A stretch of DNA of 64,000 bases, taken from Anaerolineae bacterium (GTDB lineage Bacteria; Chloroflexota; Anaerolineae; S140-20). The translations under genes and the position numbers were made by a program. The notes beneath the pieces were generated by a model. The model had not been told where the DNA came from and ran no database searches. It worked only from the letters and a program-made list of their open reading frames with translations. Where the stretch lies: positions 1-64,000 of the forward strand of contig JALUTT010000099.1 in assembly GCA_027021705.1 (NCBI GenBank), in the 5' to 3' direction. How positions within the stretch are numbered: position 1 is the stretch's first letter; every line of letters starts with the position of its first letter. This document shows, piece after piece, positions 1 to 64,000 of the stretch.

Positions 1-125
1 TGCAGGTACTCCCTTTCCTCTTCTGTGAGACGAACTATGTATCTCTTGTTCATGGAACCACCTCCGAGAAGAATTGATTTCTCCCCGGAGTATAACTCAT
101 AAAATCAAGTTTGACAAGCCACTAG
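1..125 (-). mobile_element. Left end of an IS630-like insertion sequence; transposase 5' end at 53..<1, truncated by the window edge
   Basis: Minus-strand ATG at 53 after a GGAGG RBS reads MNKRYIVRLTEEEREYL, a typical IS630 HTH N-terminus. The end abuts CTAG (122-125) and contains a TTGTCA-17-TATACT promoter-like sequence. Confidence 0.6.
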
Positions 126-162
126 CGGCCTAGCGGCGGACTGAGGACTAGGGACCACCCGA

Positions 163-582
163 CTACCCCTCCCGGCACTGAGGACAGAGGCCGAAGAGTT
201 GCAGCCAGTGTCCTTGGACCCGGTAGCCCGTCTCCCGCTCGACCCGGGCGATTAGGTAGGAGAGGTCGTCGCCGGAGAACTCCACCGCCCGGTTGCACCG
301 CTGGCAGAGGATCAGGTGGACGTGGCCGGCCGAGGTGGGCGCGTAGGCGTGACAGCCATCCTCCCGGTGGACCCGCCGGACCAGGTCCAGCCCCTCCAGC
401 ACCTCCAGCGTCCGGTAGACGGTGACCAGCCCTAGGGAGGGATAGTAGCGCCGGCCCCGCTCGCGGAGTTCGGCGGGCGAGAGAGGCCGGGCCGACTCCG
501 CCAGGGCTCGCAGCACCGCCCGGCGCGGTGCGGTCACCCGGTAGCCGGCCTCCTGCAGACAAGCGATCCACTCCTGCTCCAT
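163..582 (-). CDS. Fur-family metal-responsive transcriptional regulator (Zur/Fur-like)
   Basis: T-x-PRRAVL, LVTVYRTL HTH, HVHLILCQRC and C-terminal CPQC motifs. Confidence 0.92.
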   Translation of the reverse strand: MEQEWIACLQEAGYRVTAPRRAVLRALAESARPLSPAELRERGRRYYPSLGLVTVYRTLEVLEGLDLVRRVHREDGCHAYAPTSAGHVHLILCQRCNRAVEFSGDDLSYLIARVERETGYRVQGHWLQLFGLCPQCREG

Positions 583-603
583 TCCCTTACGTCTGCCCTT
601 CTA

Positions 604-622
604 ACTGAAAAGACTTTTCAGT
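604..622. promoter_or_regulatory. Fur/Zur-type operator (9-1-9 palindrome)
   Basis: Perfect ACTGAAAAG-A-CTTTTCAGT between the promoter and start of the Fur-family gene. Confidence 0.8.
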
Positions 623-635
623 AAGCGCCCAAAAA

Positions 636-664
636 ATTATAATCGGCTTCTTCTTTTTTGTCAA
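636..664 (-). promoter_or_regulatory. Consensus sigma70 promoter of the Fur-family gene
   Basis: TTGACA-17 bp-TATAAT on the minus strand. Confidence 0.85.
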
Positions 665-682
665 GGACCTTCCTGCGCATCT

Positions 683-839
683 CCGGTGATTACCCATATC
701 TTTGGAGATAGGGAGACTGGCCGTCCACGAATGGGGCACGAATACACGAATTAAGGACCGCCTCATTCGTGCATTGGTGAGAAATTCGTGGACGGCCTGC
801 TACGGACCACTCTCTCGCTCCCTTGTGGGTAATCACCGG
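683..839. repeat. Dispersed palindromic element, family A (ACGAAT/ATTCGT core), copy 1
   Basis: Internal palindrome ccgtccacgaat...attcgtggacgg; outer 14-bp inverted repeat 683-696/826-839; inverted near-identical copy at 46651-46780. Confidence 0.85.
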
Positions 840-851
840 TGCGTATCTCCC

Positions 852-880
852 TTGCAGTTCCCTTCCCTTGCGGGTATAAT
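852..880 (+). promoter_or_regulatory. sigma70-type promoter
   Basis: TTGCAG-17 bp-TATAAT upstream of the 1027 gene. Confidence 0.65.
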
Positions 881-1026
881 TACAGAACCTTACGTTGGCC
901 TGCCGGTCTCTGCGCCGACGCCTTCCGCTCCACCAGAGAGTAGACCTAGAGAGACGCGATCGGCTGCTGGGGCCTGCTGGAGAGCCCGCCACTCCGGCCG
1001 GAGGGCACCCGATAGGAGGGGGGATT

Positions 1027-1944
1027 GTGAAGCGCCTGCCCGTTGTTCTCCTGCTAACGCTGGCGACGACCGCGCTGCTGGCCCGGCCCGCCACCGGCCA
1101 GACCGCCCTGGTCGTCCAACTGGGGCCAGACTATGGGATGAGCCTGGGGGTGATCACGCCCCAGCCGGATACCTGGCCCACCGATCACAGCACGACCATT
1201 TTGCCTTTCGGCAACTACCTAGGGCCGAAGACGGGACAGCCCGTCTACAGCCGGGCTTACCTGGCCTTCCCGCTGAACGAGCTTCCCGCCGGCGCGGTGG
1301 TTCAACAGGCCACGCTGGAGCTCTACGTGGACGACTGGCCCTTTGAGGGCAGCGCCACGCTGGGGGTCTATCAGGTGACGGCGGCCTGGGATGAGACGAT
1401 GGATTGGGCAGGGCGGGCCCCGCTGGCAACGCCGGCCCTGGCAGCGACCACCGTCTCCTCCACGGCGGGCTGGTACGCCTGGGACGTCACAGCGCTGGTA
1501 CAAGGCTGGGTCAACGGGGCGCCCAACTACGGGCTGGCCTTGGCCGCTTATCCCGATCCCGACGCCGCACCCGATGCCACGGGTTGGGCCGCAGCGGCCC
1601 AGGGCCGGGCGGGGAGCGATCCCACCTTGGCTCCACGCCTGACCATCGTCTACGCGCTGGCCCAGACCCCCACGCCGACGCCTCCGGCGCCACCGCCGAC
1701 CCAGCCGCCGCCAACCCCTACGCCATCAGGACCGCCGCCCACCCAGCCTCCACCGACGGCCACCCCGGAAGTGGGACCCACCCCGGCCCTCCTCCCCATC
1801 TCAGGCGGGGGCCAACCGGCCTCATCCCTGCCGCTCTGGCTGTTCGGCGGCGCGGCCCTGGTTCTGGTGGCATGGCTGGTATCGCACAAGAGGCAGCAGG
1901 CAACCCAAGGGGCACAACACGGGACACGAAATACCCCACGATGA
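1027..1944 (+). CDS. Secreted DNRLRE-like domain protein with Pro/Thr linker and LPxSG + TM anchor
   Basis: GTG after AGGAGG; signal peptide; RAYLAF, ATLELY, WYAWDVTALVQGW..NYGLAL and PRLTIVY motifs; PT-rich linker; LPISG, hydrophobic helix, basic tail. Confidence 0.7.
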   Translation: MKRLPVVLLLTLATTALLARPATGQTALVVQLGPDYGMSLGVITPQPDTWPTDHSTTILPFGNYLGPKTGQPVYSRAYLAFPLNELPAGAVVQQATLELYVDDWPFEGSATLGVYQVTAAWDETMDWAGRAPLATPALAATTVSSTAGWYAWDVTALVQGWVNGAPNYGLALAAYPDPDAAPDATGWAAAAQGRAGSDPTLAPRLTIVYALAQTPTPTPPAPPPTQPPPTPTPSGPPPTQPPPTATPEVGPTPALLPISGGGQPASSLPLWLFGGAALVLVAWLVSHKRQQATQGAQHGTRNTPR

Positions 1945-2654
1945 AAGAGCGTTTGCAGAAGATCCTGGCGCGGGCCGGCTACGGTTCGCGCCGGGCCTGT
2001 GAGGAACTGATCGCCCAGGGGCGGGTTACCGTTAATGGCAGGGTCGCCCGCCTGGGGGACAAGGCGGACCCCTACAAGGACGAGATCCGGGTGGATGGCG
2101 AGCGCGTCCGCAAGCTGGAACGCCCTCTCTACATCGCCCTCTACAAGCCCCGAGGCGTCCTCTCCGACGTCGAAAAGGGGCGCAAAAGTGTGCTCGACCT
2201 GGTGCCCGTCGAGGGGCGCGTCTACCCGGTAGGCCGGCTGGACGTGACCAGTGAGGGGCTGATGCTGCTGACCAACGATGGGGACCTGGCCCACCGGCTG
2301 ACCCATCCCCGCTACGGCCACGAGAAGGAGTACCACGTGCTGGTGGAAGGCCACCCCTCGGAGAAAACACTGGAGAAGTGGCGTCGGGGGGTCTACCTGG
2401 AGGGGCGGCGGACGCGGCCGGCCACCGTCGAGGTGATGAAGCCGGAGAAGGACGCCACCTGGCTACGGGTGGTGATGCGGGAGGGACGCAAGCGGCAGAT
2501 CCGCCGCATTGCAGCGATGCTGGGCCATCCCGTCCGCCGGCTCATCCGGGTGCGCATCGGTCCCCTGGAGCTGGGGACGATGAAACCGGGCCAGTGGCGA
2601 TACCTGCGGCCCCGGGAGGTCCAGGCCCTGCGCCGGCTGGTCCGCGAGCGGTAG
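1941..2654 (+). CDS. rluB: 23S rRNA pseudouridine synthase (RluB/RsuA family)
   Basis: MKERLQKILARAG..SRR S4 domain, GRLD catalytic motif, EGRKRQIRR. Confidence 0.88.
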   Translation: MKERLQKILARAGYGSRRACEELIAQGRVTVNGRVARLGDKADPYKDEIRVDGERVRKLERPLYIALYKPRGVLSDVEKGRKSVLDLVPVEGRVYPVGRLDVTSEGLMLLTNDGDLAHRLTHPRYGHEKEYHVLVEGHPSEKTLEKWRRGVYLEGRRTRPATVEVMKPEKDATWLRVVMREGRKRQIRRIAAMLGHPVRRLIRVRIGPLELGTMKPGQWRYLRPREVQALRRLVRER

Positions 2655-2658
2655 GACT

Positions 2659-3387
2659 ATGGGCAAACCGACAACCATCGCCATTGACGGGCCGGCGGCC
2701 TCCGGCAAGAGCACCATCGGCAGCGCCCTGGCCCAACGACTGGGATACCTTTACTTCGACACCGGTGTTCTCTACCGAGCGGTGACCTGGGCGGCCCTAC
2801 GGCGGGGCCTGGAGATCACCGACGAAGCCGCCATCACCGCCCTGGCCCGCTCCCTGCGCATTGACGTGCTGCCGCCCACCAAGGACGATGGCCGACAGTA
2901 CACCGTCTTCGCCGACGGTCAGGACATCACCTGGGCAATCCGTCAGCCGGAGGTGGATGCCGCCGTCTCCCCCGTCTCCGCCTACCCCGGCGTGCGGGAG
3001 GCCCTGCGGGAACAGCAACGGCGTATCGCCCGCCAAGGGCGGGTCGTGATGGTGGGGCGGGACATCGGCACTGTGGTGATGCCCGACGCCGAACTGAAGA
3101 TCTATCTGGACGCCCGCGTGGAGGAGCGGGCAGCCCGGCGCTATCGAGAGATCGTCGCCCGAGGGGAACCGGCCAGCTACCAGACCATCCTGGAAGCGAT
3201 GCGACGCCGGGACCAGATAGACTCCCGACGGGCTGTCGCCCCGCTGCGCCCCGCCGAGGATGCCATCATCGTGGACACCACCGATCTCTCCGTCGAAGAG
3301 GTGCTGGACCTGGTGGAGGGGCTTGTGCGGGAGCGGGAGACCCAGGGACCCGACGGGCGAGGCAAACGCACCCCCCTTCGACCGTGA
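2659..3387 (+). CDS. cmk: Cytidylate kinase
   Basis: IAIDGPAASGKST, DTG..YRA, GRDIGTVV.PDA. Confidence 0.95.
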   Translation: MGKPTTIAIDGPAASGKSTIGSALAQRLGYLYFDTGVLYRAVTWAALRRGLEITDEAAITALARSLRIDVLPPTKDDGRQYTVFADGQDITWAIRQPEVDAAVSPVSAYPGVREALREQQRRIARQGRVVMVGRDIGTVVMPDAELKIYLDARVEERAARRYREIVARGEPASYQTILEAMRRRDQIDSRRAVAPLRPAEDAIIVDTTDLSVEEVLDLVEGLVRERETQGPDGRGKRTPLRP

Positions 3388-3402
3388 CGAAGCGAGGAGA
3401 CG

Positions 3403-4164
3403 ATGATCGAGGGCAAACCTTTCACCCCGACCTTGGGGCAACGGTCGGCATCGGACCGCAGCAGCGCCTGGGTCCACCGCAAAGGATGGCTCCAGCGGCT
3501 CTACACCTTCCTGCTCAAGAGGGTTATCTATCCGCTGCTCCTGCGGCTGGAGGTCGAGGGGATGGAACGGATTCCCGGCAAGGGGCCGGCCATCCTGGCG
3601 ATGAACCACATCAGCTTCCTCGATCCGGTGCTGATGGTCAGCCTGCCGGAGCGCAAGGTGGTGGCGATGGCCAAGGCGGAGAACATGGCTCACCCGATCC
3701 TGGGCCGCCTCTCCCGTGCCTTCGACGCCTTCCCGGTGCGGCGGGGGGAGGTGGACCGGCGGGCGCTGCGCACGGCGATGGAGGTGCTCCAGGCCGGTGG
3801 CCTGCTCCTGATCGCGCCGGAGGGAACGCGCAGCCCCACCGGCCAGCTCCAGCAGGGACGGGATGGGCTGGCCTTCATCGCCACCCGCGCCCGGGTGCCC
3901 ATCGTGCCGGTGGGCATTGACGGTAGCGACCGGTTTAAAGTCAACATCCGGCGGCTGCGTCGCACGCCCGTGCGCGTCGTCTTCGGTGAGCCCTTCTCCT
4001 TGGAGACGGAAGGACGGGCGGACCGGGCAGCCCTGGCTCGGATGACCGACGAGGTGATGCGCCACATCGCCCGTCTCTTGCCCCCAGAACGGCGGGGGGT
4101 TTACCGAGATTCCCTTGAGCGCCTATCCGCTCCAGACACGCCGGGGGCCGAGAAGAGACCGTGA
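3403..4164 (+). CDS. plsC: 1-acyl-sn-glycerol-3-phosphate acyltransferase
   Basis: NHISFLD, PEGTRS, PIVPVGI motifs. Confidence 0.88.
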   Translation: MIEGKPFTPTLGQRSASDRSSAWVHRKGWLQRLYTFLLKRVIYPLLLRLEVEGMERIPGKGPAILAMNHISFLDPVLMVSLPERKVVAMAKAENMAHPILGRLSRAFDAFPVRRGEVDRRALRTAMEVLQAGGLLLIAPEGTRSPTGQLQQGRDGLAFIATRARVPIVPVGIDGSDRFKVNIRRLRRTPVRVVFGEPFSLETEGRADRAALARMTDEVMRHIARLLPPERRGVYRDSLERLSAPDTPGAEKRP

Positions 4165-4248
4165 AGCGTCGCAAGCGGCACATCAAGAGCCTACTCGAGA
4201 GTTCCTGCTAGGGACTGGGGGGCAATAGAGCGAACGTTGTGAAAAGCT

Positions 4249-5817
4249 ATGACCGGCTACGACCTGCACCACGACCCCGAAACCGAACTGGAGGTCCTGA
4301 TCCGGGCCCGCTATCCGCTCCTCTACATCGTCTCCTGGGAGGAGGAGCGGATCGAGGCGGCGCTGCGCCGGGTGGCCGCCCGCCGGCGCAAACGCCTCTT
4401 CGCCTGGACCCTCACCGAGGGCGTTGTGGCCATTGACACCCCCCAGCCGGTCCGGGTGGACCCGGGGGCCCTCACCCCGATGCAGGCCCTGGAGCACGTG
4501 GAGGGCTCTCGGGAAGCGGCCCTCTTCCTCCTGAAGGACTTCCACCCCTTCCTGGGAGGCGGCCAGGCGCTGGAGAACGTCCGCCTCATCCGCAAGCTGC
4601 GGGACCTGGCCCGCCGCCTGAAGCGGTGGGAGAAGACGGTCATCTTCCTCTCCCCCCTCCTGCGGCTCCCGCCGGAACTGGAGCGGGAGGTGACCGTCCT
4701 GGACTGGTCCCTGCCCACGATGGCCGACTTGGAGGAAGCGCTGGAACGGGTGATCCGCTCCGCCCGCGTGCGGGGTGACCTGCGGCTGAATTTGGACGAG
4801 GCGACGCGGGAACGCATCCTCAAGGCGGCCCAGGGGCTGACCATCAGCGAGGCGGAGCGCGTCTTCGCCCGCTCGGTGGTGATGACCCGAGACCTGGATG
4901 TCGAGGTGATCATCGCCGAGAAGCAGCAGATCATCCGCAAGTCGGGCATCCTGGAGTACCTGGAGCCCCAGGAGCGGATGGAGTACGTGGGAGGGCTGTC
5001 GGAACTGAAGGACTGGCTGAACAAGCGCCGGCTGGCCTTCACCGAGGAGGCCCGCCGCTTCGGCCTGCCGGAGCCCCGGGGCGTGCTGCTCCTGGGGGTG
5101 CCGGGGGGCGGCAAGTCGCTCATCGCCAAGGCGACGGCCAGCCTGTGGCAACTGCCCTTGCTGCGGCTGGACATGGGCCGGGTCTTCGACCAGATGGTCG
5201 GCTCCTCCGAGGAGAACATCCGCCGGGCCCTCCACCTGGCCGAGCGGGTCAGTCCGGCCATCCTCTGGATGGACGAACTGGAGAAAGGGCTGGCCGGTAC
5301 CGCCAGCTCCCACCTTTCCGATGCGGGGACGGCGGCCCGGGTCTTCAGCAGCTTCCTCGTCTGGCTCCAGGAGAAGACCGCCCCCGTTTTCGTCGTCGCC
5401 ACCAGCAACGACATCAGCCTGTTGCCGCCGGAGATCCTGCGCAAGGGCCGCTTCGACGAGATCTTCTTCGTGGACCTGCCCGACCAGGAGGAGCGCCGGG
5501 AAATCTTTGCCATCCACCTGGCCCGCCGCCGGCGGGATCCGGCCCGCTTCGACCTGGTGCGGCTGGCCCAGGAGAGCGAGGGGTTCAGCGGGGCCGAGAT
5601 CGAGCAGGTGGTCATCTCCGCCCTCTACGACGCCTTCGAGGGGGGCCGGGAGCTGACCGAGGAAGACCTGCTGCGCAACATCGCCCACACCGTCCCCCTC
5701 TCCCAGGTGATGCGGGAGCGGGTGACGGCGCTGCGCAACTGGGCCTACACCCACGCCCGGATGGCCTCGGGACGCCGGCCCGTGCCCACCGGCGTCGGCC
5801 CTTCTTCCTTGTACTGA
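4249..5817 (+). CDS. AAA+ ATPase, Ycf46-like
   Basis: Degenerate N-terminal AAA (LKDFHPF), GVPGGGKS Walker A, WMDELEK Walker B, PPEILRKGRFDEIFFVDLP. Confidence 0.88.
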   Translation: MTGYDLHHDPETELEVLIRARYPLLYIVSWEEERIEAALRRVAARRRKRLFAWTLTEGVVAIDTPQPVRVDPGALTPMQALEHVEGSREAALFLLKDFHPFLGGGQALENVRLIRKLRDLARRLKRWEKTVIFLSPLLRLPPELEREVTVLDWSLPTMADLEEALERVIRSARVRGDLRLNLDEATRERILKAAQGLTISEAERVFARSVVMTRDLDVEVIIAEKQQIIRKSGILEYLEPQERMEYVGGLSELKDWLNKRRLAFTEEARRFGLPEPRGVLLLGVPGGGKSLIAKATASLWQLPLLRLDMGRVFDQMVGSSEENIRRALHLAERVSPAILWMDELEKGLAGTASSHLSDAGTAARVFSSFLVWLQEKTAPVFVVATSNDISLLPPEILRKGRFDEIFFVDLPDQEERREIFAIHLARRRRDPARFDLVRLAQESEGFSGAEIEQVVISALYDAFEGGRELTEEDLLRNIAHTVPLSQVMRERVTALRNWAYTHARMASGRRPVPTGVGPSSLY

Positions 5818-5862
5818 GTACTGAGCCCGTTCCGCCGGGCCTGTGGTCCGGCGGTCGGCCTG

Positions 5863-6234
5863 ATGGCGAACCTGCTGGCTTCCAGCTATCTGCGTGTGGC
5901 TCGGTACGTCTTCGACCATGGCGACTACCGGGAGGCGGCGGACCTGGCTTACAATGCTGCGGAAACGGCGGTCAAGGCCCTGCTGCTCCTGGAAATCGAG
6001 GAGTTGCCCAAGAGCCACCGGGGTGTTGTCAACCGCTTTGGCGATCTGTACATCCGAACGGGCCGGCTCCCCCGCTCGATGGGGCGGGACCTCCGTCTGG
6101 CGCCGGCAACCCGAAATCGGGCACGGTATGAGCCCGAGCAGGTGATCACCCGGCCTGAAGCGGAAGAGGTGCTCGGCCTGGCCGACAGGCTCTTGCAACA
6201 CGTGATGGAGTTCCGACAGGCGCTTTCGGAATGA
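5863..6234 (+). CDS. HEPN-domain protein (stand-alone)
   Basis: AYNAAETAVKALL, PKSH.G, RNRARY (RxxxxY) motifs. Confidence 0.8.
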   Translation: MANLLASSYLRVARYVFDHGDYREAADLAYNAAETAVKALLLLEIEELPKSHRGVVNRFGDLYIRTGRLPRSMGRDLRLAPATRNRARYEPEQVITRPEAEEVLGLADRLLQHVMEFRQALSE

Positions 6235-7319
6235 GCAGCCTATCTCGTCTCTACCAGAGCCATCCCCTCCTGTGGGATCGGCTGATCCCGGCGCTGGGAC
6301 TGGCTTTCCTCTTCGAGGTGCTGGTCCGGGCGACGGGGGCCTACCCGCCGGAGTGGCGCTATTTCCTGGCCTTGCTGCTCCTGCTGCTGGCGCTGGCCCG
6401 GCCTGGATGGGCCTACGCGGCCTTCGCCCTCCTGGCCGTCTACCCCCTTTACCGCCTTTCCCTCTACCTGGCGGCCTTGGGGGTGGCGGCCCTCATCTTC
6501 GCAGGCTGGGCCGCCCGGGAGCGGCTGGGTCCGGTGGTGCTGACGTTGAGCACTCCGTTGCTGGGGGCCGGCCACCTGGCGACGGCGGTGCCACTGCTGG
6601 CCGGCTTCTGGTGGGGCGAGGTCGCGGGCGCCCTGATCGGCGGGCTGGCCGCCCTCTGGTGGCAGACGTTGGCCGCCATCGCCGGCCGTCCGGTGGACGC
6701 CATCGCCCTGGAGGGCTGGTGGCCCTCCATCGAGCCGATGATGGCCCGCTTCCACACGGCCGGCTCCTGGCAGACGGTGCTGCGCCTGGGGCGGCCCTTC
6801 GCGCCCTCCTCTCAGGCGTTGTTGGGCCACCTGCTGATGGTGCTGGGATGGGCAGCGGCCGGCTACCTGGCGGGATGGCTCTCCAGCCGGGTGGAGAGCA
6901 CCATCCGCCGGCCGCGGTGGGCTCGGGGGCTGGCCCCCTTGCTGAGCGCCGGCCCGTCCATCCTCCTGCTTTGGGGAAGCTACGGACTGCCCTTGCTGGG
7001 GCTGGGAGCCCCTCCCGAGGCCATCGGGCTGACCTGGGAACGCTGGCAGCGCATGCTGCTCCTCCCCCTCTGGGCAGCGGTCCTGGTGGCCCTGGCCCTC
7101 CGCTTCCGGGCCTACCTGTGGCGCCCCCCGCTGGCCTCCCGCGAGGGGGGGCGAGAGAAGCGCACTCCCCGCCCTGCCGGAGGGCGGAGGGCCCGAGCTC
7201 CCCGCATTTCGGCCCCTAACGTGCCCCTGCCGGCGCGTCCTGGTGCCGATCTTCCGAAGCGTTCCCCCCCTTCCACCGGAGACGGCAGCGACGACATCAT
7301 CATGCTCGAGTTGGACTGA
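6231..7319 (+). CDS. Multi-pass membrane protein of unknown function
   Basis: Many hydrophobic helices; ATGA coupling to the HEPN gene; disordered tail ending DDIIMLELD. Confidence 0.7.
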   Translation: MSSLSRLYQSHPLLWDRLIPALGLAFLFEVLVRATGAYPPEWRYFLALLLLLLALARPGWAYAAFALLAVYPLYRLSLYLAALGVAALIFAGWAARERLGPVVLTLSTPLLGAGHLATAVPLLAGFWWGEVAGALIGGLAALWWQTLAAIAGRPVDAIALEGWWPSIEPMMARFHTAGSWQTVLRLGRPFAPSSQALLGHLLMVLGWAAAGYLAGWLSSRVESTIRRPRWARGLAPLLSAGPSILLLWGSYGLPLLGLGAPPEAIGLTWERWQRMLLLPLWAAVLVALALRFRAYLWRPPLASREGGREKRTPRPAGGRRARAPRISAPNVPLPARPGADLPKRSPPSTGDGSDDIIMLELD

Positions 7320-7325
7320 GGAACG

Positions 7326-9083
7326 ATGCGCACAAAAAGCTCCCTCGAAACACGCTCGGCGCGGTACGCTCAGGCCCGTGGCTCACGGGCGACCTCCCTG
7401 CTCTTCGTCCTAGCCGGAGGGGCCGTGTTGGCCATCCTGGTCTTCCTCTTCCCCCTCCAGTGGATCCGTCCGCCCAAGGTGGCCCTTTCCACCGAGCAGG
7501 CCGTCTTCTCCCCCAACGGCGACGGCACCTTGGACAGCGCGGTGATCCTCTACAGCCTCTCCGAGGAGGCGACCGTCTCCGTCGTGGTGCTGGACAAGGC
7601 CGGTATGGTCGTCCGCACCTTGACGGCCGAGGAGCTCCAGCCGGCCGGCCAGCACTCGGTCCTCTGGGACGGTCGGACCGACCGGGGCGGTGTGGTCACC
7701 GATGGCGAGTACATCGTCCGGGTGACGGCCCAGGGCGCAGCCCGCACGGCGACGGCCACCACGCCCATCCGGGTGGACACGGAGCCCCCCATCATCCGGC
7801 TGGCCAACCTGCCCGAGGAGACCAAGGTCGCCCAGGAAGAGATCGCCATTGAGGGTGTGACGGAGCCCGGCGCGACCCTGCGGCTCAACGACAACCCCCA
7901 GCCCATCCCCGTGGGAGCCGATGGCAGCTTCAGCCTGCGCCATCACCTGGTGGAGGGGGAGAACCGGATCGAGCTGACGGCGGTGGACGCAGCGGGGAAC
8001 GTGGCCTCTGTGGTGCGCAACGTGACGCTGGTCCTGCGCCCGCCGGAGATCATCGTGGACAACCCGCCGGACGGCGTCTGGATCAACCAGAAGCTCCTCA
8101 GCGTGCAGGGGCGGGTTTCGCCCGGGACGACGCTCCTGGTCAACGGGGAGCCGGTGGCCGTGGACGACGCCGGCCGTTTCAACGTGGACGTGCTGCTGGA
8201 GGAGGGGGATAACATCATCCGATTGGAAGCGACGGATGAGGTGGGCAACACCTCGGTGGTGGAGCGGTACGTGCGGGTGAAGACACAGCCGCCGGCCATC
8301 ACCCTCAGCTCGGTCCCCGAGGGGCTGGAGGTGCACGAACCCTCCCTCCTCGTCGTCGGCCAGACGGAGCCGGGGGCGACGGTGCTCCTCAACGACCAGC
8401 AGCTCACCGTGGACGCCCAGGGCAACTTCCAGGGGGTGGTCAACCTGCTGGAGGGCACCAACCTGGTCCGGGTGGAGGTGACAGACCGGGCCGGGAACTC
8501 GACGGTGACGACCCGGCGGGTGCGCTACACCATCGGCACGGAGCGCCCCACCGAGGCGATGCTGCGGCCCATCGCCCTCTCCGCCCTGGCCGGCGCCGCC
8601 TTCGTCCTGGCCCTCTGGATCCTGCTGGGAGGCTGGCTGGGGCCGACGTCGCTGGCCTTTGTCAGCGAGCAACCCCTCATCTCCTCGAACCCCTTTGGGG
8701 GCAGCGATGCCCGCTTCCGCCTCCACCTCTCCCGCTCGGCCAAGGTCACCGTTCGGGTCTGGAATGAGGCCGAGGAGGAGGTGGCGGTGCTGATGGACCG
8801 CCGGCGCTGGCATGCAGGCCAGCACGTGCTGGTCTGGGATGGGCGGGATGGACGGGGCAATCCGGTGCCCAACGGGACCTACGAGATCGAGGCCACCGCG
8901 TCCACCTTGCTCACCACCGTCACCAGCAGCCTGCGGGTGATCAAGACGGACCAGCCGATCACGGGGCTGTTGGTGCGGCGGGAGCAGCCGGCCCGTGCCG
9001 AGCTCGGCGCAGCCTCTCAGGAGCAACCGTCCGTTGAGGTGCGCTCTGGCGGAGAGGAGGAACAGCGAGGAGGCTTAATGTGA
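7326..9083 (+). CDS. Membrane-anchored protein with FlgD-Ig-like and three Ig-like repeats
   Basis: N-terminal TM; FSPNGDG and WDGR FlgD_ig motifs (WDGR also after a second TM); G.TEPGA..L.EG.N.I...A.D.AGN repeats. Confidence 0.78.
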   Translation: MRTKSSLETRSARYAQARGSRATSLLFVLAGGAVLAILVFLFPLQWIRPPKVALSTEQAVFSPNGDGTLDSAVILYSLSEEATVSVVVLDKAGMVVRTLTAEELQPAGQHSVLWDGRTDRGGVVTDGEYIVRVTAQGAARTATATTPIRVDTEPPIIRLANLPEETKVAQEEIAIEGVTEPGATLRLNDNPQPIPVGADGSFSLRHHLVEGENRIELTAVDAAGNVASVVRNVTLVLRPPEIIVDNPPDGVWINQKLLSVQGRVSPGTTLLVNGEPVAVDDAGRFNVDVLLEEGDNIIRLEATDEVGNTSVVERYVRVKTQPPAITLSSVPEGLEVHEPSLLVVGQTEPGATVLLNDQQLTVDAQGNFQGVVNLLEGTNLVRVEVTDRAGNSTVTTRRVRYTIGTERPTEAMLRPIALSALAGAAFVLALWILLGGWLGPTSLAFVSEQPLISSNPFGGSDARFRLHLSRSAKVTVRVWNEAEEEVAVLMDRRRWHAGQHVLVWDGRDGRGNPVPNGTYEIEATASTLLTTVTSSLRVIKTDQPITGLLVRREQPARAELGAASQEQPSVEVRSGGEEEQRGGLM

Positions 9084-10303
9084 AGCGGAATTTCTCCCCA
9101 AGTGTTCCACGGATTGAAGCGTTGCACATTCAGAACTACCGAGTACTCCGCGATCTCAGGCTGCGGAATCTAGCCCCTCTGACCGTCTTCCTAGGGCCTA
9201 ATGGCAGCGGGAAGTCCACCCTCTTCGACGTCTTCGCCTTCCTCTCGGATGCTTTTTCCGTGGGCCTACGCAAGGCCATAGACAGGCGAGGCCGATTCAA
9301 AGAGTTGCGCACACGAGGCCAGGAAGGACCGATCACTATCGAGCTCAAATATCGGGAGAGGACCGGTTCTCCTCTCATCACCTATCACCTGAGCATTGAT
9401 GAACGTCGGGGACGTCCTTACGTTGTTGAGGAGTGGCTACAGTGGCGGCGGAAATCACAAGGCCGGCCGTTCCGCTTCCTGGATTTCAAGGAAGGTAAAG
9501 GGTCCGTAGTGACAGGAGAAATGCCTGATGAAGAAGACGAACGGATCGAAGAACATCTGGACAGCCCGGAGGTGCTCGCAGTCAATGCCCTGGGGCAACT
9601 AGCCAAACATCCTCGCATCAGTGCTCTACGTCGTTTCATCACCAGCTGGTATCTGTCGTACATCTCCGCCAACAGCGCCCGCAGTATTCCCGAGGCTGGG
9701 CCGCAAGAACATCTTTCTGAAACAGGCGACAATCTCCCCAATGTCATCCAATACCTCAAAGAAGAGCATCCTGAGCGCCTGCGAGAGATTCTACAGAAGC
9801 TTTCCCAACGGGTCCCACGCTTGGAATCCGTAGACGCCCAATTTCTCCAGGACGGGAGACTGCTCTTGCAAATCAAAGATGCCCCTTTCGACGAGCCGAT
9901 TATGGCCAGGTATGCTTCTGACGGCACCCTAAAGATGCTTGCTTATCTGGTTCTTCTCTATGATCCAGCCCCGCCCCAACTCATCGGTATTGAGGAGCCA
10001 GAAAACCACCTCTATCCTCACATCCTAAGGGAGTTGGCCGAAGAATGCCGTCAGGCTTCCCGCCATACACAGATTCTGATCAGCACCCATTCCCCTTTTT
10101 TTGTCAACGGCCTAGAGCCAGAAGAAGTGTGGCTTCTTCAGCGGGACGAACAAGGGTTCACACAAGCTCGGCGTGCAGCAGATATTGATGGAGTGCGCGA
10201 ATTCATCCGAGCCGGTTCCCTCCTCGGTTACCTGTGGACCGAAGGCTACCTGGAGCCTATAGGGCTACCTGTAGCAGACTCTCCTGTGATGATGCACCGG
10301 TAA
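9080..10303 (+). CDS. ABC-type (AAA_21/AAA_15-like) ATPase
   Basis: GPNGSGKS, SDGT signature, IEEPEN, STHSP. Confidence 0.88.
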   Translation: MKRNFSPSVPRIEALHIQNYRVLRDLRLRNLAPLTVFLGPNGSGKSTLFDVFAFLSDAFSVGLRKAIDRRGRFKELRTRGQEGPITIELKYRERTGSPLITYHLSIDERRGRPYVVEEWLQWRRKSQGRPFRFLDFKEGKGSVVTGEMPDEEDERIEEHLDSPEVLAVNALGQLAKHPRISALRRFITSWYLSYISANSARSIPEAGPQEHLSETGDNLPNVIQYLKEEHPERLREILQKLSQRVPRLESVDAQFLQDGRLLLQIKDAPFDEPIMARYASDGTLKMLAYLVLLYDPAPPQLIGIEEPENHLYPHILRELAEECRQASRHTQILISTHSPFFVNGLEPEEVWLLQRDEQGFTQARRAADIDGVREFIRAGSLLGYLWTEGYLEPIGLPVADSPVMMHR

Positions 10304-10316
10304 CAGGGGAGAAACG

Positions 10317-10943
10317 ATGCACATCGAGTTTCTCGTTGAAGAAGAGTCTGCCAAAGTAGTCCTGGAGGCTCTTATCCCCCATATCTTGCCCAACGTGTCG
10401 TTCAGGGTACATCCCTTCCGAGGCAAGCAGGACCTCCTCAATCAATTGGAGGCCCGCCTTCGAGGGTACGCCGCTTGGATCAGGGGAGCGCCGAGCTACA
10501 GAATGGCTCTCGTTGTCCTGGTAGACAACGACCAAGAGGACTGCTACGCCCTAAAGAGAAAGCTGGAAGAAGCAGCACAGCGATGTGGGCTGGCTACGAA
10601 AAGCCATCCAGATGCTAGAGGTTGTTTCGTCGTGGTCAACCGAATCGCCATCGAAGAACTGGAAGCCTGGTTCTTCGGTGATGTCTCGGCTTTGCGTCAA
10701 GCCTATCCGAGGATTCCCCCAACCCTGGCCCAACGGCGCAGATACCGCAACCCAGACGCAATCCGGGGAGGGACCTGGGAAGCATTGGACCGCCTATTGA
10801 GACGCTATCGGTACAGGGTCGGAGGCAAACTCGAAGTTGCTAGAAAGGTTGCCCCCCACCTCGACCCATCGCGCAACCGTTCCAGGAGTTTCCAGGCCTT
10901 CCGAGCAGGCCTCACCTCCCTGCTCCAACAGCAGGACTGCTAA
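10317..10943 (+). CDS. DUF4276-like (Toprim-like) protein
   Basis: FLVEEES, VLVDND, EELEAWFFGD, N.SRSF motifs; follows the ATPase. Confidence 0.78.
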   Translation: MHIEFLVEEESAKVVLEALIPHILPNVSFRVHPFRGKQDLLNQLEARLRGYAAWIRGAPSYRMALVVLVDNDQEDCYALKRKLEEAAQRCGLATKSHPDARGCFVVVNRIAIEELEAWFFGDVSALRQAYPRIPPTLAQRRRYRNPDAIRGGTWEALDRLLRRYRYRVGGKLEVARKVAPHLDPSRNRSRSFQAFRAGLTSLLQQQDC

Positions 10944-10967
10944 CCCTCTGACCTTAGGTCACGTAAG

Positions 10968-12065
10968 ATGCCGCCCCCCTCTCCCACGAAGTTGAAACGC
11001 CGGCTCCCCGGCTACATCGCCACCGGGCTGGTGATCCTGACGACCAGCCTCTGGACACTGTGGGGCACGGCGGAGATGTACTACGAGGGCTGGGGGCTCC
11101 CCTTCCCCTCCCCCCTGGCCTACCTGATCCCCGCCGTCACTTGCCTGGCCCTCACGTTGACGGCGCTGACGTGGCCCCGGCTTGGAGGCTGGCTGATCCT
11201 CCTCATCGGCGGGGCCTTCACCGCCTGGTGGTGGGGGTTGGCCGTGACACGGGGTCAGTTCTCCCTCGGGCGGGTCTTGAGCACCTTCCCCGCCAGCGGC
11301 CTGCTCTTCCTTACCGGTGTGCTCTTCCTGCTCGAAGGCCGCCACCGCCGGCAGCGGCTCGCCGAAGGGTGGGCACCGCCGAGAAGAGGGGACGCAATGG
11401 AATGGCGCCCCTACCTCCGCCGTAACCTGCGTTACGTCCTGGTCATCGGGTTCCCCCTGTTGGTAGCCCTCGGCGTCTCGGCCTACTACGCCCCCCTGGT
11501 GTTGACCCGCGTAGACGACGGGGACCGAGGCGCACGGCTGATCGAGGGCCACGGCGTCGCCCTGGTCTGGGCTCCCAAGGGGCCGGGATGGAACTGGAAG
11601 CAGCCGTGGGGTGGGTATCCATCCTGGGATATGCTCGCCCTCTACGGCGTGCCGCCGGTGGGCTTCGGAGAGAAGCCGGGCTACGAGGCCCGCCACGCCT
11701 CGGCGAACGATATGGCGATGACCGGCCTCTGCCGCTACCTGAGCGAGGACGGCACCACCTTGATGGCCGAACGGCAGGACGTCTGGCGTATGCCGACCGC
11801 CGAGGAGATCGTCCGTTCCCTCGTCCGGGGCGGTGAGAACGCCGGGTGCACCTGGGACGGGGAGTCCGAAAAGGCCCTTTGCGAGAGGTCACCCAACAAG
11901 GAAACTCCCCTGTGGGCGCCCGATGAAGCGCCCATCTACTACTGGTCGGCCGACGAGTACGACGAGGGCGAAGCCTATTACGTCAGCTACAACGGTCGGG
12001 TCTCCTGGCAGCCCAAGGACTGGGGCAACCCCCGCCACGGGTACCGTTGTGTGCGGGAGCCCTAG
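10968..12065 (+). CDS. Membrane protein with C-terminal DUF1566/Lcl-like extracytoplasmic domain
   Basis: Several TM helices, then WRMPT.EE, YYWSA and GYRCVR motifs. Confidence 0.62.
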   Translation: MPPPSPTKLKRRLPGYIATGLVILTTSLWTLWGTAEMYYEGWGLPFPSPLAYLIPAVTCLALTLTALTWPRLGGWLILLIGGAFTAWWWGLAVTRGQFSLGRVLSTFPASGLLFLTGVLFLLEGRHRRQRLAEGWAPPRRGDAMEWRPYLRRNLRYVLVIGFPLLVALGVSAYYAPLVLTRVDDGDRGARLIEGHGVALVWAPKGPGWNWKQPWGGYPSWDMLALYGVPPVGFGEKPGYEARHASANDMAMTGLCRYLSEDGTTLMAERQDVWRMPTAEEIVRSLVRGGENAGCTWDGESEKALCERSPNKETPLWAPDEAPIYYWSADEYDEGEAYYVSYNGRVSWQPKDWGNPRHGYRCVREP

Positions 12066-12139
12066 CCCGGAAGACGAGACGACCTAGGCCACCGCCGGAT
12101 GCCGGATCAGCCGGCAAGCCCCCCAGTCCGATTTCCCCT

Positions 12140-12168
12140 TTGCCAAAAGTTCCGATAAAGGGTAAAAT
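12140..12168 (+). promoter_or_regulatory. sigma70-type promoter of the second ATPase cassette
   Basis: TTGCCA-17 bp-TAAAAT. Confidence 0.55.
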
Positions 12169-12264
12169 CCCCCCGAAACTGACGCCGGTAGGGTGCAACT
12201 GATATTGTCCCCACCATCTAACCAAGGGAGCCGACCTCTGGTCAGGCGCACGAGGAGGTGAGGC

Positions 12265-13665
12265 GTGATCACCCGTATCGAGTTGAGCGGTTTTAAGACT
12301 TTCCACGACTTCCACCTGGAGTTGGCCCCCTTTCAAGTCATCATTGGTGCCAACGCCTCGGGGAAGAGCAATTTGTTTGACGCGCTGCGCCTGCTCAGCT
12401 ACCTGGCCGAGTTCGACCTGCGCACAGCGTTCCAGAAAGTGCGGGGAGAGGCCCACGAGCTCTTCACCCTCTTGCCTGATGGATCCTCTGTGCCAGAGAT
12501 GCGGCTCGCCGTGGAATTCCTGGTGAACCGCCGGATCCGGGACAGTTGGGGAGCTGAAGCCGACTTGAAGCACACCCGGATGCGCTATGAACTGCACATC
12601 GTGCGCCGGAAAGACTCCCGAGGGCTAGAGCACCTTTACATCTCTCACGAGTCCTTGCACGCGATTCCCCGCAAGAAAGATGCATGGTTGCATCGTCACG
12701 TCGGGAGATATGAGGAAAAGTGGCTCCCCATGCGCTATGCAGGCCGTCAGGCTCCTTTCATCTCCACAGAAGACAAAGCAGGAGTCCGCACTATCTTCCT
12801 GCACCAGGACGGCCGTGGCGGGCGCAAGACTTACGTCGCCGAGCGAGCAGAGCGCACCGCGCTGAGCGGCGTCATCAACACAGAATTCCCCCACGCACTG
12901 GCTGCCCGCGAGGAAATGCGTTCATGGCGGCTCCTGCAGCTCAACCCCGAGGCGCTGCGCCAGCCCAGTTCAATGCTGGCAACCGCCGAAGTCGCTCCCA
13001 ACGGCAGCAATTTGCCCAGCGCCCTGGCACGTATGGAGGCCCAAGACCCCTACGCGCTCCAGAACGTATCCCGAGACCTGGCAAACCTGGTGCCGGGCCT
13101 TGTCCGGGTAGAGGTAGAATCGGACGAACCACGCAAACGCTACATCATCTGGGCTCATATGCAGGATGGCCGCCGCTTCTCATCCCGGGTGCTCTCCGAC
13201 GGCACCTTACGCCTCCTCGCTTTGGTGACGCTACGAAACGATCCTCAGCATCAAGGGGTACTCTGTTTCGAGGAGCCGGAGAACGGCGTCCATCCCTCGC
13301 GGCTGCGGCAACTGGTGACCCTCTTGCGAGGACTGGCAACTGATTTCTCTGATCCCGAACAGGCTGAGGAACCCCTGCGGCAGTTGCTGGTGAACACCCA
13401 CTCTCCAGCACTGGTTAAGGAACTCGATGTCGAAAGAGAACTCCTCTTCGCCCACACTGTCACCCGAGTCTATCCTCCGCCTAAGAGTACCCAACTGCGG
13501 GTGACACGGATCGTGCCGGTCAAGAAGAACCTGCAAATGCAACTGAGCCTAGGGATTGAAAGAGAAGAAGCAGCCTACACCCTGCAAGAGGTGCTTGCCT
13601 ATCTGGAGAATGCCCGCCCCGACAAAGCTGTCGCCCAGTTGAACGGAGGGCACTGGCCTCTATGA
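12265..13665 (+). CDS. ABC-type (AAA_21/AAA_15-like) ATPase, second copy
   Basis: GANASGKS, LSDGTLR, FEEPENG, NTHSP. Confidence 0.88.
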   Translation: MITRIELSGFKTFHDFHLELAPFQVIIGANASGKSNLFDALRLLSYLAEFDLRTAFQKVRGEAHELFTLLPDGSSVPEMRLAVEFLVNRRIRDSWGAEADLKHTRMRYELHIVRRKDSRGLEHLYISHESLHAIPRKKDAWLHRHVGRYEEKWLPMRYAGRQAPFISTEDKAGVRTIFLHQDGRGGRKTYVAERAERTALSGVINTEFPHALAAREEMRSWRLLQLNPEALRQPSSMLATAEVAPNGSNLPSALARMEAQDPYALQNVSRDLANLVPGLVRVEVESDEPRKRYIIWAHMQDGRRFSSRVLSDGTLRLLALVTLRNDPQHQGVLCFEEPENGVHPSRLRQLVTLLRGLATDFSDPEQAEEPLRQLLVNTHSPALVKELDVERELLFAHTVTRVYPPPKSTQLRVTRIVPVKKNLQMQLSLGIEREEAAYTLQEVLAYLENARPDKAVAQLNGGHWPL

Positions 13666-14339
13666 CCGCCCTGGTTTTGGCTCTGTACGCTGAAGGACGG
13701 ACCGATGAACGATTCCTGCCCATCATCATCCAGCGAACGGCTGAGGACATCCTGCTGCGGCGAGGCAGGCGGACCATAGACGTTCTGGAACCCATCCCGA
13801 TCAACGGGGATATTGACCACCAAGTGGAAAGACGGAAGGATCGGATTGTAGAAGCAGCTCGCCGCGCATTGGGATTCCACGTCCTGATTGTTCATGCCGA
13901 TGCTGACCATCCTACGCCAGAACGCGCCTTGAATGAGCGAATCATGCCGGGAATCCTTGCGGCAGCGAGAAAAGACAACACCTGTCGGCTACTGGTCCCG
14001 CTGGTTCCTGTGCGGATGACCGAAGCTTGGATGCTGGCCGATCCCCAGGCCCTGAGTCAGGTCATCGGCACGAATCTGACAGCTCAAGACCTAGGACTGC
14101 CGGAACGCCCTCATCAAGTCGAATCAGAACCACAGCCCAGGCAACGCCTGCGGGAGGCCATCCGTAGAGCCAGAGCTCAATACCCGCGTCGTCGCCGCCG
14201 GCTGGACCTCGGGGAGCTGTATGAGCCTCTGGCCAGACAAATCCGTCTGGAACGACTGCGAGGCGTACCGGCCTACCAGCGGTTTGTAACCGATCTCACC
14301 AAGGCGTTACATGAGCTGGGGTTCATTGAACCACAATGA
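13662..14339 (+). CDS. DUF4276-like (Toprim-like) protein, second copy
   Basis: YAEGRTD, VHADAD, VRMTEAWMLAD; ATGA overlap with the ATPase. Confidence 0.78.
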   Translation: MTALVLALYAEGRTDERFLPIIIQRTAEDILLRRGRRTIDVLEPIPINGDIDHQVERRKDRIVEAARRALGFHVLIVHADADHPTPERALNERIMPGILAAARKDNTCRLLVPLVPVRMTEAWMLADPQALSQVIGTNLTAQDLGLPERPHQVESEPQPRQRLREAIRRARAQYPRRRRRLDLGELYEPLARQIRLERLRGVPAYQRFVTDLTKALHELGFIEPQ

Positions 14340-15693
14340 TGCCCACCACGCCGGCATTATCGCCCAGGTGGAACCGAACAGCCTGGCCGCCCGATTGGGG
14401 GTGCGCCCCGGCGACCGGCTCCTGGCCGTCAACGGCCACCCGGTGCGCGACGTCATTGACGTCCAGTTCTACGCCGCCGAGGAAGAGGTCGAACTGACGA
14501 TCCGCCGGGATGGGGAGACGCTGCGCCTCCAGGCCGAGCGGGACTACGCCGAGCCCCTGGGCCTGACCTTCACCCACCCCACCTTCGACGTGGACATCCG
14601 GCGCTGCAACAACCTCTGCGAGTTCTGCTTCGTCCTCCAGACGCCTCCCCGAATGCGGCGCACCCTCTACATCAAGGACGACGACTACCGCTACTCCTTC
14701 CTCTATGGCCATTTCGTGACGCTGACCAACCTGACCGACGAGGATTGGGAGCGCATCGCCGAGCAGCACCTGAGCCCCCTCTACGTCTCCGTCCACGCCA
14801 CCGATCCGGCCCTGCGACGGCGGGTCCTGCGCAACCCCCAGGCCCCCGACGTGATGGAGCAACTGCGCTGGCTGGGGGAGCACGGCATCGAGACCCACAC
14901 CCAACTGGTCATCACGCCGGGGCTCAACGACGGCCCCCACCTGGACCGTTCCATCGCCGACCTGGTCACCCTCTGGCCGGCCGTCCGCTCGGTGAGCGTT
15001 GTCCCCGTGGGGATCACCCGCTACCACAAGTACGGCTGGCGCCCCCACACGCCGGAGGAGGCCCGCCGCGTCTTCCGGCAGGTGACCGCCTGGCAGGCCC
15101 GGCTGCTGCCCCGGCTGGGCGTCCGCTTCGCCTACCTGACCGACGAGTGGTACCTGGTGCTGGGCGAACCGATCCCGCCCCGCGAGGCCTACGACGACCT
15201 GGCCCTCCAGGAGAACGGGCTGGGGATGGTGCGCGACTTCCTGGACGATTGGGAGGCGCTCAAGGAGGTGTGGGCTAGGTCTGACGATGGGAAGGGGCCA
15301 ACCCAAGTCACGCCCTCCTCGGGGAAGGTCCGGCAGGTCACGCTGGCGACGGGAACCCTCTTCGCGCCCTTCCTGCGGGCTGTGGTCGCCGACTTTGCCC
15401 AGCGGACCGGCATCCCGGTGAGCGTTGTGCCTGTGGTCAACGAGCGGCTGGGGGAGACGATCACCGTGGCCGGCCTGCTGATGGGCCGGGACATCATCCG
15501 CCAGCTTCGGGAGCACCCCCTGGGTGACCTGGTCGCGCTCCCCCGCGTCACCTTCGACCACCCGGACCGGATCGCCCTGGACGATGTGAGCCCCGCCGAG
15601 ATCGCCCAGGCCCTGGACCGGCCCGTCGTCCTGGTAAGCACCTTGAGCGAACTTTGGGACCATCTCACGTCCGCGCAACCCACAACCCCGTAA
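14311..15693 (+). CDS. PDZ + radical-SAM-like DUF512 Fe-S protein (start uncertain)
   Basis: N-terminal PDZ, CNNLCEFCFV, KDDDYRYSFLYG, ENGLGM, ITVAGLL. Confidence 0.85.
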   Translation: MSWGSLNHNDAHHAGIIAQVEPNSLAARLGVRPGDRLLAVNGHPVRDVIDVQFYAAEEEVELTIRRDGETLRLQAERDYAEPLGLTFTHPTFDVDIRRCNNLCEFCFVLQTPPRMRRTLYIKDDDYRYSFLYGHFVTLTNLTDEDWERIAEQHLSPLYVSVHATDPALRRRVLRNPQAPDVMEQLRWLGEHGIETHTQLVITPGLNDGPHLDRSIADLVTLWPAVRSVSVVPVGITRYHKYGWRPHTPEEARRVFRQVTAWQARLLPRLGVRFAYLTDEWYLVLGEPIPPREAYDDLALQENGLGMVRDFLDDWEALKEVWARSDDGKGPTQVTPSSGKVRQVTLATGTLFAPFLRAVVADFAQRTGIPVSVVPVVNERLGETITVAGLLMGRDIIRQLREHPLGDLVALPRVTFDHPDRIALDDVSPAEIAQALDRPVVLVSTLSELWDHLTSAQPTTP

Positions 15694-15711
15694 CCTGGGA
15701 TGTAACTGTTC

Positions 15712-15808
15712 ACCCTCCCGCAGGTTAGGCGCGTTTCCGACGCGAAACCGTGCTTCCAACAGCCCATCGGGGCTGAAAGCGCCCTTGACCGGTGACCTGC
15801 GGGAGGGT
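15712..15808. repeat. Family B element (ACCCTCCCGCAGG...CCTGCGGGAGGGT), copy 1
   Basis: 13-bp inverted ends, 97-bp span; same ends at 40891-40987 and 62202-62297. Confidence 0.8.
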
Positions 15809-15854
15809 AGGCTGAATAGATACCCTAGGATACACAACGGAGGAGGTCTGTTCT

Positions 15855-17117
15855 ATGGCTGACCAAGCGGTACACAAAGTCGTCCTCGCCTACTCCGGCG
15901 GCCTGGACACCAGCATCATCATCCCCTGGCTGCGAGAGCACTACGACTGTGAGGTGATCGCTTTCTGCGCCAACATCGGGCAGGGGGAAGAGCTGGAGGG
16001 ATTAGAGGAGAAAGCCCTCGCCACCGGTGCCTCGAAGGTCTACATCGAGGACCTGCGGGAGGAGTTCCTGACCGAGTACGCCTTCCGGGTCCTGCGGGCC
16101 GGAGCCGTCTACGAGCGCAAGTACCTGCTGGGCACCTCCTTCGCCCGCCCGCTCATCGCCAAGCGGCAGGTGGAGATCGCCGAGCTGGAGGGGGCCGACG
16201 CCGTGGCCCACGGCTGCACGGGCAAGGGCAACGACCAGGTCCGCTTTGAGCTCACCTACAAGGCCCTCAACCCTCACCTGCGGGTCATCGCGCCCTGGCG
16301 GGAGTGGGAGATCAAGAGCCGCGAGGACGCCCTGGCCTACGCCGCGGCCCACAACGTTCCCGTCAGCGCCACCGCCAAGAAGATCTACTCCCGCGACCGG
16401 AACCTCTGGCACATCTCCCACGAGGGCGGCCCCCTGGAGGACCCCTGGTTCGAGCCGGAAGAGGAGATGTTTGTCCTGACGGTCGCTCCAGAGCGGGCGC
16501 CCGATGAGCCGGAGTACGTGGAGATCGAGTTTCGGGCCGGCGTGCCCAAGAAGATCAACGGCGTCGCCTACGGACCGGTGGAGCTGCTCACCCGGCTTAA
16601 CGAGATCGGCGGTCGGCACGGCATCGGGCGGGCCGACCTGGTGGAGAACCGGCTGGTGGGGATGAAGTCTCGGGGCGTCTACGAGACGCCGGGGGGCACC
16701 CTCCTGCTGACCGCCCACCGGGAGCTGGAGAGCCTCTGCCTGGACCGGGAGACGCTGCACTACAAGGACGTGGTGGCCCAGCGCTACGCCGAGCTGGTCT
16801 ACTACGGCCAGTGGTTCACCCCGCTACGGGAGGCGCTGGACGCCTTCGTGGACAAGACCCAGGAGCGAGTGACGGGAACGGTCCGGCTGAAGCTCTACAA
16901 GGGAAGCGCGACGGTGGTAGGGCGCAAGAGCCCCTACAGCCTCTATCGGGAGGATTACGCCAGCTTCGGCCAGATGGATGTCTACGACCAGCGGGACGCC
17001 GAGGGGTTCATCAACTTGTTCGGCCTGCCCCTCAAAGTGGCCGCCCTGCTGGACATCGAGGGGGTGGGCATCTCCCGCTACCGAGCGCCGGACTACACCC
17101 GCTTCAAGCGCGACTGA
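15855..17117 (+). CDS. argG: Argininosuccinate synthase
   Basis: [34 protein letters not shown]. Confidence 0.97.
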
Positions 17118-17142
17118 GGCAGCCTTTGGGAGGTAAGGTGCA

Positions 17143-17412
17143 ATGGAACTGCAAGAAATCCTGGCAGACATCCACGCTCTGGAGGAGGAGCTGTTAGAAT
17201 TTGAGCGCAAGTATGGGATCCGTTCGGAGACCTTCTATGCTGCATACATCAGCGGGGAGGAGCCGGAGGATGATAGCTGGGTCTTGGACTTCAGCGAGTG
17301 GGCGAGTGTCTACAAGACCTGGCTCGCTCGTCAGGCCGATTACCGTAACGAAGTCCAACGGATTCAGCGGCGAAAGCCCGGTTTAGCCGGATTGATTCGG
17401 GTGGCGGCATGA
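17143..17412 (+). CDS. Putative antitoxin (TumA-like)
   Basis: Small acidic protein with FERKYG..SE.FY motif, coupled to the next gene. Confidence 0.6.
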   Translation: MELQEILADIHALEEELLEFERKYGIRSETFYAAYISGEEPEDDSWVLDFSEWASVYKTWLARQADYRNEVQRIQRRKPGLAGLIRVAA

Positions 17413-17861
17413 ACAACCCGCTCCGCACCGTAGAAGATTACGAACTGTTCCTCTACACCCTGGCGGAGCAATTTCCATCGGTACGCCGCTCCACAGTGGT
17501 GCTCATCCGAAGAGGAGCAACCCTCGCCCGGGTGGCCGGGGAGATCTTCTTCAACCACGGCATCCGGCTGGTTGTCCGCGAACGGATCCTGTACCACCGT
17601 CTCCCTGCCATCATTGACTCGTATGGCTACGAAGTGTGGCATGGTGACACCAAGCTGTACTGGTACGATTCGCAGCCGCATCCCCACGATCCTTCGCTGC
17701 AAAGCACCCATCCTCACCACAAGCACGTTCATCCCAACATCAAACATAACCGTATCCCGGCTCCGGAGATGAGCTTTACCCGCCCTAACCTGCCCTTTCT
17801 GATCCAAGAGATCGAGAACCTGATCCAGGAAATGGAGAAGGGGAAGCCCACATTGCCATAA
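17409..17861 (+). CDS. Putative toxin, DUF6516/TumE-like
   Basis: YGYEV..WYDSQPHP..STHPHHKH motif. Confidence 0.7.
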   Translation: MNNPLRTVEDYELFLYTLAEQFPSVRRSTVVLIRRGATLARVAGEIFFNHGIRLVVRERILYHRLPAIIDSYGYEVWHGDTKLYWYDSQPHPHDPSLQSTHPHHKHVHPNIKHNRIPAPEMSFTRPNLPFLIQEIENLIQEMEKGKPTLP

Positions 17862-17879
17862 CCCAAGGGGGAGCAAACA

Positions 17880-19082
17880 ATGTCGTTGCCGCAAGTACCC
17901 GGCTTCCGCGTTGCCGGCGTCTCCTGCGGGCTGAAGCCGGAGGAGGCGCTGGACCTGGCCTTCGTCGTCGGCGACCAACCCTGCGTTGCCGCCGGCCTCT
18001 TCACCACCAACCGGGTCAAGGCCGCGCCGGTGCTCTACGACCAACAGGTGCTGGCCGACCCTACCGCCCGCGTCCGGGCCGTCGTCATCAACGCGGGCAA
18101 CGCCAACGCCTGCACCGGCGAGCGCGGCCTGGCCGACGTCCACCGGACGGCCGAGGAAGCAGCTACCCTCCTGGGCTGTGAGCCCCAACAGGTCCTCGTC
18201 CTCTCCACCGGCGTCATCGGCGTGCCCCTGCCGGTGGAGAAGATCGTCCACGGGCTCCAGACCGCCCTCCCCGCCCTCCGGCCCGACGGCTGGGAGGAGG
18301 CCGCCCGGGCCATCATGACCACCGACACCCGCCCCAAGCTCGTCTACCGCCTGGTGACGACCCCCGAAGGCCCCTACACGATCCTAGGCATCGCCAAGGG
18401 CGCGGGGATGATCGCCCCCCATATGGCGACGATGCTGGCCCTCCTGGTCACCGACGCCGCCGTTCCCGCCCCCCGGCTGCGCCAGGCCCTCACCCACGCG
18501 ACGGCCGCCAGCTTCAACCGCATCGTCGTGGACGGCGATATGAGCACCAACGACACGGTGTTGCTCCTGAGCAGCGGGGCCTCGGGTGTCCGGGCCGGCG
18601 GGGCTGCCTTCACCGAGGCCCTCACCCAGGTCGCCCAGGAGCTGGCCCAGGCCATCGTTCGCGACGGCGAGGGGGCGACGAAGTTCATCGAGGTCCGGGT
18701 GACGGGGGCGCGGACGCCGGCCGAGGCCGAGCAGATCGCCCAGGCCATCGCCCGCTCCCCCCTGGTCAAGACCGCCTTCTACGGCGGTGACCCCAACTGG
18801 GGGCGCATCCTGGCCGCGGCCGGCTACAGCGGCGTGGCCCTGGACCCCAACCGGCTGGCCCTCTGGTTCGCCCCGGGCACCGGGGCGGACGCCGGACCTG
18901 CGCTGCAACTGGTGGCCGGCGGCCGGCCCACCGACTACGATGAGGAGCAGGCCATCGCCCTGCTGGCCCACGACGAGGTCACCGTCCGGCTGGACCTGGG
19001 GATGGGCGAGGCAGAGAGCGTTGTCTGGACCTGCGACCTCTCCCACGACTACGTGACCATCAACGCCCACTACCGGACGTGA
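17880..19082 (+). CDS. argJ: Bifunctional ornithine acetyltransferase/N-acetylglutamate synthase
   Basis: NAGNANACTG, KGAGMIAPHMATML, DGDMSTND, DGEGATK. Confidence 0.96.
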   Translation: MSLPQVPGFRVAGVSCGLKPEEALDLAFVVGDQPCVAAGLFTTNRVKAAPVLYDQQVLADPTARVRAVVINAGNANACTGERGLADVHRTAEEAATLLGCEPQQVLVLSTGVIGVPLPVEKIVHGLQTALPALRPDGWEEAARAIMTTDTRPKLVYRLVTTPEGPYTILGIAKGAGMIAPHMATMLALLVTDAAVPAPRLRQALTHATAASFNRIVVDGDMSTNDTVLLLSSGASGVRAGGAAFTEALTQVAQELAQAIVRDGEGATKFIEVRVTGARTPAEAEQIAQAIARSPLVKTAFYGGDPNWGRILAAAGYSGVALDPNRLALWFAPGTGADAGPALQLVAGGRPTDYDEEQAIALLAHDEVTVRLDLGMGEAESVVWTCDLSHDYVTINAHYRT

Positions 19083-19102
19083 TCCCAGGGGAGGGAAGCG
19101 CG

Positions 19103-20830
19103 ATGGTGCTGCGGATTGCTCTGGCCCAGATCAACGTGATGGTCGGCGACATCGAGGGCAACACCCAACGGGTGCTGGAGGCCATTGAGCGGGCGCGATC
19201 GGTGCAGGCCGACCTGGTCGTCTTCCCCGAACTGGTCATCCCCGGCTACCCCCCCGAAGACCTGCTCTTCAAGGTCGCCTTCCTGCGGGCGAACCGAGCG
19301 GCCGTCGAAGCGATCGCCCCGGCCACGCGGGGGCTGACGGCCCTGGTCGGCTTCGCCGACTTCGACGACGACATCTACAACGCCGCCGCCGTGCTCCACG
19401 ATGGGGCGCTGGCCGGCGTCTACCGCAAACACTACCTGCCCACCTACAGCGTCTTCGACGAGGACCGCTACTTCCGGGCCGGCTCGGAGAACCTGGTCTT
19501 CGTCCGCGACGGGGTGATCGTCGGGGTCAGCATCTGCGAGGACATCTGGTATCCCGCCGGCCCCCCGGAGGTCCAGGCGGTGGACGGTGGTGCCCACCTG
19601 CTGGTCAACCTCTCCGCCTCCCCCTACCACATCGGCAAGGGGGCCTTCCGAGAGCGGATGCTGGCCACCCGGGCGGCCGACAACGAGGCCTTCGTCGCCT
19701 TCTGCAACCTGGTGGGCGGTCAGGACGAGCTGGTCTTCGACGGGGAGAGCTTCCTCTTCGACCCCCGGGGGGAGCTGATCGCCCGGGGCGCCCAGTTCGA
19801 GGAGGACTTCATCGTCGCCGACCTGGAGATCGGAGCCGTCTTCCGCCAGCGGCTACACGACCCCCGCCAACGGAAGGAGCGGACGGCCGGCCGCGTGACC
19901 GTCATCCCCCTCTCCCCCCTTCCTTCCCCGGAAGCGGACCGGGAACCCCTCTCCCCCCCTCCCCCCGCACCCCGTCTCGACCGGCTGGAGGAGGTCTACC
20001 GGGCGCTGGTGCTGGGCACCCGCGACTACGTGCGCAAGAACGGCTTCCGGCAGGTTGTCATCGGCCTGTCGGGGGGCATAGACTCCTCCTTGGTCGCCTG
20101 CATCGCCGCCGACGCTCTAGGGCCGGAGAACGTGACCGGCGTCTCGATGCCTTCCCGCTACTCGGCCGAGATGAGCCGCACCGACGCCGCGCGGCTGGCC
20201 GACAACCTGGGCATCCACTTCCTCGTCATCCCCATTGAGCCCATCTTCCAGAGCTACCTGGAGACCCTGGCCGACCCCTTTGCCGGCCTCCAGCCCGACG
20301 TCACCGAGGAGAACATCCAGGCCCGCATCCGAGGCAACCTGCTGATGGCCCTCTCCAACAAGTTCGGCTGGCTGGTGCTGACCACGGGCAACAAGAGCGA
20401 GATGAGCGTCGGCTACGCCACCCTCTACGGCGATATGGCCGGCGGCTTCGCCGTCATCAAGGACGTGCCCAAGACGCTGGTCTACGAGCTGGCCCGCTGG
20501 CGCAACGCCCGCCCCGACGGCCCCGTCATCCCGGAGCGGGTGCTGACCCGCCCGCCCTCGGCCGAGCTGCGCCCCGACCAGAAGGACACCGACTCGCTGC
20601 CCCCCTACGAGGTGCTGGACCCCATCCTCCACGCCTATGTGGAAGAAGACCGGTCGCTGGAGGAGATCATGGCCTTGGGGTATCCGGAGGAGCTGGTGGA
20701 GGAGGTGATCCGTATGGTAGACCGCAGCGAGTACAAGCGCCGCCAGGCCCCGCCGGGGGTGCGCATCACCCGCCGCGCCTTCGGCAAGGACCGCCGGCTG
20801 CCCATCACCAACCGCTGGTCACGGGGATAG
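19103..20830 (+). CDS. nadE: Glutamine-dependent NAD+ synthetase
   Basis: Nitrilase domain (FPEL, ICEDIW) plus GLSGGIDS, ENIQARIR, PSAELRPDQKD. Confidence 0.95.
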   Translation: MVLRIALAQINVMVGDIEGNTQRVLEAIERARSVQADLVVFPELVIPGYPPEDLLFKVAFLRANRAAVEAIAPATRGLTALVGFADFDDDIYNAAAVLHDGALAGVYRKHYLPTYSVFDEDRYFRAGSENLVFVRDGVIVGVSICEDIWYPAGPPEVQAVDGGAHLLVNLSASPYHIGKGAFRERMLATRAADNEAFVAFCNLVGGQDELVFDGESFLFDPRGELIARGAQFEEDFIVADLEIGAVFRQRLHDPRQRKERTAGRVTVIPLSPLPSPEADREPLSPPPPAPRLDRLEEVYRALVLGTRDYVRKNGFRQVVIGLSGGIDSSLVACIAADALGPENVTGVSMPSRYSAEMSRTDAARLADNLGIHFLVIPIEPIFQSYLETLADPFAGLQPDVTEENIQARIRGNLLMALSNKFGWLVLTTGNKSEMSVGYATLYGDMAGGFAVIKDVPKTLVYELARWRNARPDGPVIPERVLTRPPSAELRPDQKDTDSLPPYEVLDPILHAYVEEDRSLEEIMALGYPEELVEEVIRMVDRSEYKRRQAPPGVRITRRAFGKDRRLPITNRWSRG

Positions 20831-20834
20831 CCCT

Positions 20835-21947
20835 CTACCCCTCGACGCCCTCTACCGCCTGCAGGGGCAGGAAGCCCTGACCCAGGACCTCCTGCACCGG
20901 CGAGACGATGACGAAGGCGTGGGGGTCCTCATCGCCGACCAGGGCCTTGAGCTGCGGAACCTCGGTGACGGTCAGGGCACACATCAGGACGGCGTGGGCC
21001 TGCCCGGTGTACATCCCGGTGCCGGTCAGCGCGGTCACCCCCCGCCGCATGTCGCGCAAAATGCGGTCGGCGATGGCCTGGGCCCGGTCGGTGACGATGA
21101 AGGCCAGAAACTGCCGGCGACGCCGGCTGGGTCGAAGCCGGGCATCCCACCGACCGGAGGACCGGTGTTGGGGGGCAGTCCCATTCCCAAGCCCGTCGGG
21201 CAGCGGCACCAAGGCGTAGCGAGGCAGGACCTCGCCGGTCGCGTGCTGGAGCCCTACCGTGAGCAGGCCGATCAGCATCAGGAGGCCGTTGAAGATCACC
21301 CCCACCGTCAGGACCAGCCAGCCGGGCAGCCCGCCGATGGCCCCTCGGGCGATCAGTTCCGACCAGGAGGTCGCCACAGTGGGGTGCAGCAGGACCTTCG
21401 CCAGCCAGGCCAACCCCAGCACCAGGTAGATCCACATGTAGTTGCGCCGGTAACGCCGTCCGAAGGCTTCCCACATCGAGATGGGGAAGTCGGGGTGCAG
21501 CAGGTTCTCGGCCAGGCTCTCGGCCCAGTCGGGAGCCGGACGGAAAGGAGGCACCAGCATCGCGCCGAAGAAGTCCGTCTCCATCAGCCGCACCCGGTAG
21601 CTCCACAGCTCGTAGTAGCGGTAGCGGCGGGCCTCGATGAACAGGAAGAGGGTGACCAACAGCGTGTTCAGGATGATGACGCTGTGGTGACCAAGGCTCT
21701 GGCTGAAGGCGAAGGTGATGGTCGCTCCGGTGGTGACGACGGCCCAGTTGGTGGTGGCGTCCAGCCGCTGCCGCCAGACATTGGCCCGGGTGATCTCGGC
21801 CCGGAAGAGGTGGACCATCGCCGTGGTGAACTCGCTGGGCCGCAGCCGGTAGCCCCGGTAGGTCCACACCGGCTCCGTCTCTGCTCCGCGTCCTCGCTTC
21901 TGCTCTCGGCTCTCCTCCTTCAGTGCCATTGTGCCGCTGGTGACCAT
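20835..21947 (-). CDS. DUF2270 membrane domain fused to a C-terminal DUF2179-like domain
   Basis: WRQRLDATTNWAV and EARRYR motifs; C-terminal RGVT...G.GMYTG...DPHAF...V.EVLGQGF. Confidence 0.75.
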   Translation of the reverse strand: MVTSGTMALKEESREQKRGRGAETEPVWTYRGYRLRPSEFTTAMVHLFRAEITRANVWRQRLDATTNWAVVTTGATITFAFSQSLGHHSVIILNTLLVTLFLFIEARRYRYYELWSYRVRLMETDFFGAMLVPPFRPAPDWAESLAENLLHPDFPISMWEAFGRRYRRNYMWIYLVLGLAWLAKVLLHPTVATSWSELIARGAIGGLPGWLVLTVGVIFNGLLMLIGLLTVGLQHATGEVLPRYALVPLPDGLGNGTAPQHRSSGRWDARLRPSRRRRQFLAFIVTDRAQAIADRILRDMRRGVTALTGTGMYTGQAHAVLMCALTVTEVPQLKALVGDEDPHAFVIVSPVQEVLGQGFLPLQAVEGVEG

Positions 21948-21957
21948 CCGATCGCCG

Positions 21958-24729
<2,772 letters not shown>

Positions 24730-24769
24730 CCCAACCTCCCATCCCACGGGTTACGCGGTACGTGTTCCC

Positions 24770-24853
24770 TGCAACCTGCAACTTGCCCCTTGCAACTTGC
24801 CCCCTGCCCCCTGCCCCTTGCAACTTGCAACTTGCAACTTGCAACTTGCCCCC
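24770..24853. repeat. Tandem heptamer array (TGCAACY/TGCCCCY) x12
   Basis: 12 consecutive 7-bp units read directly. Confidence 0.95.
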
Positions 24854-26428
24854 TCAACTATTCGGCACGTGCTGGGGAGCCATAACAAAAGCCCACTCAT
24901 AGGCCAGCAGGCCGGCGAGGGTGAGCAGGGCGGCCAGGCCCAGGGCGATAGGCACCCCTCCCCCCAGGGCGATCAGCAGCAGCGGCAGCCCCATCCCCAG
25001 CAATAAGCTGCCCCAGTAGTGCCGCCGGTAGGGGCCGTGGGTGATGAGGTGGGCGGCGGCGGCGGCAACGCTGCTGGCGTGGAGGACGGCGAACTCCCCG
25101 CCCAGGGTGATGGCCAGGTTGACCAGCAACCCTCCGGCCAGGCTCCGGCGCAGGACGGTGAGGGCGGGGGCCGGCGGGTTGAAGGCGAGGGCCAGCAGGA
25201 GGAGGGTCGCGGCGCCGGCCGTCAGCCCCTGGACGAAGAGGTGCCAGGAGAGCAGGGGGCTCTGCCACAGGTCTCGCCCTTCGGCCTGGGCGAAGAGGAA
25301 GGCGGTGTAGACGGCCGAGAGCCCGGCCAGGAGGACGCCGGCCCAGGTCAGCAGCGGGTGGGTGAGCGGTGGCACCCGCAGCAGGTGGCCCAGGAACCAG
25401 AGCCCGCCCACCGCCGAGAAGCCGATCAGGATGAAGGCCCCCCGGGCCAGCCAGGAGCGCCACTGGGGGCGGATCAGGATGGTCCAGAAGCGCTCCGGGC
25501 GCTCCAGGTCCCACACCAGCAGGCCGGTGGTCAGGCCGACGAAGAGGAGGGCGACGAAGGCGGCGACGGTGGTGAAGAGGGGGATGGCGGGGAGGAGGCC
25601 CAGGGCGACACCGGCCGCAGCCAGGATGAAGGTACCCGTGCCGATGGCCTTGGTGGTCAGGTAGGCGGGCACCTGCCAGTGCCAGGGGATCTTGTGGGCG
25701 ACGTTGTAGACCTCGCGGGGCCGGGCCGCCGAGGCCACCAGCGCATCGGCCATCCGGTGGGGGCTGATCTGGATGGGGCCGCGCCAGCCGTCGTGGGGGT
25801 TGCCGGCCCCGTCGTGGGCCAGGGCCGGGTGCTCCGCCCACAGCATCCGTCCGTCGGTCTGGGCGGCCATCGGCACGATGGCGCTCTCCTCGGCCTCGAT
25901 GTAGAAGAGCTTGGGGCGGGTGCCCTGCTCCGGCTTGCGCACCCGGACGCGCTGGGAGGCCAGCAGGCGGGCCACCTCGCCGTCGGGGTCGTCCAGGTCG
26001 CCGACGATGATGGCCTGTTCCGGGCAGACGACGACGCAGGCCGGGGCCAACCCCATCTCGATGCGGTGGGCGCAGAAGTGACACTTGGCGGCGGTGCGGG
26101 TCTCGGGGTCTATGTAGATCGCGTCGTAGGGGCAAGCCTGCATACAGGCTTTGCAGCCGATGCAGCGGGCCGGGTCGAACTCGACGATGCCGTCAGACCG
26201 CTGGTACATCGCGGCCACCGGGCAGATGCGCACGCAGGGCGGGTTGGCGCAGTGGTTGCAGCGGGTCACCTGGAAGAAGCGCCGGGTGTGGGGAAACTGC
26301 CCCTTCTCGACGTACTTCACCCAGGTGCGGTAGACGCCCAGGGGCACGTTGTTCTCCGCCTTGCAGACCGTGGAACAGGCGTGACAGCCGATGCACTTGC
26401 GGTGGTCAATGACGAAGGCCAGGTTCAT
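24854..26428 (-). CDS. Fused 4Fe-4S (PsrB/NrfC-like) and NrfD/PsrC-like membrane anchor subunit
   Basis: CIGCHAC, CNHCANPPCV..CP, CIGCKACMQACPY, KCHFC; then DLERPERF, SWLARGA and multiple TMs. Confidence 0.9.
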   Translation of the reverse strand: MNLAFVIDHRKCIGCHACSTVCKAENNVPLGVYRTWVKYVEKGQFPHTRRFFQVTRCNHCANPPCVRICPVAAMYQRSDGIVEFDPARCIGCKACMQACPYDAIYIDPETRTAAKCHFCAHRIEMGLAPACVVVCPEQAIIVGDLDDPDGEVARLLASQRVRVRKPEQGTRPKLFYIEAEESAIVPMAAQTDGRMLWAEHPALAHDGAGNPHDGWRGPIQISPHRMADALVASAARPREVYNVAHKIPWHWQVPAYLTTKAIGTGTFILAAAGVALGLLPAIPLFTTVAAFVALLFVGLTTGLLVWDLERPERFWTILIRPQWRSWLARGAFILIGFSAVGGLWFLGHLLRVPPLTHPLLTWAGVLLAGLSAVYTAFLFAQAEGRDLWQSPLLSWHLFVQGLTAGAATLLLLALAFNPPAPALTVLRRSLAGGLLVNLAITLGGEFAVLHASSVAAAAAHLITHGPYRRHYWGSLLLGMGLPLLLIALGGGVPIALGLAALLTLAGLLAYEWAFVMAPQHVPNS

Positions 26429-26494
26429 CGCTCCCCCTGCAGAAACCGTTCCCGGCCCGCCGGATCGCAGACCCGGCGGGAACGAAGACCGCGT

Positions 26495-27565
26495 TCACCG
26501 GCTCGTCGCCGTCAGGACCGCCGTGGCGAAGTCGTCGGGGGCGACGCCGGGAGACTGGATGCGCAGCGCCCGGTAGACCTCCTGGAAGCGGGCGGTCAGC
26601 GCCTCGCGGGTGACGCTCAGCCCCCGGGCGGCCTGCTCCAGCGCCCCAACGGCGAAGGCCGGCAGCAGCGTGAAGTCCCCCGAGATCACCAGATCGTCTA
26701 TCCGCTTCTCCCGCAACCGCACCGTCACGCGGATCAACCCGCCGGGGGCCTTGAAAGCGGCCTCGACCACCCGCACGTCGGCGTGAATCTTCACCCCGAT
26801 CTGGCGCAGCCCGCCCTTCTGGTAGAGCCACTCGTCGGAGACGAACCGGGCATCCAGCTCCTGGGCGGCCGCCTCCTCAGCCTCCGTCCACTCGCCCGGC
26901 ACGACCTCTACGCCTAGGGCCTCGGCGCAGCGGGCGACGTAGAGCGCCTTCACCTCCTCCCGGTCCGGTACCTCCCCCAGCTCCTCCGCCATCGTCGTCA
27001 TGTACCGCTCCAGGCTCTCGAAGACCTTGTCCCGCATCTTCTCCGACGGAACCTTGAGCACCCGGGCCATCGTCGCCTTGTCGAAGGTGAACATCAGGCT
27101 GCCGACGACCACCTCGGCCTGGCCGATCTGAGCCGCCCCGGTGCCGCCGATCTTCTTGCCGTCCACGTGGATGTCGTTGATGGGCCGGTGGTAGACGGCG
27201 ATGCCCAGGGCGCGGTAGGTCTCCACCAGGGGGCGGATGTAGAGCTCAAACCGCTCCTCCAGGGAGGCCGGCAGGCGATCCCGGTGGAAGATCCACTGGG
27301 TGAAGACCTGCCCGTCGTCCAAGTAGACGGCCCCACCGCCCACCTCCCGACGCAGGACGGGGAGGTCGTGGGCCCGGCAGTAGTCCAGGTCCACCTCCTT
27401 CTCCAGGTCCTGGTGGTAGCCGATGCAGACGTAGGGGCGGTTGGGGCTGACCAGGATGATGGTGTCGGGGGTCTCCTCCGTCATCGCGTAGGCGACGGCG
27501 TGGTAGACGGTCTGGGAACGGAGCGGTGAGACAGAACCTAGGTCGAGTAAACGGATAGGGTTCAT
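26495..27565 (-). CDS. Lipoate:protein ligase (sLpl(AB)-like)
   Basis: RREVGGGAVYLD, NDI..DGKKIGGTG, KAPGGLIR, ISGDF. Confidence 0.9.
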   Translation of the reverse strand: MNPIRLLDLGSVSPLRSQTVYHAVAYAMTEETPDTIILVSPNRPYVCIGYHQDLEKEVDLDYCRAHDLPVLRREVGGGAVYLDDGQVFTQWIFHRDRLPASLEERFELYIRPLVETYRALGIAVYHRPINDIHVDGKKIGGTGAAQIGQAEVVVGSLMFTFDKATMARVLKVPSEKMRDKVFESLERYMTTMAEELGEVPDREEVKALYVARCAEALGVEVVPGEWTEAEEAAAQELDARFVSDEWLYQKGGLRQIGVKIHADVRVVEAAFKAPGGLIRVTVRLREKRIDDLVISGDFTLLPAFAVGALEQAARGLSVTREALTARFQEVYRALRIQSPGVAPDDFATAVLTATSR

Positions 27566-27593
27566 AGCTACCTCCAGAGATGACCGCGGTCGT

Positions 27594-28040
27594 TCACCCC
27601 ACACATCGAAAACACCGCACCCCCAACTCGTCAATGCGGGCCATGTACCGGCGCACGGCCTCCTCACCAGTGACCAGGTGGCCTCCCTCGGCCTCCAGAT
27701 CGAGGGGGCGCACCTTGACCAACCAGCCCGCGCCGTAGGGGTCCTTGTTGGCCAGCAGGATGTCCTGGGCAAAGGCCGCCTCGTTGGTCTCAACAATCTC
27801 GGCGGTGAAGGGAGCGGGGAAAGGCCCCACCCACTTGCCGCTTTCGAGGGTCGCCAACGCCCGGCCCTGCCGCACCACCCGCCCCACCCGCTTGAAGCGG
27901 ACGGCCACCAGCTTGCCGCAGCGGGTCTGGGCGGCATCGGTCATCCCCAGGACGGCGATCTCCCCCTCGAAGCGGATCCAGACATCCCGGTCCACGTCGT
28001 AGTAAAGTTCTTCAGGGATGGCACAGCCGTAGTAGATCAT
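27594..28040 (-). CDS. lbpA: Lipoate-binding protein (GcvH-like), copy 3
   Basis: LESGKWVGP lipoyl-Lys motif, N-terminal Cys and C-terminal CFRC. Confidence 0.82.
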   Translation of the reverse strand: MIYYGCAIPEELYYDVDRDVWIRFEGEIAVLGMTDAAQTRCGKLVAVRFKRVGRVVRQGRALATLESGKWVGPFPAPFTAEIVETNEAAFAQDILLANKDPYGAGWLVKVRPLDLEAEGGHLVTGEEAVRRYMARIDELGVRCFRCVG

Positions 28041-28057
28041 GCCGTGTTGCGTGCGCC

Positions 28058-28495
28058 TCAGGCGCAGGAGATGCCTTCGGACTCCAGGAACCGGCGGTAG
28101 GCTTCGACCCCCTCGGCGCCGGTCACCAGGTCCTTGCTCTCCGTCTCCCAGTCGGCGGGCTTGATGCGGGCGAACCAGCCGGCCCCGTAGGGGTCCTCGT
28201 TGATCAGGCCGGGGTTGGCCTTCAACGTCTCGTTCACGGCCACGATCTCCCCCGTGACGGGGGTGGTGACCGGACCGACCCACTTGCCGCTCTCCAGCGT
28301 GCCGGCGCTCCGCCCGCGCTTCAGCTTCCGCCCCACCTTCTTGGGCGTGACGTTGATGATACCCTTGGCCAGGTGCTGGGCCACGTCGGTGATGCCGATG
28401 GTGACGGTGCCGTCCTCCTCGGGGCGGGCCCAGACGTGCTTCTCCGGCCAGTAGTAGAGGTCCTCGGGAATGTGACAGTTGTTGATCTCGGCCAT
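28058..28495 (-). CDS. lbpA: Lipoate-binding protein (GcvH-like), copy 2
   Basis: LESGKWVGP, N-terminal C..PEDLYY and C-terminal Cys. Confidence 0.88.
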   Translation of the reverse strand: MAEINNCHIPEDLYYWPEKHVWARPEEDGTVTIGITDVAQHLAKGIINVTPKKVGRKLKRGRSAGTLESGKWVGPVTTPVTGEIVAVNETLKANPGLINEDPYGAGWFARIKPADWETESKDLVTGAEGVEAYRRFLESEGISCA

Positions 28496-28509
28496 CAGGT
28501 ACTCCTTGT

Positions 28510-28597
28510 CTCACGCTTCACGTTTTACGGCCTCACGCTTCACGTTTTACGCCCTCACGCTTCACGTTCTACGGCCTCACGCTTCACGTTTTACGCC
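28510..28597. repeat. Tandem 22-bp array x4 built from CACG/TACG heptamers
   Basis: ctcacgcttcacgttttacg(g/c)c repeated four times with minor variation. Confidence 0.95.
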
Positions 28598-28752
28598 TCG
28601 ACTCCAAAACCGTGCTCGCCCTGAAGGTGGTAGAGGAGCAAGTCGAAGTGGGCCTCGGCCAGATGGGCGTGGACGGCCATCCGCGTTCCGGCGAAAGCAC
28701 AGTAAGGACAGGAAAAAGCCACGCTCACGCCCCGCCTTTCGCACCTCGCGCC

Positions 28753-30750
28753 CTACACCCCACAGGCCTCCGCCACCAGCCGCGCGATGTCCACTACCTC
28801 GATCTTCCCCTCGTACCCCGTCGTCTTCACCGCGTCGCTGTACATTGCCATATCCTTGGGGCAGGCGACGACGAAGTACCGGAGGTCCTCGCCCAGGGCG
28901 GCGGCCTCACGGATGCGTTGTTCGCTGGGGCGCTCCCCCGTCGCCGTGTCCATCCAGATGCGTCCTCCGCCGGCCCCACAGCAGAAAGTGTTCTCCCGGC
29001 AGCGGGGCATCTCCCGGAAGTCCACGCCCAGGGCCCGCAGGATGCGCCGGGGAGCCTCGATGACGCCGTTGTAGCGGCCCAGGTAGCAGGGATCGTGGTA
29101 GGTGACGACGGCCTCCAGGCGGCGGGCCGGCTTCAGCCGACCCGACTCCAGCAGGTCGGCCAGGACCTCGGTGTAGTGGTAGACGGGAACCTCCAGCCCG
29201 TAGGCCCGGTACTCGTTCTTCAGGGCGTTGTAGGAGTGGGGGTCGGTGGTGACGATGGCCTGAAACTGGGCCTTGCCCAGCACCTCCATGTTGTGCTCGA
29301 CCAGCATCTCGAAGAGCCCTTCCTCCCCCACCCGGCGCACGTCGTTGCCGGCGTTCCGCTCCCCCTCGTAGAGGATGCCGAAATCCAGGCCGGCCCGGTG
29401 GAAGAGCCGGGCTACCGTCTGGGTGTTCTCCTGCATCCGAGGGTCGTAGGAGGCGAAGTCTCCCACGAACCAGAGGTACTCCACGGGCTCCTTGCGGGCG
29501 TCTTTGATCTTGAAGTCCAGCCCCTTCTTCGCCCAGCGGGCCCGTCGGCGGGCCGGCTTGTTGAAGGAATTGCCCTGGCGCATAAAGCTCTCCAGCGCCG
29601 CCTGGAGGTTGGGGTCCAGCTCATCCCCCTGGTAGATGAGGTGACGGCGGATCTCCACGATGTCCAGCATCGGGCGGTTGCCCACCGGGCAGATGTGCAC
29701 GCAGGCGTAGCAGGTGGTGCAGGCCCAGACGGCTTCCTTGGAGATGGCCATCTCCAGGAGCGGCGGCGGGTTCAACTGCCCCGAGGCGAAGGCGGCCAGG
29801 TTTTTGTTGAGGAAGTAGCGCTTGTTGATCTCCAGGGCGGCCGGGCTAAGGACCTGGCCGCTGCTGTGGGCCGGGCAGACGTCCTGGCAGCGGTTGCACA
29901 TAATGCAGGCGTAGGCGTCCAAGAGCTGATACCAGCGCAGGTCCTGGAGGTGCGCGGCCCCCTCCCCGTCGCGGGTGGGTGGGTCCAGCCGGCCCCGGGG
30001 CTGCTCCTCCCGCAGGATCCAGTTGATGGGCGCGATGAAGAGGTGGATGTGCTTGGAGTAGGGGAAGTAGGGCAGGAAGAGGAGGATGAGCCCCAGGGCC
30101 AGCCACCAGGTGACGTGGACGCCGAGGGTGAGGGTCCCCTCGGGGAGGCCGCCGAGGGCGAGGGCGACCAGGCTGGCGGTGGGCTGGGCAGGGTCGGCGC
30201 GACCGGCCTCGGCGATGCGGAAGGCTTGGCCCAGCCAGCGGGAGCCCACGTGCAGGAGGATGAAGAGCCCCACGATGAGGGAGTCGCGGGGGATGCCTCG
30301 GGGCACTTCGGGCCGCAGCAGGACGCCGGGGTTGAAGCGGAAGGGCTTGAGGCCGAAGCGCCGGATGAGCAGGGCGGCCATCCCGATCAGCCCGCCGACG
30401 CTGATCAGGTCGGCGATCAAGTTGTACAGCCCCAGCAGCCCCCCCCGGTGCAGGGTGCTGAAGCCCACGAACCCCTCGGCCAGGTCCAGGATGTTGACCA
30501 GGCCGTAGAAGGTGAAGGCGAAGAAGACAAGGGCGTGGAAGAGGCTGGCCCACGGTCGGGTGCGGAAGATGGGCCGCTGGAGCAGGATGTTCAGGCTGAC
30601 GGGGATCACCCGGCGCAGGAAGAGGCCCAAGGGGGGCGATCCCTCCCCCCGCGCGACGACGCGGTAGATGCGGTAGAAGCCCTGGGCGGCCAGCCCTCCG
30701 CAGACCAGGGCCAGCAGGATGAAGGCGAGGCGTTCCAACGGTGTAAGCAC
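28753..30750 (-). CDS. Membrane Fe-S oxidoreductase, EMO/HdrF/FadF-like (cytochrome b-like + 2x4Fe-4S + CCG)
   Basis: N-terminal TMs with His residues (SKHIH), CIMCNRCQDVCP, CTTCYACVHICP, YHDPCYLGR, CCGAGGG. Confidence 0.88.
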   Translation of the reverse strand: MLTPLERLAFILLALVCGGLAAQGFYRIYRVVARGEGSPPLGLFLRRVIPVSLNILLQRPIFRTRPWASLFHALVFFAFTFYGLVNILDLAEGFVGFSTLHRGGLLGLYNLIADLISVGGLIGMAALLIRRFGLKPFRFNPGVLLRPEVPRGIPRDSLIVGLFILLHVGSRWLGQAFRIAEAGRADPAQPTASLVALALGGLPEGTLTLGVHVTWWLALGLILLFLPYFPYSKHIHLFIAPINWILREEQPRGRLDPPTRDGEGAAHLQDLRWYQLLDAYACIMCNRCQDVCPAHSSGQVLSPAALEINKRYFLNKNLAAFASGQLNPPPLLEMAISKEAVWACTTCYACVHICPVGNRPMLDIVEIRRHLIYQGDELDPNLQAALESFMRQGNSFNKPARRRARWAKKGLDFKIKDARKEPVEYLWFVGDFASYDPRMQENTQTVARLFHRAGLDFGILYEGERNAGNDVRRVGEEGLFEMLVEHNMEVLGKAQFQAIVTTDPHSYNALKNEYRAYGLEVPVYHYTEVLADLLESGRLKPARRLEAVVTYHDPCYLGRYNGVIEAPRRILRALGVDFREMPRCRENTFCCGAGGGRIWMDTATGERPSEQRIREAAALGEDLRYFVVACPKDMAMYSDAVKTTGYEGKIEVVDIARLVAEACGV

Positions 30751-30765
30751 GATCTCCCTCCGTGA

Positions 30766-30847
30766 TTGACGGGGCGTGGGAATCGGGTTATAATGGACAG
30801 GTGCTGGCTGACGACCGAGCGCCGCCTTCCGAGATCATACTCTCGGA
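30766..30847 (+). promoter_or_regulatory. Promoter and operator of the inserted TA-like cassette
   Basis: TTGACG-17 bp-TATAAT (30766-30794); inverted repeat TCCGAGA-N6-TCTCGGA (30828-30847). Confidence 0.75.
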
Positions 30848-30874
30848 TGCTGTAGCCAACGAGGGGAAAGGCCG

Positions 30875-31159
30875 ATGATCATCACGCTTGAGCCAGAGCT
30901 CGAGAGAGCCCTGACCGAAAAGAGCCGTGAATTGAACTCGACGCCGGAGGCGCTCGTGGCCCGGCTCGTCCTGCTCTTTGTGGAAGGCCGGCTGCTCCTC
31001 CCCGAATCGGAACTGGCCGAAGGTATCACCGTGGAAGAGTACCTCCGTCTGACCGATGCCGAGGAAGCCGCTCTGTGGGAGCGCTGGTCTGAAGAAGCCC
31101 GCAAGCAAGTCTCCTCCATCGTTGCCGAGGCCAGTTCCGATGCGCTACCTCCTGGATAA
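30875..31159 (+). CDS. Putative antitoxin
   Basis: Small acidic protein with RHH-like start MIITLEPELERAL, overlapping the next gene. Confidence 0.6.
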   Translation: MIITLEPELERALTEKSRELNSTPEALVARLVLLFVEGRLLLPESELAEGITVEEYLRLTDAEEAALWERWSEEARKQVSSIVAEASSDALPPG

Positions 31160-31706
31160 GAGCGTAGTACGGCGTTGCTTACGCGGGCTGCTCGGCGGTA
31201 CGCTGACCGAGGACGTATGGCAGTCACTGGCCCTCTTCGCCACCCTCCCCGAAGCCTCGCTGTACATCTCTCTGGAAACCTTCCACATCCTTACCCATAT
31301 CGTCAAAGTGCCTCAAAGTCAGTTCCTCGTAGACCGAACTCAGGTCCTGTATCCTGTGCGTTATACCCGACGCTGGGCTAGGCGACTACGGGAGATGAGC
31401 TTCGGGCGTGAGGATGCCTACTTGCTCAGCCTAGCCACTTTCAGCACCGATCGTATCAAGCAAGGCCGCATCCTCGGCGTACACGCCTTCCTTACCTACG
31501 ACGAGCGGATGGTGCGCCAATTCTATGCCCGCCTTCCCCTCATCGAAGTCCGGTTCAAGCGTATGACCGCTCAGCTAGATCCTCCCTACTGCTTTGCCCG
31601 GCTTCCCCGGGTCTGCACCCCCGCAGACGTGCTCTACTGCCGCTATGCCTCCAACGCTTCCAATAAAGCATCGGCTACATCGAAGAGGTCGGCAACCACG
31701 CCGTAG
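31140..31706 (+). CDS. PIN-domain (VapC-like) protein
   Basis: MRYLLDKSV, EDAYLL, FLTYD acidic motifs; 3' end overlaps etfA antisense. Confidence 0.65.
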   Translation: MRYLLDKSVVRRCLRGLLGGTLTEDVWQSLALFATLPEASLYISLETFHILTHIVKVPQSQFLVDRTQVLYPVRYTRRWARRLREMSFGREDAYLLSLATFSTDRIKQGRILGVHAFLTYDERMVRQFYARLPLIEVRFKRMTAQLDPPYCFARLPRVCTPADVLYCRYASNASNKASATSKRSATTP

Positions 31707-32608
31707 TGGGCTACGTCGAAGATGGGGGCGTTGGGATCGGTGTTGACGGCGATGATGAGCTCGGCATCCTTCATCCCCTCGACGTGCTCCGGCGCCCCGC
31801 TGATGCCCAGGGCCAGGTAGAGCTTGGGCTTGACCGTCATCCCCGACTTGCCCACCTGGCGGGTGCGGGGCAGCCACCCGGCATCCACGATGGGGCGGGA
31901 GGCCGCGACGACGCCGTCCAGCGCCTCCGCCAACTCCTCGGCCACCTCGATGTTGTCCTCGCTCTGAATGCCCCGCCCGATGGCGACGATGATGTCCGCC
32001 CGGGTGATGTCCACGTCGCCCGCCTCGGGCTCGATGAGCCGGCCAAAGCGGGTGCGCCCCTCCCCCAGCGCCGAGGGGGCCACCGTCTCGACGGCCGGAG
32101 GATCACCGGCCCGGCCGGCGTCGGCCGGGAAGGCGCCGGCCAGCACCGAGACCAGCCCCGGTCCGTCGGCCAGAGCGCACTCGGCCAGCACCTTGCCGCC
32201 GTAGATCTGGCTGGTGGTGACGACGGCACCGTCCTCCACCCGCAGGCCCTTGCAGTAGGCCACCAGAGGCCAGTCCAGCCGGGCCGAGAGCGCCGCCGCC
32301 AGGTCCATCCCCATCGCCGTGTTGAGGAGGAGCGTCAGGCGGGGTTGGTGCTCCCGCAACAGAGGCTCCAGGGCGGCCACGTAGGCCTCCGGCACGAAGT
32401 CGGCCAGGGCCGGGTCGTCCACCACCAGCACCCGGTCGGCCGCCCCCATCCGCTCGGCCATCCCCCCCACCTCGTGGCCCAGCAGCAGGCCGACGACCTG
32501 GCCGCCCATCGCATCGGCCAGGGCGCGGGCCGCACCCAGCGCCTCGAAGGTGGTGTCGGTCAGCTTCCCCTGCAGGTGTTCGGCGATCACAAAGATTGAC
32601 TCACTCAT
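31643..32608 (-). CDS. etfA: Electron transfer flavoprotein alpha subunit
   Basis: GRGI, QVGKSG..VKPKLYLALGISGAPEH. Confidence 0.93.
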   Translation of the reverse strand: MSESIFVIAEHLQGKLTDTTFEALGAARALADAMGGQVVGLLLGHEVGGMAERMGAADRVLVVDDPALADFVPEAYVAALEPLLREHQPRLTLLLNTAMGMDLAAALSARLDWPLVAYCKGLRVEDGAVVTTSQIYGGKVLAECALADGPGLVSVLAGAFPADAGRAGDPPAVETVAPSALGEGRTRFGRLIEPEAGDVDITRADIIVAIGRGIQSEDNIEVAEELAEALDGVVAASRPIVDAGWLPRTRQVGKSGMTVKPKLYLALGISGAPEHVEGMKDAELIIAVNTDPNAPIFDVAHYGVVADLFDVADALLEALEA

Positions 32609-32633
32609 CGCGTTTCCTCCCCCGCTGTCCGCC

Positions 32634-33404
32634 TTACAGGATTCCCCGCTCTTGGAGGATCTCGACGATCCGCCCGGCGACCTCTTCCTCGTCTCCCTCG
32701 ATGATCTCGGCCCGGCCCGTGGCCTCGGGCTTGAACATCCGCCGCACCGGGGCGACGGGCACCTCGGGCACCTCGTCCACCTCGATCTCCTCGATGGTGG
32801 CCGACTTCATCGCCTGGCGCACGCGGCTGACGGGGGCGTAACGGGGGGGCTGACGGGCGGCCTGGATGCCCAGCACGGCCGGCAGCGTCACCTCCAGCTC
32901 GGCCATGATGCCGCCCCAAAACTCCTTGTGCACGGTGGCCGTCCCGTCCTGGACCTGGACACCGGTCACCACGCCGACGTGGGGCAGCCCCAGGTGGGTG
33001 GCCAACATCGGAGCGACCTGACCGTCCAGGTCGTCGGCCGCCTGGACGCCGACCAGGATCAGGTCGTAGGCCATCCCTCCGATGGCGTCGGCCAGCAGCC
33101 GGGCCATCGCGTGGCTGCTGAGCCCCCCTTCCTCGAAATCACCCACCAGCTTCACCGCCCGGTCGGCCCCCTTGGCGATGGCGGTGTAGAGGGCCTGATC
33201 CAATTCGTCGGTGGTGTCCACGCCGATGACGGTCACGCTCCCGCCCACCTCCTCCTTCAGCAGCAGCGCTTCCTCCAGGGCGTGGTCGTCGAACTCGTTG
33301 AGCACGAAGCTCAGGAGGTCCGGGTCCAGACCGGTCCCTTCCTCGTTGATCTCCAGTTCCTCGATCAGATCGGGAACCTGCTTGACGGCGACGATGATCT
33401 CCAT
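32634..33404 (-). CDS. etfB: Electron transfer flavoprotein beta subunit
   Basis: VAVKQVPD, NEFDDHALEEAL, G.QAAD...GQV, PRY. Confidence 0.93.
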   Translation of the reverse strand: MEIIVAVKQVPDLIEELEINEEGTGLDPDLLSFVLNEFDDHALEEALLLKEEVGGSVTVIGVDTTDELDQALYTAIAKGADRAVKLVGDFEEGGLSSHAMARLLADAIGGMAYDLILVGVQAADDLDGQVAPMLATHLGLPHVGVVTGVQVQDGTATVHKEFWGGIMAELEVTLPAVLGIQAARQPPRYAPVSRVRQAMKSATIEEIEVDEVPEVPVAPVRRMFKPEATGRAEIIEGDEEEVAGRIVEILQERGIL

Positions 33405-33461
33405 AGGCTGATCCTCCTCTCACGCCTGATGGTTCACGCTTTCCGTTTCCTGTCCCCCGCG

Positions 33462-34742
33462 CTACCCCATCGCCTCCGCGATCAGCTCCGCGATGTCCTT
33501 CACCTGCAGCCGCCCTTCGTTCCCCGTGGACTTGACCGCGTCCTCGAAGCGGGAGACCTCGTAGGGGCAGCAGACGACGAGGGTGTCGGCCCCGGTGGCG
33601 ATGGCCTCCAGCACCCGCTGCTCCGAGAGGCGACGGCGCTGGTAGTTGACGACGAAGCCGTCCAGCCACATCCCGCCGCCTCCGCCGCCGCAGCAGTAGC
33701 CGTTCTCCCGGCAGCGCCACATCTCGACGAACTCGACGCCGGGCAGGGCCTGGATAAGCTGGCGGGGGGCGTCGTACTCGCCGTTGTGCCGGCCCAGGTA
33801 GCAGGGATCGTGGAAGGTGACCTTGTACCCCAGGGAACGGGTCATCAGCGACTGCAGCCGGTCCAGGTGCCGGGCCAGGAGCTGGGTGTAGTGCCAGACC
33901 TCGTAGTCGCCGCCGTGGCGGGGGTACTCCTTGCGGAAGGCGTTCAGGGCGTGGGGATCGGTGACGACGATGCGCTGGAACTGGTACTTGGAGAGGGTGG
34001 CGATGTTCTGCTCGGCCAGCATCTCGAAGAGGCCCCGCTCACCGGCCAGCCGCTGGGAGTCGCCAGCGCACTTCTCCTCCCGCCCCAGGATGGCGAAGTC
34101 CAGCCCCAGAGCGTTGAAGATGCGGGCCAGGGCCAGGCTGGCGTCAATCCCCCGAGGGTGGTAGGAGGGGTAGCACTCCACCCACCAGAGCCATTCGACG
34201 GGGCGCTTCTCCTTGTAGAGCAGCGGGATGGGCACGTCGGCCTTCTTGGCCCAGGCGTCCCGCTTGCGGGCCGGCTTCCCCAGGGGGTTGCCGTAGCGGA
34301 AGGTGTTCTCCAGCGCCTCCTGGAGCTCCGCCGGCACGCTGTTGCCGGAGAGGATGGCCTGCTCGCGGGCGGCAGGCATGATCTTGACCATGTCCACCTC
34401 TTTCTTGCAGACCCGCAGGCAGTTCATGCAGGTGGTGCAGAGCCACAGGTCCGGCGACTCCAGCAGGTTCACCCCCGTCTGGGCCTTGCGGTAGAGCTTG
34501 CGGGGGCCGTAATCCCCCACCACGTCCACCGGGCAGACGGGGACGCACTTGGCGCACTGGTAGCACCAGGCGAAGGACTCGGCCCCCGGCAGCGCGGCGA
34601 TCTCTTCGATTAGCTCCGGCGTGTATTCCCAGATCACCCGCTGCTCGAACATCCGGTTCCAAGGGCCGGAGATGTCCATCCCGTCAACGATGGCAACGTC
34701 CTTTTCCCAAATGGCGTCAACTTTGTCCAGTCCGGCTTCCAT
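33462..34742 (-). CDS. shdrB3: sHdrB3-like (HdrC+HdrB-type Fe-S/CCG fusion)
   Basis: CYQCAKCVPVCP, CTTCMNCLRVC, FHDPCYLGR, CCGGGGG; position after shdrH. Confidence 0.75.
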   Translation of the reverse strand: MEAGLDKVDAIWEKDVAIVDGMDISGPWNRMFEQRVIWEYTPELIEEIAALPGAESFAWCYQCAKCVPVCPVDVVGDYGPRKLYRKAQTGVNLLESPDLWLCTTCMNCLRVCKKEVDMVKIMPAAREQAILSGNSVPAELQEALENTFRYGNPLGKPARKRDAWAKKADVPIPLLYKEKRPVEWLWWVECYPSYHPRGIDASLALARIFNALGLDFAILGREEKCAGDSQRLAGERGLFEMLAEQNIATLSKYQFQRIVVTDPHALNAFRKEYPRHGGDYEVWHYTQLLARHLDRLQSLMTRSLGYKVTFHDPCYLGRHNGEYDAPRQLIQALPGVEFVEMWRCRENGYCCGGGGGGMWLDGFVVNYQRRRLSEQRVLEAIATGADTLVVCCPYEVSRFEDAVKSTGNEGRLQVKDIAELIAEAMG

Positions 34743-34808
34743 AAGCGGTCTCCTTGGCTCGCGGGGATGGGGCGCGTAGAGGGCACCCCCAGGCTTTGCG
34801 TCGAAGGT

Positions 34809-35603
34809 CTAGCCGCCCGCCTTGGACAGCCCCAGGAGCCTGCGCACCATATCCGGCAGCGAGGGCAGCAGGCGGTTGAACTCCCGGCTCAGCCGCCAAC
34901 TGGTGATGCCGTAGAGGTAGACGCTGTAGGCGCAGGCCAGGAAGGCATCGGCGGCGAAGGGGCTCCGCCGGGGGTCGTTGACCAGCGCCGGGGTGAGCAG
35001 GCCGGTGCCCTCGGCGAAGCGCATGCTCATCGCGGTGACCGAGCCCACACGGACGTACCCCTCGGCCAGGTCGTCGGCCAGGAGGTTGCGCACACTGCCG
35101 GCCAGCAGGGAGAGGATGCCCGTCTGGGTCGTCCGGTCCCACAGCCAGCGGGTCCAGAGCCAGTGCTCGGCCGGCGCGGTGTAGTGCAGCAGGCCGGTGG
35201 CCAGCTCTAGGCCCAGCCGGGGGTCCAGCCCCTCCAGCCGGGCGACGAAGCGGGCGATCCGGGCCGGTGCCGGGCCGGTCCCGTGGAGGAGATCGTCCAC
35301 GAGGGAGGCCACGGGGCGGCGGCTCAGATCATCGGTCAGCATCCGGGCCTGCCGCCGGGTGGCGGTCACCGACCGGGCGATCCAGCGCAGATCGTCCGGG
35401 GAGAGGTCCGGCCTCCCCGTGCCGTTGGTCCGCCCCAGCCGCTCGACGAAACGGTGGTGCCGTTCGGCCAGTTCGTCGGCCACGGCCACCAGGTCGGCGG
35501 CGTCGGCCTGGGCCAGGGCCTCCTGGAGCGTCTCCAGCAGCTCGGGATCGTCGGGTCCGGTCTTGGGTTTGATGATGTGGCTGGGCCGTTGTCCGAAGGT
35601 CAT
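34809..35603 (-). CDS. shdrH: sHdrH-like conserved hypothetical protein
   Basis: Position between shdrA and shdrB3; ELATGLLH...WLWTRWLWD..TQTG motif. Confidence 0.7.
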   Translation of the reverse strand: MTFGQRPSHIIKPKTGPDDPELLETLQEALAQADAADLVAVADELAERHHRFVERLGRTNGTGRPDLSPDDLRWIARSVTATRRQARMLTDDLSRRPVASLVDDLLHGTGPAPARIARFVARLEGLDPRLGLELATGLLHYTAPAEHWLWTRWLWDRTTQTGILSLLAGSVRNLLADDLAEGYVRVGSVTAMSMRFAEGTGLLTPALVNDPRRSPFAADAFLACAYSVYLYGITSWRLSREFNRLLPSLPDMVRRLLGLSKAGG

Positions 35604-35662
35604 CGCGGCTCCCAGGGCTCGTGCGGGCCGGTGATCGGTCCGGGCCGGGCAGGGCCGAGGGG

Positions 35663-36715
35663 TCACCCGGCGCGGCGGAGGGTGGCGATGGCCCGGGCGG
35701 CAGCCAGCCCGGCCATCGAGAAGGAATCGTCCAGGTCGGCGGGTCCGGCGGCGGCCCCGGCGACGAAGATGCCGGGCCGGGAGGTGGCGACGGGGTCCAC
35801 ACCCGTCGGTCCGCCGGCGGCGATGTAGCCGTACTTGTTCTGCTCCAGCCCCAGGAGCCCCGCCATCGCCCGGGTGCCGGTGCTGGGCTCCATCCCGACG
35901 GAGAGGACCACCAGGTCCACCGTCACCTCCATCGGCCGGCCCATCGTCGTGTCCTCGCCCCGGATGAGGAGCCGGTCTCCCTTGGGCAGGATCTCGCTCA
36001 CCAACCCCTTGATGTAGTTGACCTTGTACTGTTCCTGGGCCGGCCAGTAGAGTTCGTTCTCCCAGTAGCCGTACATCCGCATGTCAATGTAGAAGATGAA
36101 GACCCGGCTGTCGGGCAGGAGCCGCTTGATCTCGATGGCCTGCTTGCTGGCGATGCCGCAGCAGACCTTGGAGCAGAACTCGTTGCCGATCTGCCGGTCC
36201 CGGGAGCCGACGCACTGGATGAAGGCGACCCGCTCCGGCGTCTCCCCGTTGGAGGGCCGGACGACCTGGTGAGCCCTCAGCATCCCCTCCAGATCGGCGA
36301 TGGTGATGACGTCGGGGAAGGAGTAGTAGTTGTAGTACTGGGTCTCCCGACCGGGGTCGAAGTGCTGAAAGCCGGTGGCGACGATGATGGCCCCCGCTTC
36401 CACCGTCTTGGGGCCGGCCCCGTTCTGCACCGTCACCCGGAAGTTCCCCGCCTCACCCTCACAGGCCACCACCTGGCTGTCGGTGAGCACCTCGACGTTG
36501 GGGTTGTCGGTGATGGCGGCGACCAGCTCGGCCATCACCTCTCCGGCATCCCGAAAGTGGTGGGTAAGCTGGGCGTAGTGAACGGCGTCGGGGGTGCCGC
36601 CGAGGCGGTCTCGTTTTTCCACCAGGACGACGGGGTAGCCCAGATCGGCCACCGTGCGGGCCGCCTCCAGGCCGGCCGGCCCCCCTCCGATGATCAACAC
36701 CTTGCCTTGAGACAT
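35663..36715 (-). CDS. shdrA: sHdrA flavoprotein subunit
   Basis: GGGPAG, CVGSRDRQIG..CSKVCC, FYIDMR; short, with no ferredoxin insertion. Confidence 0.85.
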   Translation of the reverse strand: MSQGKVLIIGGGPAGLEAARTVADLGYPVVLVEKRDRLGGTPDAVHYAQLTHHFRDAGEVMAELVAAITDNPNVEVLTDSQVVACEGEAGNFRVTVQNGAGPKTVEAGAIIVATGFQHFDPGRETQYYNYYSFPDVITIADLEGMLRAHQVVRPSNGETPERVAFIQCVGSRDRQIGNEFCSKVCCGIASKQAIEIKRLLPDSRVFIFYIDMRMYGYWENELYWPAQEQYKVNYIKGLVSEILPKGDRLLIRGEDTTMGRPMEVTVDLVVLSVGMEPSTGTRAMAGLLGLEQNKYGYIAAGGPTGVDPVATSRPGIFVAGAAAGPADLDDSFSMAGLAAARAIATLRRAG

Positions 36716-36765
36716 ACTCCCCTCCTGCCGGTCTGTCTTCGTGATGGGCGCAGTTTCACAGGTGC

Positions 36766-37989
36766 TCAAGCGGCCACGGCGATGGGCGTGTCGGCATCCT
36801 CCCAGGTCAGGCCCGCCTTCTCGCCCCGCCGGATGGCGTCCAGGTCGGCCTCGAACTCCTCCCAGTGGCGCTGCCAGTCAATGCCCAGCTTCTCCAGCAT
36901 CGGACGCCAGTCGGTCGAGTGCCAGTGAAGCTGAAGGACGCGGAAGGGGTGGGCCCCCATCGCCAGGGCCGCCACCTGGGCGTCGGAGAGGACGGGCACG
37001 CCGACCTGGCGCTGGTGGGCCTTGGCGGCGAACTGGCTCTTATCCAGCGTCGTCACGCAGCCGGTATCGTGAGTCACCACCAGGTCGGGGTCCACCTCGT
37101 TCTTCATCACCTCGATCTTGCGCAGGACGGCGAAGGAGCGGGTGAAGTCCCGCTGGACCAGGACGTGGCGGAAGCCGAAGCCGCAGCAGTCGAACCAGGT
37201 GGAGTAGTCGGCCACGTGGATGCCCAGGGTCTCCAGCAGGCCGGTGACCGTCGCCGTGCGCTGCCCGCCGTAGATGTCGGGGTCGTAGATGGCATCCTCG
37301 GCCACGATCTTGTAGTAGTGACAGGCGGGGTGGACGCAGGCCGTCAGGCTGCTCAGGTCCACGATCTGGCGCTCGGCGATGCGGTGGCGCATGGCGTGCA
37401 CCCACTCGCTGTAGTGGACGATCTCCTCAGGGACGACGAGGGGCTTGCCCAGCTTGTCCAGGATGCGCCGCACCTCGTCCCGCAGCGCCTTGTGGTGGAT
37501 CAGCTCCTCACGGGCCTCCTTGTAGTGGCCGTAGCTGGTGCCGCAGTGGATGAGGGGGTAGTAGCCCGTCTCGTAGGCGGCGGCGAAGTTGCGGCACATC
37601 ACGGCCAACTGGGCGGCGGCGTTGGAGGTGGCCGAGGCGTAGTAGTTCCAGCCGGTGCACGAGGTCTGGTCCGTGGGGTCCACGTAGTCCAGCCCGAACT
37701 GGCGGTGCAGCCAGAAGACAGAGGTGGAGTAGCCGGGGATGTGGCCGCACTGGCCGCAGGACTTGTGGTGCCAGGTGTGCTCGACGGGGATCTTCTTGGT
37801 GCGACCGAACTTGGTGGTGACCTCGATGTAGGGTTCCGGCACCCGCTGCACGATCAGCTCCCCCTTCGCCTCCAGCTCGAAGAGGGCTTCGCGCAGGTCG
37901 TGGGTCGGCGCCGTGGTCGGATCGCGGCGGACCGGCTGGGATTTCTTGGCCAGGATCTCCTCGACGGGAACGAAGTTCGCTGTCGCCAT
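36766..37989 (-). CDS. shdrB1: sHdrB1 subunit
   Basis: KSCGQCGHIPGY, DQTSCTGWNY, HPACHYYK, WFDCCGFGFRH, DTGCVTTLDKSQ. Confidence 0.88.
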   Translation of the reverse strand: MATANFVPVEEILAKKSQPVRRDPTTAPTHDLREALFELEAKGELIVQRVPEPYIEVTTKFGRTKKIPVEHTWHHKSCGQCGHIPGYSTSVFWLHRQFGLDYVDPTDQTSCTGWNYYASATSNAAAQLAVMCRNFAAAYETGYYPLIHCGTSYGHYKEAREELIHHKALRDEVRRILDKLGKPLVVPEEIVHYSEWVHAMRHRIAERQIVDLSSLTACVHPACHYYKIVAEDAIYDPDIYGGQRTATVTGLLETLGIHVADYSTWFDCCGFGFRHVLVQRDFTRSFAVLRKIEVMKNEVDPDLVVTHDTGCVTTLDKSQFAAKAHQRQVGVPVLSDAQVAALAMGAHPFRVLQLHWHSTDWRPMLEKLGIDWQRHWEEFEADLDAIRRGEKAGLTWEDADTPIAVAA

Positions 37990-38696
37990 CAGACTTCCTC
38001 CTCCCATTCCTCCAGCTCTTCTTCCATCACATCCACCAGGAGCTCGTAGAGCCCTTCGTCCACCTCCTGGATGATCTCGATGTTGCCGGTCTCGAACCAG
38101 ATGGTGTAGAGTTCGCGCAGCGTCTTGTCATCGGTGCGCCAGGCGGCGTCGGTGACGCCCCGCAGGGTGTCCACGGGGATCGCCTGCCGCCAGACCTGCA
38201 TGTTCTCGCTGAACTCCCGCACCCAGGGCCCCCAGTCGGGGAAGAAGTCGGGCTGGAGCATGTCGGGCGAGACCTGGTTGCCCTTGAGCATCACCTTGTA
38301 GATCACCCGGCTGTAGCCCTGGAGGACATCGCGGGTCTCCTGGATGCCGTTGCGCACGGCAACCTCCCGGATCAGCGTGACCAGGCCGCCGGGGTTGTTG
38401 TGGCGGGGGCAGCGGACGCAGGAGAAGCACTGGGCGCAATTCCAGATGTCCTCGATGAGGATTTCGTAGATGCGGTCCACATCCTCGCGGGCCATCGCCT
38501 GGGCAATGACGCGGGGGCTGTAGTCGTAGAAGCGGGCCGAGGGGCAGGCGGAGACGCAGATACCACACTCGTAGCACCCGTAGAGGTAGTCCTCGTAGCG
38601 AGGGTCCTCTTTGATCTCCAGGAAGAGGCGCTGTTTTTCCTCATAAGGAACGTCGGGATACCTGTCCACAACCTTGCCGGGGTTCCAGTCGGTCAA
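37989..38696 (-). CDS. shdrC1: sHdrC1 ferredoxin subunit
   Basis: CYECGICVSACP, IWNCAQCFSCVRCPR.NNPG, PDWGP. Confidence 0.85.
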   Translation of the reverse strand: MTDWNPGKVVDRYPDVPYEEKQRLFLEIKEDPRYEDYLYGCYECGICVSACPSARFYDYSPRVIAQAMAREDVDRIYEILIEDIWNCAQCFSCVRCPRHNNPGGLVTLIREVAVRNGIQETRDVLQGYSRVIYKVMLKGNQVSPDMLQPDFFPDWGPWVREFSENMQVWRQAIPVDTLRGVTDAAWRTDDKTLRELYTIWFETGNIEIIQEVDEGLYELLVDVMEEELEEWEEEV

Positions 38697-38712
38697 GATT
38701 CACCTCCTCAGC

Positions 38713-38797
38713 CTAATACCTCATCAAACGGGTTTTGACAAACCGTTGATGGGGTAGTGGTTTCCCGTCCGTTCAATCCACTCTCAAGTCCGCTGAC
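38713..38797. repeat. Family C element (CGGATT/TTTGATGAGGTA), single-arm copy
   Basis: Reverse complement aligns ungapped over 85 bp with 61122-61206 (about 20 mismatches by eye); internal hairpin. Confidence 0.75.
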
Positions 38798-39068
38798 CGA
38801 TGTCCGTTCTAGCCCGGCTCCTCGCCTGGGCGAGGGCTTCAACCATCGCGTCCCAGGGAGGGACGCCGACGAAGCGGGTGGAGCCGACGAAGACGGTGGG
38901 GACGGAGAGGACCTGAGCAGCCTTGGCCTCCTCCCGGCCTCGGGCGCTGCCTAGGCTGACGATGCGCAACCGGACGTCGGGGTTCTCGTCGGCCAGGCGC
39001 TGGGCCAGGCGGATGGCGGTGGGGCAGGTTGTGCAGACGGGATGGGTGAAGACACGCACTTCGATCAT
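38784..39068 (-). CDS. Thioredoxin/glutaredoxin-like protein
   Basis: CTTC, SVPT, RFVGVP. Confidence 0.82.
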   Translation of the reverse strand: MIEVRVFTHPVCTTCPTAIRLAQRLADENPDVRLRIVSLGSARGREEAKAAQVLSVPTVFVGSTRFVGVPPWDAMVEALAQARSRARTDIGQRT

Positions 39069-39093
39069 CGTCCTCAACAGGGGAGGGTCACGG

Positions 39094-39567
39094 CTACGGC
39101 ATCTCGAACCCTTCGCAGTGGACGCAATCGTCCAGCCCCTTCTGGGCCATCAGGGCCTCGTAGGCGGCGACGGCGGCCTCGCCGGTGATCAGCCGGCTCA
39201 GGTCGGCCTCCAGGTCCTCCGGTTGCAAGCGGGCGATCCAGCCCCGGTTGTAGGGGCTGCGGTTGATGAGGCCGGCATCCTGGGGGAGGGCATCGTTGAC
39301 GGCGATGAGGGTGCCGGCGACGGGGGTGCGCAGCGGTCCCAGCCACTTGGCGCTCTCGACCAGGGCCACGACCTTGCCCCGGGGGTAGAAGCGGCCCACG
39401 GGACGGTAGGAGACGTGGAGCATCCCGCCGGCCGTGGTCTGGGCCACGTCGGTGAAGCCCAGCGTCACGCTGCCGTCGGGCTCCGGGCGGACCCAGATAT
39501 GGTCCTCAACCCGGTAGTAGAGGTCCAGGGGCAGGACGCAGTTGCGGACGATGGCTACCCGGCCCAT
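39094..39567 (-). CDS. lbpA: Lipoate-binding protein (GcvH-like), copy 1
   Basis: VESAKWLGP, N-terminal Cys, C-terminal CVHC. Confidence 0.85.
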   Translation of the reverse strand: MGRVAIVRNCVLPLDLYYRVEDHIWVRPEPDGSVTLGFTDVAQTTAGGMLHVSYRPVGRFYPRGKVVALVESAKWLGPLRTPVAGTLIAVNDALPQDAGLINRSPYNRGWIARLQPEDLEADLSRLITGEAAVAAYEALMAQKGLDDCVHCEGFEMP

Positions 39568-39569
39568 CG

Positions 39570-39950
39570 TCAGAAGGCCACCACCGCATCCGCTTCCAGG
39601 GCCATGTCGTTGAAGGCCGCCCCGCCGATCATCTCCACGCCGTCAATGAGGTCGTCCATCGTCAGGCCGTGCAGGTCCAGGGAGGGCTGGCAGACGTAGA
39701 GCTTGACCCCGACGGCGAGGGCCTGTTTGATGAAGTGGGCCAGGGGAGCGCCGCCCCCACCGGCCTTGGGCACGATGAGCTCTTCCGGGACGCCCTTGCG
39801 CAACAGGGTGGGGCCGTTCATCGTGAAGTAGATGCCGGCCTCGATGTCCATCGCTGCCGCAGCCGCAGCCAGGAAGAAGGGGGTCGCGCTGCGCTCCGGC
39901 GTGTCCACACCGTGGGTCTGCACGTAGAGAATCTTCTTGTCCTCGTCCAA
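39570..39950 (-). CDS. DsrE-family sulfur carrier (DsrE3-like)
   Basis: TPFFLAAAAAAM, GVKLYVCQPS; TTG start after GGAGGT. Confidence 0.8.
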   Translation of the reverse strand: MDEDKKILYVQTHGVDTPERSATPFFLAAAAAAMDIEAGIYFTMNGPTLLRKGVPEELIVPKAGGGGAPLAHFIKQALAVGVKLYVCQPSLDLHGLTMDDLIDGVEMIGGAAFNDMALEADAVVAF

Positions 39951-40016
39951 AAGGCACCTCCTCGCGCGTGAAGGCGTGAGTTGTGTAGCGTGTGACCGGT
40001 CGCGTGCCGTAGGGGG

Positions 40017-40523
40017 CTAGACGAAGAGGCTGACATCGGCTTCGGCGGCGAAGTCCAGGAAACCGGTAGCTCCCAGGCAGGAGACCCCTTCGATGAGGTC
40101 CTCCTGGGCCACGTTCATCACCCCCATCGTCGTGGCACAGGCGTAGAGGTTGACCCCCATCTCCACGCACATCTCCACCATCTCGGCAACGGTAGGGATG
40201 TTGGCCTTCTGCATCCAGCTCCTCATAAAGCTCGTCGCCAGCTCCGTCATGCCCGGGAGCATCCCGACGATGTTGGGCACCTGGAGGGGGATGGCGGGGA
40301 TGGGGGCGGGCATCGCCGGGTTGCCGATGGGGGCGACCTTGAGCTTGGCCAGCTTTTTCTTGTTGATGATGTCGAGGCCGTAGAAGGTGAAGAAGATGCC
40401 CACCTCCCAACCGATGGCGGCGGCGGTGGTGGCGAGGATGAGGGGAGGGTAGGCCATATCCAACGAGCCCTTGGACGCGACCAGGGCCAGACGACGCCGG
40501 CGGGGCTTCTGTTCCTCGGTCAT
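40017..40523 (-). CDS. DsrE2-like (DsrE/DsrF/DrsH) sulfur transferase
   Basis: SKGSLDMAYPPLILA, FFTFYGL, YACATTM. Confidence 0.85.
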   Translation of the reverse strand: MTEEQKPRRRRLALVASKGSLDMAYPPLILATTAAAIGWEVGIFFTFYGLDIINKKKLAKLKVAPIGNPAMPAPIPAIPLQVPNIVGMLPGMTELATSFMRSWMQKANIPTVAEMVEMCVEMGVNLYACATTMGVMNVAQEDLIEGVSCLGATGFLDFAAEADVSLFV

Positions 40524-40623
40524 GGGCAAACCTCCTTCGACGGGATAGGCATCCTCCGGCGGCCGGCCTCTCGCCGGTCCGGGTGATGGGGCCCGCGAGG
40601 GCAGGCGACCAGAGGGCCGGGGC

Positions 40624-40866
40624 CTACTGGGCACGCCGGATGTAGAAGACGAAGGTACCGTCCTCTTGCTCGCTGGCCAGCAGCTCGTTGCCCGTCTGCT
40701 TGGCCCAGGCTTCCATATCGGCCGGCGCGCCGGGGTCGGTGGCGATCATCTTCAGGACCTGACCGACTTCGATCTCCTTGATCGCCTTGGAGGTTTTGAT
40801 GACGGGGATGGGGCACAGGAGTCCGGTGCAGTCCAGCACCTTGTCCGCCGCAATTGAGGTGGTCAT
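40624..40866 (-). CDS. tusA: Sulfur carrier protein TusA
   Basis: LDCTGLLCPIP, TDPGA..D. Confidence 0.92.
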   Translation of the reverse strand: MTTSIAADKVLDCTGLLCPIPVIKTSKAIKEIEVGQVLKMIATDPGAPADMEAWAKQTGNELLASEQEDGTFVFYIRRAQ

Positions 40867-40890
40867 TGGGGCTCCTCCTTTCGCCGAGGG

Positions 40891-40987
40891 ACCCTCCCGC
40901 AGGGTCCTCCCACGACCTGAAACGTGCTATGGGCAGCTCCCAATAAGCCGTTGCTGTCACCGGGCAGCGCGTGACCTGCGGGAGGGT
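40891..40987. repeat. Family B element, copy 2
   Basis: ACCCTCCCGCAGG...CCTGCGGGAGGGT, 97-bp span. Confidence 0.8.
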
Positions 40988-41046
40988 GACCATGATTCAG
41001 GCAGCCAGACCTGCTTCTATGGTAAACCGGTCGGCCAGAATTGTCG

Positions 41047-41085
41047 TCCCCCTTGGGGGGGAATTGGCTTCCCCCCTAGAGGGTA
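41047..41085. promoter_or_regulatory. Tandem TCCCCC-N4-GGGGGA boxes, putative NarL/LuxR operator
   Basis: Perfect box 41047-41062 and degenerate box 41070-41085 in the divergent intergenic region. Confidence 0.55.
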
Positions 41086-41251
41086 TTTCTCGCCTCCCCG
41101 CGCCGGGGTTCCGCTTGCGCGTTGCTGCCCCTCTGGCTGCCGGCCGGGCGCTGAACTGGGCAGAGGCGCAACTGAATTGCGCCCCATCCGGCGTCCCATC
41201 CCTGGCCTGGGTGCGGAAAGTGGGTTATAATTCCCTCAAGAGGAGAGGGCT

Positions 41252-42994
41252 ATGGGGCTCAACCTGAAGGGACTCACCCAGCAGCAGCGCGTCTTCCTGT
41301 TCCTCGTCGCTTACCGATGGGCCAGTCTGTTGCCCGCCCTGTGGGTCTTCCACCCCCGTAACCCAGACGCGCCGATCCCGCTGGCCGGCATCCTGGCGCT
41401 GGCGGCCGGCATCACCCTGTCGGTGACCGTCTTCCACCGGCGTCTGAACCGCCTGCTGATCCGGCATCCCTACATCCTGGGAGCGGATATGGTCCTGGCG
41501 GCGGCCATCCTGGGGGTCAGCGGAGGGGCCCACAGCCCCTACTACCTGTACGCCCTGAGCCCGCTGCTGGCCGGCGCCTTCTTCTTCCAGATGCGGGGGG
41601 CCATCGCCGCCGCCGCTGCTTTCACCCCCCTCTTCCTCCTCGCCACCGCCCTGGGGTACCACCTGCACAGGCTCTCCATCACCCCCCAGACCTTCATCAC
41701 TCAGATGGCCGGCCTCTGGCTCATCCCCCTCCTCTTCGGCTATCCCTCGGTGCTGCTGAAACGGCTGCGGCAGGCCCATCACGCGCTGCAGGAGGCCCGT
41801 GACGATCTGGCCCGCCAGAACGTTGAACTGAACGCCGCCCACCGCCAGTTGCGGATCATCCACGACCTGACCGTCTCCCTCCAGGCCGCCCCCGACATCC
41901 AGTCCGTCCAGCAGCGGGTGCTCCAGGCCGTCACGGGGGAACTGGGCTTCCCTCGCGCCGTCGTCGGCCTGGTGAATCCGATGTTGCAACGGCTGGAGAA
42001 CTGGCGGGCCTATCCCCAAGACGAGAGGCCACCGGGGCCGGTGGCCCCGCTCCCCCTACACCCTCGAAGCGGCCTGCTGGTGCAACAGCTTCTGGATCGC
42101 CAACCCTTTCAGTGGGCCGAGGGACCGGCACTGACCACAGACGAGGCGCTGAACCGATGGTTGGGACCGGGCCCTTGGCTCATCCTGCCCCTGGTGCTGC
42201 GGGAACACCCGGTTGGCCTCCTGCTGGTCGCTCTGGAAGCGCCCTTGATCTCCCTGCCTGAAGAGCGCCTGGCAATGCTGACCTCGGTGGCCGGCCAGGC
42301 CGCCGTCGCCCTGGGCACGACGATGCTGTGCATAGACCGGGCCTGGCGGCTGGCGGTGGAGCAGGAGCGGAACCGGATCGCCCGCGACATCCACGACACC
42401 GTGGCCCAGTCCCTCTTCGGCATCGTCTTCACCCTGGATGCATGCACCAAGATGCTGCCGGAGCAGGTGGAGAAGGTGCAACAGGAGCTGGTGGAACTGC
42501 GAGACCTGGCCAGTCGGGTGCGGGACCAGGTGCGCCAGTCCATCTTCGACATCTGGCCCTCGACGCTGACGCTGGAACGGTTCAAGGCCGACCTGCGCAA
42601 GTACGTGGCCCATTGCAGCCGCCCCCGGGCCTTCCACGTGGACTTCCGCACCGGCGGCGATTTCGACCGGCTGTCACCGGCCATCCGGCGCAGCCTCTAC
42701 CGGGTGGCGCAGGAGGCCCTGGCCAACGTCGTCCGCCACGCCGGGGTGAACTCGGCCCAGGTCTGCCTCCGGGTGGAGCCCAACGCGGTCTACCTGAGCA
42801 TCCGGGATCACGGACGGGGCTTCGATCCGGCGACGGTGCTGGCCCGGGAGCACAACCGGGAGCGTTTCGGCCTGCGGGGGGTCCGGGAGCGCATTCACGC
42901 CTTGGGGGGGGAGTGTGAGATCCTCAGCCGCCTGGGCGAGGGCACCCAGATTCTGGTCCGTCTACCGGTCAACGGGAGGGATGGCCGTGGGTGA
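41252..42994 (+). CDS. Membrane sensor histidine kinase (GAF, HisKA_3, HATPase)
   Basis: TMs, GAF-like region, ERNRIARDIHD, QEALANVVRHA, DHGRGF. Confidence 0.92.
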   Translation: MGLNLKGLTQQQRVFLFLVAYRWASLLPALWVFHPRNPDAPIPLAGILALAAGITLSVTVFHRRLNRLLIRHPYILGADMVLAAAILGVSGGAHSPYYLYALSPLLAGAFFFQMRGAIAAAAAFTPLFLLATALGYHLHRLSITPQTFITQMAGLWLIPLLFGYPSVLLKRLRQAHHALQEARDDLARQNVELNAAHRQLRIIHDLTVSLQAAPDIQSVQQRVLQAVTGELGFPRAVVGLVNPMLQRLENWRAYPQDERPPGPVAPLPLHPRSGLLVQQLLDRQPFQWAEGPALTTDEALNRWLGPGPWLILPLVLREHPVGLLLVALEAPLISLPEERLAMLTSVAGQAAVALGTTMLCIDRAWRLAVEQERNRIARDIHDTVAQSLFGIVFTLDACTKMLPEQVEKVQQELVELRDLASRVRDQVRQSIFDIWPSTLTLERFKADLRKYVAHCSRPRAFHVDFRTGGDFDRLSPAIRRSLYRVAQEALANVVRHAGVNSAQVCLRVEPNAVYLSIRDHGRGFDPATVLAREHNRERFGLRGVRERIHALGGECEILSRLGEGTQILVRLPVNGRDGRG

Positions 42995-43646
42995 GGAACG
43001 CATCCGCATCCTGATCGTAGACGACCACGCCATCGTGCGCAAGGGGTTGGCGATGGTGCTCCGGCTGGAGCCCGACTTCGAGGTGGTGGGGGAGGCGGAG
43101 AACGGGCGCAGGGCCATCGAGTTGGCCCGGGCGCTGCGCCCTGACCTGGTGCTGCTGGACCTGAAGATGCCGGGGATGGACGGCGAGGAGGTGGCCGCCG
43201 CGCTGCGGGCCAACCTCCCCAACGTCCGGCTGCTGGTGCTGACGGGCATGGAGCTGGACGAAGGGCTGGTGGACACGCTGGCGGCCGGCGTGGACGGCTA
43301 CATCCTGAAGGACGTAGAACCCGATGAGTTGGCCCAGGCCATCCGGGCGGTGGCCCGGGGCGAGGCCTACCTGCACCCGGCGGTGGCCCGGCGGCTCCTG
43401 GACCGGCTGGCGACCCGACCGATGGCCCCGCCCCCTCCTGCTGCCCGCCTCACCCCCCGCGAGCTGGAGGTGCTGCGCTGGATGGCGACGCCGGCCACCT
43501 ATCGGGAGATCGCCGAGCACCTCGTCGTCAGCGAGGAGACGGTGCGCAGCCACGCCAAGCGGATCCTGAGCAAGCTCCAGCAGCCCAACCGGGCCCAGGC
43601 GGTGCTGGCGGCCGTGCGGGCCGGCCTCATCGAACTGCCGGAGTAG
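42981..43646 (+). CDS. NarL/LuxR-family response regulator
   Basis: IVDDH, LLDLKMP, GYILK, LTPRELEVL HTH. Confidence 0.93.
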   Translation: MAVGEERIRILIVDDHAIVRKGLAMVLRLEPDFEVVGEAENGRRAIELARALRPDLVLLDLKMPGMDGEEVAAALRANLPNVRLLVLTGMELDEGLVDTLAAGVDGYILKDVEPDELAQAIRAVARGEAYLHPAVARRLLDRLATRPMAPPPPAARLTPRELEVLRWMATPATYREIAEHLVVSEETVRSHAKRILSKLQQPNRAQAVLAAVRAGLIELPE

Positions 43647-43652
43647 GATCGG

Positions 43653-45101
43653 CTACCCCCCTTCCCCCATCCTCTCCTGCCGCTGCCGGCGGGCCAGGAG
43701 GGCACGGATGCGGGCGTGCCGCTCCCGGGTGATGGGGTAGAACCAGGCGACGACGATGGCGCTCAGGAGCAGCACCGCCCCCATCGGGCCGGTGAGGATG
43801 CGGATGGCGGTCAGGGTGATGGGCGCCTGCTGGAAGCGGGTCACCCCCTCCGGTGGGGCCTGGTAACCGAACCACCCCAGCACCTGCAGGGCGAGGAAGA
43901 TGGCCGCTGCCTCTGTCAGCTTGCGGATGAAGTTCTTGACCCCGTAGTAGGTCCCCTCGTGACGCCGCCGGGTGCGCAGCTCATCCCACTCGATCACGTC
44001 GGGGAAGATGGCATCGGGCAGCACGTGGGCGGTGGAGACGCTGATGCCGGCCAGCACCGCCAGCACCAGGATGAACCCGATCTGGCCGGGCTGGATCAGG
44101 ATGATGAGCCCCTGCACCACCGCCCAGAAGCTCATCCCCACGATGTAGGCGATCCGCTTGCCCAGCCGGTGGGCCAGCCAGGTCCACAACGGCAGCGCAG
44201 CCACGGCGACGATGAGCAGCAGCCCCAGCACCACCGACTCCAGGGCGATCCCCTCGCCGAAGAGGTTGACGGAGGCCAACAGGTCCCCCTCGGCCACCCA
44301 GTAGACCAGGAAGAAGGGGAGCATCAGCGCCACCAGGTCGAAGGTGATCCAGTTAAGCACGTAGAGGCCGGTGGCGAAGCGGAAGGGGATGTTGCGCCAG
44401 GCCGTGCGCAAGGTCTCCCGGAAGGGAGTGGGGTTCTGGGCCAGGACGGCGCTCTCAGGCCGCTCGTAGACGACGAAGAACATCAGCAGGAAGGGCAACG
44501 CCGCCAGCCCCCCGAAGAGGGCCGCCACGATCAGGTAGCCCTGTTGCATCGAGAGCCCCCGCTGGACCGCCGTGTCCACGATGATGGGGGCGGCCACCGC
44601 CGTCGCCAGCGAGGCCATCAGGTTGAAGAACATCCGATAGCCCGTCAGCGAGGTCCGTTCGTCGTAGTCCAGCGTCATCTCCGGCGTGAGGGTGAAGAAG
44701 GGGACCGCCACCAGTGTCTGGAGGGTGTCGCTGATCATAAAGGCCAGGCTCACCGTGATCATCAGGGCGATCTGGCTCTGCCAGGGCGGGGCCCACCAGA
44801 GGAGTAGGAAGCTGAAGCCGAAGGGGATGGCGAAGAAGAGCAGGAAAGGCCGCCGACGCCCCCATCGCGTCTGGATGCGGTCGCTGAGCAGCCCCACCAG
44901 CGGGTCGTTGAGGGCATCCCAGATGATGCCCGCCAGCGCGGCCACCGAGGCCAGCCGGGGCTCCAACCCCACCACGTCGGTGAGGAAGATGGCGTAGAAG
45001 ATCTGACGCAGCGTGCCAAAGCTGGCCAGCCCCCAGTCGCCGGAGCCGTAGATCAGCTTGGTCCAGAAGGAGAGCCGAGAGGAGGGCAGGCGGTCGGGCA
45101 T
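43653..45101 (-). CDS. MFS transporter, GPH/MFS_2 (MelB/MFSD2-like) family
   Basis: WDALNDPLVG.LSDR..TRWGRRRP, DYDERTSL, EGTYYG. Confidence 0.9.
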   Translation of the reverse strand: MPDRLPSSRLSFWTKLIYGSGDWGLASFGTLRQIFYAIFLTDVVGLEPRLASVAALAGIIWDALNDPLVGLLSDRIQTRWGRRRPFLLFFAIPFGFSFLLLWWAPPWQSQIALMITVSLAFMISDTLQTLVAVPFFTLTPEMTLDYDERTSLTGYRMFFNLMASLATAVAAPIIVDTAVQRGLSMQQGYLIVAALFGGLAALPFLLMFFVVYERPESAVLAQNPTPFRETLRTAWRNIPFRFATGLYVLNWITFDLVALMLPFFLVYWVAEGDLLASVNLFGEGIALESVVLGLLLIVAVAALPLWTWLAHRLGKRIAYIVGMSFWAVVQGLIILIQPGQIGFILVLAVLAGISVSTAHVLPDAIFPDVIEWDELRTRRRHEGTYYGVKNFIRKLTEAAAIFLALQVLGWFGYQAPPEGVTRFQQAPITLTAIRILTGPMGAVLLLSAIVVAWFYPITRERHARIRALLARRQRQERMGEGG

Positions 45102-46564
45102 CAGGTCCTCCTTTCAGGTCGGGTCAATCGGTCCAGGAAGTCCAGCACGACTTCGTGGATGTCTCCCCGGTTGGGCAGGGTGCCCATCATCCCGTACATC
45201 GCCGCCGAGCGTCGGGGGAGCCCCCCATCCCTCCCGCCCAGCAGGGCGGAGAAACGGCGGGTCAGGCGGCTGAGGAGGCCGGCAGGCAGCACCCGCGTGA
45301 TGGCCTGGGCCAGCGCCAGCGTCACGGCGTGGCCGATGCGGTGCACGCTGGGCCGCCGGACGGCCTGAGCGGCCTCGGCCAGGTCGGCCAGGAAGGCGTC
45401 GGCCACCTCGGCATGGGCCGGTGTCACCGTCAGGTGCAGGCTGGGGGGGAGGTGCTGCCGGTCCAGGTGCCAGCCGCGCAGCGTCATCTCGTCGGCGACT
45501 TCGTAGACGTCCAGCCCCTCGGAGCCGATGGCCAGCAGGCTCATGTCGGGGTCACCCAGCACCTTCAGCCCTTCGATGGCCTCGATCCCTGCCCGCAGCT
45601 TCTGGGTCGTCTTCATCACCCGGTCGGCCAGGGCCAGGTAGCCCTCCTCGCCCAGGTAGCGGATGACGGCCCAGGCGGCGGCGATGGTGCCGGCCGGGCG
45701 GGTGCCGGCGATGGCGGGGGAGGCGTAGATGCCGCCGGGCCAGTCGGTGTAGACGAAGAACTGGTGCCGGCGCAGCGCCCCATCCCGGTAGAGGATCAGC
45801 GAGGTCCCCTTGGCCGCGTAGCCGTACTTGTGCAGGTCGGCCGAGATGGAGGTCACGCCCGGCACACGGAAGTCGAAGTCGGGCACGGGGTAGCCCAGCT
45901 TGCGGAGGAAGGGGAGCATGAAGCCGCCGACGCAGGCGTCCACGTGGCAGAGGATGCCGTGCTCCTGAGCGATCTGGGCCAGCGCCGGGATGGGGTCCAC
46001 GACGCCGTGGGGGTAGGCGGGGGCGGAGCCGACGATGAGGATGGTGTTGGGGGTGACGGCGGCCCGGACGGCCTCCACGTCGGCCCGGAAGTCGGGGCCG
46101 ACAGGGGTGTGGACCGGCTTGACGCCAAAGTAGTGGGCTGCCTTCTCGAAGGCGGGATGGGCGGTGAGGGGCAGGACCATCTCCGGCGTGCCGACGGCGG
46201 GCCGGGTCGCCCGCGCCCAATCACGGGCCGTCTTCACCGCCATCAGGACGCTCTCGGTGCCCCCTGAGGTGATCGTGCCCACCGTCTCCTCGTCGCCCCC
46301 TAGCAGGTCGGCGGCCATCGCCACGACCTCCGCCTCGAGCTGCCGGATGCTGGGGAAGGCGGTGGGGTTCAGCGCGTTCTCCGAGAAGAAGAGGGTGTAG
46401 GCCTCCCGCAGGAGTTCGGTCACGTCGTCGCCGGCGTGGTAGACGAGGCTCCAGACCTTCCCCTCCTGCCAGCGCACATCCTGCCGGCGGAGCTCCCGCA
46501 TTCGGGCCAGGACCTGCTCTCTGGACATCCCCTGGGCGGGGAAGGGGATTCCACCGCTGCCCAT
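45101..46564 (-). CDS. PLP-dependent lyase/decarboxylase, sphingosine-1-phosphate lyase-like
   Basis: TSGGTES, AHPAFEKAAHYFG, HVDACVGGF, SADLHKYGYAAKG. Confidence 0.82.
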   Translation of the reverse strand: MGSGGIPFPAQGMSREQVLARMRELRRQDVRWQEGKVWSLVYHAGDDVTELLREAYTLFFSENALNPTAFPSIRQLEAEVVAMAADLLGGDEETVGTITSGGTESVLMAVKTARDWARATRPAVGTPEMVLPLTAHPAFEKAAHYFGVKPVHTPVGPDFRADVEAVRAAVTPNTILIVGSAPAYPHGVVDPIPALAQIAQEHGILCHVDACVGGFMLPFLRKLGYPVPDFDFRVPGVTSISADLHKYGYAAKGTSLILYRDGALRRHQFFVYTDWPGGIYASPAIAGTRPAGTIAAAWAVIRYLGEEGYLALADRVMKTTQKLRAGIEAIEGLKVLGDPDMSLLAIGSEGLDVYEVADEMTLRGWHLDRQHLPPSLHLTVTPAHAEVADAFLADLAEAAQAVRRPSVHRIGHAVTLALAQAITRVLPAGLLSRLTRRFSALLGGRDGGLPRRSAAMYGMMGTLPNRGDIHEVVLDFLDRLTRPERRT

Positions 46565-46609
46565 AGGCACCTCCTTACACGCTGTGGCTTCTGGTAGAGG
46601 GGAGGCCCC

Positions 46610-46638
46610 ATTATAGCCCAAAGCGGACCGTTGCGCAA
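46610..46638 (-). promoter_or_regulatory. sigma70-type promoter of the lyase-MFS operon
   Basis: TTGCGC-17 bp-TATAAT on the minus strand. Confidence 0.65.
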
Positions 46639-46650
46639 CAGAGAACTCTC

Positions 46651-46780
46651 TGATGATCATCCACAAGGGAGCGAGAGAGTGGTCCGTAGCGGGCTGTCCA
46701 CGAATTTCTCGCGAATGCACGAATGAGGCGGTCCTCAATTCGTGTATTCGTGCCCCATTCGTGGACGGCTAACCTCCCTA
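46651..46780. repeat. Family A element, copy 2 (inverted)
   Basis: Near-identical to the reverse complement of about 709-838. Confidence 0.88.
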
Positions 46781-46786
46781 AACGGA

Positions 46787-46820
46787 GCCGGGTGGCGAGG
46801 GTTTTTCCTCGCCACCCGGC
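46787..46820 (-). terminator. Strong hairpin, probable terminator of the large surface-protein gene
   Basis: GCCGGGTGGCGAGG-N6-CCTCGCCACCCGGC (14-bp stem). Confidence 0.6.
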
Positions 46821-46875
46821 CTTTCCCATCCTCAACGCTGGGCGGTGGACGGTGGGCTCAGGACCGCCTGCTGTC

Positions 46876-49800
46876 CTACCCGCCCTTCAGCACCACCGGC
46901 AGGTAGAGGTGAAGCTCCTGGGTGCTGAAGGACCAGACGTAGTTGCTCGACAGGGGGTTGCCCGAGGTGTCCCGGATCCCCGTCGTCAGGGTCGCCGTGT
47001 ACCGCGTCCCCCATCGGAGCGGCTGGGCAGGGAGGAAGCGAGCCGAATAGTTGAGGCCGTTGTAGGTCACCTGCCCGGAGACCCGGTTCCCCTTGGCATC
47101 GGTCAGGAAGAAGGTGTCATTGGTCAGCGTAGTGGCGCTGATCGGCTCGGAGAACCTGACCCAGATGTATGGCCGATAGATGCCGGGGGCGGTCTGGACG
47201 GTGAAGACAGGCACGTCCTTCGTCCCGCTCGCCGGCGATGTGCTCTGCACCGTCGGTGGCGTGGTCTCGCTACCGGGGCGCACCAGGATGCTCACCTCGG
47301 CGGGGGCACTCTCGGTCACCCCGTTGCTCACCCGGAAGGTGAAGCGGTCCATCCCCTCGAAGTTGGCCATCGGCGTGTAGGTGATCACCGGCGGCGTCCC
47401 CACCAGCGTCCCGTAGGACGGGGTGGTGACGAGGGTGTAGGTCAGGTAGCTCAGGGTGCCAACGCCCACCGTCGCCCCGGTGAGGGTGATCACCTTCGAC
47501 ACCCCCTCCACCGTCTCCACTTCCTGCGGATAGGCCACCACCGTCCCCACGAGGGTCACCACCGGGTTGGTCGGGGTCTCTTCGGGAACGCTGGGGAAGT
47601 AGACGGTGGCGCTGTTGACGATCTTCGTGCCGCTGACGACGGTGGAAGGCACCTGGACGCTGAAGTGAAGGGTTCCGCCCGCCCGCGACGCCACCTCGCC
47701 CACCTGCCAGATGATGGTGCGGGTGCTGGCGACGTAGACCCCATCGTCCTGGAGGTTCAGGGTGCTCTCATCCAGGACGGCGGGGAGCTTGTCGGTGACG
47801 TAGACGCCGTAGGCGGTGCCGGCGCCCTCGTTCTCGTACTCGACGGTGTAGGTGATCACCTGACCGGGCAGGGCACAAGCCGGGCCGTATTTGGCGTTGG
47901 GGTCGTGGGCACCGGTGACCTCCGAGGGCAGCTCATCGGTAGGGCCACAGGCCCCGTTGACGCAGCTCTCCCCCTCCGGACACTCGGAGTAGGAGGGTGG
48001 GCCCAGTGCTCCGGTGACGGGATCGCACTCCCGCTCCTCGACCCAGCTCCCGCTCCCGCCGGTGGTGACAACCGAGGGCCACATCTCCAAGGACTGAGAA
48101 GCTGCACCGCTATCGGGTGCCGGCCCACAGGAGGCGATCGGTTTGCACGGCTGGGGCTTCTGGCACTTGTCTAGGCAGTCGGCGATGTCCAGGGCAATCC
48201 CCAGGAGGGGGACCTTGCGGGCCAGGACGCCGACCCCACAGCCCAAGCATCCCCGCGCATCGCCCTGCCCACATCGGAAGCAGTCCGCCGCCATAAAGGC
48301 CACATCTACGATGGGGAAGAGCTTCCCGAGGATCCACCACGGGATCTGGCCGCCGATGCAACCAAGCAGGCAGCTCGACGAAGAGCCCGAGCCGGTCTCG
48401 CTGCCCGCCTCCAGGTCCATCGCGATGCTCCCATCGCTGGTCAGGATCCCAAACTGGCTGCCCGCATACGTCTCGACGAAGACGGAGCCGGCATAGACGT
48501 TGATGATCCAGATTTCGTGCTCATCGGGCTTCAGCAGCGCCAGTTGGGTGGTCTCTGTGACCTGCCCTCCGACGTCAACGGTGAGCTTGTAGCCGGCCTT
48601 GTCAAAGCGGAAGCCCTTGCTCTGACCAAGCTGGACGAACTGGAGGACCTCCGGGTTGTTGTTCAGGAGGTCGTCCACCTCGGCTTCGGTCATCTCCCGT
48701 CCGGTGATCACGACGGCGGGCTGGAACGCCAGGTACTCGTCCAGGTCAATCCGGGGGTTGGGGTAGTTGCGGGCGGCTGCCGTCACTCGGAAGCTCTGGA
48801 GCATTCCGTTGCGCAGGCCCCACAGGTACTGGACCCGGACGCTGAGCACGCCGCTCTGCCCCGGTCCAACGTCCCCCAGCTTCCACACCACCTGGTTCCG
48901 TTCGAGCCAGTAGAGCCCACCGCCGGTGCTGGAGAGGTAAACGGCGTACTCGGGCAGCTGGGCCACGATTACCACATCCTGCAGGGTGCCGGTGAGGGGA
49001 TTCTGGTAGGCGACGGCGTAGTCCACTGTCTGGCCTGGACTCACATTCTGCGGCCCGCTGGGCCGCAGCACCAGCGTCGCACTCACCGCCCCCACCTGCT
49101 CCAGTTGAAGCTGATAGGTTCCCGTCCCGTCGCCATCCCGGTCGCCAACGAAGATGGCGTAGTCACCGGCAACGGGCAAGGTCATAGACACCACCGGCTT
49201 CTGGTCGGCCGTCCCCTGATACATCACGAACCCTTCGGGTCCCACCAACCATGTCTTCGGGACCAGCGACCCGGAGATGGAAAAGGTGGAGACCCGGATC
49301 ACGTCGCCGGCCTGGGCGGTGAAGGTGTACGGATCCGTCTCGAGAAACGAGCCAATGGTGCGGGTGACCGTCTCACCGTAGGTGAGGCGATCGGCGCCTG
49401 TCGGCCCGTTGGTGCGCTGAAGGTAGAGGCCGTAGACCCTTCCCTCATAGAGCCTTGCCCAATCCCCCGCCAAGAGCGTGTAAGTCCCGGTGGTGGGAAG
49501 GGACTGGAACAGTTCGGAGAGCATGTTCTCCCGCCCTTCGGCGAGGAGACTCCCATCTGGACCGTAGAGTCGGAGCAGAGGGTAGAGGGTGCCGCTGACG
49601 ACGGCCATACGGGAGAAGACCACATCGCCGGCGGTGGCCGTGAAGGTGTAAGTGCCCATCTCCGTCGCCAGCGTGAGCTCCCGGGTCACCACCGAGCCCA
49701 GGGCGATGGGCGTCGCGCTGCCGGGATCGTTCACCCGCTGGACGAAGAGGCTGAAATCGCCACCTACAAAGTCGGCGTCCTCCACCGTCATCGTGTAGAT

Positions 49801-50412
49801 GCCCGTGGACGTCACCGGCTGGGTGACCTCCAGCTCTCCTTGGCTGCCGACAGCGGTGTGGACCCGCGCGCCATCGGGGGCATACAGGCTGATCTGGGGA
49901 TTCACGAAACTGTCCTGTTCACTGGCCCAGATCAGGATGACATCCCCGTTGTTGGCTGCGAAGGTGTAGGTGACCACGTTCTCAGGAACGGGAATGGTCC
50001 CCGTCACCGTCTGTCCAAAGGTGAAGGGGATAGCGGCCGCGCTGGCGGTCTCCACCCCCAGGGTAGGCGGGGCGACCAGGGGACCGGCAACACCAGAGGA
50101 CGGAGTACCATCGGCAGCCTGGGGATCCCGTGGCTCAAGCACAGCAGGGACGGTCGGAAGAAGCCTCGCCCCTCCTCGCGACTCCCCCCCTGGGGGGGCG
50201 GAGGCCCCGGGAAGCCGCCTCATGCCAAAGGCGCTGTCGGGAATGGGAAGCGCTTCTCCCATCTCCTCCGCCGCCGGTCCTATCGGAACGGGTTGGCTGC
50301 TCGCACGGCCGGCGGGCAGAGGTCCAACGAAGCCGTGGAGAACCATTGGGGGTAGCAGGACGACGTACAGCAGCAGGCCGACCACACGCTTGGGGGATCC
50401 TCTGTAAGCCAT
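46876..50412 (-). CDS. Large secreted protein: PPC-like repeats, DUF11-like domains, Cys-rich insert, Ig-like (Big_5) domain, C-terminal YLPVVLK
   Basis: Signal-like N-terminus; YTF.A..GD repeats; DPNAKYGP; FSEPI...D.SGNPL...Y.WSFST. Confidence 0.8.
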   Translation of the reverse strand: MAYRGSPKRVVGLLLYVVLLPPMVLHGFVGPLPAGRASSQPVPIGPAAEEMGEALPIPDSAFGMRRLPGASAPPGGESRGGARLLPTVPAVLEPRDPQAADGTPSSGVAGPLVAPPTLGVETASAAAIPFTFGQTVTGTIPVPENVVTYTFAANNGDVILIWASEQDSFVNPQISLYAPDGARVHTAVGSQGELEVTQPVTSTGIYTMTVEDADFVGGDFSLFVQRVNDPGSATPIALGSVVTRELTLATEMGTYTFTATAGDVVFSRMAVVSGTLYPLLRLYGPDGSLLAEGRENMLSELFQSLPTTGTYTLLAGDWARLYEGRVYGLYLQRTNGPTGADRLTYGETVTRTIGSFLETDPYTFTAQAGDVIRVSTFSISGSLVPKTWLVGPEGFVMYQGTADQKPVVSMTLPVAGDYAIFVGDRDGDGTGTYQLQLEQVGAVSATLVLRPSGPQNVSPGQTVDYAVAYQNPLTGTLQDVVIVAQLPEYAVYLSSTGGGLYWLERNQVVWKLGDVGPGQSGVLSVRVQYLWGLRNGMLQSFRVTAAARNYPNPRIDLDEYLAFQPAVVITGREMTEAEVDDLLNNNPEVLQFVQLGQSKGFRFDKAGYKLTVDVGGQVTETTQLALLKPDEHEIWIINVYAGSVFVETYAGSQFGILTSDGSIAMDLEAGSETGSGSSSSCLLGCIGGQIPWWILGKLFPIVDVAFMAADCFRCGQGDARGCLGCGVGVLARKVPLLGIALDIADCLDKCQKPQPCKPIASCGPAPDSGAASQSLEMWPSVVTTGGSGSWVEERECDPVTGALGPPSYSECPEGESCVNGACGPTDELPSEVTGAHDPNAKYGPACALPGQVITYTVEYENEGAGTAYGVYVTDKLPAVLDESTLNLQDDGVYVASTRTIIWQVGEVASRAGGTLHFSVQVPSTVVSGTKIVNSATVYFPSVPEETPTNPVVTLVGTVVAYPQEVETVEGVSKVITLTGATVGVGTLSYLTYTLVTTPSYGTLVGTPPVITYTPMANFEGMDRFTFRVSNGVTESAPAEVSILVRPGSETTPPTVQSTSPASGTKDVPVFTVQTAPGIYRPYIWVRFSEPISATTLTNDTFFLTDAKGNRVSGQVTYNGLNYSARFLPAQPLRWGTRYTATLTTGIRDTSGNPLSSNYVWSFSTQELHLYLPVVLKGG

Positions 50413-50693
50413 CTTTCCCTCCTTTCTACAATGTTTGCCCCCCAACCTCCTAAACCGGCCAGGCCAACCGCCTCTCAGCTTTGGCGGAACCAACCTCCAC
50501 AGCAGCGTGTCCGGTCGGTCGAGACCATTTTATCACACCTCCCGGTGATCTCCAAGACCCCCGCCCCGGTCATAGGGCCTATCAATGCCCAAGCAAGACC
50601 CAACCGCAACACGGGTCGGGTTGGGTCCAGGCTTGCGCCGGGATCCCCATCCCCCCGTAGCTCGGGAATTCCCAGGCCGGGGCAAAGAGGCGA

Positions 50694-50720
50694 GAGGCGG
50701 AGGGTATGGCCCTCCGCCTC
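50694..50720 (-). terminator. Hairpin, probable terminator
   Basis: GAGGCGGAGGG-N5-CCCTCCGCCTC just after the 50745 stop. Confidence 0.65.
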
Positions 50721-50744
50721 GGTTCTTCCGAAGTCTCTTCCCGT

Positions 50745-53660
50745 TCATTTGAGCACCAGCGGCAGGTAGACGCGCCCCTGCGGAGCGATGGCCTTCGTGA
50801 CGTCGGTGACGGTGGCAGCCACGCTCCCGTCCGCCTGCGAGGTAGCGGTGACAACGGTCGTATCCACCGTGCCGCTGACGACGTTGGCCGGCACCACGAC
50901 GGTGACCTGCACCGTCGCCGAGGCCCCCATCCCCAAGGAAACGGGGTTGGGACCACAGCTCACCCCCCACCCCTTGCCGCTGGTGCAGGCGATGGTGAAG
51001 GTGTCCGGGCCGTTGCCCGTGTTGGTCAGCGTGTGGGCGTAGACGAGGCTCCCTCCGGCGTAGACCTGACCGCTGCGGTTGGGGGTCATCGCCACGCCGG
51101 GCACGTGGCCGGCCGTGGTGGTGTCGGTGACGGTGACCCGGACGGCGTTGTCCGCCTGGGAGGTGACGGTGACGGCGGTGCTCTCCACCGTGCCGCTGAT
51201 GGCGTTGGCCGGCACGGTGACGATGACCTTCACCGTGGCCGTCGCGCCGGGGCCGAGGGTGATGGGCGTGTTAGGCTGCACCGAGGCCCACCCCCGGCTG
51301 CTGGAAGAAGCGATGGAGAAGGTATCGGTGTAGGAGCCGGTGTTGGTCACGATGTGGGTGTAGGTGACGGTTTGGCCGGGCTTGGGGGAAGCATTCTGAC
51401 CGCCGGTCAGCGCCACGCCTACCAGCCTCCCGAAGGCGTACTTGAGGTCGCGGTTGGTCAGGTCGTAGTAGGATATGTAGATGTTGCCGGCGTCGTCGAG
51501 GGTGATGGAGGTGTACAGGCCCACGTCACCGGTGCTGTCCACCGTCTGAGTGATCCACCGGCCGCCGTCCCAGTAAGCGTACTTCAGGTCACCGTTGGTG
51601 GCATCGTAGTAACTGATATGGGGACGGTTGCTGCCGTCCAAGGCCATCGAGGCGTGTCCACCCACATCCCCGCCGCTGTCCACCGTCTGGGTGACCCACT
51701 GGCTGCTGTTCCACCGAGCATACCGGAGGTCCTTGTTACGGTAGTCATAGTAGGCGATGTGCGGGCGGTCGTTACCGTCCAGGGCCAGCGCGGTGGACTC
51801 CCTCCCTAGAAACCCACGTCCGGCGTTGTCTACCGTCTGGGTGATCCACTGGCTGCCGTCCCACCGGGCGTACCGAAGCTCGTCCTTGGCGTCGTTTAAC
51901 GAATCGTCGTAGTAGTAGCTGATGTGGGGCCGGCGGTTGCCGTCCAGGGCCAGGGAGGTATGGTAGCCCACATTCCCGCCGCTGTCCACCGTCTGGCTGA
52001 TCCACTGGCTGCCGTTCCAGTAGACGTACCTCAGGTCGTTGCCGGTATCGTCGAAGTAACTGATGTGAGGCGTGTACGGCGACGTCGGCTCCAGGGCCAG
52101 GGAGTTGTGCCAGCCGTGCTGCCAACCGCCGGCGACAGTCTGGGTGACCCATTGGGTGCCATCCCAGCGGGCAAACCCCAGACTGGCCCGGTAGCTGATG
52201 CGGGGGTAGCCGTCCCCGCCAAAGGCCAGCGACGTGTCGCCCCAGGCTCCCGTAACAGTCTGGCTAATCCAAGCCGTGCCACTCAGCGAGGCATATTTCA
52301 AGTTGAAGAGGGTGCGGTCCATATAACTGATGTGGGGAGTCCCCTGAGTGTCCAAGGCGATGGACGTGTCCCGCCCTACGTCGGCGCCCCGGTCTACCAC
52401 CTGGGTCACCCACTTCTTTTGACTGCTGTCCCAGTAGGCATATTTGAGTGCTCCCGCGCCGTCGTAGTAGCTGACGTGCATGGTGTAGGTACCCGAAGGG
52501 GCGATGGCGAAGGAGGTGTAGAGGCCGTCGTCGTCCACTTTTTCGTTGACCCATCCCAGCCCGCTTTCGTAGAACGCATGCGTCATCCAAAGGCCGTTGA
52601 AGCTTATGTGGGGGTTGTCCGCGGCATCCAAGGCGATGGAAGTCCAGGTTTTAAACTCAACGGTTGCGGCTACGGTATCCGTGATCCAGTCGCCTGCATT
52701 ACTGTCATAATAGGCATATCTCACATCATAATCAAAATCCCCCTCGTAGCGATAGCTGATGTGAGGCTTGTCGTTGCTGTCCAGGGCCAGGGAACAGTAG
52801 GCCCCTGCCGCGTTCGGGAAGGGTTGCTCGACTATCTCCGGATTCCAACTTAACACTTTGTAGGTGTAGTAGAGCGCGCCGTTCCACGAATCATAGTAGC
52901 AGATGTGGGGATCCCCGTCGCTATCTATGGCAATGGAAGAGTACATCCCCACGTCGTTGTCGCTGTGGGCGGTTTCGGTGTGCCACTGGCTGCCGTCCCA
53001 GTAGGCGTACTTCAGGTTCTTGTTGGTCACATCGTAGTAGCTGATGTGAGGGCGGCCTTGCTGATCCAGAGCGATGGAGGTGTACTGGCCCACGTCCCCA
53101 TTGTCGTCCACCGTCTGGACGGTCCACTGGCCGCCGGCGTCCCGGCGGGCGTACTTGAGGTCGCCGTTGACGGCGTCGTAGTAGCTGATGTGGACGGTGA
53201 TGGCCGTGGTGCCGGTGACGGCGATGGCGGCGTGGGAGCCGACGCCGGGGCTGGTGTCCACCGTCTCCCGGTGCCAGGTAGAGCCGTCGTAGTAGGCATA
53301 GTAGAGGCGGTCGCCGCCGTAGGCGATGTGGGGGCGGGCGTTGCCGTCCAGCGCCAGGCTGCGGTCGGTCATATCGGCGAAGTACTTGGGCGCGTCCACC
53401 GCCCGCACCGTCCAGACCCGTTTGGAAGCGCTCACCACGGAAGAGGAGGAGGCCGCGGCCCTGGAAGGACCGGTCGCGTTGCCCGGGGAGACGGCACGCA
53501 GGCGGGCATTCCCCTCGAGTTGAGGTGAAGCGGGCAGGCGCTCATGGGCCAGCGCCCGGCTGCTTCCCCACACCAATGCCAGCGCCCCCACCGTGATCGC
53601 CGTGAGCAGTAGCGCCAGGACACAGGCAAACAAAAGCCGTTTCCACCTCGTTGTGTTCAT
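50745..53660 (-). CDS. Secreted beta-propeller repeat protein with two Ig-like domains and C-terminal YLPLVLK
   Basis: Signal peptide; many W..QTVD..G.VG..TS.ALD....PHISYYD....DLKYA repeats; TNTG..DTF domains. Confidence 0.85.
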   Translation of the reverse strand: MNTTRWKRLLFACVLALLLTAITVGALALVWGSSRALAHERLPASPQLEGNARLRAVSPGNATGPSRAAASSSSVVSASKRVWTVRAVDAPKYFADMTDRSLALDGNARPHIAYGGDRLYYAYYDGSTWHRETVDTSPGVGSHAAIAVTGTTAITVHISYYDAVNGDLKYARRDAGGQWTVQTVDDNGDVGQYTSIALDQQGRPHISYYDVTNKNLKYAYWDGSQWHTETAHSDNDVGMYSSIAIDSDGDPHICYYDSWNGALYYTYKVLSWNPEIVEQPFPNAAGAYCSLALDSNDKPHISYRYEGDFDYDVRYAYYDSNAGDWITDTVAATVEFKTWTSIALDAADNPHISFNGLWMTHAFYESGLGWVNEKVDDDGLYTSFAIAPSGTYTMHVSYYDGAGALKYAYWDSSQKKWVTQVVDRGADVGRDTSIALDTQGTPHISYMDRTLFNLKYASLSGTAWISQTVTGAWGDTSLAFGGDGYPRISYRASLGFARWDGTQWVTQTVAGGWQHGWHNSLALEPTSPYTPHISYFDDTGNDLRYVYWNGSQWISQTVDSGGNVGYHTSLALDGNRRPHISYYYDDSLNDAKDELRYARWDGSQWITQTVDNAGRGFLGRESTALALDGNDRPHIAYYDYRNKDLRYARWNSSQWVTQTVDSGGDVGGHASMALDGSNRPHISYYDATNGDLKYAYWDGGRWITQTVDSTGDVGLYTSITLDDAGNIYISYYDLTNRDLKYAFGRLVGVALTGGQNASPKPGQTVTYTHIVTNTGSYTDTFSIASSSSRGWASVQPNTPITLGPGATATVKVIVTVPANAISGTVESTAVTVTSQADNAVRVTVTDTTTAGHVPGVAMTPNRSGQVYAGGSLVYAHTLTNTGNGPDTFTIACTSGKGWGVSCGPNPVSLGMGASATVQVTVVVPANVVSGTVDTTVVTATSQADGSVAATVTDVTKAIAPQGRVYLPLVLK

Positions 53661-53845
53661 TGCTGCTGACCTCCTTTGTGCTCAGAGAGGATGACCTTCC
53701 CGGCAATGATCACCACCTTCTATTGTCTCCGTGCCAACAAGTCCTCAAGGGAGAACAGGAACGGCTCCCCATCAAATCTGAAAAGTCTCATCGCCTATTC
53801 ACCTCCTAACATTACAACCGTCACTCAAGCGAGCACGAACCGAAG

Positions 53846-54175
53846 TCAGCGCGGAACCGTTTTGGAAAAAGCGTGGATCACCACCACACCGGCGATGATT
53901 AGAACCATCCCAACAACAGCAGGTAGGTCCGGGACCTCCCGGTAGAGTACAGCGCCGGCGACGGCGATCAACACGATCCCTAGCCCACTCCACACCGCAT
54001 AGGCAACCCCCACAGGGATGTACTTGAGCACCAAGGTCAGGAAGTAGAAAGCCGTGCCGTATCCGACGACGACCAGCAAGCTCGGTACCGGGCGGGTAAA
54101 GCGTTCCGAGGCCTTCAGCGCACTCGTTGCGGCCGTCTCGGCGATGATCGCGATGATCAGATAGAGATATGCCAT
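53846..54175 (-). CDS. SMR-family efflux transporter (EmrE/Qac-like)
   Basis: AI.AE..AT..LK, PVGVAYAVWSGLG; four TMs. Confidence 0.9.
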   Translation of the reverse strand: MAYLYLIIAIIAETAATSALKASERFTRPVPSLLVVVGYGTAFYFLTLVLKYIPVGVAYAVWSGLGIVLIAVAGAVLYREVPDLPAVVGMVLIIAGVVVIHAFSKTVPR

Positions 54176-54621
54176 CCTAAAGCCCCTTCCTCCCCCGGCG
54201 GCTCGTCCGTACTCCCTCGCTCCCAAGTCCCCTGCACCCCCCATCCTCTTCCTTCGTCCAGCAGATCAATCCGCCACAGCACGACCCGGACGACGACGTA
54301 GAGGTCTTGGAGAGGCCGGCCAACCCCTCGCGCCAACGCCCACTCGGCCCAGTCGGGCCTAGGGAGAATCCGCGCACGGCCCCAACAGCGCAGCCAACGC
54401 AGCGGCTCTTCAACATCCGGCACCACGAGGGCCACCCGGGGGTCCTGCTCCAGGTAGTAGACCAGATCGCTCCAACGAGGCAGCAGGCAATCCACCTCCA
54501 ACCCGTGGTTACGGTAGCGGACCAGCGCGGCCCGCCCGCCCTCCGGGCTCGCCACGCTGAGGACGCAGGTCCGGTGGGCGGCAAGATAGGCCACAACCTG
54601 GTCTCGCAACTCCTCCAGCAT
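54157..54621 (-). CDS. Pyridoxamine 5'-phosphate oxidase-like split-barrel protein
   Basis: L..HRTCVLS, L.QDPRVALVV, GRARI pattern. Confidence 0.55.
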   Translation of the reverse strand: MLEELRDQVVAYLAAHRTCVLSVASPEGGRAALVRYRNHGLEVDCLLPRWSDLVYYLEQDPRVALVVPDVEEPLRWLRCWGRARILPRPDWAEWALARGVGRPLQDLYVVVRVVLWRIDLLDEGRGWGVQGTWERGSTDEPPGEEGALGWHISI

Positions 54622-54675
54622 AGCGGCAGACTTTCCCCGAAGGCGAACGGTCGGATCAGAGCAACCAGACTATAC

Positions 54676-54714
54676 GACATCCCAGGGGGGAGTGTCATCC
54701 CCCAGTTGGGGGAT
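54676..54714. promoter_or_regulatory. Tandem TCCCCC-N4-GGGGGA boxes, putative LuxR-type operator
   Basis: ATCCCCC-AGTT-GGGGGAT (54697-54714) plus a half-conserved box 22 bp away. Confidence 0.55.
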
Positions 54715-54751
54715 TCGATGGAGAAGAGAAGGGGGATTTTTCACAGGGAGG

Positions 54752-57448
54752 CTACTGCTGAGTCGGGGGGAGGATGCCCAGCTCGCGGGCGCGGACGGCT
54801 GCCTGAACGCGGGAGTCCACGTCCAGCTTGTGCAGGATATGGGAGACGTGGCTCTTGACCGTCTCCGGGCTGATGACGAGCTGTTGGGCGATGGCCCGGT
54901 TGCTGGCCCCCGTAGCGATGAGGCGCAGGACCTCAAGCTCGCGGGGCGTGAGCAGGTGATGGGCCTCCAGGGAGTGGGCCGGCCGATGGCGGTCCTCGGC
55001 CCCAAACAAGTCCAACAGCGAGGCAACGAAAGATTTTTGGAGGCCCCGTTCCATAGCCAACCGGAGCAAGGGGACCACCAAGGCCCCTTCCTTCAGGATG
55101 AGGCCCGGAGCCCGCTGTGCTTTGCTCTGGGCCAGCAAGGGGGCCCAACGGTCCAGCGCCGCCGAGGGATGGCCCCGCTCCAACAGGAGGCGGGCCAAGA
55201 GCGTCTGGGGGCTGCCGAAGAAGACGAGGGCAGGCTTTCCCTCCCCTTGCCGAACCGCTTGGCGCAGGGTGTGCTCGGCAGTCCCGTAATCTCCATCGGC
55301 CATCTCCAGCAAGCCGCGCATCATCAGGCGCAGTACCGAGGCCGAGGGGAACTCCCGCTCAACCGTCGCCGCTTCCATTCGATGATAGATCTGGCGGGCC
55401 TCCTCCAGCCGGCCTTGAAGCCAGCGGGTGCGCCCCAACAGGTAGAGGAAGCCGACGACGACCGCCTTGTCCAGGGGAGTCACCTCGATGTGGTGGAAGA
55501 GCCGCTCGAAGTAGCGGTCCGCCACGTCTTCCTCTCCTCGGATGGCGTGGACGACGGCCATCAGCGCCGCCACGTCTGTCTCCAGGAAGGGATGCCCGCC
55601 CAAGGTCTCGCTCTTGGCCAGGGCGGCCTCGCCCAGCGCCACAGTCTGCGCCAGGCGGCCCCGCCAGAAGTGGACAAAGGCCATCAACCCTTCCAGCAGC
55701 GCCCACAAGAGACCGGTCTGATCCCCCAGACGGGCCAGCGCATAGCGGTAGACCGTCTCGATCCGCTCAGGTCCGCCGGGGGGGAAGGTGGAAAAAGGGG
55801 ATAGGTAGAGGATCAGGGTGCGCAGGCAATCGGAAGCGCCGGGCGGGTGGACGAGCGCCAGGGCGGCGTCGAAGTCGGCCAGGGCCTGGGCCTGATCTCC
55901 TTGGAAGAACCTCAAGTAGGCCCGCTCCATCAACAGCTGCACCCGGGTGGATGGGGAGATGGGGCAGGCCAGCGCTTGCTCGATCAGCGCGTTGCCTTCC
56001 TCCAAATCGGCCTCCAGGAGAGCACAGGCGGCCAGATCGCCCAGGACCTCTCCACAGCCGGCCCGGTCGCCGGCGGCCTCGGCGCCTCGCAGGGCCTCGG
56101 TCAACAGCGCCCGGGCCTCCTCCGCGTTTCCCTGCTGCCAGGCGCAGACCCCCAGGAAGTAGGTCAGCCGAGGATGGGCCTCACGAACCGAGGGAGGCAG
56201 CGCCTCGATCAGGGAGGTGAGCGTGCTCAGCATCCCCTGCCACAGCAACTCCTCGCCCACCTGCTCGATGAGCCGAGCGGCTTCCTCCCCCATCGCCGCC
56301 GCCAGGTAGTGGCCGATGGCCCGGTGGGGCTGCTCCGCCTCCAGGGCCCGGGCCGCCCGCCGATGGAGTGTCGCCATCCGCTCCGGCTCCTCTCGCTCCA
56401 AGCGCCGGCGGAGGAACTGGGCGAAGAGGGCGTGGTAGCGGAAGGCGGTGCGGGCCTCGTCCAGGGCGACCATGAAGAGGCTCCGCCGGTCCAGCTCTTC
56501 CAGAATCGCCTGGGCATCGGTTCGCCCCGTCACCGCGTTGCACAGGGAGGCCGTCAGCTCCTCCAAGATGGAAGTCTCCAACAGAAAGGTGCGCACTTCC
56601 TCCTGCTGGTGCTCCAGCACTTCCTCGGCCAGGAAGTCGAAGACGTAGCGGTCCGTGTGGGCGAAGTGGGCGATGAAGGCGGCGCGGCTTGCCGACGCGG
56701 GGATGCGACCGAGGGAGTCGGCCAGCAGGCGCAGCCCCGCCGGCCAGCCCTCCGTGCGCCCCTGGAGCAGACGCAACTCCTCCCCGGAGAGCCCCAACCC
56801 CCGCTTCCCGTTGAGGAAGGCCGCCGACTCCTCCAGGGGGAAGCGCAGGTCTGGGACCCGCAGCTCCAGCATCTCCCCCTGGGCCCGCAGCCGTGCCAGG
56901 GAGAGGGGGGGATCGTGACGGGTGGCGATCACCAGGTGCATCGTCGGGGGCATGCGGTGCAGCAGGTAGTCCAGCGCCACGTAGACCATCGGCTCGGTCA
57001 CCCGGTGGAGGTCGTCCAGCACCAGGGCGAAGGGCTCCGACATCACCTCGGCGATCTCGTTGATCAGGACGCCGATAACCCGCTGCACCGGGAACCCTGG
57101 GGCGGGGAACTGGGGCAACTCCCGCAGCAGCGCGTGGACCGTTGCCCCGCAGCGGGGGTCCAGCCGCTGCAGGGCCGCGACCAGGTAGGCCAGGAAGAGC
57201 GCCGGATCGTTCTCGCCTTCATCCAGGCTCAACCAGGCCAGGGGGAGATCGGGAAACGAGGCCACCAGGTTGGTCAACAGGGTCGTCTTGCCATAACCGG
57301 CGGGGGCAGAGAGGAGGATGAGCCGATGGGAGCGCAGCCCCTCCCGCAGCCTCGCGAGCAGGCGCTCACGGAGGATCAGATCGCTCCGCAGGGCGGGCGG
57401 GTGGAGCTTGGTCTGAACCAGCCAGACGGACCGCTTCAGGGCTTCCAT
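54752..57448 (-). CDS. MalT-like LuxR regulator (STAND ATPase-TPR-HTH)
   Basis: TKLHPP, APAGYGKTT, LDDLH, TEGWPAGL, FRYHALF, LTPRELEVL. Confidence 0.92.
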   Translation of the reverse strand: MEALKRSVWLVQTKLHPPALRSDLILRERLLARLREGLRSHRLILLSAPAGYGKTTLLTNLVASFPDLPLAWLSLDEGENDPALFLAYLVAALQRLDPRCGATVHALLRELPQFPAPGFPVQRVIGVLINEIAEVMSEPFALVLDDLHRVTEPMVYVALDYLLHRMPPTMHLVIATRHDPPLSLARLRAQGEMLELRVPDLRFPLEESAAFLNGKRGLGLSGEELRLLQGRTEGWPAGLRLLADSLGRIPASASRAAFIAHFAHTDRYVFDFLAEEVLEHQQEEVRTFLLETSILEELTASLCNAVTGRTDAQAILEELDRRSLFMVALDEARTAFRYHALFAQFLRRRLEREEPERMATLHRRAARALEAEQPHRAIGHYLAAAMGEEAARLIEQVGEELLWQGMLSTLTSLIEALPPSVREAHPRLTYFLGVCAWQQGNAEEARALLTEALRGAEAAGDRAGCGEVLGDLAACALLEADLEEGNALIEQALACPISPSTRVQLLMERAYLRFFQGDQAQALADFDAALALVHPPGASDCLRTLILYLSPFSTFPPGGPERIETVYRYALARLGDQTGLLWALLEGLMAFVHFWRGRLAQTVALGEAALAKSETLGGHPFLETDVAALMAVVHAIRGEEDVADRYFERLFHHIEVTPLDKAVVVGFLYLLGRTRWLQGRLEEARQIYHRMEAATVEREFPSASVLRLMMRGLLEMADGDYGTAEHTLRQAVRQGEGKPALVFFGSPQTLLARLLLERGHPSAALDRWAPLLAQSKAQRAPGLILKEGALVVPLLRLAMERGLQKSFVASLLDLFGAEDRHRPAHSLEAHHLLTPRELEVLRLIATGASNRAIAQQLVISPETVKSHVSHILHKLDVDSRVQAAVRARELGILPPTQQ

Positions 57449-57624
57449 GGAGGCTATCTTTCTCGGCGGCGTTACCGACAGGCTGGAGCCATTTTATCAC
57501 ACTTCTCGGCAATTTCCAAGGCCCCTACGGGTGGAGGAAGGCCGAGGGTCCCGGCCAGCGAACGGCGGGAACAAGCGAGGAACGATGGGGGGAGGAATGC
57601 GCTCGTCCATTGTCGTGAGTCCTG

Positions 57625-59610
57625 CTACGGGGCCGGTGGCCGCTCCACCCAATAGACAAGGAAGAGCAGCCGGCCGTCGGCCGTCGAACGGAAGGCGCGG
57701 GGAGGCCCTCCCGGATAGCGGGCCTGGGCCGCGTTCAGTTCGCCGGCCCGCTCCGCCAGGAGGACGACGAGGTCGGGCGGCGGCGCGTCCGGCGGAACGG
57801 TCTGCTCGCTGTTGGCCGGCGGCACGTCCACCCCCCGCGCGTGGGGAGCCAGGAAGCGCAGTGAGCCGAAGTCAGCGTACATAAAGGGTGGGCCGTAGAA
57901 GTAAAAGACGGGCCGTCCCTCCTGGGCCGCCAGGTAGCGCCCCAACTCCGTGGCCACCTCCGCCGTCGGATTGCCGTAGACCCGGCTGGGCGTGTAGTCG
58001 AAGAAGTAGTAGCGCCCGTTGAGGAAGGTCACGACGATCAGCACCAGGACCAGGCCCCGCCGCCAGGCCCGGCGCGACCCGCCCAGCAGCCGCCGGCCCA
58101 GCGCAGCCACCCCGACGAGCCCCAAGGCGGCGAAGGTCGCCACAACGGGCGTGATGCCCAGCATCCGCATGCTGCTGGGCGGATTCTCCGTCAGCACCCA
58201 CCCCGCCAGGAGGGCCAGCCAGAACCAGAGGAGGAGGAGCTGGTAGCGCCGCTCCCGCCAGTGAACCATCGCCCAGAGCAGCCCCAGGGGGAAGAAGAGG
58301 CCGCTGAGCAGGTCCAGGAGGGGGATGCGGGCCCGGTACCAGAAGGTGGGATCGGTGGTGTAGTTGAAGGCGGTGACGGCCTTGCGGAACTGCTGCCAGA
58401 GCAGCGCGGCGGCGCTCTGGCCCGTCTTCTCCACCTCGCGGGCCAGCCAGCCCGAGGGGAAGATGCCCACCTGGTTGTAACGGGCGGTGAGGGTGTCGGG
58501 GTGGTGGACGTAGTAGAGCAACAGGGGCGAGGCGACGAGGAAGGCCACCGCCAGGAGGACGATCAGCCCCCGTCTGTGCCGGCCGAATTCGGAGTCCGTC
58601 AGGGCCTGCAGGCCGACCCAGGCCGCGCCGATGATGGGGATGATGCGGGCGCCGAAGTAGCCGTACCAGCCGGCCCCCATAGCCAGCCCGGCGAGGAGGA
58701 AGGGCCAGAGGGCGTCGTCCCGCCGCCGACGCTTCCCCAGCGCCTCGGCCAGAGGCCAGAAGGCGAGGGTGGCGAAGAAGGGGTCGGCGATCTGGTTGGA
58801 GCCCAGCCGGCTGAAGTGGAGGTGGTAGTGGTTGAAGGCGAGCAGGGCCAGGGTGACCAGGGCGATCCGGCGACCGAAGAGCTGCCGGACCAGCAGGTAG
58901 GTGAGGAGCAGGGTCGCCGTGCCGATCAGCGCCGAGAGCATGCGCAGGCCGGCCACGCTCCGCCCGAAGAGGCGGAGGGAGAGGGCCTGGGCGAAGAAGG
59001 ACATGGTGGGCACGGAGAACCAGCCGGTGGCGAAGGGGTTGCGTAGCCGGCCCTCCAGCACGTCCACCGCTGCCATCCCCTGAGTCCCTTCATCGCCCCC
59101 CAGGTTGGCCGGGATGTGCTCCAGGTCCCAGGCCCGCAGGAAGAAGCCGACCAGGACGAGAGCTAAGACCAGCCCCCACGCCGGCGAGGAGCGGAGGCCC
59201 GCCCTCGGCCGGCGGAGGCCTCCCCCCGGCACCCTGGTGACCGCCGCGATGAAGAGACCAACGCTCAGCAGCCAGAGGAGGACGACGGGGCGAAAGTCCG
59301 AGGGGGGCGGCGTCGCATTGGCCGCCCGGGCCGCCCAGACGTTCAGGACCAAGGACCAGAGGAGCGCGGCCACCCGCAGCGGATGGGCCGCCACCCAGCG
59401 GGAGAACCCCGTTGCCGGGGGACGGGGTCGGCTGGACCTGAGCCCGAGCCGCCGCCAGGCCAGGAGCAGGAGCAGCAGCCCCAGCAGGTGGAAGGCCACG
59501 CCGTCCCAGAAGTAGTCGCGTCGGTGGAAGAAGTAGACCTGGCCCAGGAGGGCCAGCGCCAGCCCTCCCAGGAGCAGCAAGCCCGTCGCCAAGCTCCCTC
59601 GACGGCTCAC
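57625..59610 (-). CDS. GT-C glycosyltransferase (family 39/ArnT-PMT-like)
   Basis: Many TMs, LR..DL...P....GDEG motif, H.HFSR. Confidence 0.82.
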   Translation of the reverse strand: MSRRGSLATGLLLLGGLALALLGQVYFFHRRDYFWDGVAFHLLGLLLLLLAWRRLGLRSSRPRPPATGFSRWVAAHPLRVAALLWSLVLNVWAARAANATPPPSDFRPVVLLWLLSVGLFIAAVTRVPGGGLRRPRAGLRSSPAWGLVLALVLVGFFLRAWDLEHIPANLGGDEGTQGMAAVDVLEGRLRNPFATGWFSVPTMSFFAQALSLRLFGRSVAGLRMLSALIGTATLLLTYLLVRQLFGRRIALVTLALLAFNHYHLHFSRLGSNQIADPFFATLAFWPLAEALGKRRRRDDALWPFLLAGLAMGAGWYGYFGARIIPIIGAAWVGLQALTDSEFGRHRRGLIVLLAVAFLVASPLLLYYVHHPDTLTARYNQVGIFPSGWLAREVEKTGQSAAALLWQQFRKAVTAFNYTTDPTFWYRARIPLLDLLSGLFFPLGLLWAMVHWRERRYQLLLLWFWLALLAGWVLTENPPSSMRMLGITPVVATFAALGLVGVAALGRRLLGGSRRAWRRGLVLVLIVVTFLNGRYYFFDYTPSRVYGNPTAEVATELGRYLAAQEGRPVFYFYGPPFMYADFGSLRFLAPHARGVDVPPANSEQTVPPDAPPPDLVVLLAERAGELNAAQARYPGGPPRAFRSTADGRLLFLVYWVERPPAP

Positions 59611-60275
59611 CGACTCCCCCCCTTGAATCGCCTGACCCGCTCCTCGATCTCCGCCACGATCTCCCGCAATGCCGTCATATCCCCTTCGCCCACGTATTCG
59701 GCCAGGATGTCGAGCAACCGCTCCATATCGGGCTCGTATTCGTACACCAGCACCGCGACATCATTCTCGTACAGCCCCACCCGCACGAAGTCCCCCTGCC
59801 GATACAACGAGGGCAGCGCGTACAGCTTGAGCAACAACAGCCCTTCGACCGTCGCCAAGGGAACGCCTTGGCCCAAGAGTCGCTCCCGCCTCACGTACTC
59901 GCGTTGCACCCGCCGGAACAACGGATTGTCGGTGAGCAGGAAATCCACCCGCAACCCTTGAAACCTCCCCCGTGCGAAGTAGACATCTCGCTCAGCGATC
60001 TCGATCTCCGGCAGCCTGTCCAAATCCTCTCCGGCGATGATGAGGTCCAGATCCTGGGTGTTACGCCCCTTCACATAGTGAAGCAGCGCAACGCCGCCCA
60101 CCAAAGCATAGTCCACTTGCCGCTCTGCCAACAACGCAAAGAACCGTGTGACCGCTTCGACAGGAGAGCCCTCGACCGTTGACGGCATCGCTTCCCGACT
60201 CCAGTTCTGAGGATTGAAGAAATGCGCGTTCTGGACAACACGACCGATCTCTTCAACCGTCTTGAGCATGGCCAT
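59607..60275 (-). CDS. Nucleotidyltransferase-fold protein (AbiEii/MNT-like)
   Basis: YALVGGVAL...RNTQDLDL, VDFL, LLLKLYA. Confidence 0.65.
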   Translation of the reverse strand: MAMLKTVEEIGRVVQNAHFFNPQNWSREAMPSTVEGSPVEAVTRFFALLAERQVDYALVGGVALLHYVKGRNTQDLDLIIAGEDLDRLPEIEIAERDVYFARGRFQGLRVDFLLTDNPLFRRVQREYVRRERLLGQGVPLATVEGLLLLKLYALPSLYRQGDFVRVGLYENDVAVLVYEYEPDMERLLDILAEYVGEGDMTALREIVAEIEERVRRFKGGSR

Positions 60276-60278
60276 CCC

Positions 60279-61070
60279 TCAGCCGGAGGTAGGTTTCCGG
60301 GCCACGAAGAAGGTGTAAGCGCCGGGGTTCGCCGGGGGTTCCTCGTAGAAGCGCCGCACCAGCCGCTCCGTCAGCCAGAGGTTGGCCCGCGAGGGCCAGA
60401 GCACCCAGCGTCCGGCGAGCTTCTTGGCCACCAGCGCCGGCAGCCCCAGGTAGTGGCCCCACTCCAGGGCCGTCAGCGCCCCCGGCGAGAAGTAGGACCA
60501 GTGGCGCTCCAGCACCAGGCCGGCCCGGGCCAGCCGCGCCTCCCAGACCGCCGGGGGATCGCAGTGGTAGTGGCGGGAGATGCGGTTGAAAAAGCGCCGA
60601 TAGCGGTCCCCCAGAGGCCGCAGCCCCACCCGGTCCAGCATCCGTCCAACGGAGAGGAAGGCGAGGAAATGCTCCCCCGGCACGCAGAAGTAAAAGGGGC
60701 CGCCGGGGCGCAGGACCCGGGCGACCTCGTTCAGGACCGCCTGGACATCGGGGATGTGTTCCAGCACCGAGTTGCTGACCACGGTGCCGAAGTGGCCATC
60801 GGGAAAGGGCATCCGGGCCCCGTCGGCCTGGACAAGGACGCGGTAGACCCGGCGGTCGTGGGCCTCGCGCAGGGGCCGCCACCAGGGGTCCAGGCCGACC
60901 TCCGGCGGCTCCGGGAAGGCCAGGGAGGCGAAGTGACCATCGCCGCAGCCCAGGTCGAGGACGGGCCGGGGGAGGGGTAGGTCGGCGTAGAAGCGGGCCT
61001 CCACGGCCCGCAGCAAAGCGCGGAAGGCCGGCACCTCTCGCAAGTGACGCCACAGTAGATCTTCGGGCAC
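60279..61070 (-). CDS. Class I SAM-dependent methyltransferase
   Basis: VLDLGCGDG, SNSVLEHIPD, RVLRPGG. Confidence 0.9.
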   Translation of the reverse strand: MPEDLLWRHLREVPAFRALLRAVEARFYADLPLPRPVLDLGCGDGHFASLAFPEPPEVGLDPWWRPLREAHDRRVYRVLVQADGARMPFPDGHFGTVVSNSVLEHIPDVQAVLNEVARVLRPGGPFYFCVPGEHFLAFLSVGRMLDRVGLRPLGDRYRRFFNRISRHYHCDPPAVWEARLARAGLVLERHWSYFSPGALTALEWGHYLGLPALVAKKLAGRWVLWPSRANLWLTERLVRRFYEEPPANPGAYTFFVARKPTSG

Positions 61071-61118
61071 TGCAGTCTATCTCCCCACGCGGTTTGACGA
61101 ACCTGTAAAGCAAGGATA

Positions 61119-61319
61119 GCTGTCAGCGGATTTGAGAACGGATTGAGCGGATAAGAGACAATCGCTCCACAAACGGCTTCTCGAAATCCGTTTGATGAGG
61201 TAGTAGCGGCCTGGTGGCCTAGCGGCCTAGCACTTCATCAAAGGTGATCCCGACTGGTTGGACCACCCCCTATGGGGGCGCTCCTTCCGCTCAATCCGCT
61301 CCCTTAATCCGTTGACAGC
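61119..61319. repeat. Family C element, two-armed palindromic copy
   Basis: Inverted arms 61119-61151/61286-61319 and inner arms tttgatgaggtagtag/ctagcacttcatcaaa around (C)TAGCGGC octamers. Confidence 0.75.
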
Positions 61320-61377
61320 AGTCCGTTTTGAAGCGGATAACTGTTAGCGGTTTACCTGGGGTGACCGGATGACAGAT

Positions 61378-61405
61378 TTGACGAGTTCGTAAAGCAAGGT
61401 ATAAT
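61378..61405 (+). promoter_or_regulatory. sigma70-type promoter of the Phd-protease pair
   Basis: TTGACG-16 bp-TATAAT. Confidence 0.6.
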
Positions 61406-61469
61406 TTTGGAATGAGGCCGTCCACCCTCTCCAAAGCCTGGGGATGCATCCCCAGAAAGCAGGCACCCG

Positions 61470-61736
61470 ATGTCCAAGACAATCGCCCAACAAGCCCTCT
61501 CCCGCTACCTCGACCAGGTGATAGACGAGGTGGCCGAAGGCCGCGAGACCTACATCATCGAGGTCTCCGGACAACCCAAGGTCGTCATCCTGAGCCTGGA
61601 CGAATACAAGCAACTCCGAGCAAGGGCCTTCGAGGCCCCATCTCCACCCGCCCGTATCATCAGCCCCCGGCTGGCAGACCCATCTCAGGCTAAGGACTTT
61701 GAACTGGAAGTCGTGGAGGAGGACATCTATGCCTAA
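61470..61736 (+). CDS. Phd/YefM-family antitoxin-like protein
   Basis: L...IDEV....ETYII...GQPKVVILSLDEY. Confidence 0.78.
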   Translation: MSKTIAQQALSRYLDQVIDEVAEGRETYIIEVSGQPKVVILSLDEYKQLRARAFEAPSPPARIISPRLADPSQAKDFELEVVEEDIYA

Positions 61737-62121
61737 CTACGACTCCGAGCACTTTGCACCTCCGGCTCCAATAGCCTGGGTCAGCCTGATCAACCCCAAC
61801 ACCGGGCAATCCCTTCAAGCCATCCCTATGCTGATGGACACGGGTGCTGACATCACACTGGTGCCTGCCAAAGCCTTGCGAGACCTGGGTGTGGACACAC
61901 TCCCGGACTTGTACGCTCTAGAGGGCTTCAACGGCACCCGCGTGATGGCTCCGACTGCCTACTTGAGCCTCCGCCTCCTAGGCCGGACCTTCTATGGCCG
62001 TTTTGTGACCATAGACCAAGAGATAGGCATCCTGGGCCGGAATGTCCTGAACCACCTCGCGCTGCTTCTGGATGGGCCTCGGCTATCCTGGCAACTCCTC
62101 CCGGTGTCTCCCACCGAGTGA
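61729..62121 (+). CDS. Retropepsin-like (clan AA) aspartic protease
   Basis: LMDTGADITLVP and GILGRNVL; ATG after GGAGG overlapping the Phd gene stop. Confidence 0.8.
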   Translation: MPNYDSEHFAPPAPIAWVSLINPNTGQSLQAIPMLMDTGADITLVPAKALRDLGVDTLPDLYALEGFNGTRVMAPTAYLSLRLLGRTFYGRFVTIDQEIGILGRNVLNHLALLLDGPRLSWQLLPVSPTE

Positions 62122-62201
62122 GCGTTGACCGCCACCCTCCCATAGGCCGCGCAATGCCCAGAGGCTAACGCAGCTCATCGAAGCCCCCCACAACGCCCTT
62201 T

Positions 62202-62386
62202 ACCCTCCCGCAGGCCCCCCGATGCCCAAAGACCAACGTGGTCATCGAAGCCCCCCACAACGCACTGCAAGCCCGTGGATAGGACCTGCGGGAGGGCAGG
62301 CCCCCCGATGCCCAAAGACCAACGTGGTCATCGAAGCCCCCCACAACGCACTGCAAGCTCGTGGATAGGACCTGCGGGAGGGCAGG
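62202..62386. repeat. Family B element, copy 3, with 86-bp tandem duplication
   Basis: 62211-62296 repeated at 62297-62382 with one mismatch; a third partial tcatcgaagccccccacaacgc lies just upstream. Confidence 0.9.
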
Positions 62387-62393
62387 TCGTTGT

Positions 62394-63461
62394 TCAGGTC
62401 TTCTCCAGGAAAAAGATGTACTCGTGCTTGAAGACGTAGAACCCCCCCGCCAAGGCCCGGTAGCGCCAGAGGGCCTCCTGGGACCGCTTCCCCCGTGTCC
62501 CCTCGAAGTTCTTGACCACGATGCTCTTCAGCCGAAAGCCCACGGCCAGCGCCTCCTGCATCCCGTAGAAGCCCAACGGAATCCACTCCCCCCGGACATA
62601 CTTGTCCCCTATCACCACGACCATGAACCGCCCCGGCTCCAGAAGGGGATAGACGTGCTCCACCGCCTGCCGCCACCGGGCCAGGAAGGCTTCGACGCTG
62701 GGCGCGGCGCTCAGGTCCCGGGGATCGTCGCTGAAGCGGATGATGTCGTGGTAGGGGGGATGCATCACGACCAACTGAAAGCGCCGGACAGGCAGTCGGT
62801 CCAGGTCGAAGCTCGTCGCATCCCCCACGATGAGGGGGGTCTGCACATCGTAGGGGTTGGGCTCCTGGGCGACGCGGGCCTCCGCCCGGCGGGCCACCTC
62901 CGGGTTGAGCTCAATCCCCACGCCGTGCCGGCCCAGCCGGCGGCACTCGATGAGCGTCGTGCCGCTGCCCACGAAGGGGTCCAACACCCACTCGCCCCGC
63001 CGGGTGAAGCGCCACATCGCCTGACGGGGGATCTGAGGCACGAAGTTGCCCCAGTACCAGGCCAGGTGAGCACCGCTGGAGTCCCGCCGGTCAATGAGCC
63101 AGAGGCTGTCCGTCAGGACCTCCTCGTACTCCTGCCAGCGGTTCAGGTTGATCTCGTTGATGGGCTTGGTGCGCCGCTCGGTCAGCGCCCGGCGCAGCCG
63201 TCGGAGGTAGTAGCCCGCCCGCTCCCGCGTGTAGGCCGCCTCCGCCTGGGCAAGCTGCCGGTCCAGCAGGTCCAGCCGCACCGCCTCGACGTCGGTGTCG
63301 GCCGGCGTCGCCACCACCCCCAGCGGGTCCGCCGGGTCCTGGAGGGCCGCCCGCAGCCCACGCACCCGCTCCCGTAGCTCCGCCAGCGCCTCCACCCCCA
63401 AGAGCTCGTCCAACAGCGCCGCCAGCCGGCTCACGCGCAGGGGAACCCGCTGCCCATCCAC
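62394..63461 (-). CDS. Orphan amino-(N4/N6) DNA methyltransferase-like protein
   Basis: GNFVPQIP, VLDPFVGSGTT SAM-binding motif, HPPY motif IV, HEYIF. Confidence 0.78.
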   Translation of the reverse strand: MDGQRVPLRVSRLAALLDELLGVEALAELRERVRGLRAALQDPADPLGVVATPADTDVEAVRLDLLDRQLAQAEAAYTRERAGYYLRRLRRALTERRTKPINEINLNRWQEYEEVLTDSLWLIDRRDSSGAHLAWYWGNFVPQIPRQAMWRFTRRGEWVLDPFVGSGTTLIECRRLGRHGVGIELNPEVARRAEARVAQEPNPYDVQTPLIVGDATSFDLDRLPVRRFQLVVMHPPYHDIIRFSDDPRDLSAAPSVEAFLARWRQAVEHVYPLLEPGRFMVVVIGDKYVRGEWIPLGFYGMQEALAVGFRLKSIVVKNFEGTRGKRSQEALWRYRALAGGFYVFKHEYIFFLEKT

Positions 63462-63539
63462 GCCCCGCTCCTCGCAACGGCGACCGCCGACGGCAAGCCG
63501 CCGACCACCAACGGCGCAGCACGCAACGTGCAGTGCGCC

Positions 63540-64000
63540 TCACGCCTCCCGTTTCCCATCCAGCAGCTCCCGGAACAACGCTTCGTACCCCTGGGCCGTC
63601 CGCTCGGTGCTGAAGCGGGCCTCGATCTCCTCCCGGGGCCGCACGTACCGCTCCCGCTCCCGCAGGACGCGCAGGATGGCCTCCGCCAGGGAATCGGCGT
63701 CCGCCACAGGCACCACCTCCCCCATCCCCGTCTGGTAGACGGGCTGACGCACGCCGGGCAGGTCCGAGGCTACCGAGGGGGTGCCGCACAGCATCGCCTC
63801 GACTTGGACCAACCCGAAGGACTCGGTGGAGTTGAGGCTGGGCAGGACCAGCACGTCGCTGTTGGCGTAGAAGACGGCCATCTCCTCCGGGTTGAGGACG
63901 CCCAGAAACTCCCAGTGGTCCCGGTACCGCTCGAGGAGAGGGGCCAGCCGGCGGGCGTAAGCCTCCTCGCCTAGGACGTTCCGGTACTGCCCGGCGAAGA
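63540..64000 (-). CDS. GT4 glycosyltransferase, 3' part (5' end beyond the window)
   Basis: LVLPSLNSTESFGLVQVEAM..G.P.VASDLPGV. Confidence 0.9.
   Translation of the reverse strand, partial: FAGQYRNVLGEEAYARRLAPLLERYRDHWEFLGVLNPEEMAVFYANSDVLVLPSLNSTESFGLVQVEAMLCGTPSVASDLPGVRQPVYQTGMGEVVPVADADSLAEAILRVLRERERYVRPREEIEARFSTERTAQGYEALFRELLDGKREA

Follow-up and report, generated by a model that had tools for sequence, protein, structure and literature searches.

The window analyzed here, a 64-kb stretch of DNA, carries between positions 20835 and 43646 a gene cluster with the minus-strand order tusA-dsrE2-dsrE3-lbpA-trx-shdrC1B1AHB3-etfBA-emo-lbpA-lbpA-lpl-(FeS/NrfD fusion)-Mo subunit-DUF2270, and a histidine kinase and response regulator divergent from it (Table 1). 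Codon-position GC marked the minus-strand run from 40866 to 20835 as a single co-oriented block. The cluster ends are sharp and bounded by convergent genes, nadE on one side (20830) and an MFS transporter gene on the other (43653). Pfam matches were obtained for 19 of the 21 candidate proteins, with sHdrH and one spurious ORF of 130 aa as the exceptions. The third lbpA and the true start of lpl (27538) were hidden inside longer mechanical ORFs, and the likely starts of the dsrE2-type gene and the response regulator are Met38 (about 40523) and 42981, respectively. The original prediction had placed the host in Chloroflexota, and the labels of the best matches agree, pointing to class Anaerolineae. 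The co-oriented run that it described is present with its named genes, coordinates and order, but a plus-strand insert lies between etfA and emo. The divergent regulatory pair is also there, as a GAF, HisKA_3 and HATPase_c kinase and a Response_reg and GerE regulator by Pfam.

Table 1. Features of the cluster, in order of position in the window.
Feature	Position	Strand	Basis
DUF2270 membrane protein with C-terminal PII-like DUF2179	20835..21947	-	Pfam DUF2270 3.8e-62, DUF2179 3.3e-18
Catalytic Mo-bisPGD subunit	21958..24729	-	Molybdop_Fe4S4, Molybdopterin, Molydop_binding
Fused four-cluster FeS subunit and NrfD-type membrane anchor	24854..26428	-	Fer4_11 and NrfD
lpl, lipoate:protein ligase	26495..27538	-	Pfam LplA-B_cat 2.4e-40; NCBIfam lipoyltrans 2e-39
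lbpA3	27594..28040	-	NCBIfam GcvH subfamily 6.4e-30; ESGK motif
lbpA2	28058..28495	-	Pfam GCV_H 1.6e-37; ESGK motif
emo, ETF:(methyl)menaquinone oxidoreductase-like membrane FeS protein	28753..30750	-	TM, Fer4, CCG
Insert with two ORFs (94 aa; 189 aa, PIN-like)	30875..31706	+	gap size, codon pattern
etfA	31643..32608	-	Pfam ETF and ETF_alpha
etfB	32634..33404	-	Pfam ETF 1e-26
shdrB3, type II marker subunit	33462..34742	-	Pfam Fer4 and CCG
shdrH, conserved hypothetical of shdr clusters	34809..35666	-	position and conservation
shdrA, short FAD/FeS flavoprotein	35663..36769	-	Pyr_redox_2; PDB 6TJR 3.4e-90
shdrB1, CCG-domain subunit, proposed catalytic	36766..38007	-	Pfam CCG 2.7e-9
shdrC1, ferredoxin-like subunit	37989..38696	-	Pfam Fer4 families
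Small thioredoxin-fold protein, CTTC motif	38784..39077	-	Pfam Thioredoxin_3 6e-6
lbpA1, lipoate-binding protein	39094..39567	-	Pfam GCV_H 1.8e-29
dsrE3-type sulfur transferase	39570..39950	-	Pfam DsrE 1.1e-19
dsrE2-type sulfur transferase	40017..40634	-	Pfam DrsE_2 2.8e-43
tusA, sulfur carrier, first gene of the operon	40624..40866	-	Pfam TusA 2.4e-25
Conserved GC-rich dyad element, regulators/tusA interval	41061..41110	-	alignment
Sensor histidine kinase	41252..42994	+	multi-helix membrane N-terminus, GAF, HisKA_3, HATPase
NarL-type response regulator	42915..43646	+	Response_reg and GerE (Pfam)

The core had been read as a type II sHdr-LbpA system, and it is one as defined by Tanabe et al. 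2024 (PMC11094781, cited here and below from excerpts), where type II denotes shdrC1B1AHB3 and etfAB within one syntenic cluster. The top PDB match of sHdrA was Hyphomicrobium sHdrA (6TJR, 306 bits, residues 24-362 of 368), whereas methanogen HdrA chains scored 171-221 bits over the C-terminal two thirds only. EMO, with N-terminal hydrophobic segments followed by Fer4 and CCG domains, clustered with the EMOs of related loci L023, L002 and L003 (SH-aLRT 95), which are encoded in sHdr clusters. The sHdrB3 protein has two CX2CX2CX3C motifs and one CCG motif and is 62-89% identical in eight loci; sHdrB1 has its CCG motif at residue 274 and relatives 67-83% identical. For sHdrC1, the HdrC models of NCBIfam scored under their cut-offs, and identity was 51-85% across six related loci. 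The sHdrH protein had no match in Pfam or NCBIfam; in seven loci it occupies the same position at 28-70% identity, and the start of L003 holds its last 43 residues (81% identity).

Among the sulfur-carrier genes, TusA has Cys18 within a CPIP motif, the dsrE2-type protein scored 175 bits against NCBIfam SulfCarrDsrE2, under the cut-off of 210, and DsrE3 was 42-77% identical to the product of the same-position gene in L002, L005, L006, L007 and L023. The thioredoxin-fold protein has its CxxC at residue 15 and a 65% identical counterpart in L023. Pfam recognized three GCV_H proteins in the cluster; LbpA1 has an ESAK motif in which Lys74 is the candidate lipoyl-lysine. The ligase joins LplA-like and LplB-like parts in a single protein, with the LplB small subunit at residues 262-344 by NCBIfam. 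The TusA cysteine, the CCG motifs and a lipoyl-lysine motif in each of the three LbpAs support the reading of an sHdr-LbpA system.

In gene content the window resembles type II clusters, which have shdrC1B1AHB3-etfAB-emo, TusA, DsrE2, DsrE3, two or three LbpAs and a lipoate ligase, and its sulfur-transferase set (DsrE2, TusA, DsrE3A) matches most Anaerolineae rows in the excerpted Table S1 of PMC11094781. Type I systems (Hyphomicrobium denitrificans, Aquifex aeolicus) share sHdrA, sHdrB1, sHdrC1, sHdrH, the requirement for LbpA and the TusA/DsrE relay, but have sHdrC2 and sHdrB2 where type II has a fused sHdrB3, and lack EtfAB/EMO (excerpts of PMC11094781). The type II sHdr-LbpA system corresponds to Hdr cluster II of Sulfobacillus and to Group III of Cao et al. 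2018. We conclude that the window cluster is a real and already catalogued kind of bacterial sulfur-oxidation cluster. According to the same excerpts no type II system has been characterized at the bench, and to that extent the original prediction was right to call the arrangement uncharacterized; however, type II sHdr has already been recorded for many Anaerolineae and for Thermomicrobium roseum (PMC11094781), where the cluster, trd_0160-0142, has transcriptome data.

Upstream of tusA, a two-component system takes the place of the ArsR-type regulators found in L005 and L007. The kinase has four hydrophobic segments within residues 14-134 and an orthologue in the same divergent position in L002 (51% identical), and orthologues of the regulator adjoin tusA in L002 (58%) and L023 (53%). 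When the regions upstream of tusA in the window, L002 and L023 were compared, nothing but the dyad could be aligned. Its pattern in the L002/L023 form occurred nowhere else in 1.26 Mb of fetched loci plus the window; that form misses the window copy, which is one base shorter and which a separate search found as a single match within the window. The element had no Rfam match and is a candidate operator or leader.

What sets the window apart from the type II clusters described before is a set of genes for a cytoplasmic Mo enzyme at the operon 3' end. The fusion protein carries Fer4_11 (residues 51-144) and NrfD (242-519) in a single ORF by Pfam, and has an Arg-rich loop after its second helix and no signal peptide. 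The N-terminus of the Mo subunit lacks a Tat motif, as do 118 of the 120 homologues closest to it; a more remote homologue from Azoarcus (33% identity) carries one. With export signals missing and an NrfD domain present, the enzyme is predicted to face the cytoplasm and to have an NrfD-type membrane module, as had been proposed. It is like SoeABC of Allochromatium vinosum and Aquifex aeolicus as described in PMC4378227 and PMC12345210, with Mo-bisPGD, FeS and NrfD modules, no signal peptides and a predicted cytoplasmic side; unlike SoeABC, it has B and C joined in a single chain, whose gene comes before that of A. The DUF2270 gene begins 10 nt past the Mo gene, and its product is a candidate member of the system. 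In its structural model (pLDDT 81), only the C-terminal domain matched solved structures (3HLU and PstA/CutA-like). The DUF2179 domain is an addition to the earlier description of this protein.

The original prediction presented the Mo enzyme as the cluster's own, yet the linkage recurs across three phylum-level groups. Fetching loci with the sHdrB3 alignment gave 71, comprising 10 type II cluster pieces and 61 paralogue loci. The fused FeS/NrfD gene adjoins the type II cluster in all seven loci with the relevant flank visible, in Chloroflexota (L002, L003, L006, L023), Acidimicrobiia (L018) and archaea (L005, L060), and in none of the 61 paralogue loci; the fusion itself also occurs in T. roseum and Rhodococcus jostii. 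The Mo subunit is visible in five of the seven; in L023 it was not seen in the 907 nt between the fusion gene and the locus end. Three arrangements occur: after lpl, after emo, or divergently from tusA. In L060 the Mo genes are flanked by emo and by genes read as lipS1-lipS2-lpl-lipT, which places them inside the system, and the Mo gene of L005 is followed by a gene of the TauE/SafE sulfite-exporter family. The excerpts available of PMC11094781, PMC6776052, PMC4378227 and Cao et al. 2018 contained no mention of a Mo enzyme inside a type II cluster. We conclude that the new element is the linkage of the Mo enzyme to the type II sHdr cluster.

Outside sHdr clusters, the Mo/fusion pair occurs on haloarchaeal plasmids (53-56% identity) and on plasmid pRHL3 of R. 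jostii RHA1, where the fusion gene and the Mo gene (62.5% identity) come right after a DsrE2-like gene and TusA. This DsrE-TusA-FeS/NrfD-Mo-Mrp group, for which a literature search found no published characterization, shares with the window the fusion gene, the Mo subunit and the TusA/DsrE tie, but has no sHdr, LbpA or Etf, and an Mrp/NBP35 gene follows the Mo gene instead of DUF2270. Its surroundings include three MBL-rhodanese fusions (persulfide-dioxygenase-like), a rhodanese, a thioredoxin, ArsR-type regulators and a CsoR-like regulator. A CsoR-family regulator gene also immediately precedes the pair in T. roseum, where the Mo enzyme genes lie on the megaplasmid, unlinked from the sHdr cluster. 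In stationary phase, T. roseum tusA (trd_0160) rose 92-fold, whereas trd_A0628, taken as the Mo subunit from gene order, had a ratio of 1.01 and the fusion trd_A0629 one of 1.56 (PMC6776052 supplement). The two modules are thus not co-induced there, which counts against a two-module reading and would suit a Mo enzyme that is a mere neighbor acting on an unrelated substrate (formate or another oxyanion), with DUF2270 and the two-component system likewise outside sulfur metabolism. The database names of relatives ("formate dehydrogenase", "nitrate reductase" or a generic label) point the same way, as does DUF2270, which was not found after the Mo gene in L005, L060, T. roseum, R. jostii or Natrinema. 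Nevertheless, the unbroken adjacency in assessable loci across three groups and three arrangements, set against the paralogue loci, together with the independent DsrE-TusA linkage in R. jostii and the regulator orthologues and common upstream element in L002 and L023, makes such a neighbor very unlikely.

Our starting points were the observed gene content, order, domains and motifs, the lack of export signals and the repeated occurrence of the linkage, and, from the literature, the sHdr reaction and the Etf/EMO route. From these we lean slightly towards an oxidative cytoplasmic sulfur pathway built from two quinone-reducing modules, in which the Mo enzyme oxidizes sulfite to sulfate; we infer that both modules reduce quinone, and likewise what the Mo enzyme acts on and the regulatory link. 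In this pathway TusA, DsrE2 and DsrE3 would supply the sHdrC1B1A(H)B3 complex with persulfide sulfur; together with the three LbpAs, lipoylated by the cluster's own ligase, the complex would convert sulfane sulfur to sulfite, the oxidation described for sHdr-LbpA (excerpts of PMC11094781). Electrons would pass from sHdr through EtfAB and membrane EMO to menaquinone, a route proposed in the same source. The Mo-bisPGD subunit, with its Cys ligand, and the FeS/NrfD fusion would then probably convert the toxic intermediate sulfite to sulfate in a SoeABC-like manner, reducing a second quinone. The membrane-embedded GAF kinase and NarL-type regulator would control the operon, probably via the dyad upstream of tusA. 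SoeABC occurs alongside sulfite-producing cytoplasmic pathways (excerpts of PMC4378227 and PMC12345210), and the Sulfobacillus genomes, all with Hdr cluster II, also encode signal-less enzymes of the SoeA/SreA branch, interpreted as sulfite oxidizers (excerpts of PMC4378227).

Among named profiles PhsA matched the Mo subunit best (185 bits, cut-off 694), and its best solved structure was Thermus polysulfide reductase PsrA (PDB 2VPW, 1.3e-37, mainly residues 40-281 of 929); with these best matches, sequence alone equally fits a sulfur-reducing or thiosulfate-handling enzyme. Cys173, retained in 125 of 126 family members, aligns with the Thermus thermophilus PsrA residue that we take to be its Mo-ligand cysteine. 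We therefore considered it possible, though doubtful, that the enzyme handles other cytoplasmic sulfur species than free sulfite (thiosulfate, polysulfide, tetrathionate, or TusA/DsrE-bound persulfide or thiosulfonate) and feeds or complements sHdr, for example by cleaving thiosulfate to sulfite and carrier-bound sulfane sulfur. The R. jostii DsrE2-like and TusA genes, placed like a substrate carrier directly before the enzyme genes, would fit. However, all named profile matches fall far under their family cut-offs. PsrABC shares the NrfD anchor but has separate subunits, and the Psr, Phs and Ttr enzymes known so far reach the periplasm by Tat export, unlike this non-exported family. The SoeA relative in Aquifex was first described as a sulfur/polysulfide/tetrathionate reductase (cited in the excerpts of PMC4378227), in favor of such substrates, whereas the TauE neighbor in L005 and the persulfide-dioxygenase-like neighbors in R. 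jostii suggest sulfite as the common intermediate.

The original prediction also considered the host probably anaerobic and allowed reductive or disproportionating operation. Many Anaerolineae are anaerobes, Hdr-type and CISM enzymes are reversible in principle, and the window has no oxidase gene, though 64 kb says little of a genome. Under such a scheme quinol would drive the reduction of sulfur compounds by the Mo enzyme, and this would be coupled with oxidation at sHdr. We consider it unlikely and still speculation: the window holds nothing specific to anaerobes and gives no basis for an anaerobic host, and the cultured carriers identified in this analysis are T. roseum, R. jostii and haloarchaea. 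R. jostii and haloarchaea grow aerobically. T. roseum is aerobic, and its cluster rose about 45-fold on average in aerobic persistence (PMC6776052).

The gap between etfA and emo is 892 bp in the window versus about 80-180 nt in relatives, and its insert (GC 0.60, coding-like codon-position pattern) holds plus-strand ORFs at 30875-31159 and 31137-31706. Neither matched Pfam, NCBIfam or PHROGs. The 189-aa ORF falls in hypothetical-protein clusters commonest in Chloroflexota, and its Atlas model is similar to PIN proteins (TM 0.58-0.60). The insert looks like a toxin-antitoxin pair outside the pathway, and it may uncouple transcription of the operon's distal half.

The sulfur gene cluster predicted between 20835 and 43646 was recovered in full, and its gene content, order and borders agreed with Pfam matches and with the genes on either side. 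Because the GC content of the window is about 67%, mechanical ORF lists were crowded with overlapping false frames. Third-position GC resolved a single minus-strand gene run plus two genes on the plus strand (see table), and 19 of the 21 candidate proteins had a Pfam match. In order, the minus-strand genes encode TusA, a DsrE2-type protein, a DsrE-type protein, a GcvH-like protein (LbpA), a small thioredoxin-fold protein, the ferredoxin-like sHdrC1, the CCG protein sHdrB1, the 368-aa flavoprotein sHdrA, sHdrH (which had no family match), sHdrB3 with Fer4 and CCG domains, EtfB, EtfA, EMO (a membrane part, then Fer4 and CCG), two further GcvH-like proteins, a lipoate-protein ligase, a fusion of a four-cluster ferredoxin with NrfD, a molybdopterin oxidoreductase (the Mo subunit), and a membrane protein with DUF2270 and DUF2179 domains. 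Longer ORFs had masked both the third lbpA and the real start of the ligase gene. NCBIfam gave the same picture, with all Hdr, Psr, Phs, Ttr and Dms models far below their curated cut-offs. TusA has Cys18 inside a CPIP motif, all three LbpA proteins carry an ES(A/G)K motif with a candidate lipoyl-lysine, and the thioredoxin-fold protein has a CTTC motif. The housekeeping gene nadE and an MFS transporter gene converge on the two ends of the cluster, and for this reason the predicted coordinates are exact.

Coordinates of features in the window and in the related loci
Sequence	Feature	Position	Strand	Remark
Window	Small ORF upstream of toxin gene	17143-17412		
Window	TumE-family toxin gene	17409-17861		Between argG and argJ; GC 0.56
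Window	nadE, end	20830		
Window	Sulfur gene cluster	20835-43646		
Window	Minus-strand gene run	40866 to 20835	-	
Window	Mo subunit gene	21958-24729	-	923 aa
Window	FeS/NrfD fusion gene	24854-26428	-	
Window	Insert between etfA and emo	30751-31642	+	892 bp; GC 0.60; coding-like codon pattern
Window	Insert ORF, 94 aa	30875-31159	+	
Window	Insert ORF, 189 aa	31137-31706	+	
Window	shdrC1B1AHB3-etfBA	38696 to 31643	-	
Window	Dyad block	41061-41110		
Window	Two divergent genes	41252-43646	+	
Window	MFS transporter gene, end	43653		
L002	Dyad block	~4276-4325		
L023	Dyad block	~667-716		
L005	TauE/SafE-family gene	19200-20027		3' of Mo gene
L005	ArsR-type regulator and rhodanese	3419-4213		Upstream of tusA
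L060	Two radical-SAM genes, ligase, FAD protein	6822-11700		3' of Mo gene; read as lipS1-lipS2-lpl-lipT
L073	Sulfur-handling gene group	210270-236969		R. jostii RHA1 pRHL3

The core of the cluster is a type II sHdr-LbpA system, as the original prediction held. In its defining passages, Tanabe et al. 2024 (PMC11094781) describes type II as a single syntenic cluster of shdrC1B1AHB3 and etfAB, accompanied by emo. In the window, shdrC1, B1, A, H, B3 and etfAB are contiguous, with gaps of -19 to 66 nt, and emo adjoins etfAB. The same order is kept by the core orthologues in five loci fetched with an sHdrB3 alignment (L002, L004, L005, L006 and L023). The sHdrB3 protein has two CX2CX2CX3C motifs (residues 60 and 102) and a single CCG motif (residue 350), corresponding to a fused C2-like ferredoxin part and a B2-like part with one CCG site. 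The carrier side comprises three GCV_H proteins, an LplA-type ligase, TusA, DsrE2 and DsrE3. We also considered that the subunits might be of the methanogen HdrABC or Flx-Hdr type. The sHdrA protein is of the short sHdr type and was closest to sHdrA of Hyphomicrobium denitrificans (6TJR; 306 bits), nearly over its full length (residues 24-362), whereas the five methanogen HdrA sequences listed scored 171-221 bits, mainly over residues 122-365. HdrA models reached 201-269 bits against cut-offs of 1100-1400, the protein measures 368 aa against about 650 aa for the long methanogen HdrA with its additional ferredoxin domains, and HdrB and HdrC models were likewise far below their cut-offs. We conclude that the subunits are not of the methanogen or Flx-Hdr type.

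The arrangement had been put forward as uncharacterised. This stands at the level of biochemistry, in that the available portion of PMC11094781 names no type II system as biochemically characterised. It does not stand for the core, which is a further member of a known and catalogued system, because three reports precede it. Table S1 of PMC11094781 lists as type II numerous genomes of Anaerolineae (a word that appears 42 times in it) together with Thermomicrobium roseum, and these rows usually have DsrE2, TusA and DsrE3A, which is also the carrier set of the window. The sections consulted of Islam et al. 2019 (PMC6776052) describe T. roseum as an aerobe and its 19-gene cluster trd_0160-0142 as the locus with the largest induction (a mean of about 45-fold) in stationary phase under nutrient limitation, and according to those of Justice et al. 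2014 (PMC4378227) every Sulfobacillus genome has the same layout, termed Hdr cluster II.

The prediction of an apparent Chloroflexota host was in agreement with the labels of the closest homologues. Among the best 120 matches of each protein, all 12 organism-labelled matches of the Mo subunit were to Anaerolineae, Anaerolineales, Chloroflexota or Ardenticatena, and all five of ArgG were to Anaerolineae, Anaerolineales or Chloroflexi. The nearest species representative among the matches listed was a 3.3-kb Anaerolineae contig, L001, with 89% identity in sHdrB3. By these similarities the host probably belongs to the class Anaerolineae. Nothing within the 64-kb window bears on the oxygen relations of the host.

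The EMO protein could have belonged to a clade of fatty-acid oxidation rather than to sHdr. A quick tree built by maximum likelihood from 55 EMO-like rows (a short search with no mixture model, leaving out L060 and the partial gene of L018) instead grouped the window EMO with the EMOs of the Chloroflexota sHdr loci L023, L002 and L003 (SH-aLRT 95). This group was nested in a clade of eight rows (100), in which an archaeal sHdr locus is also found. Taken together, the EMOs of sHdr loci do not form one clade: two fall with another family, and the tree needs three changes of the sHdr label. Three Chloroflexota loci (L064, L050 and L052) have EMO-like proteins within the well-supported clade of sHdr-locus EMOs, yet have no etf or shdr genes within 10 kb. 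A different gene group occurs at L008-L014, L020, L034 and L041, in Verrucomicrobiota, Planctomycetota, Bacteroidota-like and Chloroflexia genomes. It mostly combines an sHdrB3-like protein (44-50% identity), etfBA, emo and an HdrA-like protein (32-38%), of which L011 and L041 each have all but one. No sHdrB1, TusA or LbpA was found in any of these loci, and L008 has a weak sHdrC1-like match (25%). This group is probably another Etf/EMO-linked oxidoreductase.

Judged by its sequence, the Mo enzyme is built like Psr, Phs and Soe enzymes but is predicted to face inward. The N-terminus of the Mo subunit carries a four-Cys FeS motif and no twin-arginine signal. A loose Tat-like motif precedes the FeS motif in two of its 120 closest homologues, and a Tat motif is clear in a distant homologue from Azoarcus (33% identity). 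Cys173 aligned with a cysteine of Thermus PsrA, which we take to be the Mo ligand of that enzyme, and was conserved in 125 of the 126 family members aligned, the one exception being an ambiguous residue. The fusion protein carries its FeS domain at the N-terminus and lacks a signal peptide, and an Arg-rich loop follows the second membrane helix; both features fit a cytoplasmic FeS domain. With PhsA and PsrA as its nearest named relatives by sequence, both remote, the Mo subunit was considered as part of a Psr/Phs reductase. Two features speak against this assignment: the PhsA model scored 185.5 bits against a cut-off of 694, and the Psr/Phs family is defined by a Tat-exported periplasmic catalytic subunit, whereas the catalytic subunit in the window bears no such signal. 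Like SoeABC, the window enzyme has Mo-bisPGD, FeS and NrfD modules and no export signal, a likeness of module makeup and topology rather than of sequence compared with SoeA. In SoeABC the FeS (SoeB) and NrfD (SoeC) proteins are separate, whereas the window has both in one protein. No Soe model was among the NCBIfam matches of the Mo subunit, and its relatives in the protein atlas had generic names only. We inspected four distant Mo-enzyme contexts found by tblastn against plasmids (Azoarcus, Sulfurovum, Thioclava and Novosphingobium), and none was soeABC; the Azoarcus context has a Tat-exported Mo enzyme, split subunits and a TorD chaperone.

The attachment of this enzyme to the type II cluster is conserved. 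A genome scan with the sHdrB3 alignment gave 71 loci among the matches listed, and since its patterns are generic for the CCG domain, only 10 of these were type II pieces (L001-L007, L018, L023 and L060) and 61 held paralogous CCG or EMO proteins, making the sample for linkage small. The contigs of L001, L004 and L007 end before the relevant flank, which left seven assessable loci. Among the matches listed, the fused FeS/NrfD gene adjoined the type II cluster in seven of these seven and occurred in none of the 61 paralogue loci; one of the latter, L065, has an unrelated Mo enzyme (27% identity). The fusion gene lies 3' of lpl in the Chloroflexota loci L002, L003 and L023 and in L018 of Acidimicrobiia, directly 3' of emo in the archaeal L005 and L060, and divergent from tusA in the Chloroflexota locus L006. 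The Mo subunit was visible in five of the seven loci; L003 ends 248 nt past the fusion gene, and no Mo subunit was found in the final 907 nt that follow the fusion gene in L023. The Mo genes of L060 lie inside the system, because genes resembling lipS1-lipS2-lpl-lipT come after them.

A protein search of plasmid records found the two-gene unit of fusion and Mo subunit in cultured organisms as well. The T. roseum megaplasmid carries it with 66% identity and a CsoR-family regulator gene directly 5'. On pRHL3 of Rhodococcus jostii RHA1 (62.5% identity) it has genes for a DsrE2-like protein and TusA directly 5' and Mrp/NBP35 3', and on haloarchaeal plasmids (53-56%) Mrp/NBP35 is again 3' of the pair. 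Gene neighborhoods thus tie the Mo enzyme to cytoplasmic sulfur trafficking in two independent contexts. The R. jostii pair is surrounded by a dense sulfur-handling gene group, with three MBL+rhodanese fusions, a rhodanese, a thioredoxin, two DUF202 proteins, two ArsR-type regulators, a CsoR-like regulator and an MMPL transporter; the fusions have what is presumably the architecture of a CstB-type persulfide dioxygenase.

Of the earlier interpretation, then, the type II core and the Chloroflexota host were upheld. The core was already known and the Mo linkage recurs in other lineages, and in these respects the interpretation did not hold. What appears to be new, from gene order and sequence, is the conserved linkage to a Mo enzyme that is predicted to face the cytoplasm and has a fused FeS/NrfD protein, together with a two-component regulator and a shared upstream element. 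Our literature searches found no description of a Mo linkage to type II sHdr, though the Mo enzyme may already be mentioned in Kümpel et al. 2024, to which papers on type II refer for EMO and sHdrB3.

The fate of the sulfite expected from type II sHdr is not addressed in the portions of the literature we found, and the conserved link to a cytoplasm-facing Mo enzyme offers a concrete candidate for this step. In the most economical reading, sHdr would convert carrier-bound sulfane sulfur to sulfite, which is the literature view of type I extended to type II, and its electrons would reach menaquinone by way of EtfAB and EMO. The Mo enzyme would then oxidize the sulfite to sulfate with a second reduction of quinone, as SoeABC does; we infer this step. 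The relevant part of Justice et al. (PMC4378227) proposes signal-less enzymes of the SoeA/SreA branch as sulfite oxidizers in Sulfobacillus, where Hdr cluster II is universal. SAR202 Chloroflexota were rejected as a precedent for SoeABC use, since the relevant paper proposes Apr/Sat.

Two observations in T. roseum argue against a tight coupling of Mo and shdr genes. The Mo genes are unlinked from shdr, and in the published transcriptome the stationary/exponential ratio was 1.01 for the Mo subunit gene trd_A0628, compared with 92 for tusA; the FeS/NrfD gene had 1.56 and the regulator 2.27. We assigned trd_A0628 by gene order (RtcB A0625, archease A0626, FeS protein A0629, regulator A0630). The Mo enzyme may instead act on thiosulfate, polysulfide or TusA-bound sulfur, an alternative that the position of the DsrE-TusA genes directly upstream of the pair in R. 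jostii somewhat favors. Beyond sulfite oxidation as the most economical reading, we raise a broader idea that we regard as rather unlikely. The fusion protein and the signal-less Mo subunit might constitute an unrecognized family of cytoplasmic sulfur-oxyanion:quinone oxidoreductases, distinct from classical SoeABC (as compared by description only), which would supply the missing last step both of type II sHdr and of actinobacterial and haloarchaeal persulfide-detoxification gene groups. Such enzymes may draw substrate straight from TusA/DsrE, so that sulfate would form with no release of free sulfite. The hypothesis that the Mo enzyme acts on the sulfite can be tested in culturable strains and not solely in uncultured Anaerolineae, because the family is also present in cultured Rhodococcus, beside TusA/DsrE and persulfide-dioxygenase-like genes, and in Thermomicrobium.

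The products of the two divergent genes are a histidine kinase and a NarL-type regulator. Four hydrophobic segments lie within residues 14-134 of the kinase, followed by GAF, HisKA_3 (2.6e-16) and HATPase_c domains, and the regulator has Response_reg (5.5e-27) and GerE (1.4e-15) domains, all by Pfam. Kinase (51% identity) and regulator (58%) are likewise divergent from tusA in L002. In L023, which begins inside the regulator gene, the regulator (53%) is co-directional with tusA, and in L006, the one other Chloroflexota locus whose upstream side is visible, the Mo genes take the regulator position. ArsR-type regulators lie upstream in the archaeal L005 and the actinobacterial L007.

A GC-rich dyad block of about 45 nt upstream of tusA was the sole alignable part of the three tusA-upstream regions that lie beside regulator genes (window, L002 and L023). 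Its distance to tusA is 75-125 nt in L002 and L023 and about 195-245 nt in the window, where it had a single match (chance expectation 0.01). A pattern trimmed to the form in L002 and L023 found those two copies alone in 1.26 Mb of fetched sequence, missing the window copy, which is one base shorter. The block had no Rfam match, no sigma-70 or terminator consensus was found in the upstream element, and a fold of the three sequences gave no usable covariation in the main hairpin. We consider the block a candidate operator for the NarL-type regulator, or a candidate leader RNA. Kinase, regulator and shared element suggest that shdr control takes a second form, in addition to the ArsR-type repressors known from type I.

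The DUF2270 gene begins 10 nt past the Mo gene. In a predicted model of its protein (pLDDT 81, 33 aligned sequences), long membrane helices precede a C-terminal domain. This domain alone matched solved structures, namely DUF2179 (3HLU) and the PII-like PstA and CutA; the membrane part had no such match. The fusion of DUF2270 with DUF2179 is a minority form, as most matches listed are about 230-250 aa and consist of the DUF2270 part only. No DUF2270 gene lies next to the 3' end of the Mo gene in L005, L060, T. roseum, R. jostii or Natrinema, and in the close Chloroflexota relatives this position lies beyond the fetched DNA. The protein is a putative member of the system, and our guess is a role in anion export or regulation, because a TauE gene holds the same position in L005.

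The original prediction described a co-oriented run. This was accurate for the minus-strand genes except that a plus-strand insert separates etfA from emo, a gap that spans only about 80-180 nt in relatives. The 189-aa ORF of the insert falls in clusters of hypothetical proteins found most often in Chloroflexota. In its Atlas model it is similar to PIN-domain proteins (TM 0.58-0.60), and with the 94-aa ORF that it overlaps it has the appearance of a toxin-antitoxin pair. The insert had no flanking repeats of the mobile-element kind and no PHROGs match. IS200-like transposase genes were present elsewhere in the clusters of L002 and L003. Outside the cluster, the window also contains a TumE-family toxin gene with a small ORF upstream, and its GC content is lower than that of its neighbors.
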